Source: Bilabrum cf. latius | Taxonomy: Eukaryota | DNA: 64,000 nt | Reading direction: 5' to 3' | Assembly (NCBI GenBank): GCA_965178125.1 | Contig: OZ237738.1 | Location: forward strand, 806,001 to 870,000 | In this document: piece after piece, positions 1 through 64,000 of the stretch | How the letters are laid out: each line of letters starts with the position of its first letter | Position numbering within the stretch: the stretch's first letter is position 1 | Notes under the pieces: model-generated | Told to the model about the DNA's origin: nothing | Seen by the model: only the letters and a program-made list of their open reading frames with translations | The model's database searches: none | Position numbers and translations under genes: made by a program

Positions 1-3000
1 GTGAGCGTGGCGTCGGGCGCATCGACGAACGCGGTGTCTGGCGTGGTGACTGTGGGATCGGGCGCGGCGGTGTCGGCTGCATCTGGCGGCGTGAGCGTGC
101 TGTCTGGGTCTTCGTCGCTTGACTCGTCGGGCGCGGTGACTGTGGGCTCTGGCACGTCCGACGTGGATGTGACGGGCACGGTGACTGTGCGGTCTGGCGA
201 TGCGGCATCAGCGTCATCGGGCGCGGTGAGCGTGGCGTCGGGCGCATCGACGAACGCGGTGTCTGGCGTGGTGACTGTGGGATCGGGCGCGGCGGTGTCG
301 GCTGCATCTGGCGGCGTGAGCGTGCTGTCGGGCGTGTCTGACAAGGATGTGACGGGCACGGTGACTGTGCGGTCTGGCGATGCGGCATCAGCGTCATCGG
401 GCGCGGTGAGCGTGGCGTCGGGCGCATCGACGAACGCGGTGTCTGGCGTGGTGACTGTGGGATCGGGCGCGGCGGTGTCGGCTGCATCTGGCGGCGTGAG
501 CGTGCTGTCTGGGTCTTCGTCGCTTGACTCGTCGGGCGCGGTGACTGTGGGCTCTGGCACGTCCGACGTGGATGTGACGGGCACGGTGACTGTGCGGTCT
601 GGCGATGCGGCATCAGCGTCATCGGGCGCGGTGAGCGTGGCGTCGGGCGCATCGACGAACGCGGTGTCTGGCGTGGTGACTGTGGGATCGGGCGCGGCGG
701 TGTCGGCTGCATCTGGCGGCGTGAGCGTGCTGTCTGGGTCGTCGTCGCTTGACTCGTCGGGCGCGGTGACTGTGGGCTCTGGCACGTCCGACGTGGATGT
801 GACGGGCACGGTGACTGTGCGGTCTGGCGATGCGGCATCAGCGTCATCGGGCGCGGTGAGCGTGGCGTCGGGCGCATCGACGAACGCGGTGTCTGGCGTG
901 GTGACTGTGGGATCGGGCGCGGCGGTATCGGCTGCATCTGGCGGCGTGAGCGTGCTGTCCGGCGTGTCTGACAAGGATGTGACGGGCGCGGTGACTGTGC
1001 GGTCTGGCGATGCGGCATCAGCGTCATCGGGCGCGGTGAGCGTGGCGTCGGGCGCATCGACGAACGCGGTGTCTGGCGTGGTGACTGTGGGATCGGGCGC
1101 GGCGGTGTCGGCTGCATCTGGCGGCGTGAGCGTGCTGTCGGGCGTGTCTGACAAGGATGTGACGGGCACGGTGACTGTGCGGTCTGGCGATGCGGCATCA
1201 GCGTCATCGGGCGCGGTGAGCGTGGCGTCGGGCGCATCGACGAACGCGGTGTCTGGCGTGGTGACTGTGGGATCGGGCGCGGCGGTGTCGGCTGCATCTG
1301 GCGGCGTGAGCGTGCTGTCTGGGTCGTCGTCGCTTGACTCGTCGGGCGCGGTGACTGTGGGCTCTGGCACGTCCGACGTGGATGTGACGGGCACGGTGAC
1401 TGTGCGGTCTGGCGATGCGGCATCAGCGTCATCGGGCGCGGTGAGCGTGGCGTCGGGCGCATCGACGAACGCGGTGTCTGGCGTGGTGACTGTGGGATCG
1501 GGCGCGGCGGTGTCGGCTGCATCTGGCGGCGTGAGCGTGCTGTCGGGCGTGTCTGACAAGGATGTGACGGGCACGGTGACTGTGCGGTCTGGCGATGCGG
1601 CATCAGCGTCATCGGGCGCGGTGAGCGTAGCGTCGGGCGCATCGACGAACGCGGTGTCTGGCGTGGTGACTGTGGGATCGGGCGCGGCGGTGTCGGCTGC
1701 ATCTGGCGGCGTGAGCGTGCTGTCTGGGTCGTCGTCGCTTGACTCGTCGGGCGCGGTGACTGTGGGCTCTGGCACGTCCGACGTGGATGTGACGGGCACG
1801 GTGACTGTGCGGTCTGGCGATGCGGCATCAGCGTCATCGGGCGCGGTGAGCGTGGCGTCGGGCGCATCGACGAACGCGGTGTCTGGCGTGGTGACTGTGG
1901 GATCGGGCGCGGCGGTATCGGCTGCATCTGGCGGCGTGAGCGTGCTGTCCGGCGTGTCTGACAAGGATGTGACGGGCGCGGTGACTGTGCGGTCTGGCGA
2001 TGCGGCATCAGCGTCATCGGGCGCGGTGAGCGTGGCGTCGGGCGCGTCGACGAACGCGGTGTCTGGTGTGGTGACTGTGGGATCGGGCGCGGCGGTGTCG
2101 GCTGCATCTGGCGGCGTGAGCGTGCTGTCGGGCGTGTCTGACAAGGATGTGACGGGCGCGGTGACTGTGCGGTCTGGCGATGCGGCATCAGCGTCATCGG
2201 GCGCGGTGAGCGTGGCGTCGGGCGCATCGACGAACGCGGTGTCTGGCGTGGTGACTGTGGGATCGGGCGCGGCGGTGTCGGCTGCATCTGGCGGCGTGAG
2301 CGTGCTGTCTGGGTCTTCGTCGCTTGACTCGTCGGGCGCGGTGACTGTGGGCTCTGGCACGTCCGACGTGGATGTGACGGGCACGGTGACTGTGCGGTCT
2401 GGCGATGCGGCATCAGCGTCATCGGGCGCGGTGAGCGTGGCGTCGGGCGCATCGACGAACGCGGTGTCTGGCGTGGTGACTGTGGGATCGGGCGCGGCGG
2501 TATCGGCTGCATCTGGCGGCGTGAGCGTGCTGTCCGGCGTGTCTGACAAGGATGTGACGGGCGCGGTGACTGTGCGGTCTGGCGATGCGGCATCAGCGTC
2601 ATCGGGCGCGGTGAGCGTGGCGTCGGGCGCATCGACGAACGCGGTGTCTGGCGTGGTGACTGTGGGATCGGGCGCGGCGGTGTCGGCTGCATCTGGCGGC
2701 GTGAGCGTGCTGTCGGGCGTGTCTGACAAGGATGTGACGGGCACGGTGACTGTGCGGTCTGGCGATGCGGCATCAGCGTCATCGGGCGCGGTGAGCGTGG
2801 CGTCGGGCGCATCGACGAACGCGGTGTCTGGCGTGGTGACTGTGGGATCGGGCGCGGCGGTGTCGGCTGCATCTGGCGGCGTGAGCGTGCTGTCTGGGTC
2901 GTCGTCGCTTGACTCGTCGGGCGCGGTGACTGTGGGCTCTGGCACGTCCGACGTGGATGTGACGGGCACGGTGACTGTGCGGTCTGGCGATGCGGCATCA

Positions 3001-5890
3001 GCGTCATCGGGCGCGGTGAGCGTGGCGTCGGGCGCATCGACGAACGCGGTGTCTGGCGTGGTGACTGTGGGATCGGGCGCGGCGGTGTCGGCTGCATCTG
3101 GCGGCGTGAGCGTGCTGTCGGGCGTGTCTGACAAGGATGTGACGGGCACGGTGACTGTGCGGTCTGGCGATGCGGCATCAGCGTCATCGGGCGCGGTGAG
3201 CGTGGCGTCGGGCGCATCGACGAACGCGGTGTCTGGCGTGGTGACTGTGGGATCGGGCGCGGCGGTGTCGGCTGCATCTGGCGGCGTGAGCGTGCTGTCT
3301 GGGTCTTCGTCGCTTGACTCGTCGGGCGCGGTGACTGTGGGCTCTGGCACGTCCGACGTGGATGTGACGGGCACGGTGACTGTGCGGTCTGGCGATGCGG
3401 CATCAGCGTCATCGGGCGCGGTGAGCGTGGCGTCGGGCGCATCGACGAACGCGGTGTCTGGCGTGGTGACTGTGGGATCGGGCGCGGCGGTGTCGGCTGC
3501 ATCTGGCGGCGTGAGCGTGCTGTCGGGCGTGTCTGACAAGGATGTGACGGGCACGGTGACTGTGCGGTCTGGCGATGCGGCATCAGCGTCATCGGGCGCG
3601 GTGAGCGTGGCGTCGGGCGCATCGACGAACGCGGTGTCTGGTGTGGTGACTGTGGGATCGGGCGCGGCGGTGTCGGCTGCATCTGGCGGCGTGAGCGTGC
3701 TGTCTGGGTCTTCGTCGCTTGACTCGTCGGGCGCGGTGACTGTGGGCTCTGGCACGTCCGACGTGGATGTGACGGGCACGGTGACTGTGCGGTCTGGCGA
3801 TGCGGCATCAGCGTCATCGGGCGCGGTGAGCGTGGCGTCGGGCGCATCGACGAACGCGGTGTCTGGCGTGGTGACTGTGGGATCGGGCGCGGCGGTGTCG
3901 GCTGCATCTGGCGGCGTGAGCGTGCTGTCTGGGTCTTCGTCGCTTGACTCGTCGGGCGCGGTGACTGTGGGCTCTGGCACGTCCGACGTGGATGTGACGG
4001 GCACGGTGACTGTGCGGTCTGGCGATGCGGCATCAGCGTCATCGGGCGCGGTGAGCGTGGCGTCGGGCGCATCGACGAACGCGGTGTCTGGCGTGGTGAC
4101 TGTGGGATCGGGCGCGGCGGTGTCGGCTGCATCTGGCGGCGTGAGCGTGCTGTCGGGCGTGTCTGACAAGGATGTGACGGGCGCGGTGACTGTGCGGTCT
4201 GGCGATGCGGCATCAGCGTCATCGGGCGCGGTGAGCGTGGCGTCGGGCGCATCGACGAACGCGGTGTCTGGCGTGGTGACTGTGGGATCGGGCGCGGCGG
4301 TGTCGGCTGCATCTGGCGGCGTGAGCGTGCTGTCGGGCGTGTCTGACAAGGATGTGACGGGCACGGTGACTGTGCGGTCTGGCGATGCGGCATCAGCGTC
4401 ATCGGGCGCGGTGAGCGTGGCGTCGGGCGCATCGACGAACGCGGTGTCTGGCGTGGTGACTGTGGGATCGGGCGCGGCGGTGTCGGCTGCATCTGGCGGC
4501 GTGAGCGTGCTGTCTGGGTCTTCGTCGCTTGACTCGTCGGGCGCGGTGACTGTGGGCTCTGGCACGTCCGACGTGGATGTGACGGGCACGGTGACTGTGC
4601 GGTCTGGCGATGCGGCATCAGCGTCATCGGGCGCGGTGAGCGTGGCGTCGGGCGCATCGACGAACGCGGTGTCTGGCGTGGTGACTGTGGGATCGGGCGC
4701 GGCGGTGTCGGCTGCATCTGGCGGCGTGAGCGTGCTGTCGGGCGTGTCTGACAAGGATGTGACGGGCACGGTGACTGTGCGGTCTGGCGATGCGGCATCA
4801 GCGTCATCGGGCGCGGTGAGCGTGGCGTCGGGCGCATCGACGAACGCGGTGTCTGGCGTGGTGACTGTGGGATCGGGCGCGGCGGTGTCGGCTGCATCTG
4901 GCGGCGTGAGCGTGCTGTCGGGCGTGTCTGACAAGGATGTGACGGGCACGGTGACTGTGCGGTCTGGCGATGCGGCATCAGCGTCATCGGGCGCGGTGAG
5001 CGTGGCGTCGGGCGCATCGACGAACGCGGTGTCTGGCGTGGTGACTGTGGGATCGGGCGCGGCGGTGTCGGCTGCATCTGGCGGCGTGAGCGTGCTGTCG
5101 GGCGTGTCTGACAAGGATGTGACGGGCACGGTGACTGTGCGGTCTGGCGATGCGGCATCAGCGTCATCGGGCGCGGTGAGCGTGGCGTCGGGCGCATCGA
5201 CGAACGCGGTGTCTGGCGTGGTGACTGTGGGATCGGGCGCGGCGGTGTCGGCTGCATCTGGCGGCGTGAGCGTGCTGTCTGGGTCTTCGTCGCTTGACTC
5301 GTCGGGCGCGGTGACTGTGGGCTCTGGCACGTCCGACGTGGATGTGACGGGCACGGTGACTGTGCGGTCTGGCGATGCGGCATCAGCGTCATCGGGCGCG
5401 GTGAGCGTGGCGTCGGGCGCATCGACGAACGCGGTGTCTGGCGTGGTGACTGTGGGATCGGGCGCGGCGGTATCGGCTGCATCTGGCGGCGTGAGCGTGC
5501 TGTCGGGCGTGTCTGACAAGGATGTGACGGGCACGGTGACTGTGCGGTCTGGCGATGCGGCATCAGCGTCATCGGGCGCGGTGAGCGTGGCGTCGGGCGC
5601 GTCGACGAACGCGGTGTCTGGCGTAGTGACTGTGGGATCGGGCGCGGCGGTGTCGGCTGCATCTGGCGGCGTGAGCGTGCTGTCTGGGTCTTCGTCGCTT
5701 GACTCGTCGGGCGCGGTGACTGTGGGCTCTGGCACGTCCGACGTGGATGTGACGGGCACGGTGACTGTGCGGTCTGGCGATGCGGCATCAGCGTCATCGG
5801 GCGCGGTGAGCGTGGCGTCGGGCGCATCGACGAACGCGGTGTCTGGCGTGGTGACTGTGGGATCGGGCGCGGCGGTATCGGCTGCATCTG
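1..5890 (+). repeat. Coding tandem array of 29 near-identical units of 180 bp (type A) or 225 bp (type B), built from 45-bp modules
   Basis: Unit starts GTGAGCGTGGCGTCGGGCGC. Type A has SGVSDKDVTG and type B has SGSSSLDSSGAVTVGSGTSDVDVTG. 16 A + 13 B = 5805 bp, plus a partial unit. Confidence 0.95.
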
Positions 5891-6585
5891 GTGCAGTTAA
5901 CATCGTGAGTGGTAGTTCTGCATTGGACTTTTCTGGTGCTGTTACTGTTTCGTCCGGATCTGCGACGAGTGGTTCATCTGGTCTCTTGTCGTTGACCACC
6001 GGTTAGTCTACTGTGGCTGGGTCCGGATGGCTAGTTTTGTCTACAGGTGCCGCAACTGGAGCAACGGCTGGATCTCTAAGTATTACAGCCGGATCGTCGT
6101 TCGGCGGTGTTGGCGCAGATGTCCATATCACAGGTGGGTCATCATCCACTGGGGTCGGTGGAGACGTCATAATTCGACCTGGAACTGGAAGCAGTGATGC
6201 TAATGTGGGGGGAGTGCGAATTGGAGATTCGGGTACCAACATGCAGAGCTTCATCTACGGGGAGGTGACCCTTACGTTCACGTCCGTAACGACAGTTGCT
6301 GCGGACACTACAGAGACCGGCGCTGCAGCAACATTCCCAACAACGGATTTGCCGGAATACTTCCAGGTCGACTCGACAGACTTCATCATGCTGCAGCCAC
6401 TGTTTGCTGCAAACATGCAGATCTTCGTGACCTCGATATCTTCGTCCGGGGGGACTCCGTCGCGTGGGTCTCCACCAACCACGAGGACGCTCACTGTGAC
6501 CGTGACCAACTTCGATGATACAGTTAGCTTAACGGCTCATTCAGGTGGGTTGTATCGGATTGTGGTTATCAAGACAGTTGTGTGA
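1..6585 (+). CDS. Giant Ser/Gly/Val/Ala-rich tandem-repeat protein with 15-aa modules, probable beta-solenoid; 5' end lies outside the window
   Basis: ORF 1..6006 and ORF 6013..6585 are in the same frame, separated only by TAG at 6004-6006 (LTTG*STVAGSG). The 15-aa VxVxSG periodicity continues past the TAG, then a non-repetitive C-terminal domain ends at TGA TGA. Confidence 0.8.
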
Positions 6586-7710
6586 TGACGACTTGCGAGG
6601 TTTTGGGGTGAAACATGTTCGTTGGTGAGGCCATCAAGGTCTCTGAGATTGAGGTCGCGCGGTGGGCCCAGGACCCGCTCGAGATGCAGGCTCGGATGCG
6701 ACGTAGCGACGTGGTGGAGAGAGAGCGCGGTTAATGAGGCCAGGTTAGTGATGAAGCGCTGGCGCGGCGGCTAGGGCAGGCGAGGGTGGGAACGAGGGCA
6801 GGGTAGAGAGGGCGGTGACGGTTCACCAAGCGGGTGAGGGAGTAGTAGTGGAAGAGAAGATGATTGGTGGGGTCACCGGGTTGATACGGCGGATTGGAAG
6901 GGGGAGGCATAGTTGCGAGTACACGGTGCAGGAAGTCACTTGTTGGTTGAAGTGGCGTGCAACAGTATTAGTAGTCAGCAGAGAAGTAGCCCTGTATTTT
7001 TGTGGTACCTGCTTACTGTTGCTTAGTTGATTGATTGCTGTGAATACATAAGGATATGTGCTATATAGATCTACTAGACTAGGCGTGAGGATTCAGGAAT
7101 CCGAAATTTTCCGGAACCTTGCCAGGCCTACAGACCCAAATTTCAAATTCCGAAATACGGCATAGGGGACTAAAATTTAGTGTATCTTACCACTTCCTGT
7201 CACGGCCAATAGACTTGTTCAGCCAACTAGGGGCCACGGGTCGCGACTTGCCACCCAAGAATCTGAGACCCCCTCCACGCTTTTGCCTAAACTGTTGACA
7301 TTGGGGTTGTCAGCCAATCCAGAATCTGGATTCCAGATTCGAACCAGCCGTCCGAGAGTCTCCTGCTAGAATTCTGCCCGCAACCCCTTCTGACGTCACC
7401 TTCGCCCCGCGCAACCGACGTGACTGGCATCTATCTCTTGTCGGATTCACTGAATGCCTGCTTGCACCTATAAGAAAAATTGAGGCGAATCCATCCTACA
7501 GACTAAACTAACTAGCGATTGAAAGGCAGCTCAAGTCGGCGACGACTAACCCGTCCGGTTGCCTGCGGCAGCACACTTTGTTGGTTTCCCTGCCGTCGAC
7601 ACAGTTCGCGCACGCCACAATGTTACGACCCAATATATGTGGAATGCCACATGGTGCACACATACCAAACGTTGGCAAGACAGCAATTGCAATGCAAGAG
7701 GGGCCGTGAA

Positions 7711-9423
7711 TCATCTGCCAACAGCTGTCGCGATGGTGCCTGCAACAGCAAGCACCAGAGCAATCAGAAGCAGCAAGACTGTTGCTGTCATCACACAGAT
7801 AGATGAGCACTGTTCTGTTTTATACGAAGGGCAAGCTACCCACAAAATCATCGCAGGGAATACGTAAAGCTGGGTGACGCTGATAGTGGCCCCCAAGAAA
7901 CCGAACACGATTGCTACTTGCGGGAAAGCCACCGCCACCACCGCGGGCAGAACCGCCAGAGCAACAGACACCAAAGCAGACTCTACAGACTACGTGCAAC
8001 TAATGCACTATATTGAGCAACAAAACGCCGAATCAGTGCTCCCAAATGACTGCCCAATCGCTGCGGGTGTGTCTGCACTAGGAGAGTATTTAGCAGTACC
8101 GGTCGCAGCATTACACCGCGACTCAGCCGCGACAGTAGGCCCAGCGCCTCTATTAGAAGCAGGGTATAGCGTCCCTTCATAACTACTGGGGGCGCTTCCA
8201 AGCAAGGTGTCCCTTATGGACCGCTCACTTGTGTGGGGTGTCACCTCAGCGTTCGCGGAAGTCCTGGCGCAACGGATCAGATCCAGGAGTGAGAGCTTGC
8301 AAGGGTGCAAAACAACAGGAAAGGCTAGCGCAATATGCAGTGCCATGACTCCCTTGGCAACCTATGCGACAGTATTGTCGAAGCTGAACTCGATCAGAAC
8401 GTCTCCCGATACACCAGGCCCGAAGGCTCGGTAGCCAAGCACTCCTGTCGCCAAGTACAGCGTGACACAGGCAGCTGCCTGGCATGCAATGACGCATGCA
8501 AACCCTATTTTTTCGCCTGAATCAGTTTCCTTGGCAGGTGCTTCCCCAGTTGGCTAATTTCTCACCTGATGATCGGCCAAGGCTCTGAGAGAAGAATGGG
8601 CTGGCGTGCAGCTAGGCTGGCTCAATGCTTTGTCCACTCCCCCCCCTGAAGTATCCTCAGTATTCGCCAGCCGACGATCTGCACTGATCGGATCAGGTGG
8701 GCCGTCAGGAGGTTGAGCATCCGAGGCCTCTCTCCACTTAACAGAAAAACCGTGAACCACAGGGACAAGCTACAGATGATTCCCTAGACTAAAAACAATT
8801 ATAGGTATCCCTTGAAACACGTCCAGTACAGGGCTTTCTGATGGGTGCTGCGACGACGGATAGTTGCGGCTATTGCCAGTCTCCGCCAGTCCTACAACCG
8901 CGGCGACGAACACAATTGAAAGTACTGCAATAACACTGGAAAACCACAATTCTTGGATTTTTTCCGAGAACGCCAGGGGGGTTACGAGGAGGGAAGCACC
9001 AAGACATATAGCCCACCTCGATCTCGCAATCAAGCACCCTATCGAGCCGGTCGTGCAAAAGTGACTGGAAATACCAGTAGCAAGATCTCCAATAATGATA
9101 TAAAAAGCAATTAGAGCACCAAAGGAGCCTATCAGAATGGTGATCTGCGCTAGGAGTCGAGCTCGACTGCCGAGATACACTTCAACGATATCCTCGTATG
9201 TTCCTGTGGAGGATCGACTAGATTTGGCGCGCCAGTAGGCATCAGCTAGTACTCCCAAGGTAAAGCTGTTCAGAACTGAAAAGGCTAGGGTCGCTAAAAT
9301 GGCTCCAGCAAGGCCGCACCGTGCCACTGCGAACGGATAGCTCAGCATTCCAGCTCCAGCAGCTGCAATCAAAAGGTTTGATGTAGCTCCAAAATAATCG
9401 ACAAATCTGGAGCAGGTACACAT
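7711..9423 (-). CDS. Amino-acid transporter, Aa_trans (SLC38/AVT-like) family
   Basis: Motifs NLLIAAAGAGMLSYPFAVARCG, TYEDI, IPIIVFSLGNHL, GYRAFG..V.GDVL, FPVVLHP, VFGFLGAT..YVFPA. ORFs 8770-9501, 8554-8760, 8008-8346 and 7711-7974 share one frame, joined by TAGs at 8770, 8554, 8362, 8008 and 7990. Ends at TGA. Start ATG is approximate. Confidence 0.88.
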
Positions 9424-9542
9424 CGAACTCTGTGTCCACTGCGGTGGAAGAATGCACATGTTCGAATCCAGGCAAGCAGATTGGCGATTCGGAATGTCCA
9501 AAACTAGGACATTATTTTTTCGTGCAGCACACGGCCGAAACC

Positions 9543-10316
9543 ATGCAAATGCACAAAGGCGAATTCGGAACTGAGGAGGACTTACAAAACCTTGAAATTG
9601 TGGAGGAGCAGCTTCGGGAACTTGAGGGCAAAGTGAAACAGCTGAGGCGCTCGAATTTAGAAATGACGAAATTCATGGCAGAAAATGGAGAAGATGACGA
9701 CTTCATTCAAGCAATCAGAGACAATGAAACTGTAATAGCTAGATATGACGCACAAGTTGCTCGGCTTAGGGATGTATTCAGGGAGCTACAGTCCATGCAT
9801 GCTATTGGCTCGGGAGGGTCTGCTTCTGAGATCCCGTCTGGTGGGGCACCTGGCAGCGTAGATGGACTTCTCACCCCTCCGAACTCAAGAAAGGGAGTAA
9901 GACATCTCGCGGTGTCGGCGCAGGATCAGCCAGACCTCGCTCCAAGCCAGGCTGATCCCGAGGCTGCAAAGTCGTTGTTTATATCAGGTGAACCGCAACG
10001 TGAAGGGAGACTAACGTTGATTGATCCCAAAAAGGGAATTGGTCGCCAGGATTTACGCAAGGCTCTTGCGGAATCATTGCCACATGAGTCGATGGCACAT
10101 CTACCAGCACTGGCAGGCGGCAACGATGCCTCAGCACCTTCAAAAACAGGTGAAACGCACGACAGCAGCGCCAAGCCAACATAGGAGATCGGAATGGTAG
10201 GTGCAACTGGGCGAGGCGTGGCTCTTGGACAGCCTGTAATCGATGGTGAGGCCTCGGCAGGACCGGAGTCTGGCTCATCTCCGCCGAGTGCCACCGCCGG
10301 TAGCATACAATTGTGA
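9543..10316 (+). CDS. Hypothetical protein with N-terminal coiled coil
   Basis: ATG 9543. Heptad-like segment LEIVEEQLRELEGKVKQLRRSNLEM...FIQAIRDNETVIARYDAQVARLR. One internal TAG at 10182-10184, then an open frame to TGA 10314-10316. Confidence 0.65.
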
Positions 10317-10919
10317 GTGCCCTCGCCAGTCAGTGTCTGCTTCGAAGGCCGCTGCAGCGAGGCAATGATGCTCAAATGAGAGTTGCTCCATGCACCAGGC
10401 ATCGGGTCGGTGGGTTAGCAGCGGCTCGTTGAGTTGAATGCTGAATCAGTGCGTGAGCGGCTGAGGTCGTGCGCTGGGCACAGCGCACGGGGGAGTCGAC
10501 AAGTCGTGGGGCATGATGGAGCAGCAGATGTACCAAGGAACAACGGATAAGATAATACTGCAGCATGTCATATGAACGGCGAAGCCCATGCTGCTCAATG
10601 GAATCGTACGCGAGCAAGCCCCTAAAAGCGAAGCCGAGCCATGGCGATCCTGGTGTTGAGGCCAATCACGTCTCTTAAGATTGGGGAGAAGCCGTGGCGC
10701 AGATACGCGCTGCCATGGTTGAGAGGCATTCCCTGGGAGCGGCAGCACCTATTCTTGCCGACGGGTCCCGGTGGACCGACCATGTTTGTCCCCAGTCCAC
10801 TGGGCTGACAGCGAGACTGTAGGAGTGGACTGAAGTTTCGTATTTAAAGAAGATGATAGTAGTTGCATGCCACAGGAAACGTATCCGATGTCGGAGCCGT
10901 AAATGTTGCTCACAGCAGC

Positions 10920-13900
10920 TTAGCAAATGCTGCAGCACCCGCCACAGCACTTCTCAGGCCGCCTGGCTCGAATCTGCTCCCAGATGAGCTATGGGTCCTT
11001 GAGGTACGGCAATGCGTTCGGAGCCTCGCGACCAGTGCCTGGCGGCCCGATCAAACCCTCTTCCTTCGTCTGGTTGGCTGCGTATTGCGAAGGCACTATC
11101 TCGACTGAGAGCAGCACCTCGATTGGATGGCCCTCGGTTGGCGCACCACCGTGGCGCTGCCTAGCGTGCACACCGAGCTTGCGTGCAGCCGCCAGCTTGG
11201 ACTTCCCGTCTGCCGTAGCCTTGCCAAGATCTTCGGGTTTCTTGTAAACGGCAAGACCATTGCCTTCTTGCACGGCTTCCTCCTTAGCACCAGCGACGGC
11301 TGATTCCGCGCCCTGGTTGCTCCGAGTAGCCGCAGCCTTTGAGACGTTTCCAGCTGAAGCAGATGCAGCAGCCTTGGCTTCTTCGATATTCTTCCTCTCT
11401 TCATCCTCCTTCATTGCCAACTCTTCATCGCCTTCAAAGTCCTCTTCGTTCAGGTGCGCCAACGGCTTCCTCGTCGTGCGGAGCGGAAGCCAAGCCATCG
11501 GCCACTAAGACTCCTGGACACCGTAGTGGCCTCTCTCGGGCACAACCCTCGTCCTCTACATGGGGCGCAGGCTAGCACGCTTCACCAGATCAGATATATC
11601 CAGCATGCCAGCGCCGAGAGGCCGCCAGCGTCGCGCCCAGCACTCGTTGCGAGAATCAGTGCCGGCCGCCGTCATCTTGCGCCTGAACTCGGCCTCGACC
11701 TCCTTGTAGCTTGTAGCTCGGTCGTTCGCAGCTTCGTTCTCGGGCAAAGACTCGCACACCTCCATCATCAGAGGGCCAGGTAGCTCCAAGCGACCCCAGC
11801 GCGCGTACTGCATCGGCATCCGCATTCTCCAATTGAAGAAACCGTGGTACGGCTGAGGAGCGCCCGGCACCTGGTACGCCCCAATGGCATCCAAGAAACG
11901 CTGCTGTTTCTCCCTCCTTTCTCTTCTCCGACGCTGCGCCGGGGTTTCATTATCTGGAATTTCCGGTCCACCTTTCTTCTTCGCCGTTACCGCCTTCGTG
12001 CCGGGCGGAGCGGTGCGTTGGAGGTAATCCTGCCTCCTCTTCTCCGCCTCTCTCTTGGCCCACTCGAGCTCAGCGTCAAAATCGTCCAGGCCCAGCTCGT
12101 CCTCGCTCGGTCTGGTCGCTGTGCCCGCTGCATCGTTCTTCGCGTGCCTGCCCTTTGCAATATCTATCGCATGGAAGAGGTCCCTAGCCTCCCAAGCTGG
12201 GAGGTTCACCGCCGTGCACGACCGCTGCTCGCCAGGGTACCGCACTCTCTCGGCTCCGTCCTGCATGCGGGTGAGACGAGATGCCCTCTCGTAGTCGATC
12301 CCGCGCTTGTGCAGCCAGGTGCGAAAGAAGTACGGGACGGGTCCCTCACGGTCAGGCACCAGCTCTGGGAGGTACCGCACCCTCCACACAACCACTCTGA
12401 TCTCCATTTCCATGGGAGGAGGCGGCCGAACCATGAGGGGTGGGAACTTCTTCGCCATCTCTTGCTGGAGGATATCAACCCAGCATTGCACGCTGCCAAC
12501 CTCGTGGCCGTTTGCATTGCGGAGCGTTCGGGTCTCCAGCGGCATCACACGCATCCTAGTGTCGTGCGCGTACTTCTACCCCAGGCTGTGCCAGGCAGGG
12601 TGCAACCAGCGCTGCTCAAGATCCACCATGAAGCCGCCAAGAAGCTGCTGCCGCACCGTCCTCCGCTTCTTGTCAGCTGCAGCAACGTCCCCAACAGTCA
12701 AGTCAGTGGCCTTCTCGACGATCGCGCTCGCAATCTGGCTTCCTACCGGAAGCATCTTAGCGGCTTGGCCGGTGGCCTGCAGCGCGCTGGACGCGGCATG
12801 CTTGTTGGCAGCCTTCTTCTGCTCCTCTGCCGCGTTCTCCTGCTCACTCGCAGCGATTTCTTCCAACTCTTCGTCGGAATCCAGCACGACGTCTTCCTCC
12901 ACAAGAATCTCTTCTTCCTCGTCATCGTCTTCCGATGATTCAGAGTCGCTTCCGTCCAAGTCTTCATCGGCAGTGGCGAGTTCCATCTCCCGCTGTGTCC
13001 GAATTACTTCCATTGCGGACTTGATCACTTCGCGTCGCTTCTTTTTGAGCGCAGCCGTGCGCTTCTTCTTCAGCCGCCTCTCCTTTCTGTCAGAGGCGCG
13101 AAGCCTTCGAGTAGTCTCAAAGCCAGGCGCGAACGCGGAGTACGGCTTGTCCACGTTGTCTCGAGCCTCTTTCTCTCGACGGGCAATCCGAACCTGCGCG
13201 GGGGAGTACCCATCTTCACCCCTAGACCATGCCTCGACTGTGAGCACTCCGATGGAGGGCATCGGCACGTCCAGCTCGACGCACTCGAAGACATCGACCT
13301 CAGCGGCGTCCTCGTTCATCCACCCACCAACACCACGCGCCTCCTCGAAGCCATACTGTAGGCCGGGGTCCCCGCTCACGACAAGCGTGGAGCTTCTCGG
13401 CTTGAGCTCCACCGACTTGCCGCCAAGATGGACCCGCCAAACCACGCGCTTAGACGACCGCACAGGCTGCACCGGAGCCATTGGGAAGAGCTCATCGGCG
13501 TATACGTAGTCAAGCGCGCGGACAGGCGGAAGTCCAGGCACCTTAACAACTGGCACGAGCTGACTTGCACCTGTGCCTTCCAGAGCAACGTCATCGTCCC
13601 CATCGCCCAGCTCCTCCGGCAGAGTTCCGCTCACCAGTGACTGCACCATCCTGCCGACCTCGCTGTTTGGGTCCACGTCATTCACTGCCAAGCTGAGCTT
13701 GCGTGCGGTTGAACTCGCAGGGCTGCTAGAGAGGTCCGGCATTTCGAGCCCACCCATGTCACCCAGTGACTACTTCCCACGATAACCACCACTGGCGCCC
13801 CCCATGCGCGAATCCGCGGCGGCCGCCGCACCGCCACCACCAGACATTCCCTTGCCTTTCTCATCTGGCGCGTTTGCGAGAGACTCGCTGGCTTCTTGTA

Positions 13901-16900
13901 CGCTCTAGCCGGGTTGAGGGCGCACCTCGATGCCAAACCTACTGTGGAAGCGCATATTCTTAGTGACAGGCTTCGCAAGCGGCGGACCGCCTTGGTTCCA
14001 CAGCTGCAGCTGCGACTCGAACGCGTCTTCATCCAGTTTCTGCTGCTTGCGGACGCCACCGAGTAGCCCGTTCGCCGCGTGGCCTTGCTCCGACGTCTTG
14101 GAAACGAGCTTAGCCGCATGGTTACGCCGCCATGCCTCCACAAGACGACTATTCTCCGTCTCCCACACCCCGGGGAAGAACAAGTCCCTAGGGAACCTGG
14201 CCACGAGCAGGTAGACTCGAACCTTCACCATTTGAGGCTTGGATGCCAGGCCAAGGATGTGCTCTATGCGGGGTGAAATGGCTTTGTACATCGGGGTGAC
14301 GCTCTGCGGCCTGCCTTCCCCACGAAGAATCGAGTCCATCTCGGCTTGCTTCTACTCCTCAGTCAGGGCGCGCTGGTACCGGATGTTGTCATCAATGAGC
14401 TTCACGAAACCGCGCACTATCCCAGCGCGCTGATACCCCGCCGGCCTTGCGCTTCCGGTGTTCACCACCTCCGCACGACGGAACAGGATGTAGTCACGGA
14501 ACACGGAAGGCGACAGCGGCAGCACGATGCCGAGAGGGAACCGGAGGGCATCTCGATCCTTCATATACGGGGGGTAGTCCTTTCGGTTGGCCTGTGCCTT
14601 CATGGCCCAGTTGTCCCGCACCCTGTCTGACATTTTTGATGCGGCCATCTCCTTCTCCTCTTGCTTTGTCGTGAGCTTCTCGTCTTCCGTCAAAGTCGCC
14701 GCCCCTCCGACAGCATGACCGTCCTCTGCTCCACTCTTGCCGCTTCCCTTGCCGGCATCGGGAGAGTTGGCTGCTTCCTTTCGCTTGCGTTCTTCTTCGT
14801 CAAGCTCTGCCCACGTCCTAGTGCGGAATTTCTCGTTGGTAGCATCAGATGCGTCGGCACCAGCAGCACCCTTCTTGTCCAGACCCAACGCGTGGCGTCG
14901 CTGCGCCACGTTGGGGACAAGTAGGGCATCCATGGCAGAGCCAGATCCGGGGGCGGGCAGCCCATCTGCATTCTATCCTGCAGCCGCGAGGATCCGTAGC
15001 CTTCTCCGCCTCCTCACCCATCTCTGCACCATGCCGGCTGCCACATTAGGCAGGGCTGACATCAGCAGCGACATTGACCGCTTCATCTTCTGGCTCGCTC
15101 TCTTGCGATCCGCCTTGTTCTCCTCGTCTTCGGGGCCAGTCAAACCAGTTGCCCGGGCCAGCATCCGCTTCATATCGGCGTTGCTAGCGCTGGATTGCAC
15201 CTCGGTGCTCTCAAAGACGTCAGCTTCAAGCTCCTTGTCCGAAGGGCCCAAGTCACTCGGCCCAGCGGCCGTACCCAGGCGGTCTGAGTAAGTTGCATTG
15301 GCTTGCTGCACTGCCAGCGCCTTTTTGGCGGCTTGGGCGGCCTTCAAAGCGCTGTACTTTACGTACGGGATCTTGTCCGTGGGAATTGGGATTGAGGCAT
15401 CGGCCAGCGTCTCGACCATATCGCCGCCGAACATGCCGAGCAAACCTCCGCCTTGCTGGCCGCTGCCGGTTGTGAGGGCCAGGTGGAGTCTTGGTGAGAT
15501 GCGTGCCAGCCACGGGTGTGTCTTGACCTTGCGAGGATCCTGCGTGACTGCCATGTCTATCTCCTCCTCCAACTCGGCCATTCTAGCAGCGTTAACGCCT
15601 GCACCAGCACGGGCTGCAGCTGACTTGGAACCTTTGCCGCCGCGCTGCTTCTTCAATCGATTTCGCTCTCGGATCTCCCGGATAAGGGCAGCGCGCGATT
15701 TCGGGGCACCGCTTGCTTCGCCCTTTTCTCGCCTTCGCTTGGCCTTCTTCAACAGCTCAGAATCGTCCAGCGGCAGCCAGCTCTTCATTTCGATCTTTTT
15801 GCAGTAATAATACCGGCCTACGTAGAGATCATCAAGCTTACTGGTCACGCTAGAGGCAGACGCTGCAGCGGGCGAGAAGCCGGCTGCCGCTGCCATGGTG
15901 AGCCTAGGGCCGGGTATGGTCCTGCCGGCCTTGCCACCCGCACCACCACCACCGATGGACTGCGCCGCCTTCTTTGCAGCAGCAGACACTGCCTTCCCCA
16001 GGCGTTGCAGCAGCCCAAGCATTCCTGTAGAGGTTCCATCGTCGTCTGCAGTGGGCATCTTCGCAACCTTCGCAGTATTCGGAACGCCAGGTACGTTTGT
16101 CAGTGCGTACTGCAGCGATGGCGACTTTGCCTTGGTTCCATCCGGATTGACGACATTTCGCGCATGCAACAGCACGATGAGCGCCTTGACTGGTCGCTTC
16201 GATGGGAGAAGCGTGGTTGCGGGCTGGATAGGGATCGGGATGCCCTTCGTAACGAAGAGCTGGCGCCCCTTGCTGTCCACATTCGTCTCGTCCACTTTGA
16301 AGATCCGCGGGATCAGCTGCATGCTCGCAAGCACTTCTGGTCGGGCTGGGAAGCTATTTCCAACGATGCCCATCTGCATGTTGTGCATGATACGGTGCGC
16401 GGCCTTTCTAAGCTGCCTCAGGCGTTGCAGCCGTCCTGCAACGAGCGGATCGTCAATCTGACTTTCGCCTCGCTGGATGCGCTCCTCTTCCCTCCGCACA
16501 AGCTCCGTTGTAAGGCGTTCAAGCTGCGGCTTTCCCTGCTTCACGCTGTCACCTACCTGCTGTCGAGTGGTAGCCACTGCCACAGCACCCATCCCTGTTG
16601 ACTAGGTCTTGGCAATGCGAAGAAGGTGCGAGTTGCGAGAGGCGCGAATGGCCTTGGTAGAGCTGTCTGGAATGTCTCGGTCCGCACGAGCTGCCCTAGG
16701 TACAACCGTACTGGCTCTTTGCACAGTAAGGCCCGGGGCCGGTTCTATCACAGGCAAGTCATCTGGAACAGCCGAGCCTACCGCTTCGGGTCTAATCGGA
16801 GCAGACTCGGAGCGAGCCGGTACTGCCGACTTGGGCAGTTCTTCATCCATCTCATAAGCTTCTCTCCTAGATTCTACGGCTCGTAGCTTGGCTTGTCTCC

Positions 16901-19900
16901 TCTCCCTCTTGCGCTTGGCCCGCAGCCTCTTGCGCTTGGCTTCCAGTGGGCTATCAGTTGGAGTGAGGTCGAAGTTTACCTGCGTATGAGCAGACAGCAA
17001 CTGCTCGGCAAGTCTGTTTCGGCGCCGGATGGCTGCTGCAAGCTCAGCATTGCTTGCCATTGCCGCTTCGTTGGCTTCGTGATCGTTACCATGCAGCACG
17101 GCCAGCTCCAACGGATTGCTCGGCACGCCAGCGAATCCACGACCCCCGTCGCCAAGCCCCAGCAGAGGGTGCTCGTGATGCTCTTCCGAGGCGAACTACT
17201 TACCATCGGTCTTCTGCCCGATCCGTTGCCTGAACCTGGATACCATCATGGCTCTTTGCTTCTAGCGTCGCGCTGCATCGGTTGTGCCGAGCATCTCTTT
17301 GAAACTGGACCGAATGGCCTGCCTGGCTCTGGAAGTAAGCGGCCCAATTTCACCAGCTGCAGCCGCACTCCGGACCGACGCCTGCTCCTCAGGATCACGA
17401 ACGGTCTCAAGCATAGCAGAACTGGAGGGAAGTAGGCCGATCCCATCCCCCACACGCCAGTTACCAGCCTGTTCCGGAACGAATGGAATCCACGCTGGTG
17501 CAGGCATGCTCTTGTTCGGGTCAATCTCTTCGTCAACGCTCCCCTCGAGTCCCCTCTCCTGAATCTCTCGCTTGCTGTCTTCGTAGAGTGTCTGAGAGTC
17601 CACCAGGTATGCGTAGTCGAGGGGAACCCTGCAGGAGCCCAGCCTGTCGTGGGCCGAGAGAAGGTCTTTGTCCCACACCTCTAGCAGGATCTAGGGGGTC
17701 AGAGAGTGGCTCGGCAACTCGGCGTTGATGGCCACGCTCTGGTTGAAAACAGGGTGCAGCTCCCGCATCCGCACTCTAGTCTCAGTGCGAGTCTCCCCAA
17801 AGTTCACGACAATGTACGGGTCTGACGTGCCGCCTTTGTCTGCCGCAGGCAGGTGCCTGGCAGAGAAGATGTTGATGCGGAGCTAGTACGACTCGATGCC
17901 GCCTGGCTTATCTTTCGCGAGCAGGCGGTTGATTTGACTGCTCCAGCCCAGCTGCTGCACTGAAAACTCGTTCGGCACAAGCCTGCCATCAGCTGCCGGG
18001 ATCCGGCGGGGTAACGGAATCCAGTAGTACTTCGGGTCTGTCACATGTATCTCCTTCCACTGCTCGTACTTGGCAGGATCCAAAAGCTCCGGGGGGGGCG
18101 GATCCTCCTTGTCGATGTAGCTCAGCAGCGGATCCTTCTCAGAATCCTTCTTCGCTCTCTTCACGAAGAGCTCGGCGAATCCTTCTGCCATGCTTCGGGT
18201 GACTCTGCCTTCCTCTTCCTCGCTTTCAGCACCAGAAAAACCCTCTGGATCGAGCGGCGCCAATCCCTCCGCAAAGCGCTTCTTCGCGACCATGGCATCA
18301 AGAGCCGGAGGCGCGGACGGATCAATTCGGATCTGCATCGTTGTGCCCGCCCCCCTCGCGGGACTGTCGACCCGATGGACAACTGAGGAGCCCTGGGCTG
18401 ACGACGAGCCTTCAGAATGAATCTTGACATCATCGGGCGAGGCGCTCCCGGCCGACTTGTCTGACCCTCCTAGAGCGGCGGTACTGTCATTCGCATGTGC
18501 TCCTGCATCGCCTTCCTTCCTCTCGTCGGAGTCTCGAGCTCGGCCAATCCCAACAAATGCAACTCGCTTCTTGTCTTTGCCACCGCTCTTGCGCGACTTT
18601 GCCAAGGCAGACTTTGGCGCTGATTGCATGGCAGCGGCTTCCTCTTGCTCCAGTTCGACCGCCCTTCGCTTCCCTGTTGTCTCTGGTACCGCATAAAGAA
18701 CGACCTGCTTGTTCGGCAGCACGACTCTCGTAAGGCGAGTCCCGCCCTGCGCCTCCTGCGCGGCGTCCGACAGACGCACCAGGTGCCGCACCTTGGCGAA
18801 CGCAACCGTCTCGAGATCCTTTCGATTGTCTCTGCTCCTGCGGAATTCGCGAATGTACTTGACCTACTTTCGCCACTAGGTCAGACGATTATGATTCACC
18901 TGAGCCGCAACGCGGTCGGGCGGGATTCTGCCTTCGCCTAGCAGCTTGTGGTTCCAGACCTCCTGTGGAACGACCCGCTTCAGCTTGCCCATGCCGATTA
19001 GCATGAGAATAGAGCCCGCATGGCCTCTCCAGAACTTGCCTCGTTTAAATCCCGAGATTCCAAGCGGATTGGGCACTAGGTGAAACCATGTGGGTTTCGT
19101 TCGCCACTCTTGTCCCAGCAAGGTGGGCGCTGGAATCCGCACGTGGCCCAGCTCCATGCCAGCTCGGGACTCCAAAGCGACGATGACGTCTGGAATCTGA
19201 CTCGGGTTGCTAGGTAGCACCACCCGCTTTCTGCTCAGTTGCGTCTGCCAGTATGCCATGCCGCCGATCACATTCTCGTACTGCGTGTGCATCTCAATCT
19301 AGCCGCAGCTCACCTTGATCCGCAAATTCTCGCGGTCTGGCAATTCTGTACCGCTCACAATCAGGCTGACCAGTGAGTAGCGAGTGAAGTGCTTCGTAAG
19401 TTCCGTAAGCTCCAGCGCTGGCATTATTCGCCTGTAGCTTGGCATGAGCTCAACGCTCGCGACGGCGGCCTCTGCCGATGCGCGTGTCTGAGAGGCGTCC
19501 AGCGTGAACGTGTGCTTGAGGCCCTTGGCCAAGCCCGTAGTCAAGTCCTTGCCTAAGTCAGTAAATCCACTCTGAACGTTCTTCCCTACTCCAGAAACAA
19601 CGTGTGCGCCGGATTCCAGGAGACCAGAGATGCCCGCTGTCTGCCTACGCTTGGCCTGCTGCCTGACGGCCTCGTCCAGCCGCTCCCGTTCTGCTTTCTA
19701 AAAGGCCTCTTCTCGCGCCTTCCTGTTGTCCTCTCTCTGTTGCACAATCCTGGAACAGGCTGATTGCCGGTAAGAATCCACCTGATCCTCCATGTTTAAC
19801 GCGCTCACGTCCGCATGTTGTTCTGCGTCATCAAACTCCTACTCAGGGGCATACACGTCGGCGGGGTCCTCCATCTCAGGACCCTCCACTCGCGCGCTCA

Positions 19901-22900
19901 CTAGCACCATGCCGCGGTACTGCACTGCGACACGAGGGTCCGTCTCCATGGATCGGCTGCGACCGTCCTAAGTAGAAAATAGACCGCTTCTCGCACTGGG
20001 TGAGCCGTACATGGCAATCCAAGCAGGCCCAAGGCCAGTGCCGGCCTCTGGGTCTTTGTGGTGGGTAGCGTGCGCCGCACTGCCAGCAGTTGCTTCAGTA
20101 TTGATACTAGCGGCGTCATCTTGGTCTCGACTCGCTCGATCTCGCTGGGCAACGGACGCCTTCCGAGGCTGCGGACCCTCACCTCTGCTGGGCATTTCAC
20201 CGGCACCGCCTGTGCCACTGGCACCAGAGGCAGCCGAAGCACCGGCAGCTGTCGCCTGGGCCGGGTCACTCTGCTGATCGCTAGCTTCGTCGCCACCGGT
20301 TGCATGAACCGAATCTGCGATTGGATTCGTGCTTCCTGTGGACTGCACGCTCTGCACAATTGCCTTTGGCAGACGTTTGGCCGTCTCCTCCCGAAGGACC
20401 TTCGCAAGCTCGGCACGACGCTCGAGGCGCTGCTTCCGCACGATGCGGTGCTTGCGCTGCCGTACCTGCTCTCTTTGCAGTGCGACAACGTCGTGGATCG
20501 ACAAGTGGCAAAAGCCAATGCACTGGTCGTCTGAGTTCGTCTCATGATCGAAGAGACCGACAGAGATGCGACCGTACGTGCAGGCTCCCTCCTCGCCAAG
20601 ATCTCTGAAATCCCACGGCTGCTGCCCCTGGCGGAACGGCGGCTACCTCAGGTGCTTTGCTACGTCCTCGGCGAGGTCACCCGCCTGGGACCGCGCCCTG
20701 TTCGTGAGCAGCTGCTGCGCTTGCCCGAAAGTTGGCAGCGGAAACCAGACCGGGATGCGGACTTGCTCGTTGAGCTCTGCTTGCAGCGGCGGCTACCCCT
20801 ACACCACGTTCACAGGTGTCTGGTACACCGAGCCGCCACATTTCACTCGGACGTACAGGTCAGTTTTCTGGCCCACCAGCACGGAGCTGTTCATGGCTGG
20901 AATATCGATCACGCGGTGAATGCCCACGACAAGCCAGTGCAGCTTGGGCTGGACCGTGGCAGGCATCAGCACGTTGACCCAGCGGGAGAAGCTGTGATGC
21001 AATGAGGCCTGCGTGACCTTTTCCTGCAAAAGCGCCCTGGCGTGTTGCCGAGCCGCGCGGCGCAGCCCCCGCTTGAGCTCAGCTTCATCGGTTGCCGCAC
21101 CGAGGGCTCCGATCGCGGCACGGGCGTCCAACTCGCCCGCATCACGGTCCAAGAGATCAGCGAACGAGCGAGCTTGAGGCCTGCCACCAAGCATCTGTGA
21201 TCGGAGACTCTCCGCCTCTGCGAGTGCACGCTGGGCTTCTACAGGTGTCTGCACGTCTTCTGCTTTCTTACCCTCGGCCTTGGCCTTCGTTTTCGCCTCT
21301 TCGATCATCTTTTCTGCCTTGTCTCTCAGTTCAGCGGCTCGCTGCGCCATCTCTGTGCTCTCGATGCTCTCGCTAGGCACATCTTCTGGGCCTACCGCGC
21401 GGCTGGGACCAACCTCAGACAGACCCGCAGCCAGCACGTCATGCTCAGACGCGGCGGACACGATGCCGCCGGGAGAGCGCGCTCCTGCAGCTGGGTGCCC
21501 AGACGGAGCGGTTGCTAGTGAGAAGCTATTCGTGGAGGCCTGATGCCTTGTGGCTCCTTGGGTCCCTTGCGCCGCCGTCTCTCCCAAGTCTACCTGGCCA
21601 TTCTAGATCGGACCCTCCACATCGACCTGAATCCGAACAAAGCCGGCGCACCCAGACGGTGCAATCGAGCCGACTCCGCTGCGACGACCACCTTGCGCTC
21701 TGTTGTAGGTCAGGGGGGACGGCATCAGACCCACCCAAACGTGCTCGTGCTCAGCCTTGCCCCCACCCTTGCTCCCAGACTCGCGCAGTGCCATTTCGCG
21801 AAGCAAGAGCCATTCGAACGGCAGTTCAATGAAACCAACGGGTGCACCAAGGCCCGTAAAGTTGTCAGCGTCAACCTCACTCTCATCCTCTTCCTCGTCC
21901 GCGCGCTTGACCATTGCTGCGAGCTTTGCTGCCACCTTTGGGTCGAGCTCGCCTCGCCTGACAGCTTCAGCAGCAAGCTCAGCAGCCCTTCGCTTGGCTT
22001 CGCGGCGCGCCCTGCGCTGTCTGGCCTCGATCTTGGCCATCCCAAGGCGTACTTCCGACGACTCGTCAAAGACCTCAAGGCGGACGGCGCACTTGTGGCG
22101 CATATCAATACTGATGTCCTTCAGCACCATCTTGCGAGAAAAGCCAAGGGGCCAAGAGGTGGGCCGCGCATCTGCTGCTGGCCTGTTGCCGAGGTCTTGA
22201 ATGAACCACAGGCGAGAGGGAAGGAGGGGGATGCTAGCCTGCCTTGCGACACCGGCATCGCTGCCGTAGGTTCGAATCACCGCAGTGCGGCTTCCCTTGC
22301 CTTCGTCCTTGTGATCCTCGTCAGACTCATGGGACTCGCTGTGCTATTCTCTGTCCTCTTTGTCCGCTTTCATCGCGAGGTACTTGTGTTTGCCGTAGCG
22401 CTTAACGAAGCGCTTCACAGCTCGCTGGTACCATGGCATTGGGATAAACTCGGGGCGGCCGCTCGGCCTAACGATAGTCTCATCCTGCGGGGTGACGACG
22501 CGAATCAGGGGCTTCATCAGCCTGCCAGTGGGGGCAGCGTACTTTGCGCGTTCCTCTTCATCGTGATCCTCGTCAATATCAGCTGTAGGGCCGAAAGGAG
22601 TGGAAGGTTCGTCCCCATCATCCATGCTGTGCCTCTCTCGTCGCTCTGTGGCGTGCATCGCTTCATGCACCGCGGCTCTCTGCTCGTGCCCTTCCTGCAC
22701 GTCTCGCACGGGGTCGGGCTCCGGAACTCCATACAGGCCCGGTAGCTCGGGCTCTACCAAGTCCTGGATGCTGAGAATGCGGACGTTTACAACGTACGTG
22801 CCGGCAGCGAGCTTGGTCGTGAGCTCATCCAAGTCCACGTCGGTCCTCGAGCTTCGCTTCATCTAATCCTGCGCGTCACCGGCGGCAGCAGCAGCAGCAG

Positions 22901-25900
22901 CAGCAGCAGCAGCTCCCTTCTCTAGCGTGATTCTCTCGCAGCAGTCGAGCGAGTACTTGGCGATGCCGAACATCGAGGGCAAATTGGCTTGCAGTCGCAC
23001 ACCTGTCTGCATAGTGCCCACGCCATCGCCTTCTACCTCGACTCTCTTGCCCTTGATGAACTGCTTGACCATGCAAGCTTCTCGTGGTCTCCTCGCGATC
23101 GACCACCTCTTCTCCTCGGGCAAGTCAGGGTCCGCCTCGTACCGCCGCTCGTCCTCGTCCTCGACGCCCACGGCGTCGATCGCATCATCGATCGCATCGC
23201 GGCCGCCCTTGCCAAGGTCAGGCCCCCCGATGTCGAGGGAGCCCCTCCTTGGCCCCGACATGGACGCCGACCTTGACACGCGGCGGCGGGGACCAGAGCT
23301 GTTGTCTTCAGCCGCTTCCGAGGCAGCCACAGAGCTGACCTCGGTTTCAGTGTCGTAGTCAGGATTGAGAGCGCCCTTCATGGCCTCCTGCAGCTGCACC
23401 ATCCATGGCTACCCGGCCTGTTCGCTGCCTGACTCGTAGAAGATGCCGTCATTGTCAGACACGGCATCATCTTGCGGAAACACGTCATCCTCGCCAACGA
23501 TAGACAGCGAAAGATTTGTGACCCTGCGCGCGGGACCGCCCCGAAGCTCTTGCTGCAACACGGACTAAGAGCGCTTATCGCGGCGGCGGCGGCGGCTGCG
23601 CCGCTTGGAGTGCCTGCGCTTGCGACGAGAGGACGAGGAGGAGGCACCCCCTCCGCGGATCGCGAGCTGGGACTCGCCAGAGAGGCCGCTCCAATTTCCC
23701 GAAGAATCGGCCCTTGCTTTGGCCGCACCGTCCGAATGATCAGAGTCACTGGCTTCCGCTAGGAGGGCTCGGGCCGCCTTAGACTTGGGGGTAAGCGCTG
23801 CAAATTCTTCGTCCTCATCGATCTCTTCCTGCTCCTCCTCCTCGCTGCCGGAGTCGGAGTCGGAGCTGGCCGTCGCAGCTGCCTCGCCAAGGGTAGCAAT
23901 CCTCCTGCCGAGTACCAGCAGGCCATCGGGCCCGAAACGGCTGAGAGCCCTGGAGGCATACCGCAGGAACAGGCGGCGGTCCTTGCGCTCCTGCGCCGCC
24001 ATCGCGAACGCACACCGGAGGACGAGGGCGAGCCGAGTACCTGACATGAAGCCCGACAGCTCGCCGGAAGGAGACACGCGGCCCAGGGGCGAGTCCACCG
24101 AAGCGTACGGCGACTAAGATTCGCGCCTGCCTCCTCGTTGTCGCTACCGCATCCGCTTGCGAGCGGTAGGATCATCAAGAGCACGCATGAGGTCCGGGAA
24201 GGCCATGCGCAGCTGAGGATCACCGTATCCGACTGTCTTCTGCAGCGCAGGCACGGACGCGTCCGTCCACAGGAGCACGAGGTGGAGCTCAGCATCCTTG
24301 CAGAACCGCGCGGGCTCCCCGTCCTTCCGCACCGGGAAGTTCTAAGGGTCTGTGAGGTCCTTGCCCTTCGTCGGCATGATGAGGTGCTGCCCGGGATCGT
24401 ACGACTCCAGCGTTCCGCCCTTGCTGCTGCCCTCCTTGCCCTCAGATTCTTGTGGCTCTTCACGCGGCAAAGGAAGGGACACGATCACGCGCTGGGGCTC
24501 GTGCGCTTTCAGCATCACCTTGTCCAAGGGAACCTCAGCCTCGTAAGCCACCTTGGACGCTCTGCCCATGCCCCTGCGGATCAAAAAGCCGAGCTTCAAG
24601 TTTGCCAGGAGCTGCAGGGAATTCCCGGCCTCTTCGTCGTCCATCTCGTCGGCCTCTCTGTGCAGGAAGTCTGCCTCTGTCAAGATATCCTCCTCCATCT
24701 GCTCGGCGTCCTTCCGCTCGCCCGCGGCGGCCGTGGCGTCCGCAGCTGCTGCAACCGCGGTCTGCTGCAGCCGCTGAACCTCCTGGGCCAGCTCCTCCTT
24801 GGTGGGCGCTCTCTCTTTCGACTCCGAGTCCCCACCCTCTTTCGACTCCGAGGCCCCCGCACCACCCTCAGATGCCCCTGCAGCAGCTGCAGCCTCCTCA
24901 GCCGCTCTTGCAGCTCTCAGCATGGTGGCGAACTCGCGCGGGACGGCCCCGACGCCCATCTCGCCGTACGGTCCGCGCCGCAGCGCGGCCGCCCGCGCGT
25001 CGATGGCCTTGGCCTTGACCCGCCCTCGGCGGACGATCGCAGTGGATGAGGAGGGGTCATCTGCCCCCGCCCCGCTCGCGGCTCCCCCCTGCTCCTTCTT
25101 CCCCTCCAAGTCCGCCAACTGTTCCTCATCCTCGCCATTCTCGTCATCGTCCAGCGTGATGCCGTCGGCCACGCGGGCCGCTTGTTCCTCGAGGGACTCG
25201 AGCCCGACCGACCGTCGGAACGCGTTCTCGCGGTGCTTCGAACGCGCCGCAATGGACTGCAGGTGGCCCACGCGGGTCGTCCGAACCGAGTGCTCCCAGC
25301 TTCCCACCCGGCTGGGGTTCGGAGGGCACGAAAACACGGCTGCTCGCTCGAACAGCACTCGGTGCCGTGCGTCATTCTCCATGTCGCTCGCTGCGGCTGC
25401 GGCTGCGGCTCCTCCTGCCGCTGCCGATGCGCCCGCGAGGGCAGCATCCGCACCAGCATCTGGGGATTCTCCTGCTTCTGTTCCCTTGCCGTTGCCAGGC
25501 CCCTGCTCTGCGGCGGGGGAGCGGAGGGGCCGGCGCTCCGGCCTGATGTTGTTTGTGCCGCACCTCTCTTTCTGCATCCCCATGAGGATCTTCATGGTGA
25601 CGCACTTGGACGTGCCGCTGTCATCCACGGGCTCCGGCAGGCGCGCGTCCACGATGCGACGGACATACACGACCAGGTTCCTTGGGGGCTGCGGGAGCTT
25701 GTGCGACCGCACAATCTGCTGGATGGCGGCTTTCTCAGTGGCTGCCGGGCTGTTCTTGTCCAGCTATTCGTCTTCATCGGAATCTGCCGGGCTGGGTCCA
25801 CGCGTGGATTTTCGCTGCGCGGCTTTCGAAGCGGCGGCGATTCGCTCTGCCTCTGCCAGCTTTCGCGCGTGCTCCAGCACGAAAATGTTGGCGAGCTCTC

Positions 25901-26607
25901 TACGGGCCATGTGGGCTTCCGCGACCTTCTTTTCGTCCATCACGCGAGCCAGGCTTTGCGCCCAACGAAGCATCTCGTCTTCTTTCCTGCAGCAAAACTT
26001 GTACTGTCGCTCGGACGTGTCGATGCTGAACACATGATTGAATGGCGGCGCCTTGATACTTAAGAAGCTGAAGTTCCGCCGCGTCTTTGCTGCATCTACT
26101 CTTGCTGCGATGTTTAAGTTGCTTTAAACATATATCAATGTATAGTGAAGTGAGCGAGCCGGGAGGAAGATGCTGCTGGAGACGGCGAGGGCCAGATTGC
26201 AGCAGCAGCCAAGACTCACACCGACCAACTCTTAGGACGCCGTTGCGCAAAACTATGGCAGTCCCATTCTTGCGTCGAATAGCTTCAGACTTGCTGTCGT
26301 AGTAATACATGATCCGTCCTCCATCGTGAACGCACCACCTGCGACCTCGGCGGAAGATCGGTGGAAACCGAACAAAAGTTGCATGCAACCAAACGGGGCT
26401 AAAAGAGAAAGCAGTAACTGGACGAAGATTTGTAAAATAGCCCATGTACCAAGCTCACCTGTACGACCATTCCGTGTGCTGCGCGTTAATCTTCAAGAGC
26501 TTGCCAAACACAGTGCTTCCCTCGAAACCCAGCTTCTCGTTCAGTTCCTTCCTCTCTTCAATGGTCAGATCCTCCTCCTCAGTACCCCTAGAGGCACTGG
26601 ATGACAT
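10920..26607 (-). CDS. Giant ferlin-like multi-C2 protein (~5,100 aa) with N-terminal PH domain
   Basis: Twenty minus-strand ORFs from 25764 to 10989 share one frame (lower coordinates all divisible by 3) and are separated only by TAG. Ferlin-like segments: GPAWIAMYGSP..QYRGMVLVS; Y*LRINIFSARHLPAADKGGTSDPY; ILLEVWDKD..DRLG; LLGGFMVDLEQRW; LETRTL..GSVQCWVDI..EIRVVVW; GFFNWRM; GTGREAPNALPYLKDP. PH motif at the N-terminus (GKLLK..WSYRWCV..IMYY..FSIDTSERQYKFCC..EMLRWAQSL) split by two short introns. Ends at TAA 10920-10922. Confidence 0.85.
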
Positions 26608-26776
26608 GGGATTCGCGCACGTTTCGCAAGGCTGCCCGAATCTAGCTCCAAGCTGTGAACTACCCATCCGATCGCCGGATTCTTGGTTGCGACCGCTCGC
26701 GGTGAATTTTCAAGATGAAGAAAATAATAGAGTCAGTCAAATTCGAATCACACGATGGGTTACAAGTGCCACTAAA

Positions 26777-29700
26777 TCACAAAACCAGATCAAGATACGA
26801 GAGTGAGTACATCCTGACCACCTCATCTGGCTCATCCCCAGCGTCCACCTCATCCTCTTCGCCTTCCCCCATCGCAGCCTGGCCCTCTCCCCCTACCTCT
26901 CCTTGGCCCTGCTTGGAGCCAGCTGCGGGGGCGGCCCGAGGGACCCACGGCAACGAGAAGGCTTCGTCTGCGTCCTGCAGCGCCAAGGCAACGCCGTCCA
27001 TCTCCCCGCCGTCCTCCACGATCCCGAGCCTGCGGCCGGACCGTCGACCAGCCTGCCCGGAGGCAGGCGCGACCCCGATCTCCACGTGGCCCCCGCCCTT
27101 CGCGATCGCAACGCGGTCCGAAAGACCCAGCAGGTCGCGCGTGGCGCGCCGTTCGAGCCATCTCTCGTACCGCATGGCCCGCCTCAGGTCACTCCACCTC
27201 TCGTCGGGCAGCCGAGGGTAGTACGGCGTCAGCTGGCCCGAGGCATACACGTACAGGTTGTTGTACAGCTTCCAAAACGCTTCGCGCACGCGCCTTGCCG
27301 GGTGGAAGAGCCCCTGCAGGCAGTACTGAAGGATCCTTGCCGGGCCCAAGCTCACCCGAAGCCCCTCGAGTGCCTCGTACACTGCCTGCACCGAGTGCGA
27401 GTGCGTTTCGAACATGTTCGGCATCGAGTAGTTGAGAAGGTGCAGCAGCGCGTCTTCGCACGCGGCTCCCTCGCACCCCAGAGCGAGGTGCTTCACCGTC
27501 GCGCAGGCCGTTTGCCTGTGCACCCTGTCCCTGTCCATGAGCGCGTTCTGAAGCAGGGGCGACACGGCGTACACGTAGTCCCTGGCTTGCTCCCCGATGT
27601 ACGTGAACATGAATGACAGCGCCTTGAGGACCCCGTTCTGGACGTTGAGGTCCGGGGTCCTGTACTCGTTCATCAGGGCAGGGATGACAGTGTAGGGACC
27701 GGCCTTGTCGGCGACAATGGCCATGGCGACCGTGGTGGACACGCGGTTGGTTCTGTCCGGCACCCTGAGGTTGTTCATGAGCACGTGCAGCACGTCCTGA
27801 GAGCCGATCGCCACAGCAATGTGACCCAGCGCGTGCACCGTGGCCTGCCTGATCTTTCTCCTGCGGGCCGTCATGAACTCGAGGAGGTCGTAGGTGACCC
27901 GCATCCACTCCTTCTCGTGGACCTTGCGCGCGCCCCGCTGCGCCACGTTGCCCACGAGACCAATGATGGCCTCCTGCACGGCCTAGTGCCTGTTCTTCAG
28001 AATCGGCGTCACGCGGGGCAGGAGCTCCTCCACCGGCGGCTTGAGGCTGTCGGGACTCACCGACTCCACCACCGCGGCGAGGCCGTCCAGCACAGAGGCC
28101 AGCGCTTCCGGGAACTCCTCACCGAGGCATTCGTACAGCAGCTGGCCAAGCAGGGCCACGCTCTCCTCCTCACCGCAAGCAACGAGGTGCTGCGCCAAGC
28201 GAGCCACGAGAGCGGCAGCCTGGGACCGGACGGTCGCGCTCTTGTTGTCCAGTCTCCACTCGATCACCTTCTTAATCTGAGGCACGTACGGCCTAGCCCT
28301 CTCCCCCAGCACGTCCATCACGGTTGCAAAGCCCCTGAGGATGACCTCGGAGGGAGAGAACCTCCAAGTGCCGCCCTCCTCGGCCCCCGAGCCAGGCGAC
28401 CCCTGCTCCTGGAATGCGTACAGCACGCCGTCCACGAGCTGCTCCTCGAGCCTCGGGGACACCTGGTCCACGCCCAGCTCCGTGAGAACGCGCGTGATGC
28501 ACTCCATGACCATGCGCCTGTACGGCTCCAGCTCGTCCTTCAGGTCGTCCACGAGGCGACCCAGCACCTCGCCGGCCCCGATGAGTCTGGCGAGGGCCAG
28601 GGTGGTATCCGTCAGCTGCCTCGAATCCCTCGGGTTCATCGCCATGCGGCGCACCCAGAAAGCGTCAAAATACTCCGGCACCACATTCTCCATGACAAAC
28701 TCCCGCGTGACTCCTTCGGAGCTCACAGACTGCTGCAGCACGTGCAGCACCACCCGGCGCATCTCGTCGTCTTGCGTCCGGAACTCGCGGGCCAGCACGG
28801 GCATGATCTCCTGGAAGCAGAAGGGGGCATACTGCTCGTCCATGAGGGGCAGGATGTGACCCACGGCGCCGAGGAAAGCCGCAAGCGTGCGGCCCGAATG
28901 CTTCCCGACGCCCACGAGCAGAGGCTTCATGATGGAGTCGAATACCTCCACCCCGAACGGGTGCGCTGCCTTCGCTAGGGCCCCGACGGCCTGTGCTGCC
29001 ATCTGCCTCACCTTGATCTGCTCGTCCGACAAGCCTGCCCCAATGGCCGCGACCAGGCCCGGAAGGTGAGGCAGCACGCCGACTCCCGCCAGGATGGCCA
29101 CCTGCTGCACGACCTTGCAGCCCGTGTGCCGCGCCTTCCAGCTGCCCTTGGACCCGCACACCGCCCGCAGGAACGGGAGAACCTCCACGAGGCCTAACGC
29201 CACTGCGACCACAGCCAGAGCTCGCGCGGTCGTGTTCCTCACGTACTCCTGGTCGTGGTCGATGTCGGTCCGCACCGTCGCAATCATCGTGGCGAGGCCC
29301 GCCGCCTTGGCCAGGTTCGAAATCACGTCTCTTGCCTCTGCGCGCGCGAAGAAATCCTCGTCGATCAGCATCGGGGCCACCGCCGCAAGGATCCTGTGCG
29401 CGTACGTCTTCACGCCGTCCTGCAGCTCTAGCAGCAGCCTGTCCAGCACCTTGACCAGGGCATGCCTCTCCTCGTCCTCAAGAGAATGAGCTCGGAGCAG
29501 AGGCAGCAGCTGGTCGAGGACGGGCTTCGCGCCCCACTCCGATGCCTTCTTGCCCAGAGTGCGGGCACCCGAACGCCTCTGGACGGGGTCGCCGTTCTTG
29601 ACCTGCAGCAGGCACTTGGTGACCTCGCGCGAGACCAGCTCGGCTGCCGTCAGCTCCGCCTCCGCCTGCTCTTCGTTCATGTCGAGCAGGCTGCCGAAGA

Positions 29701-31332
29701 ACTGCATGTCCTCGGGAGGGATGAACGGCAAAGAGCCGCCGTCGGGCGCCAGGCCGATCTTGCCGGCCTGCTCGTCGGCATCCAGGCCGTACCCGTCCGA
29801 CTCGCCCCTGCCCACCGCCTCCTCGTCCGGGTCCTGGATGGTGAATCCCGGCGTGGCGGCCGGGGTGGGCGTGGCCAGAAGCTTCCTGGTCGGTGTGACG
29901 AGTGGTTTGTAGTCCTGGGGCTCCTCCAGCACGGCATACCCCTCCGAGGGCAGCATGGCGTCAAGCTCCTCGTCCGTCAGCGGACGGTTCCGCTCCAGCA
30001 GCTCTCGCTCGAACTTGGTCAGCGTCTGGCCGCCCGCCGCCGCCGCCCCCTCGGCCCCGGAGCCGGATCCGTACGTCCTGGGGCCCTGTCCCGATCCCGA
30101 GGCAGCCCCTCCTGCTGGGGTCTGCACGCCGAGGCCGGCCAGCTGGCTGGCGAGGGGCGTGGCAGCCGCGGCGAGGCCAACCCCTGCCGCCGGTGTGGCT
30201 GCACCGATGGAGGAGGAGCCGAACGCAGGGGTGGGCGCGCCGGGGGCCAGTGTTCCCCCGCTGGCGGTTGCAACCGTGTGGCTGGAGGAGGGGTCTCTCC
30301 CGGCGATGCCTGCTGCGAGGCTTGGCGCGGGCGTTGCGTCCCAGCGGGATCGCTTCTTGCCGATCTGCGGCTGGGGCTGCGGCGCAGCATTGTGTGACGA
30401 GTGCGACTGCCCTGTGCTGGTTTCGAGCTGCTGCTGCTGCTGCTGCGCCACGACTTCCTGGAGGCTCGCCACGGGGGTGGCCCACCGTGACTTGCGCGGC
30501 GCCGGTTCCGCGGGCGTACCAGAGTTGGAGCTGGAGCTGGTGGTAGCCCCGGCCGCAGCGGAGGACGAGGAGGAGGAGGAGGCTGATTCTGTCACCTGGT
30601 CACTGTGCGCGGTCTAGGGCAGCGTGGGTGGGACGGGCAGCCCCGCTGCCGGCGCCAGCGCACTTTTCTGCGGTCCCAAAGATGCGATACTAGCAGCAGC
30701 AGCTGTGGAGGGGCCCTGATCCCACCGCCGCCTGTGTCTCCTCCGGCCCGGAGCTGGCGCAGCAGCAGCTTGCGTTCCTGAGGCCTGGCTGCTAGCAGAA
30801 GCAGGAGCAGCCCCGCCGTCTTCCGTGCTTAAATCGGTGTGGTTTGCCTTTATTTGTGATTCTAGCTTCTTCTTCTCCCTCTCGATCAGCTGCGCCTGCA
30901 TGGCTGCCTGGTAGCCCCCCTCCTCGTGATCGGTTGATTCCTCGCGCATAAATCTTCTCCTCTTGTACTGCGGCGCCCAAAAGAGAAAATTACTATCAAA
31001 AACTATGGGTGACAAGGAGCACATACCAATAATGCTGTATCTGTGCCTTGGCAGTACGTGCGTAAGCTCACGTCGTCTTCCCGGTCCACAATTCGCGTGT
31101 TTACAACACCGGAGCCCATCTCTGCCTTGTACTTAGCCATGGGATCTTCTTCTCCATCGCCCTTGGCAATTCCATCGGCAGCCATCTCTGCTTGGCGAGC
31201 GAGTCTATCGCGTTCAATGGCTGCCAGTGTTGCCGGGTGGGAAGGGCCCCCGGCTCCCGTATCGAAGTCCTCATCGTCAACCTCCATTTCGACCTAACCC
31301 GTGGTGGCATCGCGATTCTTTTCGAAATCCAT
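26777..31332 (-). CDS. SF3B1: Splicing factor 3B subunit 1 (SF3b155)
   Basis: IVDREDD/YKRRR across intron 30968-31071; RRRWD, KSRW and RSRWDATP motifs; [69 protein letters not shown]. In-frame TAGs at 31294, 30614 and 27983. Ends at TGA. Confidence 0.97.
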
Positions 31333-31381
31333 ACCGAGAATTGGCGCTGCTTTCCTGCAGGGCAGAACAATTGCGACTTGT

Positions 31382-31531
31382 TGTGCCATTGGTATACTAC
31401 TAGTTCCGGGATAAGAGCTCCAAGACCAGTGATAGCGTGCCAATACTGGTATACGATCCGCGCACCACGAACGCGAAGAAGCGAGCATCACGAGTGGAAT
31501 CCGAGAAGAAAGGAGAACAGAGAAAAATTTC
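31382..31531 (+). repeat. Split direct repeat A1 (150 bp)
   Basis: TGTGCCATTGGTATACTACTAG...GAGAAAAATTTC, repeated at 37058-37207. Confidence 0.95.
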
Positions 31532-31805
31532 GAGGCTTACCGGAATCAATGGGGAGTTACTGTTAAGCCAGCTTGTCAGGATGCCAGCTAAGCCTCAGGA
31601 CAAACAAGTCAGAGGCCGGCGACAAACTGCAAGCAGACCTTAAAGTGACACACGCGACAGCTAGCCTGCAAAACAGTAATAGTGGTACCGTATCCGAGGG
31701 ACTTAAAAATTGCAATTATGATACTGTTGAAATAGCGCCCACGGCGTGGTCTCCCTCCGTTAAGAATTCTCTCCTTGGGCGCGGACCTCGCGATCGGCAA
31801 TAAAC

Positions 31806-34800
31806 ACTGAGCGGCGCGAGCTGCACCAGCATCTCTGCATTGTGCTGTTTGGTTTTGCTTGTGTGGCGCTCGCTGCCTGGGCTCCCTTCGTTGACCTTGT
31901 CCGCCTTGGGCGTGGGTCAGCGGGGAGGACTGAGCGGCGCGAGCTGCGCCAGCATCTCTGCATTTGTGCTGTTTGGTTTTGCTTGTGCGGCGCCCGCTGC
32001 CTGGTCTCCCTTCGTTGACCTTGTCCGCCTTGGGCGTGGGTCAGCGGGGAGGACTGAGCGGCGCGAGCTGCACCAGCATCTCTGCATTTGTGCTGTTTGG
32101 TTTTGCTTGTGCGGCGCTCGCTGCCTGGGCTTCCTTCGTTGACCTTGTCCGCCTTGGGCGTGGGTCAGCGGGGAGGACTGAGCGGCGCGAGCTGCACCAG
32201 CATCTCTGCATTTGTGCTGTTTGGTTTTGCTTGTGTGGCGCTCGCTGCCTGGGCTTCCTTTGTTGACCTTGTCCGCCTTGGGCGTGGGTCAGCGGGGAGG
32301 ACTGAGCGGCGTGAGCTGCGCCAGCATCTCTGCATTGTGCTGTTTGGTTTTGCTTGTGCGGCGCTCGCTGCCTGGGCTCCCTTCGTTGACCTTGTCCGCC
32401 TTGGGCGTGGGTCAGCGGGGAGGACTGAGCGGCGCGAGCTGCGCCAGCATCTCTGCATTGTGCTGTTTGGTTTTGCTTGTGCGGCGCTCGCTGCCTGGGC
32501 TTCCTTCGTTGACCTTGTCCGCCTTGGGCGTGGGTCAGCGTAGAGGACTAAGCGGCGCGAGCTGCACCAGCATCTCTGCATTTGTGCTGTTTGGTTTTGC
32601 TTGTGCGGCGCTCGCTGCCTGGGCTTCCTTCGTTGACCTTGTCCGCCTTGGGCGTGGGTCAGCGGGGAGGACTGAGCGGCGCGAGCTGCGCCAGCATCTC
32701 TGCATTTGTGCTGTTTGGTTTTGCTTGTGCGGCGCTCGCTGCCTGGGCTTCCTTCGTTGACCTTGTCCGCCTTGGGCGTGGGTCAGCGGGGAGGACTGAG
32801 CGGCGCGAGCTGCACCAGCATCTCTGCATTTGTGCTGTTTGGGCTGGCTTGTGTGGTACTCGCTGCCTGGGCTTCCTTCGTTGACCTTGTCCGCCTTGGG
32901 CGTGGGTCAGCGGGGAGGACTGCGCGGCGCGAGCTGCACCAGCATCTCTGCATTTGTGCTGTTTGGTTTTGCTTGTGCGGCGCTCGCTGCCTGGGCTTCC
33001 TTCGTTGACCTTGTCCGCCTTGGGCGTGGGTCAGCGGGGAGGACTGAGCGGCGCGAGCTGCACCAGCATCTCTGCATTGTGCTGTTTGGTTTTGCTTGTG
33101 CGGCGCTCGCTGCCTGGGCTTCCTTCGTTGACCTTGTCCGCCTTGGGCGTGGGTCAGCGGGGAGGACTGAGCGGCGCGAGCTGCACCAGCATCTCTGCAT
33201 TTGTGCTGTTTGGTTTTGCTTGTGTGGCGCTCGCTGCCTGGGCTCCCTTCGTTGACCTTGTCCGCCTTGGGCGTGGGTCAGCGGGGAGGACTGAGCGGCG
33301 CGAGCTGCACCAGCATCTCTGCATTTGTGCTGTTTGGTTTTGCTTGTGCGGCGCTCGCTGCCTGGGCTTCCTTCGTTGACCTTGTCCGCCTTGGGCGTGG
33401 GTCAGCGGGGAGGACTGAGCGGCGCGAGCTGCACCAGCATCTCTGCATTGTGCTGTTTGGTTTTGCTTGTGCGGCGCCCGCTGCCTGGGCTTCCTTCGTT
33501 GACCTTGTCCGCCTTGGGCGTGGGTCAGCGGGGAGGACTGAGCGGCGCGAGCTGCACCAGCATCTCTGCATTGTTGCTGTTTGGGCTGGCTTGTGCGGCG
33601 CTCGCTGCCTGGTCTCCCTTCGTTGACCTTGTCCGCCTTGGGCGTGGGTCAGCGGGGAGGACTGAGCGGCGCGAGCTGCACCAGCATCTCTGCATTGTGC
33701 TGTTTGGTTTTGCTTGTGCGGCGCTCGCTGCCTGGGCTTCCTTCGTTGACCTTGTCCGCCTTGGGCGTGGGTCAGCGGGGAGGACTGAGCGGCGCGAGCT
33801 GCACCAGCATCTCTGCATTGTGCTGTTTGGTTTTGCTTGTGCGGCGCTCGCTGCCTGGGCTTCCTTCGTTGACCTTGTCCGCCTTGGGCGTGGGTCAGCG
33901 GGGAGGACTGAGCGGCGCGAGCTGCGCCAGCATCTCTGCATTGTGCTGTTTGGTTTTGCTTGTGCGGCGCTCGCTGCCTGGTCTCCCTTCGTTGACCTTG
34001 TCCGCCTTGGGCGTGGGTCAGCGGGGAGGACTGAGCGGCGCGAGCTGCACCAGCATCTCTGCATTGTGCTGTTTGGTTTTGCTTGTGCGGCGCTCGCTGC
34101 CTGGGCTTCCTTCGTTGACCTTGTCCGCCTTGGGCGTGGGTCAGCGGGGAGGACTGAGCGGCGCGAGCTGCACCAGCATCTCTGCATTTGTGCTGTTTGG
34201 TTTTGCTTGTGCGGCGCTCGCTGCCTGGGCTTCCTTCGTTGACCTTGTCCGCCTTGGGCGTGGGTCAGCGGGGAGGACTGAGCGGCGCGAGCTGCACCAG
34301 CATCTCTGCATTGTGCTGTTTGGTTTTGCTTGTGCGGCGCTCGCTGCCTGGGCTTCCTTCGTTGACCTTGTCCGCCTTGGGCGTGGGTCAGCGGGGAGGA
34401 CTGAGCGGCGCGAGCTGCACCAGCATCTCGGCATTTGTGCTGTTTGGTTTTGCTTGTGCGGCGCCCGCTGCCTGGGCTTCCTTCGTTGACCTTGTCCGCC
34501 TTGGGCGTGGGTCAGCGGGGAGGACTGAGCGGCGCGAGCTGCACCAGCATCTCTGCATTTGTGCTGTTTGGGCTGGCTTGTGCGGCACTCGCTGCCTGGG
34601 CTTCCTTCGTTGACCTTGTCCGCCTTGGGCGTGGGTCAGCGGGGAGGACTGAGCGGCGCGAGCTGCACCAGCATCTCTGCATTGTGCTGTTTGGTTTTGC
34701 TTGTGCGGCGCTCGCTGCCTGGGCTTCCTTCGTTGACCTTGTCCGCCTTGGGCGTGGGTCAGCGGGGAGGACTGAGCGGCGCGAGCTGCACCAGCATCTC

Positions 34801-36522
34801 TGCATTGTGCTGTTTGGTTTTGCTTGTGCGGCGCTCGCTGCCTGGGCTTCCTTCGTTGACCTTGTCCGCCTTGGGCGTGGGTCAGCGGGGAGGACTGAGC
34901 GGCGCGAGCTGCACCAGCATCTCTGCATTGTGCTGTTTGGTTTTGCTTGTGCGGCGCTCGCTGCCTGGGCTTCCTTCGTTGACCTTGTCCGCCTTGGGCG
35001 TGGGTCAGCGGGGAGGACTGAGCGGCGCGAGCTGCACCAGCATCTCTGCATTGTGCTGTTTGGTTTTGCTTGTGCGGCGCTCGCTGCCTGGGCTTCCTTC
35101 GTTGACCTTGTCCGCCTTGGGCGTGGGTCAGCGGGGAGGACTGAGCGGCGCGAGCTGCACCAGCATCTCGGCATTGTGCTGTTTGGTTTTGCTTGTGCGG
35201 CGCCCGCTGCCTGGGCTTCCTTCGTTGACCTTGTCCGCCTTGGGCGTGGGTCAGCGGGGAGGACTGAGCGGCGCGAGCTGCGCCAGCATCTCTGCATTGT
35301 GCTGTTTGGTTTTGCTTGTGCGGCGCTCGCTGCCTGGGCTTCCTTCGTTGACCTTGTCCGCCTTGGGCGTGGGTCAGCGGGGAGGACTGAGCGGCGCGAG
35401 CTGCACCAGCATCTCTGCACTGTGCTGTTTGGTTTTGCTTGTGCGGCGCTCGCTGCCTGGGCTTCCTTCGTTGACCTTGTCCGCCTTGGGCGTGGGTCAG
35501 CGGGGAGGACTGAGCGGCGCGAGCTGCACCAGCATCTCTGCATTTGTGCTGTTTGGTTTTGCTTGTGCGGCGCTCGCTGCCTGGTCTCCCTTCGTTGACC
35601 TTGTCCGCCTTGGGCGTGGGTCAGCGGGGAGGACTGAGCGGCGCGAGCTGCACCAGCATCTCTGCATTTGTGCTGTTTGGGCTGGCTTGTGCGGCGCTCG
35701 CTGCCTGGGCTCCCTTCGTTGACCTTGTCCGCCTTGGGCGTGGGTCAGCGGGGAGGGCTGAGCGGCGCGAGCTGCACCAGCATCTCTGCATTGTGCTGTT
35801 TGGTTTTGCTTGTGCGGCGCTCGCTGCCTGGGCTTCCTTCGTTGACCTTGTCCGCCTTGGGCGTGGGTCAGCGGGGAGGACTGAGCGGCGCGAGCTGCAC
35901 CAGCATCTCTGCATTGTGCTGTTTGGTTTTGCTTGTGCGGCGCCCGCTGCCTGGGCTTCCTTCGTTGACCTTGTCCGCCTTGGGCGTGGGTCAGCGGGGA
36001 GGACTGAGCGGCGCGAGCTGCACCAGCATCTCGGCATTGTGCTGTTTGGTTTTGCTTGTGCGGCGCCCGCTGCCTGGGCTTCCTTCGTTGACCTTGTCCG
36101 CCTTGGGCGTGGGTCAGCGGGGAGGACTGCGCGGCGCGAGCTGCGCCAGCATCTCTGCATTTGTGCTGTTTGGTTTTGCTTGTGCGGCGCTCGCTGCCTG
36201 GGCTTCCTTCGTTGACCTTGTCCGCCTTGGGCGTGGGTCAGCGGGGAGGACTGCGCGGCGCGAGCTGCACCAGCATCTCTGCATTGTGCTGTTTGGTTTT
36301 GCTTGTGCGGCGCCCGCTGCCTGGGCTTCCCTCGTTGACCTTGTCCGCCTTGGGCGTGGGTCAGCGGGGAGGACTGAGCGGCGCGAGCTGCACCAGCATC
36401 TCTGCATTGTGCTGTTTGGTTTTGCTTGTGCGGCGCTCGCTGCCTGGGCTTCCTTCGTTGACCTTGTCCGCCTTGGGCGTGGGTCAGCGGGGAGGACTGA
36501 GCGGCGCGAGCTGCACCAGCAT
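31806..36522 (+). repeat. Tandem satellite of ~38 units of 123/124 bp
   Basis: Unit ACTGAGCGGCGCGAGCTGCACCAGCATCTCTGCATT(T)GTGCTGTTTGGTTTTGCTTGTGCGGCGCTCGCTGCCTGGGCTTCCTTCGTTGACCTTGTCCGCCTTGGGCGTGGGTCAGCGGGGAGG. A 1-bp indel (CATTG/CATTTG) shifts frame between copies. Confidence 0.97.
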
Positions 36523-36717
36523 GCATTCTCTGCTCTGTTGTAAAAGGGGAATGGACTGCATGACCCGCTTGATTTTGATTTTGATTTCTATTATTGATAT
36601 GCATCCTTTTATATTCATGTGGAGGTGCCATCTTGCATCTGTGGGATTTGGCACCCCACATGGGCCTCTTCCTAGCAATGGATGGACTGGCAATGCCAGG
36701 GGCTATTTCTGGGCCAA

Positions 36718-37207
36718 TGGGTGTCCCTGCGGCGGTTCGATGGGCGAACCACCAAGGGGGGGCCCAGTGTTGTTCCCTGACCAAGTGGTAGGCCGTCCCC
36801 AAAGTGGCGTGAATGGTCCGATCCACCTACCCAGCGGCCAGGGCAACACCAGCCAATACCACAGCGCCACGGAAGGAGGAGAGAAGTAGGAGAATGACGA
36901 CGACGTGCGACTGATACCGAGAACGAGGCGAGGCGAGCAGGAGACGAGAGCGAGGATGAACGGAGCACGGTCACGCGAGCCGGAGGGCAAGCGTGGCCGA
37001 GATGAGGGATGATTGCTACTAGTGACTGTGTCGGACGTAACCAGATAAGCGCCATCATGTGCCATTGGTATACTACTAGTTCCGGGATAAGAGCTCCAAG
37101 ACCAGTGATAGCGTGCCAATACTGGTATACGATCCGCGCACCACGAACGCGAAGAAGCGAGCATCACGAGTGGAATCCGAGAAGAAAGGAGAACAGAGAA
37201 AAATTTC
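36718..37207 (+). repeat. Internal B1-A2 junction (340-bp B1 directly followed by 150-bp A2)
   Basis: Junction ...AAGCGCCATCA|TGTGCCATTGG at 37057/37058 equals the element's right end joined to its left end. Confidence 0.93.
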
Positions 37208-37641
37208 AAAAAATTCGATTCTCATGCGAGACCTCCTCCCCCCATGAAGTCCTGGGGGGCAGGGGGGGGAGAAGGGACGAGAGCGAGAGGCCAGCGTGAC
37301 AGACGCGGTGGGACTTGGGCGCAGGACATGCGCGAGATACGACGGGCCATCTAGAGGAAACCGACGAGTCAGGCCACCTGACTGCTGCCTTTCGATAGGC
37401 TGATAATTGGGAGCAATAGCGAAGTTATCCGGACGTGGCCCAAGTCTGGGCCAGGCAGCAAGTAAGTAGCAGGTACCCGCGATGACGCAGCGAGCACGAG
37501 CGCAGCGGGGTCCAACAATGGGAACTAACCTCTCCCCTGCCCCCACTACCTATGTAACCAACCCCTTCCACATCTCGCAAAATAGCGAGGCAGATTGTGC
37601 ATTATCAGCTGACCAGGATCAGACGGGGACGAGGGCCGAGA

Positions 37642-38137
37642 CGTTGCGGACGGCAACGGAGCAGGGCCAGTAGGACCGTGCAGGAATGGATATCCAGGAT
37701 TGCACGGACCCGCCGGTGAGGCAGGGAGCCTCCACCCTTCGTCATCAGCCAGGGTGTGACTACGTAGTCACCCCTGGTGCTTGTACTTCACTGTTCAGCA
37801 CGGGTTTGCAAGCGGATGGCGTAGGGGGCCAGGGACTAGGCTTGAGTCCCCGTGGGACCATGATGTGGGAACCAAAACATCATTCAAGAACAGGTTCCGG
37901 TGACCCGGGTCTGACTCCGTTAGGCGGAGCTGTCGTCGAGTCGTTGCGGAGGGCAACGGAACAGGGCCAGTAGGACCGTGCAGGAATGGCCATCCAGGAT
38001 CGCACGGAGCTGCTGGTGAGGCAGGGAGCCTCCATCCTTCGTCATCAGCCAGGGTGTGACTCCGTGGTCACCCCTGGTGCTTGTACTTCACTGTTCAGCA
38101 CGGGTTTGCAAGCGGATGGCGTAGGGGGCCAGGGACT
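37642..38137 (+). repeat. Two diverged ~196-bp direct repeats with 300-bp period in the A2-B2 spacer
   Basis: CGTTGCGGA..GGCAACGGA..CAGGGCCAGTAGGACCGTGCAGGAATGG...GTAGGGGGCCAGGGACT at 37642 and 37942. Confidence 0.9.
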
Positions 38138-38802
38138 GGCTGAGTCATGTGAGCGTGGGATACGGATAGGGGTCGGGGACCTGAAGTCCGAACTTCAGGC
38201 GACCGGCGACACACCAAGCGTGCGTCACCCTATTCGCCCGGTAGCGGCACAGCGTGGAACTGCAATGTGGCAAGTGAGGACCTGTTGATCTTGACCACGG
38301 GACTGGAAGCATAGGTGTGGTCCGTGCCGCAAAATCCCCCATAGTGGAGCACCTTGTGGAAGGAAGTAGGAAAGCGCTGGCGGCAGGCACAGGGCACTCT
38401 CGTCCGTTGGATGGCTCCGTAGCCGAAGGGGGACGAGGTGGACCTGCACAGCCGAGAGGAGAGCCTGGATCTCGGACCGACCTTGGGACAGTCGCACCGG
38501 CGACACCCACCGAGAGAGCGGGGCGTTCCAGCACAGCGAATCGCTCGGGCGAGGACGCCCGTTTGCTGCAAGAGACACCGAAAGGCGTGGACGGCAGCCG
38601 GACCTCGGATCCTCACGAAGGGTAAGGCAAGGGTTGCCTGAATAGGAGCGAGCCGGATTGCGACTGTGATGGGCAGTGGACGAGCATACAGGACCGCCCC
38701 GGGCGTGGTGGGCTGTGCGGGATGTGCGAGTCGACATGCCTATCTCGATCGAGAAAACTTCTTTTCTTTTTGCGTGGATGCCCCTCCTAGGCGGAGGCGG
38801 CG

Positions 38803-39142
38803 TGGGTGTCCCTGCGGCGGTTCGATGGGCGAACCACCAAGGGGGGGCCCAGTGTTGTTCCCTGACCAAGTGGTAGGCCGTCCCCAAAGTGGCGTGAATG
38901 GTCCGATCCACCTACCCAGCGGCCAGGGCAACACCAGCCAATACCACAGCGCCACGGAAGGAGGAGAGAAGTAGGAGAATGACGACGACGTGCGACTGAT
39001 ACCGAGAACGAGGCGAGGCGAGCAGGAGACGAGAGCGAGGATGAACGGAGCACGGTCACGCGAGCCGGAGGGCAAGCGTGGCCGAGATGAGGGATGATTG
39101 CTACTAGTGACTGTGTCGGACGTAACCAGATAAGCGCCATCA
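38803..39142 (+). repeat. Split direct repeat B2 (340 bp)
   Basis: TGGGTGTCCCTGCGGCGG...CCAGATAAGCGCCATCA, repeat of 36718-37057. Confidence 0.95.
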
Positions 39143-39415
39143 CGAGCCAAACCCCAGCGTAGCGAACCTTCGGATTCGCCTTGAGATTGGTTCGTCGTCT
39201 GATCGCGGCTTTGATATGCCGCGATCCCGGAAGCGGACACGTACACATCGAAATATACAAGATTGCACCTGCAATCAAACACACCTGTCGGCCCGAAGAC
39301 CAAAAGCAGCGATCAACCCTGTCGACAAACCCACCGCCCCTGATGCCAACCCATCCCAAAGGCGCACAACACCACAGTGGTCCTTTGTGTCCCGCCTTCA
39401 ATTTCATCCGATGCA

Positions 39416-40431
39416 TCACTGCCTCACGCACTTGACCGCGCCTGCCTCGTACTTCATCCCAGCGAGCACGCCATCGGCGCCGCAGAGTCGGTTCCGCAAG
39501 CCCTCGCTGCCGGCCACTACAACCTCGGTGCCTGCGGCCGGCGGCGGCATGGTCCGCGCCACCATACCCGCATCCACGGGCCCTGCAAACCCGTCGAATT
39601 TCTCAGAGGCCGCCTCGGTGGCCGCATACCTCACCTTGAAGCGGGGATGGATCAGGGCAAGGGCCTCGAGGCGGTTCCTGAGGGCGATATCGTCCTCGCT
39701 AGGGGTCTCGTACAGCACCCTGATCTCCGTGGAGTCGCGGGGGTTGTCAAGGAGCCGCTACACGGCCTGAAACGTGGTGGCAGCGCCGTCCGCGTCCGTG
39801 ATGATACCGACTGCCGGCTTGTCGCCGCTCACCACGCCGTCGTGGAAGGAAGGGCCCGCCGCTTCGACAAACTCGCCTGCTGCAATTGAGGATAGGGGAC
39901 CTGCCGCACCAGACTCTCCTGCAGCGACCACCTGCACCTGGCCGAGCTCACTGTCTCGTGAGATTGGAGCATACTCGCTCTCGTTGCTGCCGTCTGCGGG
40001 AAAGACTAGCTCGCTGTCAGCATCATCACGGTATGTACTTGGAACGAAACATATCAGCTCATGCAGCGTATGCAACTAATGATGCAGCGCTTACCTTCGC
40101 TTCGAACCCTAATTGTGTGCTGTGCGCGAGCGCCAATCCTATGGAATTGCGAGGGCAACCCGAGAGTGATAATTCGCGATCCTCGGCCATCATTTTTCAC
40201 ATGCTCAACACGCAACTTGCAAAAGGCGCCGGAGGTCAACGCGTCTTTCACAAGATACAGCTCATCATCCTCAGTTGAAGCAGCTACTTCCAATCTCGAC
40301 TTTGAGCAGGACCAAGCCGCAGCACCGGCTGCAAGAGTTGCCGGAAGAGCACGGGAAACTACCTGTGCTGTTCTGCGCATAACTTTCTCCACAGGTATCC
40401 GACAGGTACCCATAGCTGTAAATTGGCTCAT
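39416..40431 (-). CDS. Divergent NADH-cytochrome b5 reductase-like (FNR-family) protein, possibly mitochondrion-targeted
   Basis: Presequence-like N-terminus; ALTSGAFCKLRVEHV..SRIITLGLP; FQAV*RLLDNPRDSTEIRVLYETPSEDDIALRNRLEAL; GPVDAGMVARTMPPP; GVLAGMKY. At least one intron starts near 40093. TAG at 39758 joins ORFs 39758-40075 and 39416-39718. Both ends are approximate. Confidence 0.7.
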
Positions 40432-40577
40432 TGTTATTGAAACGTGTTGCTGCGTATAATCAGAATTTTATCAGATTATCTGTAAAATGCACACTATCGA
40501 GGCATCAACTCGGCTTTGTCGACTTGATGAAAGCAGTACTGCTGCTTGGAGAGACGAACAGGAGCGATTTCTGCGAA

Positions 40578-42057
40578 ATGGTACGAATCAGGATAGGATC
40601 TGAGTTTCCTAGCGCCAAGTTGGAGTTGGATGGGGGCAAAACCCTGCATACAACATCTGTAAGTCTACATTTTCTTTGTCAATCACGCGCTTCGCTCAAT
40701 GGACGGGACGAAAACCTGATTGTGATCGCAATGAATCGGATTAACTCTTTGTTTTCCATTTATGACTTCGGTAGCGTGCCGGTTGGTATCTGCTGTACCT
40801 GACAGATTCACAATTCATGCAGCACGCACGTCGGCGTCACCATCATCGGCAGTTCTCAATTGTTGCTCTCTACTGCACGCAACGCAGTTTATGACTGGAA
40901 AATGGACTATTATTGCATCTCACCCAAAATGCTTAACTCCAGTGAGTACCACCAGCGATCTGAGCCGCGCGACACATGGGTGCGTGGCAACTTGTACTTT
41001 TCACTGTGCGGCGTACCTGCCTCCTTTTGAATGCCAATTCAAGCAGGTATGCCTTAGCGAAGTTGCAGAGCTCAGTGTACGGCAAGATGAATTCATCCGC
41101 CGCAACTGCCGGATCGCAATTCTAACGCACCAGCGTCTAACTCCGACTGAAACGCATGCATGGAAGGCAGACATTGAAGCATTCCACGAAAAGCAGTTTG
41201 TTCGCATGCCATGGCCGATTATCCACTCGCCCGAACTTGTCGAATCGCTGGGGTTGCTGGAAAAGGGGACGGGGCTACCGATGCGAGCGACCATTTTCAT
41301 TGGGCCGGACCGCACGGTCCGGGTGATGAATTTCTACCCGCTGGTGCTCGGCCGCTCCACTGATGAAATGATTCGAACTTTAGACGGGCTTCACCGGTGC
41401 GAAGCGGGCCCGTTTGCCGCGCCGTGCAACTGGAAGCGCGGCGACAACCTGCACTTGCTGCCGAGCGTGACGGACGAGCAGATGAGAGACGAGCACCCCG
41501 TGCACAAGCAAGTGCTCCTGCCGAGCCACGAAACCGGAGAGGTAAACTATCTCAGGGTGGTACCTGATCCCATGGATGGAAGGATTGGCTACGTCCTGCA
41601 TTCCAAACAGGCCAAGGAGTACAAGGAAGCGAGGACCAAGGCGAGCAAGGCGAGGGCGGCTCTAGCTCGCAGCGATGGTGACCCGGGCGACGACCCTGCG
41701 GCGAGTGAAGCGAAGAGTGATGGTGCTGGGGCCGCCACGGGAGGTGCTGGGGGGGGCTCAGCAAGCAGTGGCTCGGGCAAGTCGAGTAGGAAGAGCAGCC
41801 GACGGAGCAGCTTCGGCACCTCGGTGGCCACATCTGATTTCAGGGAGGACACCAAGGAGCTGCGGGGGGGCCGGCTGCTCGTGCTCACGGATGGCCCTGG
41901 CTACGAGGCTCGAGCAGCCTCAGCCAGGTTCTCGAAAAGCACCGCGGAGACGGCGACCTCGTATAGCATTCGAATGACCCTTCTGGACAGCAAGGCGGGA
42001 GGAGGGGCTGGGTCTGGCTCGGGTGGTCTTGGGCTGGATGAGGGAGGTCCGGGTTGA
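40578..42057 (+). CDS. Divergent Prx6-type (1-Cys) peroxiredoxin paralog with long C-terminal extension
   Basis: MVRIRIGSEFP, intron 40659-40887, FMTGKWTIIASHPKCLTP, intron 40942-41046, VCLSE; MRATIFIGPD..FYP..GRSTDEMIRTLDGL..APCNWKRGD..LPS...YLR. Ends at TGA. Confidence 0.85.
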
Positions 42058-42397
42058 TTCGGGGCAAGAGTATGTGTGATTTGTGTAGCATATACGTTCA
42101 TTTTTCCAGTTGTGCGGTAATTTCTGGAGATGCGTTTCGTGTCTGGCGGCGCGTTATAGTGCCTGCTGCCACTGCCATGCGCTGTGGCTCTTCATCGCTG
42201 GTGCATGCAGCCGCATACCACCTCTACTGCACCCATTCATCTGTAGGAAGGAACGTAGATCAGGTCAGACTCAGGTTAATCAAGAGCTCGCGAGGTGCGA
42301 TCGCGGCGACCAAACCAACCAAACCCAGAGTTCCGGTTTGCAAGCTGGAGGACCACTGGATCCATGCCACTTTACAATTAGAATATAGCCCAGAAGA

Positions 42398-43394
42398 ATG
42401 CTGCGTATCGGTGACACCTTCCCAGACTTTGAGTGCGAGACTAGCCAGGGCTCTCTGAAGACCGGAGAGGTAAGATCCGCTCTTCACAGTCGGTCGATCC
42501 GCATAGACTTTTCTGCGAGGTGACGTCATACATCAACTCGAAGCCTGTAGCCCTGTTGTTGCGGTCCCTTGTCACATTGGTTCTAATCGCTCGCAGTATT
42601 TCAAGGATACATGGGGTATCTTATTTTCGCACCCGTTGGATTTCACCCCTGTGGTGAGTAGGACGATTTCTCTTGTGCCACGGGCCGATGTGACGCCCCC
42701 CATCGCAGCCACGACCGCGAGCTCGTGGCACCTTTTCAATCTCGATCCGAGCTTGTCCTCGTAACTCCATCAATGGACCGCGCTTTTACTGATTTTTCTT
42801 CGGAAGCTACTTCATTTGATCCTTTCGCAGTGCACTACAGAGTTGGGCCGGGCCGCGGCTCTCTCCGGGGAGTTTGCTAAGCGCGGCGTGAAGATGGCGG
42901 CGCTGTCTTGCGACACTGTTGAGCAGCACAAGGGCTGGATCCCTGATATCGAGAAGTTCAACGGCGGCGCCAAGGTCGAGTACCCGATCATCGCGGACGC
43001 GAAGCGCGAGATCGCCAGCAGGCTCGGCATGCTGGATCCTGAGGAGAAGGACGCCGCTGGCCTGCCCGCTCCGGTGCGCGCCGTGTTCTTCCTGCACAAC
43101 CTGAAGGTAAAGGCTCTCATCTACTACCCTCCTGCAATGGGCCGCGATTTCGGCGAGATTCTTCGCGTGATCGACGGGCTGCAGTCGGCCACCAAGGCGC
43201 CCATCGCCATCCCCGTGGATTGGACGCCCGGCTCGGACGTGATGGTGCTGCCCACGGTGAGCGAGGACGACGCAAAGGCGAAGTTCCCAGACCACAAGAA
43301 AGTGGAAGTGCCGTCTGGCAAGGGATACATCAGGATGACCTCGGATCCTGGCGCGGGTGCCGCCGCTGGGGGCGCCGCGGGAGGAGGCAAGTGA
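42398..43394 (+). CDS. PRDX6: 1-Cys peroxiredoxin (Prx6 family)
   Basis: MLRIGDTFPDFECET, intron, YFKDTWGILFSHPLDFTPV, intron 42655-42830, CTTELG; RAVFF; YP..GRDFGEILRVIDGLQ; PVDWTPG; VPSGKGYIR. Ends at TGA. Confidence 0.95.
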
Positions 43395-43609
43395 GCCCGG
43401 CGTTCGACTGAGGCGGTCGATTTGCTTAGCCTGTTGTTGGCACAGAAACTTGACTAGATATAAGAGTGAATCCCACCGAGACTAACAGACCGACACGCTG
43501 AGTATGTTTACAACAATCATTAGATCCGTGCCAATCCATGGACGCTGTGTACCTGGTTTGCACGATAGGCAACGGTTCCAGCCACCGAGACGATACGACA
43601 CCCATTCAC

Positions 43610-46600
43610 TCACCACAGCCCAGTCTTGCCACCAGCGCGAGAGCTTTCACCAGCCCGCCCCCTAGCGTGCGGCCTCATTCGGCCTACCGCCCCGTAGCCC
43701 GCGCCAACGCCTGCAAGTGCCCCAGCTCCAGACCCCTCCACAGGCCGGCTTGCAACACTTGAGCCGCCGCGCCCTCCAACACCTGGAGCTGCAACCCCTG
43801 CCCTGCCTAGCTGCCCCCTCAGCTGAGCCAGTTCTTTCCGCAGCTCGTTGGATTGCTTATGCGAAGCAGACCCAGAGCTTAGCTAGTCTTCGATATCGCT
43901 CATGCGCCGCCGAAGCTAGTGCGGGTCAGATGGGGGCCGTGCGGCGGGCATGTGGTCAGACAGGGAGCCTGCATCGACACGGCTCGAGCCACCACGGCTG
44001 TACCCCCGGGGGTCTACCTCACGCACCGGAGCGCTGTCACGGCTCGAGCCACCACGGCTGTGCCTCAGCTGCTGCTCGGCCCGCCGCTCCGCAGCGGCCC
44101 TCATGCCCGGCCTGGGCCCTAGCCTCGCACCCCTCGCAAAGTCGCCGGGCCGCTTGCCCATCCTCGCCTCGATGGCTGCCTCCTCTCTCTCCCGCTCCTC
44201 GAGCTCCCTTCTCTTCCGTCTCTCGTCTCTCTCCTGCTGGATCGCCCCCCACACCTGGCGCAGTGCAGCCCTCTCCGCCTCAAAGGCAGCCGCTTCGGAC
44301 TCGCGGCACCGGCTCGACAGGTACTCGAGAACAGCGGGGGTACCCCGGGACAGCAGCTCCTGCCTGAGACCCCGCTGCGGGTTGCCGCCGATCCTCAGGG
44401 CCTTGAGCGAGTTGCAGCGCCCGAGCAGGGGATCCACCTGCCGGATGTCGTTGTTCTCCACGCTGAGCTCCTCGAGGCGGGGGAGCACGAGCAGCCTCCT
44501 AGGGACGGCCTGCAGCGCGTTGTTCCCCAGGTCTGCACGGACGAGAGTGGGGATGGCCAGCAGCTCCTCCTCGTCGCGACTCGGAATTGAAATGGAGTTG
44601 TAGCCCAGCCTCAGCTCCTCCAGCTCGGGGCACGACCCTAGCAGGGTGGGCAGCCGACGCAGCCTGCACCTCGATAGGTCGATGGTCCTGAGCCTGTCCA
44701 TCACCGGCGGTTCCTCGCCTGAGCCGGCAGCGCCAGCCACCAGAGCGTCGGCCCCCTCCTCGGATAGGGGATTCCCGGTGGCCAGGAGCTCCTTGAGCTT
44801 GGGCAGCTGAGCCATGGCAGGGAACAGCTGTGCAAGGCCGCACTCCGACACGTCCAGGACCCGCAGCTCGGGGCATGCCTCTGGAAGACGGTCCAGGGCC
44901 GCGGGCAGCTAGCCCCGCGGAAGCCCAGAGCACCCGGCAAACGACACGGCCCGCAGCCCGTGGAGGTGCATCGTGGCGAAGAGGACCCCGGGGAGGCCGG
45001 GGGGCTTCATCCCCCCCACGGCAAGCACACCCTCCGAGGACGCATCCCTGCACAGCATGGCCCAATCGGGGTGCCCCCGCTAGCGGCTAGCGTCTTCCAA
45101 TGCGCCGTACCAGTCTGCCATAGACATCGATGAAGCGGTGGGAGCCTGGGCGGTGGGAGCGCAGGCGGGCGTGCTTGCCGCCGCTGACGTGCCACTTGCT
45201 GCACCAGATGAGGCGCCTGTGCCCGGCATTCCACCCCTGGAGGTGCCACTATGACCACCCTTGGCGGCCGTTCCAGTGCCAGTGCTCGCGCCCCATCCGG
45301 TCCCCCCACTGGCTGCCCCTGCCGCCACTGTTCCCTCCCCCGCCCCGGCCCTCCTGTCCCCGAACCCGCCCCTCACCTTCCTGCCCTCCCTGGCTGCCTC
45401 TGCCGCCAGCATTTGTTCCTCAAGGACATCCGCTTCCTCGGGAGGCGCCCTTGTCCGCAGGTACCTCTTCAGGTCGTCGGCGCCCTGCGCGTTGAGCGCC
45501 TTCCTCATGGCCCGCATTGGGTTGCCGTCCAGCTGCACCCGGGACAGCGCGGGCATGTACCCGATGGAGTAGTGCAGCGACCGCAGATCATTGTTCCTCA
45601 GGTCTAGCGTGTGCAGGCCCGTGAGCCGGCCCAGTTCCTGAGGCAAGTCTGCCAGCCGGTTGTCCCTGAGGTCGAGCACGCCGAGGCAAGGGGCCGCCCC
45701 GAGGGCCTCAGGGCTTATGGTGCAGAGGCGGTTCTCGGCGAGGTGCAGGGCGTCTAGGGTTGTTGTCCGAGGAACACTGGGGAGGACCTCAAGCTGGTTC
45801 GCACGCAGGTCCAGCCGCACGAGGGAAGTGAGTCCCCGCAAGTCGCCGGGAAGCGATGCAATGCGGTTCCGGCTCAGGTCCAGCTCAGTTGCGCTGCCCA
45901 GCATTCCGATGCTGTCCGGGACAGATATCAAGCGGTTCTAGGACGCTCTCAGCACTCTTAGCTTTTGAAACTCCCCAAGAGTGTCTGGGAGTGCGCCAAT
46001 TCTGTTGGATGACACGTCCAACACCTCCAAAGTGTTCGCCAATGCTGCGAGACGAGCTTGATGCGAAACAGTGGATGATGGACTTGCTACTTGCAAGAAA
46101 CGTGAAGGCGAGCCGAAAATCAACAGCGGTATTGCACGTACCTTCGAGACCAACTGGCAGGGACTCAAGCTCATTTTCCATTAGGTGCATCTCGACGACT
46201 GGTGCGGCACCACTTCGCAAGATGGGCGGGATGGTGCGAAGCCGATTGTGGCTCAAATCGATGAGTTTGAGAGAAGGTATGCCCAAGAGAAACGATGAAA
46301 CCGCGTGTAACGCATTCCGAGAGGCTCGAAACATCGTGAGATCGGCCATGTCCTTCACTCCGTCTGGGATCTCCCGAATGGAGTTGCCGGATAAGTCTAG
46401 CCTGCGCAGCGGTTCAGACTCCCACCACTTCTCGTCACCGGCACGCTGCGGTAAACAATTTACATAAAAACTATTATAGAGCAATAAGAGGCAGTCGAAT
46501 GGTGCCTGGATTGTGCGTTTTGTGAAACTTACTTTGTCTTGGATTCTGAACACCGGTCCGGGGACACGCACCAGCCCCTTATTTGCCAGCTTGAGTGAAC

Positions 46601-46670
46601 CAGATCGACGTGCCTATACATAAATAACATGGTCCCCGGACTCCAGGTCTCTCCCATCCGCCGCTGCCAT
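43610..46670 (-). CDS. Leucine-rich repeat protein, LRRC40-like
   Basis: ARRSGSLKLANKGLVRVP; WWESEPLRRLDLSGN; many LxxLDLxxNxL repeats; GNPMRAMRK..LKRYLRTR; GNPQR..GTPAVLEYLSSR. Two 5' introns. In-frame TAGs include 45938, 45080, 44909 and 43916. The frame ends at TGA 43610-43612. Confidence 0.85.
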
Positions 46671-46877
46671 TGTTCTCAATGCTGCAACTTTCCAACGAGT
46701 GCGAAGTGAAAGTGCACCTTACAGCCTGTGCGAGGGATCCGGCCATTCGGCATTCAGAGGGTTCTGTGTCGACAGATATTCCATCCCGGGGGTCTAACAG
46801 GCTGCAAGGCAATTCCATTGAATCTATAGTCTCCAGGAACCTCAAACTGTGCTTGACCTCTCGTGTCTAACCTCAGC

Positions 46878-49800
46878 ATGTCTGGCCAAACCTCGTTTCA
46901 TCAGGATGGTGCCTTGATGGGAAAATTGGGTGGTCTCCTGCGCCACGTTCGATCATCATCGTCTGGTTTACCGTACATGCCAACCACAGTGACTTCACTG
47001 GCTGGCGGCGATCGAGAAGGTTCGAGCAGTACGCCGGAACCAAGCCCTAGCATGCGTGCGTTCAGCCATGCGTGCCAAGCAGTCAGCCAAGGCGCAGCTG
47101 CTGCGCGCTAGCATCTCAGTACTCTGCGAGATGCAGCATCGAACTTATCCAGTGCATCGAGTGCCAAGCACGGCACAATAGCCGCAGCTTTCGAGTCTGG
47201 AGCAAATGAGCTTGAATCTCGAGCCGACAAGTTAGACGCCGAGGCGTCTCGCCGACAATTGTAGGCAAGGCTGAAGTCCTTACATCGAGGATTGAGAGCT
47301 AGTCATCGCTCATTGCTGGACCCTGCGAGAGCGAGCGACGAAGAGACTAGGGCTGCATAGGAAGGCAGGTCCGCGGGTACCGGTGCATGGCCCCTCCTGC
47401 CCCTCGGCTGGCCCTTGCTGGACCGCCCGTAGGACCCGCCGCAGGGTTACGGCCCAGTTTCGGTTTCTTCTATGGCGCACATCCAGGCCGGTGGCGGAGC
47501 AGTCAGGTGGGACATGCCGCCGGCCGTCACCCCGAGCGCGGCGCCCCGCTTCGCCCGCGTCGAAAAGCAATCCACAGTCTTTGCCGACGAAATGGAGCGC
47601 AGGGAAGTCATCCGCGCGAGAGCGCGCAAAGAGAAGCGAAGCGCCTTCATCCGCGCGGTGCAAGAGCACGCGTATCACTTCAGGGAGTACCACAAGGCTC
47701 GCCTGGAGGTGCAGAGGAGCCTCGCAGCTGACATCAGTGCCAAGCAGCAAGCAGTGCTCCGCGAGAGAGAAAAGGCAGCCGAGAAGCTGGAGCGCGAGAG
47801 ACTCAGGCAGCTGCGAGCGAGCGACGCGGGCGCCTACCAGAAGATGCTGGAGGAGGCCAAGACGGAGAGACTCAGGTATCTGATGGCCCAGACCGACAGC
47901 TTCCTCGAGGAGCTGGGCAGCAAGGTGGCCGAGCTCAGGGGAGAAGCGGCCGCGGATGCGGCTGCAGCGGCTAGGGCGGCTGCCATACAAATGGGGCGCG
48001 AAAGCCTCAAGTCGTCGTCCTCTTCCAAGGCCGCTGCGAGCGGGAGCAGGAGCAGGAGCGGGCAAGCTGCCATGTCGGATGAGGGGCAGGGTGATGGCGA
48101 TGGGGCAGAGGACGGGGGTTCTTCCTCGAGTGACGATGACGATGACGATGACGGCCCCGGTGACGGGGAGGGTGCTGCTGGCGGCAAGCGCAAAGGCAAG
48201 GCCCAGGATTTGTACTATTTGCTGGCACACAGGCAGCAGGAGAAGGTCACGAGGCAGCCGTCGATGCTGTTGGGCGGCCAGCTCAAGGCCTATCAGCTCA
48301 GGGGGCTCGAGTGGCTGGTGAGTCTGTACAACAACAACCTGAACGGGATCCTGGCCGATGAGATGGGCCTCGGGAAGACCGTGCAGACCATTAGCCTTCT
48401 GGCGCACCTCATCGAGCATAAGCACAATCGAGGCCCGTTCCTCATCGTGGTGCCGCTGTCAACCATGGGCAACTGGGCCAACGAGCTCGCTAAGTGGACA
48501 CCTGACATCCAGGTGATTGTGTACAAGGGCACCAAGGAGCAGCGCCGCGACATCTACAAAGACCTCATGCAGACGGGGCAGTTCAACGTGGTCCTCACAA
48601 CGTACGAGTACTGCATGAGGGACAAGAGCGTGCTCAAGAAGTGGCACTGGCAGTACATCATCATCGACGAGGGGCATAGGATGAAGAACGCTACCAGCAA
48701 GTTTGCGATGACGCTCGGGACCAACTACACCTCTCGGAACCGGCTGCTGCTCACGGGTACCCCCCTGCAGAACAGTCTCCCCGAGCTCTGGGCCCTGCTC
48801 AACTTCCTACTGCCGAGCATCTTCCACTCATGCGATACCTTTGAGCAGTGGTTCAACCAACCGTTTGCCAACTACAAGGCCGCGAGCGCCGGCCTGCCCA
48901 GCCTCAACAGCCTGCCCTCTGGGGCCGCAGGTGCCGACGACCCGCTGAGCCACGAAGAGAACATGCTGGTCATCAACCGGCTGCACCAGGTGCTGCGGCC
49001 GTTCCTGCTGCGTCGTGTGAAGTCAGACGTGCTGGGACAGCTGCCGCAGAAGAGTGAGAGCATCGTGAACTGTGGCTTGTCCGCATGGCAGCGCGAATGG
49101 TACGAGCAGCTGCGCAAGTTCGGAACCATCGGGGTCGGCGGCGACGCGGGGTCGGGCGTGCGGGGGAGTGGCACGAGGTCGCTGAACAACATGGTTATGC
49201 AGCTGAGAAAGGTGGTGAACCACCCGTATCTATTCCTTGAGAACGGGTATGACGTAGACGAGGCCATCATCCGTGCCAGTGGCAAGTTTTCGATGCTCGA
49301 CCGGCTGCTGCCGAAGCTGCGCGCCTCGGGGCACCGCGTGCTTATCTTCAGCCAGATGACCCAGCTCATGGACGTGATGGGCGACTACTTTGCGTACAGG
49401 GGCTTCCGATTCCTGCGGCTCGATGGGTCAACCGCGGCAGAAGAGCGAGAGAAGCGAATGGCCATGTTCAACCGCCCGGACAGCCCGCACTTCATTTTTC
49501 TCCTCTCCACGAGGGCGGGTGGGCTGGGCGTGAATCTCGCCACGGCAGACACGGTAATTCTCTTCGACAGCGACTGGAATCCTACCATGGACGCGCAGGC
49601 GCAGGACAGGGCCCACAGGATCGGGCAGACGCAGGAGGTGCGCGTGCTGAGGCTCGTCACCAAGACGCCCATCGAGACGAGGATCATGGACAGAGCGAGC
49701 GAAAAAGCGTCCATGGAGGCGGTGGTGATCGGCGCGGGCGAGTTCAACACTCAGGGAACAACGGTGGACTCAGCAGGTCGCAGGCGGGCAGCGCTGGAAG

Positions 49801-51140
49801 AGCTTCTCAAGTCGGGCGTAGACGACGAGGACAAGGAGGAAGAGGAGGACGATGGCGACGAAGACGAAGACGTCGAGAGCGGCGAGGCCGACGCTTCCGA
49901 GGGAGTCGGGAAAAGTGCGACAGCCGGCCGGGGACGCAAGAAAAAGAAGATGAAGGGCGCTTCCAGCGGTGCCAGTGGAAGCAGCAGTAGCAGCGGTGCT
50001 GGTGCCCAGGACCCGGCCAGCTGGACCAAGAATGCCGCGCGCAGTGCCGGCATACAACTGAGCGAGTCGGACGACACTCTGAACGAGATGATGGCGCGCA
50101 GTGAAGATGAGATTCAGCTCTTTGAGCAGTTTGATCAAGCTCGTAACGAGGCATTGCGAAGGGCATGGCAAGCGGCTGGGAGGTCGGATCCGCCGCCCCC
50201 TGCCCTGCTGGGCAAGACAGAGGTGCCCCGGTGGGTCTTCCGGTCGGACGACCAGCTGGACCTTGCTCGCATGGAGGAGCAGAGGAGGGACGAGATGGGC
50301 CGCGGGTCTAGGAAGAGGGCGAGGGTGACGTACGCCGAGGAGCTGACGGACCGCGAGTTCCTTCGGCTGGCAGACAAGGGGGCCTCTGAGGAGGAGATGG
50401 AGGTGGCCAGGGCCAGGAAGAGGATCAGGATGCGGGTGCTGAGCGCGGAGGCGGCTGGTGAGGACCTGGGCAAGGCTGGTGAGGAGGCCGAGAGGGATGC
50501 CATGGAGAGCCTGAAGGAGGACCCAGTGGCCGCGCAGGTGGCAGAGGAGGAGAGGGCGAGGGAGGAGAAGAGGGCCAGGAAGAGGGAGAGGGAGAGGGCA
50601 CGCAGACAGAAGCTCAAGGACCAGGTCAAGCCGGACTAGGAGCCGGACGCCATCGACGCGGAGGCCATCCCGTCGGACCCCGTGGAGCTGCGGCGGCGCG
50701 CGGACGTGTGCGACCAGGTGAAGGCGGCTCTGTCCTTGATTCGGAGGCAGACGGACGAGCACGGGCATCCTCTGTGCGGGTTGTTTGAGCGCGAGCCTGA
50801 CATCCAGCTGTACCCTCGGTACTATGACGTGGTGAAGCGGCCCATTGCCTTGGACTCGATGGACCGGCGGGCCGCGGAGCTGAGGTACAGGTCCACGGAG
50901 CGTTTCCTGGCGGATGTTGGTCAGATGAGGAACAACGCGTATCAGTTCAATGGGGAGGGGTCCGCGGTGCGGGTGCTGGCGGACCGCATCTTGGGGATGG
51001 CGCGGCGGCAGCTGGCGAGCGACCATGAGGGCGCGGGCGAGGGCGCGGGGAGGGCAGGCCCTGCTTGTGCGTCCGGTGGGGGACCTGTGCGTGTGGGCTC
51101 GTCGGCTTGTGGTATGTCGGCTGCCATGGAGGAGGGTTGA
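46878..51140 (+). CDS. SMARCA2/4-like: SWI/SNF catalytic ATPase of the BRM/BRG1/Snf2 subfamily (HSA, SNF2 ATPase, C-terminal bromodomain), ~1,420 aa
   Basis: [73 protein letters not shown]; bromodomain YPRYYDVVKRPIAL..NNAYQFN. Frame is open from ATG 46878 with only TAGs (four upstream of 47472, one at 50637-50639) to TGA 51138-51140. Confidence 0.95.
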
Positions 51141-51326
51141 TGTGTTTTTGCACGGATGTGGACGTGTGCGCATTACCCATTGTTCGGTTACGCTTGACCA
51201 GCGAGTATGAGGTACGTGCGGGTCTGCTCGGAGCAGTTCGAGTGTCTGGTCCCTCAGGGGAATCGCGCGTTACTTTGTGATGGCAAAGCAGATGATATCA
51301 GATTCCACTTCCTGAGGTTTGTCCGA

Positions 51327-51707
51327 GCACGGACAGGGGCGCGGCGGCCAGGGAACCTCGGGGCTAAGCGCGCCCATGCAGGGAGTCAAGCAGGGAGGCC
51401 GGGAGGCAGAGTCGAGCATGACATCTCCACAAGCCTACCCCACAAGAACACCCGATATATATTTTAGGGGGGGGAACCCAACCCATCCTAGCACGGACAG
51501 GGGCACGGTGGCCAGGGAATCCCGGGGCTAAGCGCGCCCATGCAGGGAGTCGTGCGGCGAGGCCGAGGAGCCGAGTCTAGCATGACCCTTCCACGAACCA
51601 GCACCGCAAGAACACCACTTTGAGAAAGAGGAACCCAACCCATCCTAGCACGGACAGGGGCACAGCGGCCAGGGAACCACGGGGCTAAGCGCGCCCATGC
51701 AGGAGCG
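51327..51707 (+). repeat. Three ~160-bp-period repeats inside a ~640-bp segment present only in triplication copy 1
   Basis: AGCACGGACAGGGGC..GGCCAGGGAA..CGGGGCTAAGCGCGCCCATGCAGG at ~51327, 51490 and 51647. Confidence 0.85.
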
Positions 51708-52221
51708 GAGCACAGCAACTGAAATACACGCAATCTCGGCCCGCAGGGCCGAGCACAAACAGACAAACAAAGAATAATAAAAGCGAAGGGAATACACACG
51801 ACATGTTGACCCCCATACCTTACCTTTGTACGGCTGGGGTCTGCTGTATTTACGAAGGAGTGGGGCGCGCAGGGTTTGCAGCTAGTGCCTGCGTAAAGTA
51901 ACGTGCCATTCCCTCTAGAATGCAATATAGCCTGCAGCGATAAGCATATTTTCGCTTTGCCATCGGATCGGGGTGCCTTTGTGCGCCTGCATTGATCGCA
52001 AGCAGTCTGTGCTAGATCTGTGGTGAGCAGGGTCGATCGGCGCCGTGGACTTGCTGGCAGTGTGGGCTGGAGCCGCTTGGCGGGAGATCTGAGAGCAGGT
52101 CGATCCTCCATCAGGCTGGGGGCTCGCGGTCCTTGCATCAAGTGGTGTGACTCAGGTGTAAGCGACATTGGCATAAAGGCTTGGTAAGGTGTTTGAAGCT
52201 CAGTGTGTGTGATTGCTGGGA

Positions 52222-53766
52222 ATGGCCCAGAGTAGTGCAGCATCCGATGTGATCGATCTCGTGAGCGAGTCTAGCTGTAGCGACACGGAAAGCGACTAGG
52301 ATGAATCCTGGTCGTAGGATGCTGCCACGATCACACGTCCATTGCGCCAAGCGCATGCCGGTAGCCGAGGGCAGGCAAGACGTCAGCAGGCTTAGTAGTA
52401 CGGGCCAGCATCCGCCAAGGAGTCAAGCGCGAATGGAGCTTTGTCATCTGGCAGCAGCAAGGAAGTGTTGGCATTGTGTGGGTCAATGTCAGCAGCTGGC
52501 GCGCGGGAGTCTGCATCTGCATCTGCATGTGCATCGCTTGGGCGGAAGAGGTCGAGGGGCCGAGAAGTTGACGATCCAGTGCGTTCGAGTGGTGGTGCAG
52601 TCGCTTCCAAGAGACGGCGCAGAGAGGGAGGATCAGATGCGAGCTAGCATGAGTGCGAGGTGTGTGGGAAGGTGCTGAGCTCGATGAGAAACTTGCTGCA
52701 GCATGTGACTGTGGTGCACTTGGGTGAGCGCAATCACGAGTGCGAGGTGTGTGGCAAGCGCTTCGGGGTGGCAGGTACTCTCAAGGCGCACATGAGGACT
52801 GTGCATGTTGGGGAGCGCAATCACGAGTGCAGTGTGTGCGGCAAGCGCTTCGGGGTGGCAGGCGATCTCAAAAAGCACATGAGGACTGTGCATGTTGGGG
52901 AGCGCAATCACGAGTGCATGGAGTGCGGCAAGCGCTTCGGGGAGGCAGGCGATCTCAAAAAGCACATGAGGACAGTGCATCTTGGGGAGCGCAATCACGA
53001 GTGCAGTGTGTGCGGCAAGCGCTTCGGGCAGGCAGGCCATCTCAGGACGCACATGAGGACAGTGCATCTTGGGGAGCGCAATCACGAGTGCAGTGTGTGC
53101 AGGAAGCGCTTTGGGGTGGGTGGCCATCTCAGGACGCACATGATGACTGTGCATGTTGGGGAGCGCAATCACGAGTGCAGTGTGTGCGGCAAGCGCTTCG
53201 GGCAGGCAGGTCATCTCACATAGCACATGATGACTGTGCATCTTGGGGAGCGCAATCACGAGTGCATGGAGTGCGGCAAGCGCTTCGGGGAGGCAGGCGA
53301 TCTCAAAAAGCACATGAGGACAGTGCATCTTGGGGAGCGCAATCACGAGTGCAGTGTGTGCGGCAAGCGCTTCGGGCAGGCAGGTCATCTCACATAGCAC
53401 ATGAGGACTGTGCATCTTGGGGAGCGCAATCACGAGTGCAGTGTGTGCGGCAAGCGCTTCGGGCAGGCAGGCAATCTCAGGACGCACATGAGGACTGTGC
53501 ATGTTGGGGAGCGCAATCACGAGTGCAGTGTGTGCGGCAAGCGCTTCGGGGTGGCAGGGGATCTCAGGAGGCACATGAGGACTGTGCATGTTGGGGAGCG
53601 CAATCACGAGTGCAGTGTGTGCGGCAAGCGCTTCGGGGTGGCAGGGGATCTCAGGAGGCACATGAGGACTGTGCATGTTGGGGAGCGCAATCACGAGTGC
53701 ATGGAGTGCGGCAAGCGCTTCGGGGTGGCAGGCAATCTCAAGAGGCACATGAGGACTGTGCATTGA
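52222..53766 (+). CDS. C2H2 zinc-finger array protein, copy 1 (13 fingers)
   Basis: ATG 52222 (MAQSSAASDVIDLVSESS), basic NLS-like RKRSR..KRRRR, then 87-bp/29-aa CxxC..HxxxxH-LGERN repeats. Only TAG interruptions (e.g. 52645, 53221, 53395). Ends at TGA. Confidence 0.88.
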
Positions 53767-54090
53767 TTGGTGATGGGCCATAGCTGCCGATTGCGGTGTG
53801 CATGAGTTGGACCTCCATCAGCTCAGCTCTCGAGCATGCAGCAATGCGCGACTTCGGCTTTCCCCTTCCACCCAGCACCAGGACAATGCCCGAGTCCTCG
53901 CCAGGACACGGCATCTGCTGCACGCTATGCATGCCATGGTATAGCAGCTGCTTGGTGAGATCCGGTAGTGGTGGATAGATCGTCGTGCGTGCGTTTGCTC
54001 CTGCGTGGCCATGCAGCAGGACGTGCTGGCTCACCATGGCAATCAAGGCTGGGGCATCCGTCCAGGTGATGTCGCTCGCTGCCTGCTGCC

Positions 54091-55086
54091 GTGCTGGGCA
54101 AGACAGAGGTGCGCCCGTTGTGGGTGTGCCGGTGGGACGCCCAGCTGGATGTAGCTCGCATGGAGGAGCAGAAGAGAGACGAGATGGGCCGCGGGTCCAG
54201 GAAGAGGGCGAGGGTGACGTACGCCGAGGAGCTGACGGACCGCGAGTTCCTTCGGCTGGCAGACAAGGGGGCCTCTGAGGAGGAGATGGAGGTGGCCAGG
54301 GCCAGGAAGAGGATCAGGATGCGGCTGCTGAGCGCGGAGGCGGCTGGTGAGGACCTGGGCAAGGCTGGTGAGGAGGCCGAGAGGGAGGCCATGGAGAGCC
54401 TGAAGGAGGACCTGGGCAAGGCTGGTGAGGAGGCCGAGAGAGAGGCCATGGAGAGCCTGAAGGAGGACCCAGTGGCCGCGCAGGTGGCAGAGGAGGAGAG
54501 GGCGAGGGAGGACAAGAGGGCCAGGAAGAGGGAGAGGGAGAGGGCACGCAGACAGAAGCTCAAGGACCAGGTCAAGCCCGACTAGGAGCCGGACGCCATC
54601 GACGCGGAGGCCATCCCGTCGGACCCCGTGGAGCTGCGGCGGCGCGCGGACGTGTGCGACCAGGTGAAGGCGGCTCTGTCCTTGATTCGGAGGCAGACGG
54701 ACGAGCACGGGCATCCTTTGTGCGGGTTGTTTGAGCGCGAGCCTGACATCCAGCTGTACCCTCGGTACTATGACGTGGTGAAGCGGCCCATTGCCTTGGA
54801 CTCGATGGACCGGCGGGCCGCGGAGCTGAGGTACAGGTCCACGGAGCGTTTCCTGGCGGATGTTGGTCAGATGAGGAACAACGGGTATCAGTTCAATGGG
54901 GAGGGGTCCACGGTGCGGGTGCTGGCGGACCGCATCTTGGGGATGGCGCGGCGGCAGCTAGCGAGCGACCATGAGGGAGAGGGCGAGGGCGCGGGGAGGG
55001 CAGGCCCTGCTTGTGCGTCCGGTGGGGGACCTGTGCGTGTGGGTTCGTCGGCTTGTGGTATGTCGGCTGCCATGGAGGAGGGTTGA
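54091..55086 (+). other. 5'-truncated duplicate of the SNF2 C-terminus (bromodomain only); pseudogene or short gene
   Basis: Near-identical to 50205-51140, frame intact through the same TAG (54583-54585), carries an extra in-frame 57-bp duplication, lacks the ATPase. Confidence 0.8.
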
Positions 55087-55524
55087 TGTGTTTTTGCATG
55101 GATGTGGACGTGTGCGCATTACCCATTGTTCGGTTACGCTTGACCAGCGAGTATGAGGCACGTGCGGGTCTGCTTGGAGCGGCTAGCTTTGGTCCCTCAG
55201 GGGAATCGCGCGTTACTTTGTGAGTAAAGCAGATGATAATCAGATTCCACATTTTCACTTTGCCATCGGGTCGGGGTGCCTGTGTGCGCCTGCATTGATC
55301 GCAAGCAGTCTGTGCTAGATCTGTGGTGAGCAGGGTCGATCGGCGCCGTGGACTTGCTGGCAGTGTGGGCTGGAACTGCTTGGCGGGAGATCTGACAGCA
55401 GGTCGATCCTCCATCAGGCTGGGGACCCGCGGTCCCTGCATCAAGTGGTGTGATTCAGGTGTAAGCGACATTGGCACAAAGGCTTGGTAAGGTGTTTGAA
55501 GCTCAGTGTGTGTGATTGCTGGGA

Positions 55525-57591
55525 ATGGCCCAGAGTAGTGCAGCATCCGATGTGATCGATCTCGTGAGCGAGTCTAGCTGTAGTGACACGGAAAGCGACT
55601 AGGATGAATCCTGGTCGTAGGATGCTGCCACGATCACACGTCCATTGCGCCAAGCGCATGCCGGTAGCCGAGGGCGGGCAAGAAGTCAGCAGGCTTAGTA
55701 GTACGGGCCGGCATCCGCCAAGGAGTCAAGCGTGAATGGAGCTTTGGCATCTGGCAGCAGCAAGGAAGTGTTGGCATTGTGTGTGTCAATGTCAGCAGCT
55801 GGCGCGCGGGAGTCTGCATCTGCATCTGCATCTGCATCGCTTGGGCGGAAGAGGTCCAGGGGCCGAGAAGTTGACGAGCCAGTGCGTTCGAGTGGTGGTG
55901 CAGTCGCTTCCAAGAGACGGCGCAGAGAGGGGGGATCAGATGCGAGCTAGCATGAGTGCGAGGTGTGTGGGAAGGTGCTGAGCTCGATGAGAAACTTGCT
56001 GCAGCATGTGACTGTGGTGCACTTGGGTGAGCGCAATCACGAGTGCAGTGTGTGCGGCAAGCGCTTCGGGCAGGCAGGCCATCTCACAAGGCACATGAGG
56101 ACTGTGCATGTTGGGGAGCGCAATCACGAGTGCAGTGTGTGCGGCAAGCGCTTCGGGGAGGCAGGCGATCTCAAAAAGCACATGAGGACAGTGCATGTTG
56201 GGGAGCGCAATCACGAGTGCAGTGTGTGCGGCAAGCGCTTCGGGCTGGCAGGCCATCTCACAAAGCACATGAGGACAGTGCATGTTGGGGAGCGCAATCA
56301 CGAGTGCAGTGTGTGCAGGAAGCGCTTTGGGGTGGGTGGCCATCTCAGGACGCACATGATGACTGTGCATCTGGGGGAGCGCAATCACGAGTGCAGTGTG
56401 TGCGGCAAGCGCTTCGGGCAGGCAGGTCATCTCACATAGCACATGATGACTGTGCATCTTGGGGAGCGCAATCACGAGTGCAGTGTGTGCGGCAAGCGCT
56501 TCGGGCAGGCAGGCAGTCTCAGGACGCACATGAGGACTGTGCATCTTGGGGAGCGCAATCACGAGTGCAGTGTGTGCGGCAAGCGCTTCGGGCAGGCAGG
56601 CAGTCTCAGGACGCACATGAGGACTGTGCATCTTGGGGAGCGCAATCACGAGTGCAGTGTGTGCGGCAAGCGCTTCGGGGAGGCAGGCAGTCTCAAGAAG
56701 CATATGAGGACTGTGCATCTTGGGGAGCGCAATCACGAGTGCAGTGTGTGCGGTAAGTGCTTCGGGGTGGCAGGTCATCTCAGAAAGCACATGATGACTG
56801 TGCATGTTGGGGAGCGCAATCACGAGTGCAGTGTGTGCGGCAAGCGCTTCGGGGAGGCAGGCAACCTCAAGACGCACATGATGACTGTGCATCTGGGGGA
56901 GCGCAATCACGAGTGTTTGGAGTGCGGCAAGCGCTTCGGGCAAGCAGGCCATCTCAAGAGGCACATGAGGACTGTGCATCTTGGGGAGCGCAATCACGAG
57001 TGCAGTGTGTGCGGCAAGCGCTTCGGGGTGGCAGGCCATCTCAGAAAGCACATGAGGACTGTGCATGTTGGGGAGCGCAATCACGAGTGCAGTGTGTGCG
57101 GCAAGCGCTTCGGGGAGGCAGGCGATCTCACAAAGCACATGAGGACAGTGCATCTTGGGGAGCGCAATCACGAGTGTAGTGTGTGCGGCAAGCGCTTCGG
57201 GGAGGCAGGCAGTCTCAGGACGCACATGAGGACTGTGCATGTTGGGGAGCGCAATCACGAGTGCAGTGTGTGCGGCAAGCGCTTCAGGGAGGCAGGCCAT
57301 CTCAAGAGGCACATGAGGACTGTGCATGTTGGGGAGCGCAATCACGAGTGCAGTGTGTGCGGCAAGCGCTTCAGGGAGGCAGGCCATCTCAAGAGGCACA
57401 TGAGGACAGTGCATGTTGGGGAGCGCAATCACGAGTGCAGTGTGTGCGGCAAGCGCTTCGGGGTGGCAGGCAGTCTCAAGACGCACATGAGGACTGTGCA
57501 TGTTGGGGAGCGCAATCACGAGTGCAGTGTGTGCGGGAAGCGCTTCGGGGTGGCAGGCAGTCTCAAGAGGCACATGAGCAGAGTGCATTGA
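55525..57591 (+). CDS. C2H2 zinc-finger array protein, copy 2 (19 fingers)
   Basis: Same N-terminus as copy 1, 87-bp repeats, TAGs at 55948 and 56437 and in the N-terminal region. Ends at TGA. Confidence 0.88.
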
Positions 57592-57919
57592 TTGGTGATG
57601 GGCCATAGCTGTCGATTGCGGTGTGCATGAGTTGGACCTCCGTCAGCTCTGCTGTCTAGTAAGCAGCAATGCGCGACCTCAGCCTCCCCCTCGACCCAGC
57701 ACCAGGACAATGCCCCGAGTCCTAGCCAGGGCACGAAAAGCAGCTGCTGCACGCTATGCATGCCATGGTATAGCAGCTGCTTGGTGAGATCCTGTGGTGG
57801 TGGAGAGGTCGTCGTGCAAGTGTTTGCTCCTGCGTGGCCATGCAGCAGGACGTGCTGGCTCACCATGGCAATCAAGGCTGGGGCATCTGTCCAGGTGATG
57901 TTGCTCGCTGCCTGCTGCC

Positions 57920-58858
57920 GTGCTGGGCAAGACAGAGGTGCCCCCGTTGTGGGTGTGCCGTTGGGACGACCAGCTGGATGTAGCTCGCATGGAGGAGCAG
58001 AGGAGGGACGAGATGGGCCGCGGGTCTAGGAAGAGGGCGAGGGTGACGTACGCCGAGGAGCTGACGGACCGCGAGTTCCTTCGGCTGGCAGACAAGGGGG
58101 CCTCTGAGGAGGAGATGGAGGTGGCCAGGGCGAGGAAGAGGATCAGGATGCGGCTGCTGAGCGCGGAGGCGGCTGGTGAGGACCTGGGCAAGGCTGGTGA
58201 GGAGGCCGAGAGAGAGGCCATGGAGAGCCTGAAGGAGGACCCAGTGGCCGCGCAGGTGGCAGAGGAGGAGAGGGCGAGGGAGGAGAAGAGGGCCAGGAAG
58301 AGGGAGAGGGAGAGGGCACGCAGACAGAAGCTCAAGGACCAGGTCAAGCCCGACTAGGAGCCGGACGCCATCGACGCGGAGGCCATCCCGTCGGACCCCG
58401 TGGAGCTGCGGCGGCGCGCGGACGTGTGCGACCAGGTGAAGGCGGCTCTGTCCTTGATTCGGAGGCAGACGGACGAGCACGGGCATCCTTTGTGCGGGTT
58501 GTTTGAGCGCGAGCCTGACATCCAGCTGTACCCTCGGTACTATGACGTGGTGAAGCGGCCCATTGCCTTGGACTCGATGGACCGGCGGGCCGCGGAGCTG
58601 AGGTACAGGTCCACGGAGCGTTTCCTGGCGGATGTTGGTCAGATGAGGAACAACGCGTATCAGTTCAATGGGGAGGGGTCCACGGTGCGGGTGCTGGCGG
58701 ACCGCATCTTGGGGATGGCGCGGCGGCAGCTAGCGAGCGACCATGAGGGAGAGGGCGAGGGCGCGGGGAGGGCAGGCCCTGCTTGTGCGTCCGGTGGGGG
58801 ACCTGTGCGTGTGGGTTCGTCGGCTTGTGGTATGTCGGCTGCCATGGAGGAGGGTTGA
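57920..58858 (+). other. Second 5'-truncated duplicate of the SNF2 C-terminus (bromodomain only)
   Basis: Near-identical to 50205-51140, same TAG at 58355-58357. Ends at TGA. Confidence 0.8.
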
Positions 58859-59298
58859 TGTGTTTTTGCATGGATGTGGACGTGTGCGCATTACCCATTG
58901 TTCGGTTACGCTTGACCAGCGAGTATGAGGCACGTGCGGGTCTGCTCGGAGCAGTGTTATGTCTGGTCCCTCAGGGGAATCGCGCGTTACTTTGTGAGTA
59001 AAGCAGATGATAATCAGATTCCACATTTTCACTTTGCCATCGGGTCGGGGTGCCTGTGTGCGCCTGCATTGATCGCAAGCAGTCTGTGCTAGATCTGTGG
59101 TGAGCAGGGTCGATCGGCGCCGTGGACTTGCTGGCAGTGTGGGCTGGAACTGCTTGGCGGGAGATCTGACAGCAGGTCGATCCTCCATCAGGCTGGGGAC
59201 CCGCGGTCCCTGCATCAAGTGGTGTGATTCAGGTGTAAGCGACATTGGCACAAAGGCTTGGTAAGGTGTTTGAAGCTCAGTGTGTGTGATTGCTGGGA

Positions 59299-60582
59299 AT
59301 GGCCCAGAGTAGTGCAGCATCCGATGTGATCGATCTCGTGAGCGAGTCTAGCTGTAGTGACACGGAAAGCGACTAGGATGAATCCTGGTCGTAGGATGCT
59401 GCCACGATCACACGTCCATTGCGCCAAGCGCATGCCGGTAGCCGAGGGCGGGCAAGAAGTCAGCAGGCTTAGTAGTACGGGCCGGCATCCGCCAAGGAGT
59501 CAAGCGTGAATGGAGCTTTGGCATCTAGCAGCAGCAAGGAAGTGTTGGCATTGTGTGTGTCAATGTCAGCAGCTGGCGCGCGGGAGTCTGCATCTGCATC
59601 TGCATCTGCATCGCTTGGGCGGAAGAGGTCCAGGGGCCGAGAAGTTGACGAGCCAGTGCGTTCGAGTGGTGGTGCAGTCGCTTCCAAGAGACGGCGCAGA
59701 GAGGGAGGATCAGATGCGAGCCAGCATGAGTGCGAGGTGTGTGGGAAGGTGCTGAGCTCGATGAGAAGCTTGCTGCAGCATGTGACTGTGGTGCACTTGG
59801 GGGAGCGCAATCACGAGTGCAGTGTGTGCGGCAAGCGCTTCGGGGTGGCAGGCAGTCTCAGAACGCACATGAGGACTGTGCATGTTGGGGAGCGCAATCA
59901 CGAGTGCAGTGTGTGCGGCAAGCGCTTCGGGCAGGCAGGCAATCTCACAAAGCACATGAGGACTGTGCATGTTGGGGAGCGCAATCACGAGTGCAGTGTG
60001 TGCGGCAAGCGCTTCGGGGAGGCAGGCAGTCTCAGGACGCACATGAGGACTGTGCATGTTGGGGAGCGCAATCACGAGTGCAGTGTGTGCGGCAAGCGCT
60101 TCGGGCAGGCAGGCAGTCTCAAGACGCACATGATGACTGTGCATGTTGGGGAGCGCAATCACGAGTGCAGTGTGTGCGGCAAGCGCTTCGGGCAGGCAGG
60201 CAATCTCACAAAGCACATGAGGACTGTGCATGTTGGGGAGCGCAAGCACGAGTGCAGTGTGTGCGGCAAGCGCTTCGGGGAGGCAGGCAGTCTCAGGACG
60301 CACATGAGGACTGTGCATGTTGGGGAGCGCAATCACGAGTGCAGTGTGTGCGGCAAGCGCTTCGGGGTGGCAGGCCATCTCAAGAGGCACATGAGGACAG
60401 TGCATCTTGGGGAGCGCAATCACGAGTGCAGTGTGTGCGGAAAGCGCTTCGGGCAGGCAGGCGATCTCAAGACGCACATGAGGACTGTGCATGCTGGGGA
60501 GCGCAATCACGAGTGCAGTGTGTGCGGCAAGCGCTTCGGGGTGGCAGGCCATCTCAGGAGGCACATGAGGACTGTGCACTGA
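59299..60582 (+). CDS. C2H2 zinc-finger array protein, copy 3 (10 fingers)
   Basis: ATG 59299, four TAGs in the N-terminal region (including CAG CAG GCT TAG TAG TAC), uninterrupted finger array. Ends at TGA. Confidence 0.9.
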
Positions 60583-60947
60583 TTGGTGATGGGTACAGTG
60601 GCCGATTGCGATCTGTATAGTAGCGCTGGTGTGATCTTATCTTACTAAGCTAGGTCGGGGACACGCCGTCCGACACGGAGCCGGGGGGTGTGACGATCTC
60701 GCATGCCGCCAGCAGCTTGCGTCTCAGGGGCGGCTCCTATAAAGATTCATTAATGTATGCCTGCCGGTGGTCGCCAAGTTCAAGCAGGCTGAAGTTTTTG
60801 CGCTGCATCCTGAAGTACAGCAATGCGTACTTGCCTCAAGCGGGAGTCCAGTGGCTGGAGCCAAACCGGCGGCGCCGCGCGATCAGCAGTTTGCTGGTTC
60901 CGCACACGAGTGAACCACACAATCAAACCACTACTCTCTCAAGCACA

Positions 60948-62730
60948 ATGATCGGTACTCTGTTCGCAATTGCTCTTGCTTCTTTTCCTAGTGCTGATGC
61001 TCGGGGTGCCCTGCACTATGGCCGGCCAGAGGCTGATATCAGATCGACTTGTTCGTTCGAGGAGTGTGGGCAGCCACGTGACCTTTCCTCGCTGCTTCAC
61101 ATACCTGGGGCGGCCAAAAACGCCTCGAAAGTAGATATAGCACCCGGTGGTCATGGTAAGGCATCGAATGGAAGGGTCGTATTCATGCTATGGAGTCCTC
61201 GCTGCACTTAGCAACGCTGTTTGCATCGCGCAGAGCCATCCTCATCGCTCAGACGCTTATCATCTCATATGACGTCAATAACGAATCAGACTCTGTCTCC
61301 TTAATATCATGCATCGCAGCCGGGTTCTTTGAGGTCAACTAGACCCTGGACCAGCACACGTTCTTTTGGTACTTTCCTTCCACCGGATCGGAGACGAAGA
61401 CCCTCACGATCTGGCTGCAGGGTGGCCCCGGCGGGTCGTCTATGTTCGGCCTATTCTCCGAGGTTGGTCCATACAGCCTGAACTCTGCTCTTGAGCTCGA
61501 GCCCAGGAAGACAACTTGGCGAACCGACACGAACGCGCTCCTTGCCATCGATAATCCGCCGGGGACTGGATACTCGTACGTGGGCGAGCACGGGCAATAT
61601 TGCGAGGACTTCACTTGTTACGGGCGTTCCCTGTATGCGTTCATGCAGCAGTTCTACAAGGCCTTTCCCGAGGCGAAGGACTGGGACCTATTCATCACTG
61701 GGGAGTCGTATGCAGGCCACTACATTTCCTCTTTCGGCGCCCACATTGACACGATGAACAAGGCCAAGCTGCCCGATACGGTCCACGTACCTCTCCGCGG
61801 AGTAAGCATTGGAGACGGCTGGATCGACCCTATCAATCAGATGCCCATGTACCCCGCCCTTTTGCAGGCGCAAGGGCTGGCAAACAGCGTGCAGCGCCAG
61901 TTCTGGCAGGAGCAGTGCGATGCCGCCATCAAGGCCATGCAGGAGGGGCGCTACCTGGATTCTTTCACAATCTGGGACCTACTATTAAACGGTGACCTAC
62001 ACAATGGCCAGACGTACTACCACAACACGACGGGAATGACCGACTATGACAACTTCCTGAGGACAGACGCGCCCGTCAGCTTTGGCTATTTCTCCCAGTA
62101 CATGACCCAGCCCTCTGTTCGCAAGGCGCTGGGCGTAGGCAATGCGACCTTTCATTCCGGTCTCGAGGTCGAGAAGCACCTCCTGACAGACTTTATGGTG
62201 ACTCTGCTCCCAGAGTTCATCCAGATCCTCGAGTCGGAGGCGAACTACAGGGTGCTTGTGTACTCTGGTAACCTCGATGTGAGATGGGATGGGATGCTGG
62301 CAAAATGAAGTGTGACGGGTGCTGTGCGGCTTTCGATGTGCCGCATCGCTTACACCCCCGCCCCGCCATGTCCCTGTTCAACAACCGAGTGCTTCCTCTC
62401 CTTCGCATGTATCTCTCACTGCGCTTTCGCTTAGCAAACCTGTATCCCCGTATCCCTATGCTGCCGCAGGTCATCATCGGCGCCCTGCTAACCGACAACT
62501 TCGTGGACAAGATGCAGTGGAGCGGTGCTGCAGAGTACGCCAAGGCGGAGCGTGCCATCTGGAACACCCAAGGGCAGACCGGGGTCTCCGGGTACGTCCG
62601 CCGCGCCAAGAACTTTGCCCGAGCGGTCGTGCGTTCGGCCGGTCACATCGTTCCCTACGACCAGCCGGAGCGTGCCCTAGATATGTTCCTCCGTTTCAAG
62701 AATGGGGAGATGCCATTCTTCTCCGAGTGA
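60948..62730 (+). CDS. Serine carboxypeptidase, peptidase S10 (CPVL-like), secreted
   Basis: Signal peptide MIGTLFAIALASFPSADA; HAGFFEVN*TLDQHTFFWYFP; WLQGGPGGSSMFGLF; IDNPPGTGYSY; catalytic TGESYAG; YSGNLD/VII; AGHIVPYDQP. Introns ~61157-61319 and 62279-62470. TAG at 61340-61342. Ends at TGA. Confidence 0.95.
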
Positions 62731-63219
62731 TCGGGGGCATGACTCCGAGTGAGCATGAGCATGACTCGGAGGGGGTGTGGGTGGGACATCGTGCATTGCA
62801 ACCCTTGAATCGGCATGGATTGCAGTGCGCTGTGGTAAGCGGGGTCGTCGCGTCTTCTGTTGGAGTGTGCAAGGCATGTGCATGCTTTCCTGGAGAAGAC
62901 AAGGGAAAACGTACAGTTGGTGCTCCCGAGGGGCAGATCGATGATAATCGGTGTCCAGCCATAAACGCTGTGGCGCAGGTGCTGATGCACGTGCTGCTTT
63001 TTTGGCCGGTGCAGTTGCTAGACACCGTAGTGTGTGCCAGCAGGCAGGCAACAGGCAGGTGCCACGCTCCTGCCGGTCGCTGGTGGTCTGCTGTAGTGCC
63101 GCTCATCGAAACGCTTCTTTGGAGTAATCGCATATTTTTTGCAGTCATCCGTAGGTCTTTATTGATGGTGTGTTCGCGCATCGCACGCTCTCAAAGTCAC
63201 GAGGCCGACAGGCTCCCGG

Positions 63220-63740
63220 TTATCTCCTGCCCTACTCGCCTTGCTGCGCCACTTCAGCATCCTTAGTGGGGATTTCGCTCCCCAAGAACGATTCGAATGG
63301 ACTATTTTCATCCTAAGTCCTGCTAGATATCAACTGAATGCCAGCCTCTCCAGCACTCTTTTGAAGCTGCGCCAGCTGGGTGACATCGTCGCACAGCGGG
63401 TTGCCTGTCACATCCAGAAATCGAAGTGATTTCGGTGCAAGATCCTCTAGATTGAAACCTGTGATTGCATTGTCTGCTAAAGATAGCGCCTCGAGCTGCG
63501 TGCACTGCTTCCACAGCCCCGCGTGAGCGGATGTCAAGCAGTTGCTCGCTACGTCGACAGCGCACAGCCCGTCCAGGCCAGCAATTGACTCTGGCAGTGC
63601 AGTGAGCATATTTTTCTACAATATCAGAGCCGGTACACAACCTTCCAGCTTTGAAAGCACAACTGCAAGCCTGCAAGCACAAGCCCCACCTAGATGCTAA
63701 CACATTATGTTGCGGCAAAGCAGGTCCTTCGATGCGCGCA
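63220..63740 (-). CDS. Small leucine-rich repeat protein (3' part; start not resolved)
   Basis: ALIL*KNMLTALPESIAGLDGLCAVDVASNCL..LEALSLADNAI..LRFLDVTGNPLC. Frame reads through TAGs (e.g. 63313) to TAA at 63220-63222. Confidence 0.65.
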
Positions 63741-64000
63741 TTTCGATGACCTACGATGTATGCTTGCATGAAAGAGCCTGCGCAAGACTTCTTGAGCGCC
63801 GTACCCCTTTCATAGGCGAGATATGGTTATTCGTACATTTTCCAGAGTTGCACAGGTTCCCTTCGGTTCGTCAGGGTTCGCAGGCCGGTATTACGGCCCG
63901 GTAATCGAAATGTACAGGCTTCTACCGCGTTCACTGTATCGTATCTCATGCATTGACTGGCATAAATGTTATTTGCGGGTTGTTTGCTTTTGGGATGCGG

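Follow-up and report, generated by a model that had tools for sequence, protein, structure and literature searches.

A GC-rich protist genome segment in which UAG is very probably read as glutamine while UAA and UGA remain stops

Genes and features of the window

The genes and introns of the window, by which we mean the whole stretch of 64,000 nucleotides analysed here, are listed in Table 1 together with their in-frame TAG codons and the triplets at which their frames end. All coordinates of the preliminary description that were checked proved correct. Three genes extend beyond a single frame. The first exon of the SF3B1 gene lies upstream of its 104-nt intron, the giant gene has 5' exons further upstream, up to ~26645, and the serine carboxypeptidase gene changes frame between its two segments (61160-62308 and 62272-62730). 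The TAG codons of SF3B1 appear as CTA on the plus strand; the protein matches human SF3B1 with E = 0, and the homology continues across the TAG. In the SNF2 gene, the TAG at 50637 precedes the bromodomain.

Table 1. Coordinates, strand and coding features of the genes and introns in the window
Feature	Position	Strand	Remarks
Repeat-rich Ser/Gly/Ala/Val protein	1-6585	+	1 TAG at 6004; TGA end; runs past the window start
Amino-acid transporter (Aa_trans)	7711-9672	-	Pfam; 5 in-frame TAGs; TGA end
Giant C2-domain (ferlin-like) gene	10920-26123	-	5,067-codon frame with 31 TAGs; TAA at 10920-10922
Spliceosomal intron, 5' part of giant gene	26105-26219	-	115 nt; GTGAGT...CAG
Second intron of giant gene	~26336-26455	-	
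SF3B1, main exon	26777-31132	-	PF08920 and HEAT repeats; TAGs at 30614-30616 and 27983-27985; TGA end
Spliceosomal intron, SF3B1	30968-31071	-	104 nt; GTGAGC...CAG; absent in X5/X6 contigs, present in DNA run X1
Leucine-rich-repeat (LRR) gene	43610-46180	-	Pfam; 5 in-frame TAGs; TGA end
SNF2/Brahma-type ATPase	46857-51140	+	SNF2-rel_dom (1.8e-98), Helicase_C, SnAC, Bromodomain; 5 TAGs; TGA end
C2H2 zinc-finger gene 1	52213-53766	+	Pfam; 7 in-frame TAGs; TGA end
C2H2 zinc-finger gene 2	55516-57591	+	Translation; 6 in-frame TAGs; TGA end
C2H2 zinc-finger gene 3	59290-60582	+	4 in-frame TAGs; codon 145 CAG versus TAG in two paralogues
Serine carboxypeptidase S10	61160-62730	+	At least 2 exons; 1 TAG at 61340; TGA end
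LRR gene fragment	63220-63870	-	5 in-frame TAGs; frame ends with TAA 63220-63222

Judged by its domains, the giant gene would be ferlin-related at most. Its protein contains one Pfam C2 domain, for which synaptotagmin-7 is the best match, followed by myoferlin and dysferlin. None of the ferlin-specific domains FerI, FerB, and DysF was found in it by Pfam, and a word search returned no full-length homologue. Residues ~4490-4620 match the C-terminal portions of numerous 1,700-2,100-aa proteins, and this region may be read as ferlin-like. The C-terminus is a Cys-rich, CaaX-like tail, and no hydrophobic anchor is seen. The motif YQLR, which had been proposed as usual in ferlins at the start of this C2 domain, holds only in part: two unnamed homologues have YQVR and YQLR, but the solved myoferlin and dysferlin both have YHLR.

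In-frame TAG codons and gene ends

In ten genes supported by homology, 67 of 13,678 codons are in-frame TAGs, internal TAA and TGA are absent, and Pfam or PDB homology flanks the TAGs on both sides in these genes. The eleventh gene has no in-frame TAG. In the 11 genes together (14,119 codons), the density of TAG in frame (67/14,119 = 0.0047) is close to that off frame (141/28,238 = 0.0050), whereas internal TAA and TGA are both absent where their off-frame densities predict ~37 and ~346, respectively. These zeros arise partly by construction, because the frames were bounded by TAA and TGA. The frames are validated by Pfam domains and by the orthologue on L001, a 19,961-nt metagenome contig from a relative with the same gene order as the window and ~70% amino-acid identity. 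Reading TAG as sense lengthens the longest frame of the window from 1,068 to 5,067 codons. At the position 3' of the sense TAGs, no base is favoured (C 20, G 16, T 16, A 15), and no context rule is visible from it either way.

TGA ends ten of the 11 genes and TAA ends one. This agrees with the earlier reading, in which most genes stop at TGA and those at 10920 and probably 63220 at TAA; both TAA ends are seen. Further frame ends are TGA in the C-terminal exon of the carboxypeptidase and in a 1-Cys peroxiredoxin, and TAA in the LRR fragment. The giant gene ends with ...CCGGCCSIC-TAA in the window and with ...CCGGCCSLS-TGA in L001, in the same alignment column. TAA thus behaves as a true stop, sharing its terminal column with the TGA of the orthologue, albeit in a small sample. 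That UGA terminates is seen in SF3B1, whose conserved C-terminal tail ...YLDLVL ends at TGA. As had been stated before, no gene needs TAG as its terminator: none of the ~13 gene ends in the window, and neither of the two in L001, uses it.

It is very improbable that the window uses the ordinary code with both UAA and UAG as Gln (NCBI table 6 type), in which TAA would be a sense codon kept scarce by high GC content. Low TAA counts are indeed expected, as TAA is the least frequent of the three stop trinucleotides in the window (188). However, the 14,119 codons contain no internal TAA against 75 off frame in the same genes, and ~17 internal ones would be predicted from the CAA:CAG ratio if TAA were used like TAG. 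Moreover, no frame of the window or L001 gains appreciable length when TAA is taken as sense, TAA occurs in frame at Gln positions in neither, and TAA and TGA share one orthologous gene end. The preliminary description had named equal genome-wide in-frame frequencies of TAA and TAG as a sign of such a code; in the 11 genes they stand at 0 versus 67. An ambiguous or context-dependent code, in which UAG means Gln inside genes and also ends some genes, appears improbable too. The gene ends of the window and L001 are too few to weigh against a minority of UAG terminators, but none of those in the window is a TAG, the conserved tail of SF3B1 runs to a TGA, and the giant gene has a TAG 22 codons short of its end, beyond which the sequence is still conserved in L001, with CAG in place of that TAG.

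TAG codons in transcripts and relatives

The contigs of runs X5 and X6 stem from two studies, neither of which is the source of the DNA (X1). They skip introns of the type GTGAG...CAG that X1 retains and are therefore regarded as RNA-derived, a nature deduced from these spliced joints, at which the run records only guess. The listed X5 pieces (11200-22872, 22923-26104, and 26736-30967) show 0 letter differences from the window, and all 32 TAG sites in the compared stretch are unchanged in the spliced transcript contigs. The mRNA retains the UAGs, which settles a check that the preliminary description had proposed. Assembly error, editing, and splicing are therefore excluded. More generally, the view that the TAGs are artefacts, be it of assembly or sequencing, as marks of pseudogenes, or as codons removed from the message, is already refuted: the X1, X5, and X6 contigs from three studies are identical letter for letter, and L001 has its own, different TAGs. 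The giant-gene orthologue of L001 is a frame of 5,081 codons with 50 TAGs, which is open only if TAG is sense, and the Aa_trans orthologue (L001 17456-19453) has 13 TAGs and ends with TAA. Only two TAG positions are common to the window and L001. Purifying selection across the TAGs, which also speaks against artefacts, is strong, as seen in the pattern of substitutions. The differences between L001 and the window amount to 0.26/0.19/0.61 per codon position, with no decay of identity after any TAG, and for the relative X8, which differs from the window at 1,149 sites over ~20 kb, third codon positions hold 34 of the 40 differences listed out of these 1,149. The TAGs are in frame within real, expressed genes under selection.

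The residue encoded by UAG

The residue was read from 50 well-aligned TAG columns between the window and L001, defined by at least 6 identical residues among 10 flanking ones. Opposite TAG stand Q in 30 columns, A in four, R, K, and D in three each, H in two, and L, I, E, T, and S in one each. Q is encoded by CAG in 21 of these columns and by CAA, which is two changes away from TAG, in nine. The log-likelihoods of the residue are -85 for Q, -177 for H, -192 for E, and -202 for K; Gln thus leads the next residue by ~90 units, and the ranking is stable under stricter filters. In all aligned columns, a Gln-type codon stands opposite TAG in 40/92 (0.43), to be compared with 0.57 for CAG, 0.54 for CAA, 0.04 for GAG, 0.03 for AAG, 0.007 for TAC, and 0 for TGG. 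A residue other than Gln is found opposite TAG in 20 of the 50 well-aligned columns, and ordinary Gln codons are themselves conserved at just 0.69. Between these relatives, TAG, CAG, and CAA are interchangeable. The same exchange is found among paralogues in the window, where GCGAGC-TAG-CAT at 52639-52650 and 55942-55953 corresponds to GCGAGC-CAG-CAT at 59716-59727, and CAGCAGGCTTAGTAG is located at 59461-59475.

For closer relatives (93-99% identical), protein calls are available. Their initial M falls on a V codon of the window, and four of nine of these calls stop at one of its TAGs, from which it follows that a standard-type code was used in making them. At window TAGs they read Q, K, Q, Q, and Q (five sites in the giant gene) and Q at SF3B1 residue 1050, i.e., Q at five of six sites. 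Distant homologues (25-45% identical) have mixed and uninformative residues at TAG sites. That UAG encodes another residue, for example Glu or Lys, which the preliminary description had not dismissed, is hardly credible. SF3B1 residue 1050 alone points to Glu (Glu 116, Asp 3, and Gln 1 in 120 homologues), one close relative has K at site 1087 of the giant gene, and the zinc fingers have K and R codons in alternation with TAG. Yet residue 1050 is an ordinary Gln codon in a close relative, Glu and Lys occur opposite TAG in 1/50 and 3/50 columns compared with 30/50 for Gln, the log-likelihood gap exceeds 100 units, and Gln-type codons face GAG and AAG in 4% and 3% of cases and TAG in 43%.

With high confidence, the window belongs to the nuclear genome, GC-rich (~60%), compact, and intron-poor, of a eukaryote in whose cytoplasmic translation UAG encodes Gln and UGA (mostly) and UAA are stops, a code that corresponds to NCBI table 15. 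The initial proposal of UAG as a sense codon beside the stops UAA and UGA is borne out by the transcript contigs, the syntenic orthologue, and the protein calls of the relatives, and the tentative assignment to Gln by its prevalence opposite TAG.

Decoding of UAG

UAG would be decoded by a tRNA-Gln with the anticodon CUA. As this anticodon would pair with UAG and not with UAA, it would explain the uncoupling of the two codons, and an eRF1 blind to UAG would account for the lack of termination there. No tRNA genes were found in the window or L001 (84 kb scanned), and no Rfam families in the window. Alternatively, tRNA-Gln(CUG) might read UAG near-cognately, helped by a weakened eRF1 and with no dedicated tRNA(CUA). 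The scanned 84 kb, which lack a tRNA(CUA), would fit this possibility, for which the near-cognate decoding of UGA by a tRNA-Trp(CCA) whose anticodon stem is shortened offers an analogue. Reassignment of that kind is reported for trypanosomatids and ciliates (PMC13092985), and readthrough of UAA and UAG by tRNA-Gln is mentioned elsewhere (PMC13192750). However, TAG makes up 13% of the Gln-type codons in the window (67 of 498, beside 343 CAG and 88 CAA) and reaches 31 per gene, which requires efficient decoding, and CUA-anticodon tRNAs were reportedly found in two of the ciliate genomes with reassigned UAG that one study examined (PMC11687900). Near-cognate reading thus seems unlikely compared with a dedicated tRNA.

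Comparison with known codes

The UAG-only Gln code is a rare variant that is already known in several other lineages (PMC5304391; PMC11687900), and the window probably comes from a new lineage whose code is not new. The fornicate Iotanema spirale is described as using UAG for Gln and both UAA and UGA as stops (PMC5304391; PMC9161772). Its codon table is identical to that of the window, and it is likewise a non-ciliate protist in which UAG and UAA are uncoupled. However, UAA is reported as its primary stop (PMC5304391), in contrast to TGA in 10/11 genes of the window, and I. spirale is an anaerobic gut flagellate known from a transcriptome, whereas the host of the window has ~60% GC and occurs in runs labelled as algae or protist metagenome. 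Its eRF1 is reported to carry the change GTS>GGS (PMC9161772). Among ciliates, Protocruzia tuzeti and two phyllopharyngean lineages are described with UAG alone reassigned to Gln (PMC11687900); like the window, they retain UAA as a stop. The phyllopharyngeans are given as having 27.4-53.6% GC with UAA as the commonest and UGA as the rarest stop (PMC11687900), as opposed to ~60% GC and dominant TGA in the window. High GC content combined with TGA-dominant stops matches neither Iotanema, Protocruzia, nor the phyllopharyngean ciliates.

Codes with both UAA and UAG as Gln are reported from Amoeboaphelidium protococcarum, hexamitin diplomonads, some ulvophytes, and many ciliates (PMC5304391; PMC6299283; PMC11687900). 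They share with the window a stop-to-Gln change involving UAG and differ in that UAA also encodes Gln. The algal parasite Amoeboaphelidium was considered as a candidate and rejected, given its reported GC content of ~40% (PMC10608142) versus ~60% and the TAA stop in the window. Other changes of UAG alone are described as leading to Leu in the rhizarian exLh and some ciliates and to Ser in Scotinosphaera (PMC5304391; PMC11687900). There UAG is uncoupled as in the window, where TAG is, however, opposite Leu and Ser in only 1/50 columns each. No published GC-rich or stramenopile lineage with UAG as Gln was found in a literature search that was thin on subscription journals.

Origin of the lineage and implications

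In a SF3B1 tree of 41 rows picked from 122 sequences and calculated by a quick method, the window and P0003 sit on a very long branch (length 1.63) with no resolved sister. The best named SF3B1 matches are from diatoms, a dictyochophyte, oomycetes, and glomeromycotan fungi, all with 56-58% identity. With a dozen genes in 64 kb and GTGAG introns of 104-120 nt, the contig is presumably not ciliate-like. Whether the window represents an undescribed, independent origin of an uncoupled change from UAG to Gln, in a GC-rich protist clade with compact genomes that is neither ciliate nor fornicate, is in our judgement evenly balanced. The trait is common to at least two further relatives and is therefore older than their split. 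If the origin was independent, the trait would be old, being present in three or more diverged members (the window, relatives with ~6% DNA divergence, and L001 with ~70% protein identity), and an AT-driven loss of UAG is not an obvious explanation in a genome with UGA as its main stop and with rare UAA.

Standard gene callers fragment genes of this kind, and the giant gene of this clade is present in the protein database only as fragments; annotation of the clade must read TAG as Gln. UAG and UAA are described as being reassigned together nearly always, and the lineages in which they are split demonstrate that the decoding machinery of eukaryotes is able to distinguish both and are natural models for the engineering of amber suppression (PMC5304391; PMC11687900). 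Another carrier that is GC-rich and not a ciliate would be an independent data point on the origin of such codes and would allow a test of whether the GTS change in the eRF1 of Iotanema recurs. If the independent origin holds true, the clade may provide a tractable non-ciliate system for the discrimination of UAG and UAA, for which DNA and transcript data exist already.

In-frame TAG codons, transcripts and conservation

The preliminary description had proposed that UAG is a sense codon, probably for Gln, while UAA and UGA remain stops. Its coordinates all proved correct on re-check. With TAG read through, the window contains the genes given in the table. In the codon counts, 67 in-frame TAGs occur over the 13,678 codons of ten genes, and an eleventh has none. 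Across the 11 genes, TAG is equally frequent in frame (67/14,119) and off-frame (141/28,238), and internal TAA and TGA are absent, with 75 and 692 off-frame occurrences, respectively. The longest frame has 1,068 codons with TAG as stop and 5,067 with TAG as sense; treating TAA as sense barely alters the frames in the window. Ten genes terminate at TGA and one at TAA, and additional frames also finish at one of these two codons.

According to a run index, the stretch from the giant C2-domain (ferlin-like) gene to the SF3B1 gene is present in several studies, and four runs were compared with the window over 11200-31190. X1, the DNA source run, gives a contiguous, DNA-like sequence without any difference from the window. 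One segment is skipped by contigs of both X5 and X6, runs from two other studies, and two more are skipped by X5. On the genes' strand, the skipped segments start with GTGAG and finish with CAG and are therefore introns, which identifies the X5 and X6 contigs as RNA-derived. The X5 pieces listed (11200-22872, 22923-26104, and 26736-30967) differ from the window in no letter and span 32 of the 32 TAG sites within the compared region. Consequently, UAG is carried by the spliced mRNA. The alternative that the TAGs are artefacts or are edited out was rejected, because X1 is identical and the spliced X5 contigs are unchanged at these sites. The alignment of the window's SF3B1 with human SF3B1 spans residues 373-1311 (E = 0), and this homology together with the spliceosomal introns marks the window, 64 kb with ~55-70% GC, as eukaryotic nuclear DNA. 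A spliced contig also revealed the true first exon of SF3B1. The SF3B1 transcript contig has its 3' end ~40 nt beyond the TGA and ~90 nt from the 5' exon of the neighbouring gene, a short spacing that indicates a very compact genome. One X5 contig extends from the giant gene ~1.7 kb leftwards beyond its stop.

X8, a run with a relative, shows 1,149 differences over the same region; of the 40 differences listed, 34 affect third codon positions within the giant frame. A further relative was reached via P0129, a fragment from a protein search. Its contig L001 (19,961 nt, a whole metagenome contig, 56% GC) carries the same two genes, the giant gene and the transporter, in the same order. The giant frame of L001 has 5,081 codons and 50 TAGs, is open only with TAG as sense, and ends at TGA; the transporter gene has 13 TAGs and a TAA end. 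The giant proteins share 69.5% identity over 4,960 aligned codons with no drop after any TAG, and the genes differ by 0.26/0.19/0.61 at the three codon positions. By these comparisons, the TAGs are embedded in sequence under selection. Only 2 TAG positions are common to both, which is the expectation under saturated synonymous sites. At the C-terminus, the stops of the window (...CCGGCCSIC-TAA) and L001 (...CCGGCCSLS-TGA) share one alignment column, which makes TAA a genuine terminator. At a window TAG 22 codons before this stop, L001 has CAG, and the sequence beyond it is conserved; even this late TAG is therefore sense.

Features of the window (minus and plus denote strand)
Feature	Coordinates	Translation	Remarks
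Tandem array	1-5900 (+)		405-nt unit, sub-periods 90, 180, 225 nt; ~70% GC; encodes Ser/Gly/Ala/Val-rich repeat protein running off the window; several frames open; no Pfam assignment
Non-repeat C-terminal domain of repeat protein	5900-6585		
Amino-acid transporter gene		TAG read through	
C2-domain protein (giant) gene	10920-26123 (-)	TAG read through	5,067 codons; TAA at 10920-10922
Cys-rich CaaX-like tail of giant protein	10920-11000 (-)		L001: 15900-15988
Intron	26105-26219		Skipped by X5
Intron	~26336-26455		Skipped by X5
Short interval between SF3B1 and first exon seen of neighbouring gene	26645-26777		
SF3B1 gene		TAG read through	
SF3B1 residue 1050	27983-27985		TAG
Intron	30968-31071		Skipped by X5 and X6
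Satellite	31806-36522		123-nt unit x 38 copies (also scored as 247-nt unit), 97% identical; open on both strands; between SF3B1 and peroxiredoxin genes
1-Cys-peroxiredoxin-like gene 1	40735-42057 (+)	TAG read through	Divergent; long low-complexity tail; without TAG
1-Cys-peroxiredoxin-like gene 2, adjacent	42765-43394 (+)	TAG read through	Clear 1-Cys peroxiredoxin (AhpC-TSA + 1-cysPrx_C); exon upstream; without TAG
Leucine-rich-repeat gene		TAG read through	
SNF2/Brahma ATPase gene with bromodomain		TAG read through	
C2H2 zinc-finger genes, 3 in tandem		TAG read through	
Segmental triplication	~50100-60582 (+)		Repeated unit: bromodomain-bearing 3' end of SNF2 plus zinc-finger gene
Orphan copies of SNF2 C-terminus	54070-55086 and 57899-58858		82% and 98% identity to SNF2 3' end over the last 900 nt; TAG of KPD-TAG-EPD retained in both
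S10 carboxypeptidase gene		TAG read through	

The residue encoded by UAG

Well-aligned columns between the window and L001, defined by at least 6 identities among ten neighbours, included 50 TAG columns. Gln stands opposite TAG in 30 of these (CAG 21, CAA 9), followed by Ala (4), Arg, Lys, and Asp (3 each), His (2), and Leu, Ile, Glu, Thr, and Ser (1 each). Mutational nearness alone is insufficient for this pattern, because the nine CAA partners are two positions away from TAG. Even ordinary Gln codons reach a conservation of only 0.69 in well-aligned columns. Among all aligned columns, a Gln-type codon occurs opposite TAG in 40/92 (0.43), opposite CAG and CAA at 0.57 and 0.54, and opposite GAG, AAG, TAC, and TGG at 0.04, 0.03, 0.007, and 0. 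When the hypotheses were scored with per-amino-acid substitution profiles measured on the same alignment, Gln (-85) ranked ahead of His (-177), Glu (-192), and Lys (-202), an order unchanged under stricter filters.

Closer relatives are represented by database fragments with 93-99% identity to the window. These begin with M at sites that are V codons in the window, and four of nine end exactly at a window TAG, which indicates that they were called under a standard-type code; the other five end at window Q (3) or K (2). At the giant-gene TAG residues 905, 1087, 2976, 3717, and 3924, these relatives have Q, K, Q, Q, and Q. The preliminary description had kept Glu and Lys as alternatives, and for Glu the SF3B1 column was misleading. 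Of 120 other eukaryotic homologues, 116 have Glu at residue 1050 (motif KNRH-E-KVQE), three have Asp, and one has Gln. The near-identical SF3B1 record P0003 reads KNRHQAVQE opposite KNRH-TAG-AVQE of the window, and the following residue is also altered (K to A); this site is a lineage-specific Glu-to-Gln change. With Glu in 1 and Lys in 3 of the 50 columns versus Gln in 30, the residue question is settled for Gln.

Decoding and relation to known codes

The meaning of the codon is shown, and for the way in which UAG is read we infer two components. Decoding would fall to a tRNA-Gln(CUA) that reads UAG but not UAA, an argument also made for other UAG-only codes (PMC11687900), and termination at UAG would be avoided by an eRF1 that fails to recognize this codon, as proposed for the GTS>GGS change in Iotanema eRF1 (PMC9161772). 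No tRNA genes were found within the 84 kb scanned (window and L001). UAG-only Gln codes have been reported for Iotanema spirale (PMC5304391) and for Protocruzia tuzeti and two phyllopharyngean ciliate lineages (PMC11687900). The code is a known variant. The main stop is UAA in Iotanema and TGA in the window, and the phyllopharyngeans are described with 27-54% GC, UAA as the commonest and UGA as the rarest stop, whereas the window has ~60% GC and a dominant TGA. Amoeboaphelidium, with UAR=Gln reported, also differs in GC content (~40%). In an SF3B1 tree the window protein has a very long, unplaced branch, and a literature search of incomplete coverage yielded no report of a matching lineage. 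The carrier is probably a lineage previously unreported for a UAG=Gln code. Both the initial observation and its interpretation are borne out.

The giant C2-domain protein

Pfam recognizes only one C2 domain in the giant protein. Among solved structures, this domain matches synaptotagmin-7 best, followed by myoferlin and dysferlin, the latter two having YHLR opposite Y-TAG-LR of the window. When the last 1,200 residues were used as query in an exhaustive search, a second region (~residues 4490-4620) matched the C-terminal portion of many proteins of 1,700-2,100 aa, which we read as ferlin-like. No transmembrane anchor was seen in the giant protein, and its Cys-rich CaaX-like tail suggests a lipid anchor instead of a ferlin-type transmembrane helix. 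The exhaustive search also turned up the metagenome record P0134, a 4,294-aa homologue (39% identity) whose calling under a standard-type code met no interruption. It may belong to a more distant relative in which UAG has remained a stop; such an owner would help date the reassignment.

Follow-up and report, generated by a model that had tools for sequence, protein, structure and literature searches.

Three neighbouring tandem genes (ZF1, ZF2 and ZF3) on the forward strand of the window, the 64,000-nucleotide stretch of DNA analysed here, encode zinc-finger proteins that, judged from their sequences, are very probably diversifying, sequence-specific DNA readers. All three are poly-C2H2 proteins with tandem CX2C-X12-HX3-5H fingers (Pfam zf-C2H2, zf-H2C2_2), here of the CX2C-HX4H type in a register of 29 aa (87 bp), and the arrays of 13, 19 and 10 fingers proposed in the original prediction were confirmed by both the ORFs and the 87-bp tandem periods. 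The first finger of each array is divergent but conserved and the remaining 39 of the 42 fingers are homogenised. The features of the locus, all on the + strand, are:

46878..51140, +, BRM/SMARCA2-type SNF2 ATPase gene (SNF2, helicase C, SnAC, bromodomain), from which the copied tails derive
51945..52221, +, upstream region common to ZF1, ZF2 and ZF3 (copies at 55248-55524 and 59022-59298)
52222..53766, +, ZF1 gene, 514 aa, 13 fingers, array 52648-53763, ends in TGA
52246..52320, +, SIM-like hydrophobic core, then acidic/Ser tract (aa 9-33 of ZF1, identical in ZF2 and ZF3; pattern match)
52543..52623, +, two basic clusters, putatively bipartite NLS-like on reading the sequence (aa 108-112 and 130-134)
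53767..54076, +, spacer from the ZF1 stop to the SNF2-tail copy; in-frame TGA codons prevent read-through
54077..55250, +, copy of the SNF2 3' end, 3' of ZF1 (ORF 54160-55086: partial SnAC and bromodomain)
55525..57591, +, ZF2 gene, 688 aa, 19 fingers, array 55951-57588, ends in TGA
57592..57905, +, spacer between the ZF2 stop and the SNF2-tail copy
57906..59024, +, copy of the SNF2 3' end, 3' of ZF2 (ORF 57989-58858: partial SnAC and bromodomain)
59299..60582, +, ZF3 gene, 427 aa, 10 fingers, array 59725-60579, ends in TGA

The three genes are open only with TAG as a sense codon (7, 6 and 4 TAG in ZF1, ZF2 and ZF3 respectively). Eight window ORFs together hold 49 internal TAG and 0 internal TAA codons, which rules out TAG as a premature stop, and TAG is probably read as an amino acid, with Gln favoured; Glu is disfavoured (0.6% of held-out Glu sets). 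Counting against Gln, Glu stands at one TAG site in 24 of 28 named SF3B1 homologues, and neighbour context at TAG did not distinguish Gln from all other residues. Searches of the window gave no tRNA or Rfam matches. Weak evidence places the host probably outside the animals; a first SF3B1 tree came out unresolved.

Variation was expected to concentrate at the DNA-contacting residues, and helix positions -1, +3 and +6 do rank first for variability among 1771 position triples, with the internal enrichment tests passed. Amino-acid heterozygosity is 0.70 at -1 (V/Q/E/L), 0.75 at +3 (H/S/D/N/T), 0.66 at +5 (K/R/T) and 0.74 at +6 (T/K/R/TAG/A), and +2 is an invariant Gly. The variable sites named beforehand (-1, +3, +5, +6) were all recovered but the list was too short, as linker sites vary too (V/L, 0.52; R/M, 0.34); +5, where synonymous diversity is high, and linker V/L are nearly as variable as the contacts. 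Position +5 makes no canonical base contact. Among the 39 homogenised fingers, which carry 22 distinct contact triplets, nucleotide identity is 95.2% outside codons -1/+3/+5/+6 and 66.5% within -1/+3/+6. The per-site diversity and dN/dS comparison suggested at the outset gave a pairwise pN of 0.395 at contacts and 0.036 in the backbone, against a backbone pS of 0.078. Nucleotide heterozygosity is 0.47 at positions 1-2 of contact codons, 0.03 at their third positions and 0.09 at four-fold sites, so that non-synonymous contact bases are about five times as diverse as four-fold synonymous ones (Mann-Whitney p ~0.001, the sites not being independent), and this is similar in each gene. Allele counts are small, 64 of the 105 pairs of sites do not pass the four-gamete test and no single tree fits the fingers. 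The sequences show a backbone that is homogenised and under purifying constraint and contact positions that keep several residues at intermediate frequency. The Baker statistic is 0.45-0.57 without finger 1 and 0.37-0.40 with it; the latter is reached by 2 of 103 named animal arrays, and when finger 1 is included and position +2 counted, 5-7 of the 103 equal or exceed ZF1-3.

The paralogues themselves fit the proposed rapid reprogramming and change of finger order between copies. The N-termini of ZF2 and ZF3 are 99% identical (3 of 142 codons differ) and their arrays have one finger type in common and no common run; against ZF1 the paralogue N-termini show 7-8 non-synonymous and 4 synonymous changes. 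Arrays differ sharply among young paralogues and turn over faster than their flanks. At least two further diverged paralogues are seen in run contigs (detection at >=85% identity), giving a small visible family of about five or more genes in this organism. The spliced run X5 covers ZF1-3 and also makes further paralogues visible; it is labelled 'RNA? (probably DNA)' and was treated as RNA solely because a GT-AG intron is skipped in its contigs, and by that token the genes are apparently transcribed in ordinary culture runs, as the prediction needed. In the four runs compared with the window, out of 17 listed, the single-copy pieces showed 0 differences and there is therefore no second strain among the four; P0121, though, suggests that a relative of 99% identity exists. 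Contig depth in the runs does not equal copy number. In X5 and X6 the duplicate-type letters drop off past 50940; this is a hole in the contigs and a weak hint at most.

The SIM-like core, acidic/Ser tract and basic clusters anticipated for the N-terminus are present, and KRAB, SSXRD and SET (the first and last expected to be lacking) are absent among the Pfam families listed for the full proteins. SIMs are loose motifs, according to the part of PMC12751080 drawn on here; the pattern used (hydrophobic core with flanking acidic/phosphorylatable stretch) matches the N-terminus of ZF1-3 and has 0 matches in the 10,465 aa encoded by nine other ORFs of the window. The 142-aa N-terminus gave 0 Pfam matches, no homologues in Pfam and homologue searches that included short proteins, and no match to a KRAB, SCAN or FiNZ effector in those searches (run with no FiNZ-specific profile), and a PDB search with the first 25 aa gave 0 matches.

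The same finger type and contact diversity are found in environmental eukaryote contigs, which indicates that the pattern is not unique to the window. These contigs hold a much larger poly-finger family (loci L001-L119), one subtype of which has at least 81 loci, at least 259 distinct fingers and at least 140 contact triplets. Its members share the finger length and the H-x-R-T-V-H ending at <=50% identity to the window proteins, and 11 of the 22 window contact triplets recur, but they are less homogenised (median nucleotide identity 0.82), have a variable +2 and short basic N-termini, and lack an SNF2 tail; the SIM-like pattern is found in 0 of their 30 complete ORFs. A strict finger pattern gave 0 matches in metagenome and viral contigs. 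Similar proteins are presumably present in the pelagophyte Aureococcus. The Pelagomonas genome paper nowhere mentions zinc fingers. Of the proposal that the system evolved independently in a protist, the probable non-animal host stands, and the same finger type in a larger family of other environmental eukaryotes calls for a wider version of it; the window is therefore better taken as a single offshoot of a non-animal system of wider extent.

The leading account, to which we lean only tentatively as a whole, is that diversifying nuclear readers with reshuffling fingers would effect SUMO-linked repression of changing repeats, mobile or viral DNA. The genes would encode nuclear, sequence-specific readers made from one modular finger, the invariant Gly at +2 allowing each finger to serve as a triplet module almost independent of its neighbours. 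Unequal crossing-over and conversion among the 87-bp units would reshuffle fingers, unequal exchange within the SNF2 tail would yield whole-gene copies, and new specificities would, we propose, be favoured because the targets change. The SIM-like/acidic N-terminus is predicted to bind SUMOylated chromatin factors, and the proteins might then repress or package fast-changing repeats, retroelements or endogenous viral DNA, an output comparable to that of KZFP/FiNZ proteins but reached without their domains. Split A/B repeats of Ngaro type in the window speak for this account. The suggested prediction of motifs and scanning of the window did not yield a target: with a crude recognition code there was no excess over shuffles in the 64-kb window (6 of 100 at best), and of 27 tests by region 1 lay above shuffles. 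A regional ZF3 match at 37202-37219 was not significant window-wide.

That ZF1-3 are instead ordinary transcription factors of host genes, diversifying after recent duplication without genomic conflict, is unlikely. The family is small with recent tandem copies, C2H2 expansions are reported, in the part of the literature drawn on, from red algae and heterotrophic stramenopiles, and conserved factors of 5-6 fingers share the finger type (L018, L033, L044, L065); however, the fingers of those factors are unlike each other (backbone identity ~0.3, statistic 0.12), and each of ZF1-3 is diverse within its own array, in a different way in paralogues that are 99% identical. PRDM9-like specifiers of recombination, whose arrays turn over as biased conversion erodes their targets and whose SIM-like motif ties to SUMO-rich meiotic axes, seem distinctly improbable: the homogenised minisatellite with contact diversity is the PRDM9 signature, but it is also that of the gecko KRAB/SCAN-ZF genes P0002 and P0011, no SET, KRAB or SSXRD is listed, and ZF1-3 are apparently transcribed in ordinary culture.

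ZF1 and ZF2 each carry downstream a duplicated 3' end (bromodomain tail) of the adjacent SNF2 gene, which the first reading of the locus had passed over. We give little credence to joint action of finger gene and tail (by splice fusion or co-expression), bringing an acetyl-lysine reader to chosen sequences. Both copies retain an intact bromodomain ORF, set apart from the native gene by 7 synonymous and 4 non-synonymous changes, and in one X5 contig a last finger is connected to the tail, but stops lie in frame 3' of each array with no typical donor ahead of them, the indels of a diverged tail copy are -1/+1/+2 where those of diverged ZF N-termini are +3/-6, ZF3 is tail-less and 120 related loci give no SNF2 match. 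The tail is probably a passenger of the duplicated unit. A coding minisatellite under relaxed constraint, with drift on the helix surface and unequal crossing-over, is already disfavoured and we rate it as very improbable: other tandem repeats occur in the genome (a 123-bp satellite and a 405-bp coding repeat), alleles are few and the fingers lack a common tree, but drift expects pN ~ pS where contact pN is ~5x backbone pS, third positions of contact codons are nearly fixed, mean heterozygosity of the 123-bp satellite is just 0.023 (1 of 124 sites above 0.4), and 42 of 46 environmental arrays show the contact-site excess as well. Binding of RNA or protein, of which C2H2 fingers are capable and to which the non-canonical HX4H spacing might point, is highly improbable given variation at base-reading positions, a canonical linker length and best PDB matches that are DNA-binding arrays (ZFP568, CTCF, PRDM9).

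Returning to DNA readers directed at changing targets, the part of Najafabadi 2017 cited here describes non-metazoan C2H2 proteins as limited and slowly evolving in specificity (PMC5588721), and the cited part of Wells 2023 treats ZNF-based TE targeting as a likely metazoan innovation (PMC10547256). If a probable non-animal has arrays that reshuffle fast and are diversified at the contacts, and a large family elsewhere parallels them, this would be a counter-example and would allow the drivers of array turnover to be tested independently (hotspot erosion, a race with TEs or genome stabilisation). With one backbone and Gly at +2, the fingers also amount to a modular library made by nature. How much the finding is worth hinges on identifying targets. 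More speculatively still, non-animal eukaryotes might have evolved programmable poly-zinc-finger surveillance of their own, based on the 29-aa HX4H finger and running in parallel with KZFPs and PRDM9. The protist studied here, which recodes TAG, would have a small form that is PRDM9-like and SUMO-linked, other environmental eukaryotes a large one on the scale of KZFPs, and both would be racing with retroelements or endogenous viruses; the finger is possibly common to virus-borne finger-nuclease genes (L025, L120).

A literature search, mostly outside subscription papers, turned up no report of arrays like these from a protist, and a homologue search (8000 candidates scored) found generic fingers only, mostly vertebrate; the best 150 representatives are <=54% identical to ZF proteins, and 0 of 106 named homologue matches have 29-aa arrays. 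Engineered modules of the form xxG[N/D/H/S]LxR/T resemble the window helices (tables in the cited parts of PMC3607563 and PMC7317221), which share the +2 Gly and a +3 N/D/H/S with modules for GAA, GCA, GGA, GTT, GGT and TGA; the window fingers differ in being natural, on another framework and without Arg -1 or Asp +2, and their specificity is predicted. Animal PRDM9 and the zinc-finger proteins that bind transposons are the best-known cases of near-identical fingers diversified at the contacts, and ZF1-3 are neither PRDM9 nor KZFPs because they lack KRAB, SSXRD and SET domains. With KRAB-ZFPs and FiNZ-ZNFs (as described in part of PMC10547256) they share clustered recent poly-C2H2 duplicates, a short acidic N-terminal module and variable contacts, and some gecko members are similarly homogenised, but ZF1-3 have no KRAB, SCAN or FiNZ domain, few visible genes, a best identity of 54% and no TE target in the window scan. 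From PRDM9 they differ in domains, in a probable non-animal host, in 29-aa HX4H rather than 28-aa HX3H fingers and in a whole-finger pN/pS of 0.71 vs the 2.7 reported for human PRDM9 in the cited part of PMC5120217; they resemble it in minisatellite-like homogenised fingers with diversity at -1/+3/+6, in a single divergent first finger and in a statistic that lies inside the range of complete PRDM9 orthologues (0.33-1.0).

The three C2H2 finger genes in the window, ZF1–ZF3, were confirmed by ORF reading at the positions and with the finger counts of the original prediction:

52222-53766, + strand: ZF1 ORF, 13 fingers of 29 aa
55525-57591, + strand: ZF2 ORF, 19 fingers of 29 aa
59299-60582, + strand: ZF3 ORF, 10 fingers of 29 aa

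In Pfam these proteins match finger families alone, and their N-terminal 142 aa match nothing. The ORFs are open only with TAG as a sense codon, and this reading holds genome-wide in this organism: internal TAG codons number 49 in eight other window ORFs, where TAA never occurs internally, and the alignment of SF3B1 (26777-31024) to its homologues runs through its TAG. Other window examples are 46878-51140 and 10920-25973 (−), a 5017-aa ORF with 31 TAG codons that is ferlin/C2-like by eye. TAG probably encodes Gln, with TAA and TGA as stops. CAG in ZF3 stands at the place of TAG in ZF1 and ZF2, and Gln occupies the SF3B1 TAG site in a 99% identical database protein (P0121, whose own prediction may have used table 15). 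Glu is disfavoured by neighbour context but occupies the SF3B1 site in 24 of 28 named homologues, which counts against Gln.

Of the 42 fingers, the three in first position of their arrays were left out, and diversity was assessed in the other 39, which are homogenised. At the contact positions −1, +3 and +6 heterozygosity is 0.70, 0.75 and 0.74; it is 0.66 at +5 and 0.52 at a V/L site in the linker, whereas +2 is invariant (0). As had been claimed from the sequence, variation is enriched at the contacts: −1/+3/+6 ranks top in heterozygosity of 1771 position triples, and pN is 0.395 at contacts versus 0.036 in the backbone, where pS is 0.078 (31 distinct full fingers). The contact-diversified arrays are real. 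Within contact codons heterozygosity is 0.47 at positions 1–2 and 0.03 at third positions, evidence against a local mutation hotspot; at four-fold sites it is 0.09, and the contact excess has p of about 0.001 over sites that are not independent. Baker 2017 (Methods) warns that tree-based tests break down under conversion. Four gametes are present in 64 of 105 site pairs. Only 3 of the 142 N-terminal codons distinguish ZF2 from ZF3, yet the two have a single finger type in common, a contrast that flank homogenisation could inflate.

Four of the 17 sequencing runs on record were compared with the window, all as contigs, and the single-copy pieces listed show no differences in any of them. X2 behaves as DNA from the same strain; X5, of otherwise doubtful data type, is taken as RNA because it skips a GT-AG intron (46045-46141). 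Both X5 and X6 have contigs on the 5′ region of the ZF genes, on the N-terminus and on the fingers, and letters specific to ZF2/ZF3 are present in X5. X2 and X5 also hold diverged ZF paralogues (records 8, 14 and 15) with N-terminal indels of +3 and −6, a finger type not in the window, and a diverged copy of the tail that follows the arrays, with indels of −1, +1 and +2. The family therefore has at least five members, and, from these indels, ZF frames are maintained while an older tail copy decays. In each duplicated unit a ZF gene follows a tail that corresponds to the 3′ end of the SNF2 gene upstream:

50191-51308, upstream gene: source of the tail, SNF2 3′ end with part of SnAC plus the bromodomain

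Because the tail copies have diverged far more over their first 75 bp than beyond, the junction may be old and refreshed by later exchange. Stop codons follow each array and no typical splice donor was found before them, so array–tail fusion is not evident; one X5 contig joins the last finger to the tail, although a contig is no proof of a single transcript. A 164-bp unit (2.4 copies, 51322-51703) lies between SNF2 and ZF1, is missing from the ZF2 and ZF3 units and, from contig depth, may have further copies elsewhere.

We favour a model in which the ZF proteins read DNA, diversify, and would bring SUMO-linked repression to repeats that change, because the helices resemble engineered triplet modules, +3 samples the module residues and the N-terminus agrees with a loose SIM definition (available text of PMC12751080). 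In the available text of PMC3607563 and PMC7317221, modules use N, D, H and S at +3 for A, C, G and T, respectively; the window samples these four, and Y, I and K, which also lie one step away, are missing. Nine other ORFs of the window, 10,465 aa in all, lack the SIM-like pattern. Motif prediction and a scan of the window repeats had been suggested earlier; with a crude recognition code, no predicted ZF target was found in the 64-kb window, so the step to repression of repeats is one that we infer. These repeats are as follows, with A and B copies 99–100% identical:

31382-31531: split direct repeat A1
31806-36522: 123/124-bp satellite, enclosed by the split A/B repeats
36718-37064: split direct repeat B1
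37058-37207: split direct repeat A2
38803-39149: split direct repeat B2

The order A1 ... B1 A2 ... B2 within 31382-39149 is that of Ngaro retrotransposons (available text of PMC8547959); no RT or recombinase ORF was seen in this region. Elsewhere, a frame that stays open for 2194 aa or more (1-6585, +) consists of Ser/Gly/Val/Ala-rich repeats of 405/225/180 bp and likely encodes a surface protein.

A protist host, as predicted, is probable: in an 18-row SF3B1 tree the window sequence falls among stramenopiles, and the AU test rejects a position with animals (p-AU 0.024 over 2000 replicates, on a long branch), though not one with fungi, green plants or amoebozoa. The several substitutions between SF3B1 and P0121 suggest that a second strain, or a sister species, exists as a potential source of ZF alleles. 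If the host is a stramenopile, its TAG-only reassignment may be a new case; the available text of PMC11687900 gives reassignment of UAG alone for ciliates and for one fornicate, one rhizarian and one green alga, without mention of stramenopiles.

Protein, metagenome and viral-contig searches gave no close homologue of ZF1–3. A relaxed two-finger pattern, used on metagenome and viral contigs, matched at least 119 metagenome loci, mostly from few assemblies, and one viral locus. The metagenome loci (L001–L119) represent a large family of poly-finger genes whose fingers are 29 aa long and whose N-termini are short and basic; the hosts are eukaryotes, as judged from neighbours that include condensin and NSUN5 genes. 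Among the matches listed, 110 arrays have three or more fingers; of the 86 with four or more, 12 reach a Baker statistic of 0.37 and 19 at least 85% nucleotide identity, and of the 46 with six or more, 42 are more variable at contacts than at four-fold sites. At least 81 loci belong to one subtype, which has at least 259 distinct fingers and 140 triplets; its backbone uniformity is partly a product of the selection filter. The SIM-like pattern is found in none of 30 complete ORFs, and SNF2 near none of the loci listed. This makes the window genes one branch of the wider family, a highly homogenised one. L024 and L069 have a common C-terminal domain, Tudor-like by eye (no Pfam match in L069). 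Two AT-rich virus-like contigs (L120:2425-3342 and L025:2923-3696) carry 4–6 fingers of the same type fused to a C-terminal domain of ~135 aa that is PD-(D/E)XK nuclease-like by eye, with no Pfam match; in L025 a weak A32-like ATPase adjoins this gene.

In their available text, Najafabadi 2017 (PMC5588721) describes non-metazoan fingers as limited and Wells 2023 (PMC10547256) describes TE targeting by fingers as probably metazoan. Published work already reports C2H2 expansions in red algae and stramenopiles (PMC12071319, PMC5291267, PMC4222949), with no array analysis of the present kind in the available text of these papers, and a search of open-access main texts found no account of comparable arrays in protists. 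By domains ZF1–3 are neither PRDM9 nor KZFPs, although they evolve in the manner of both. The Baker statistic of ZF1, ZF2 and ZF3 is 0.45, 0.46 and 0.57 without finger 1 (0.37, 0.40 and 0.39 with it); the median of 103 named animal arrays is 0.21, and two of them (5–7 counting +2) reach 0.37–0.40, and complete PRDM9 orthologues give 0.33–1.0 (published Table 1). The window signal is weaker than that of human PRDM9 (whole-finger pN/pS 0.71 versus 2.7; available text of PMC5120217), and two gecko KRAB/SCAN-ZF genes have the same contact-diversity pattern as the window arrays.
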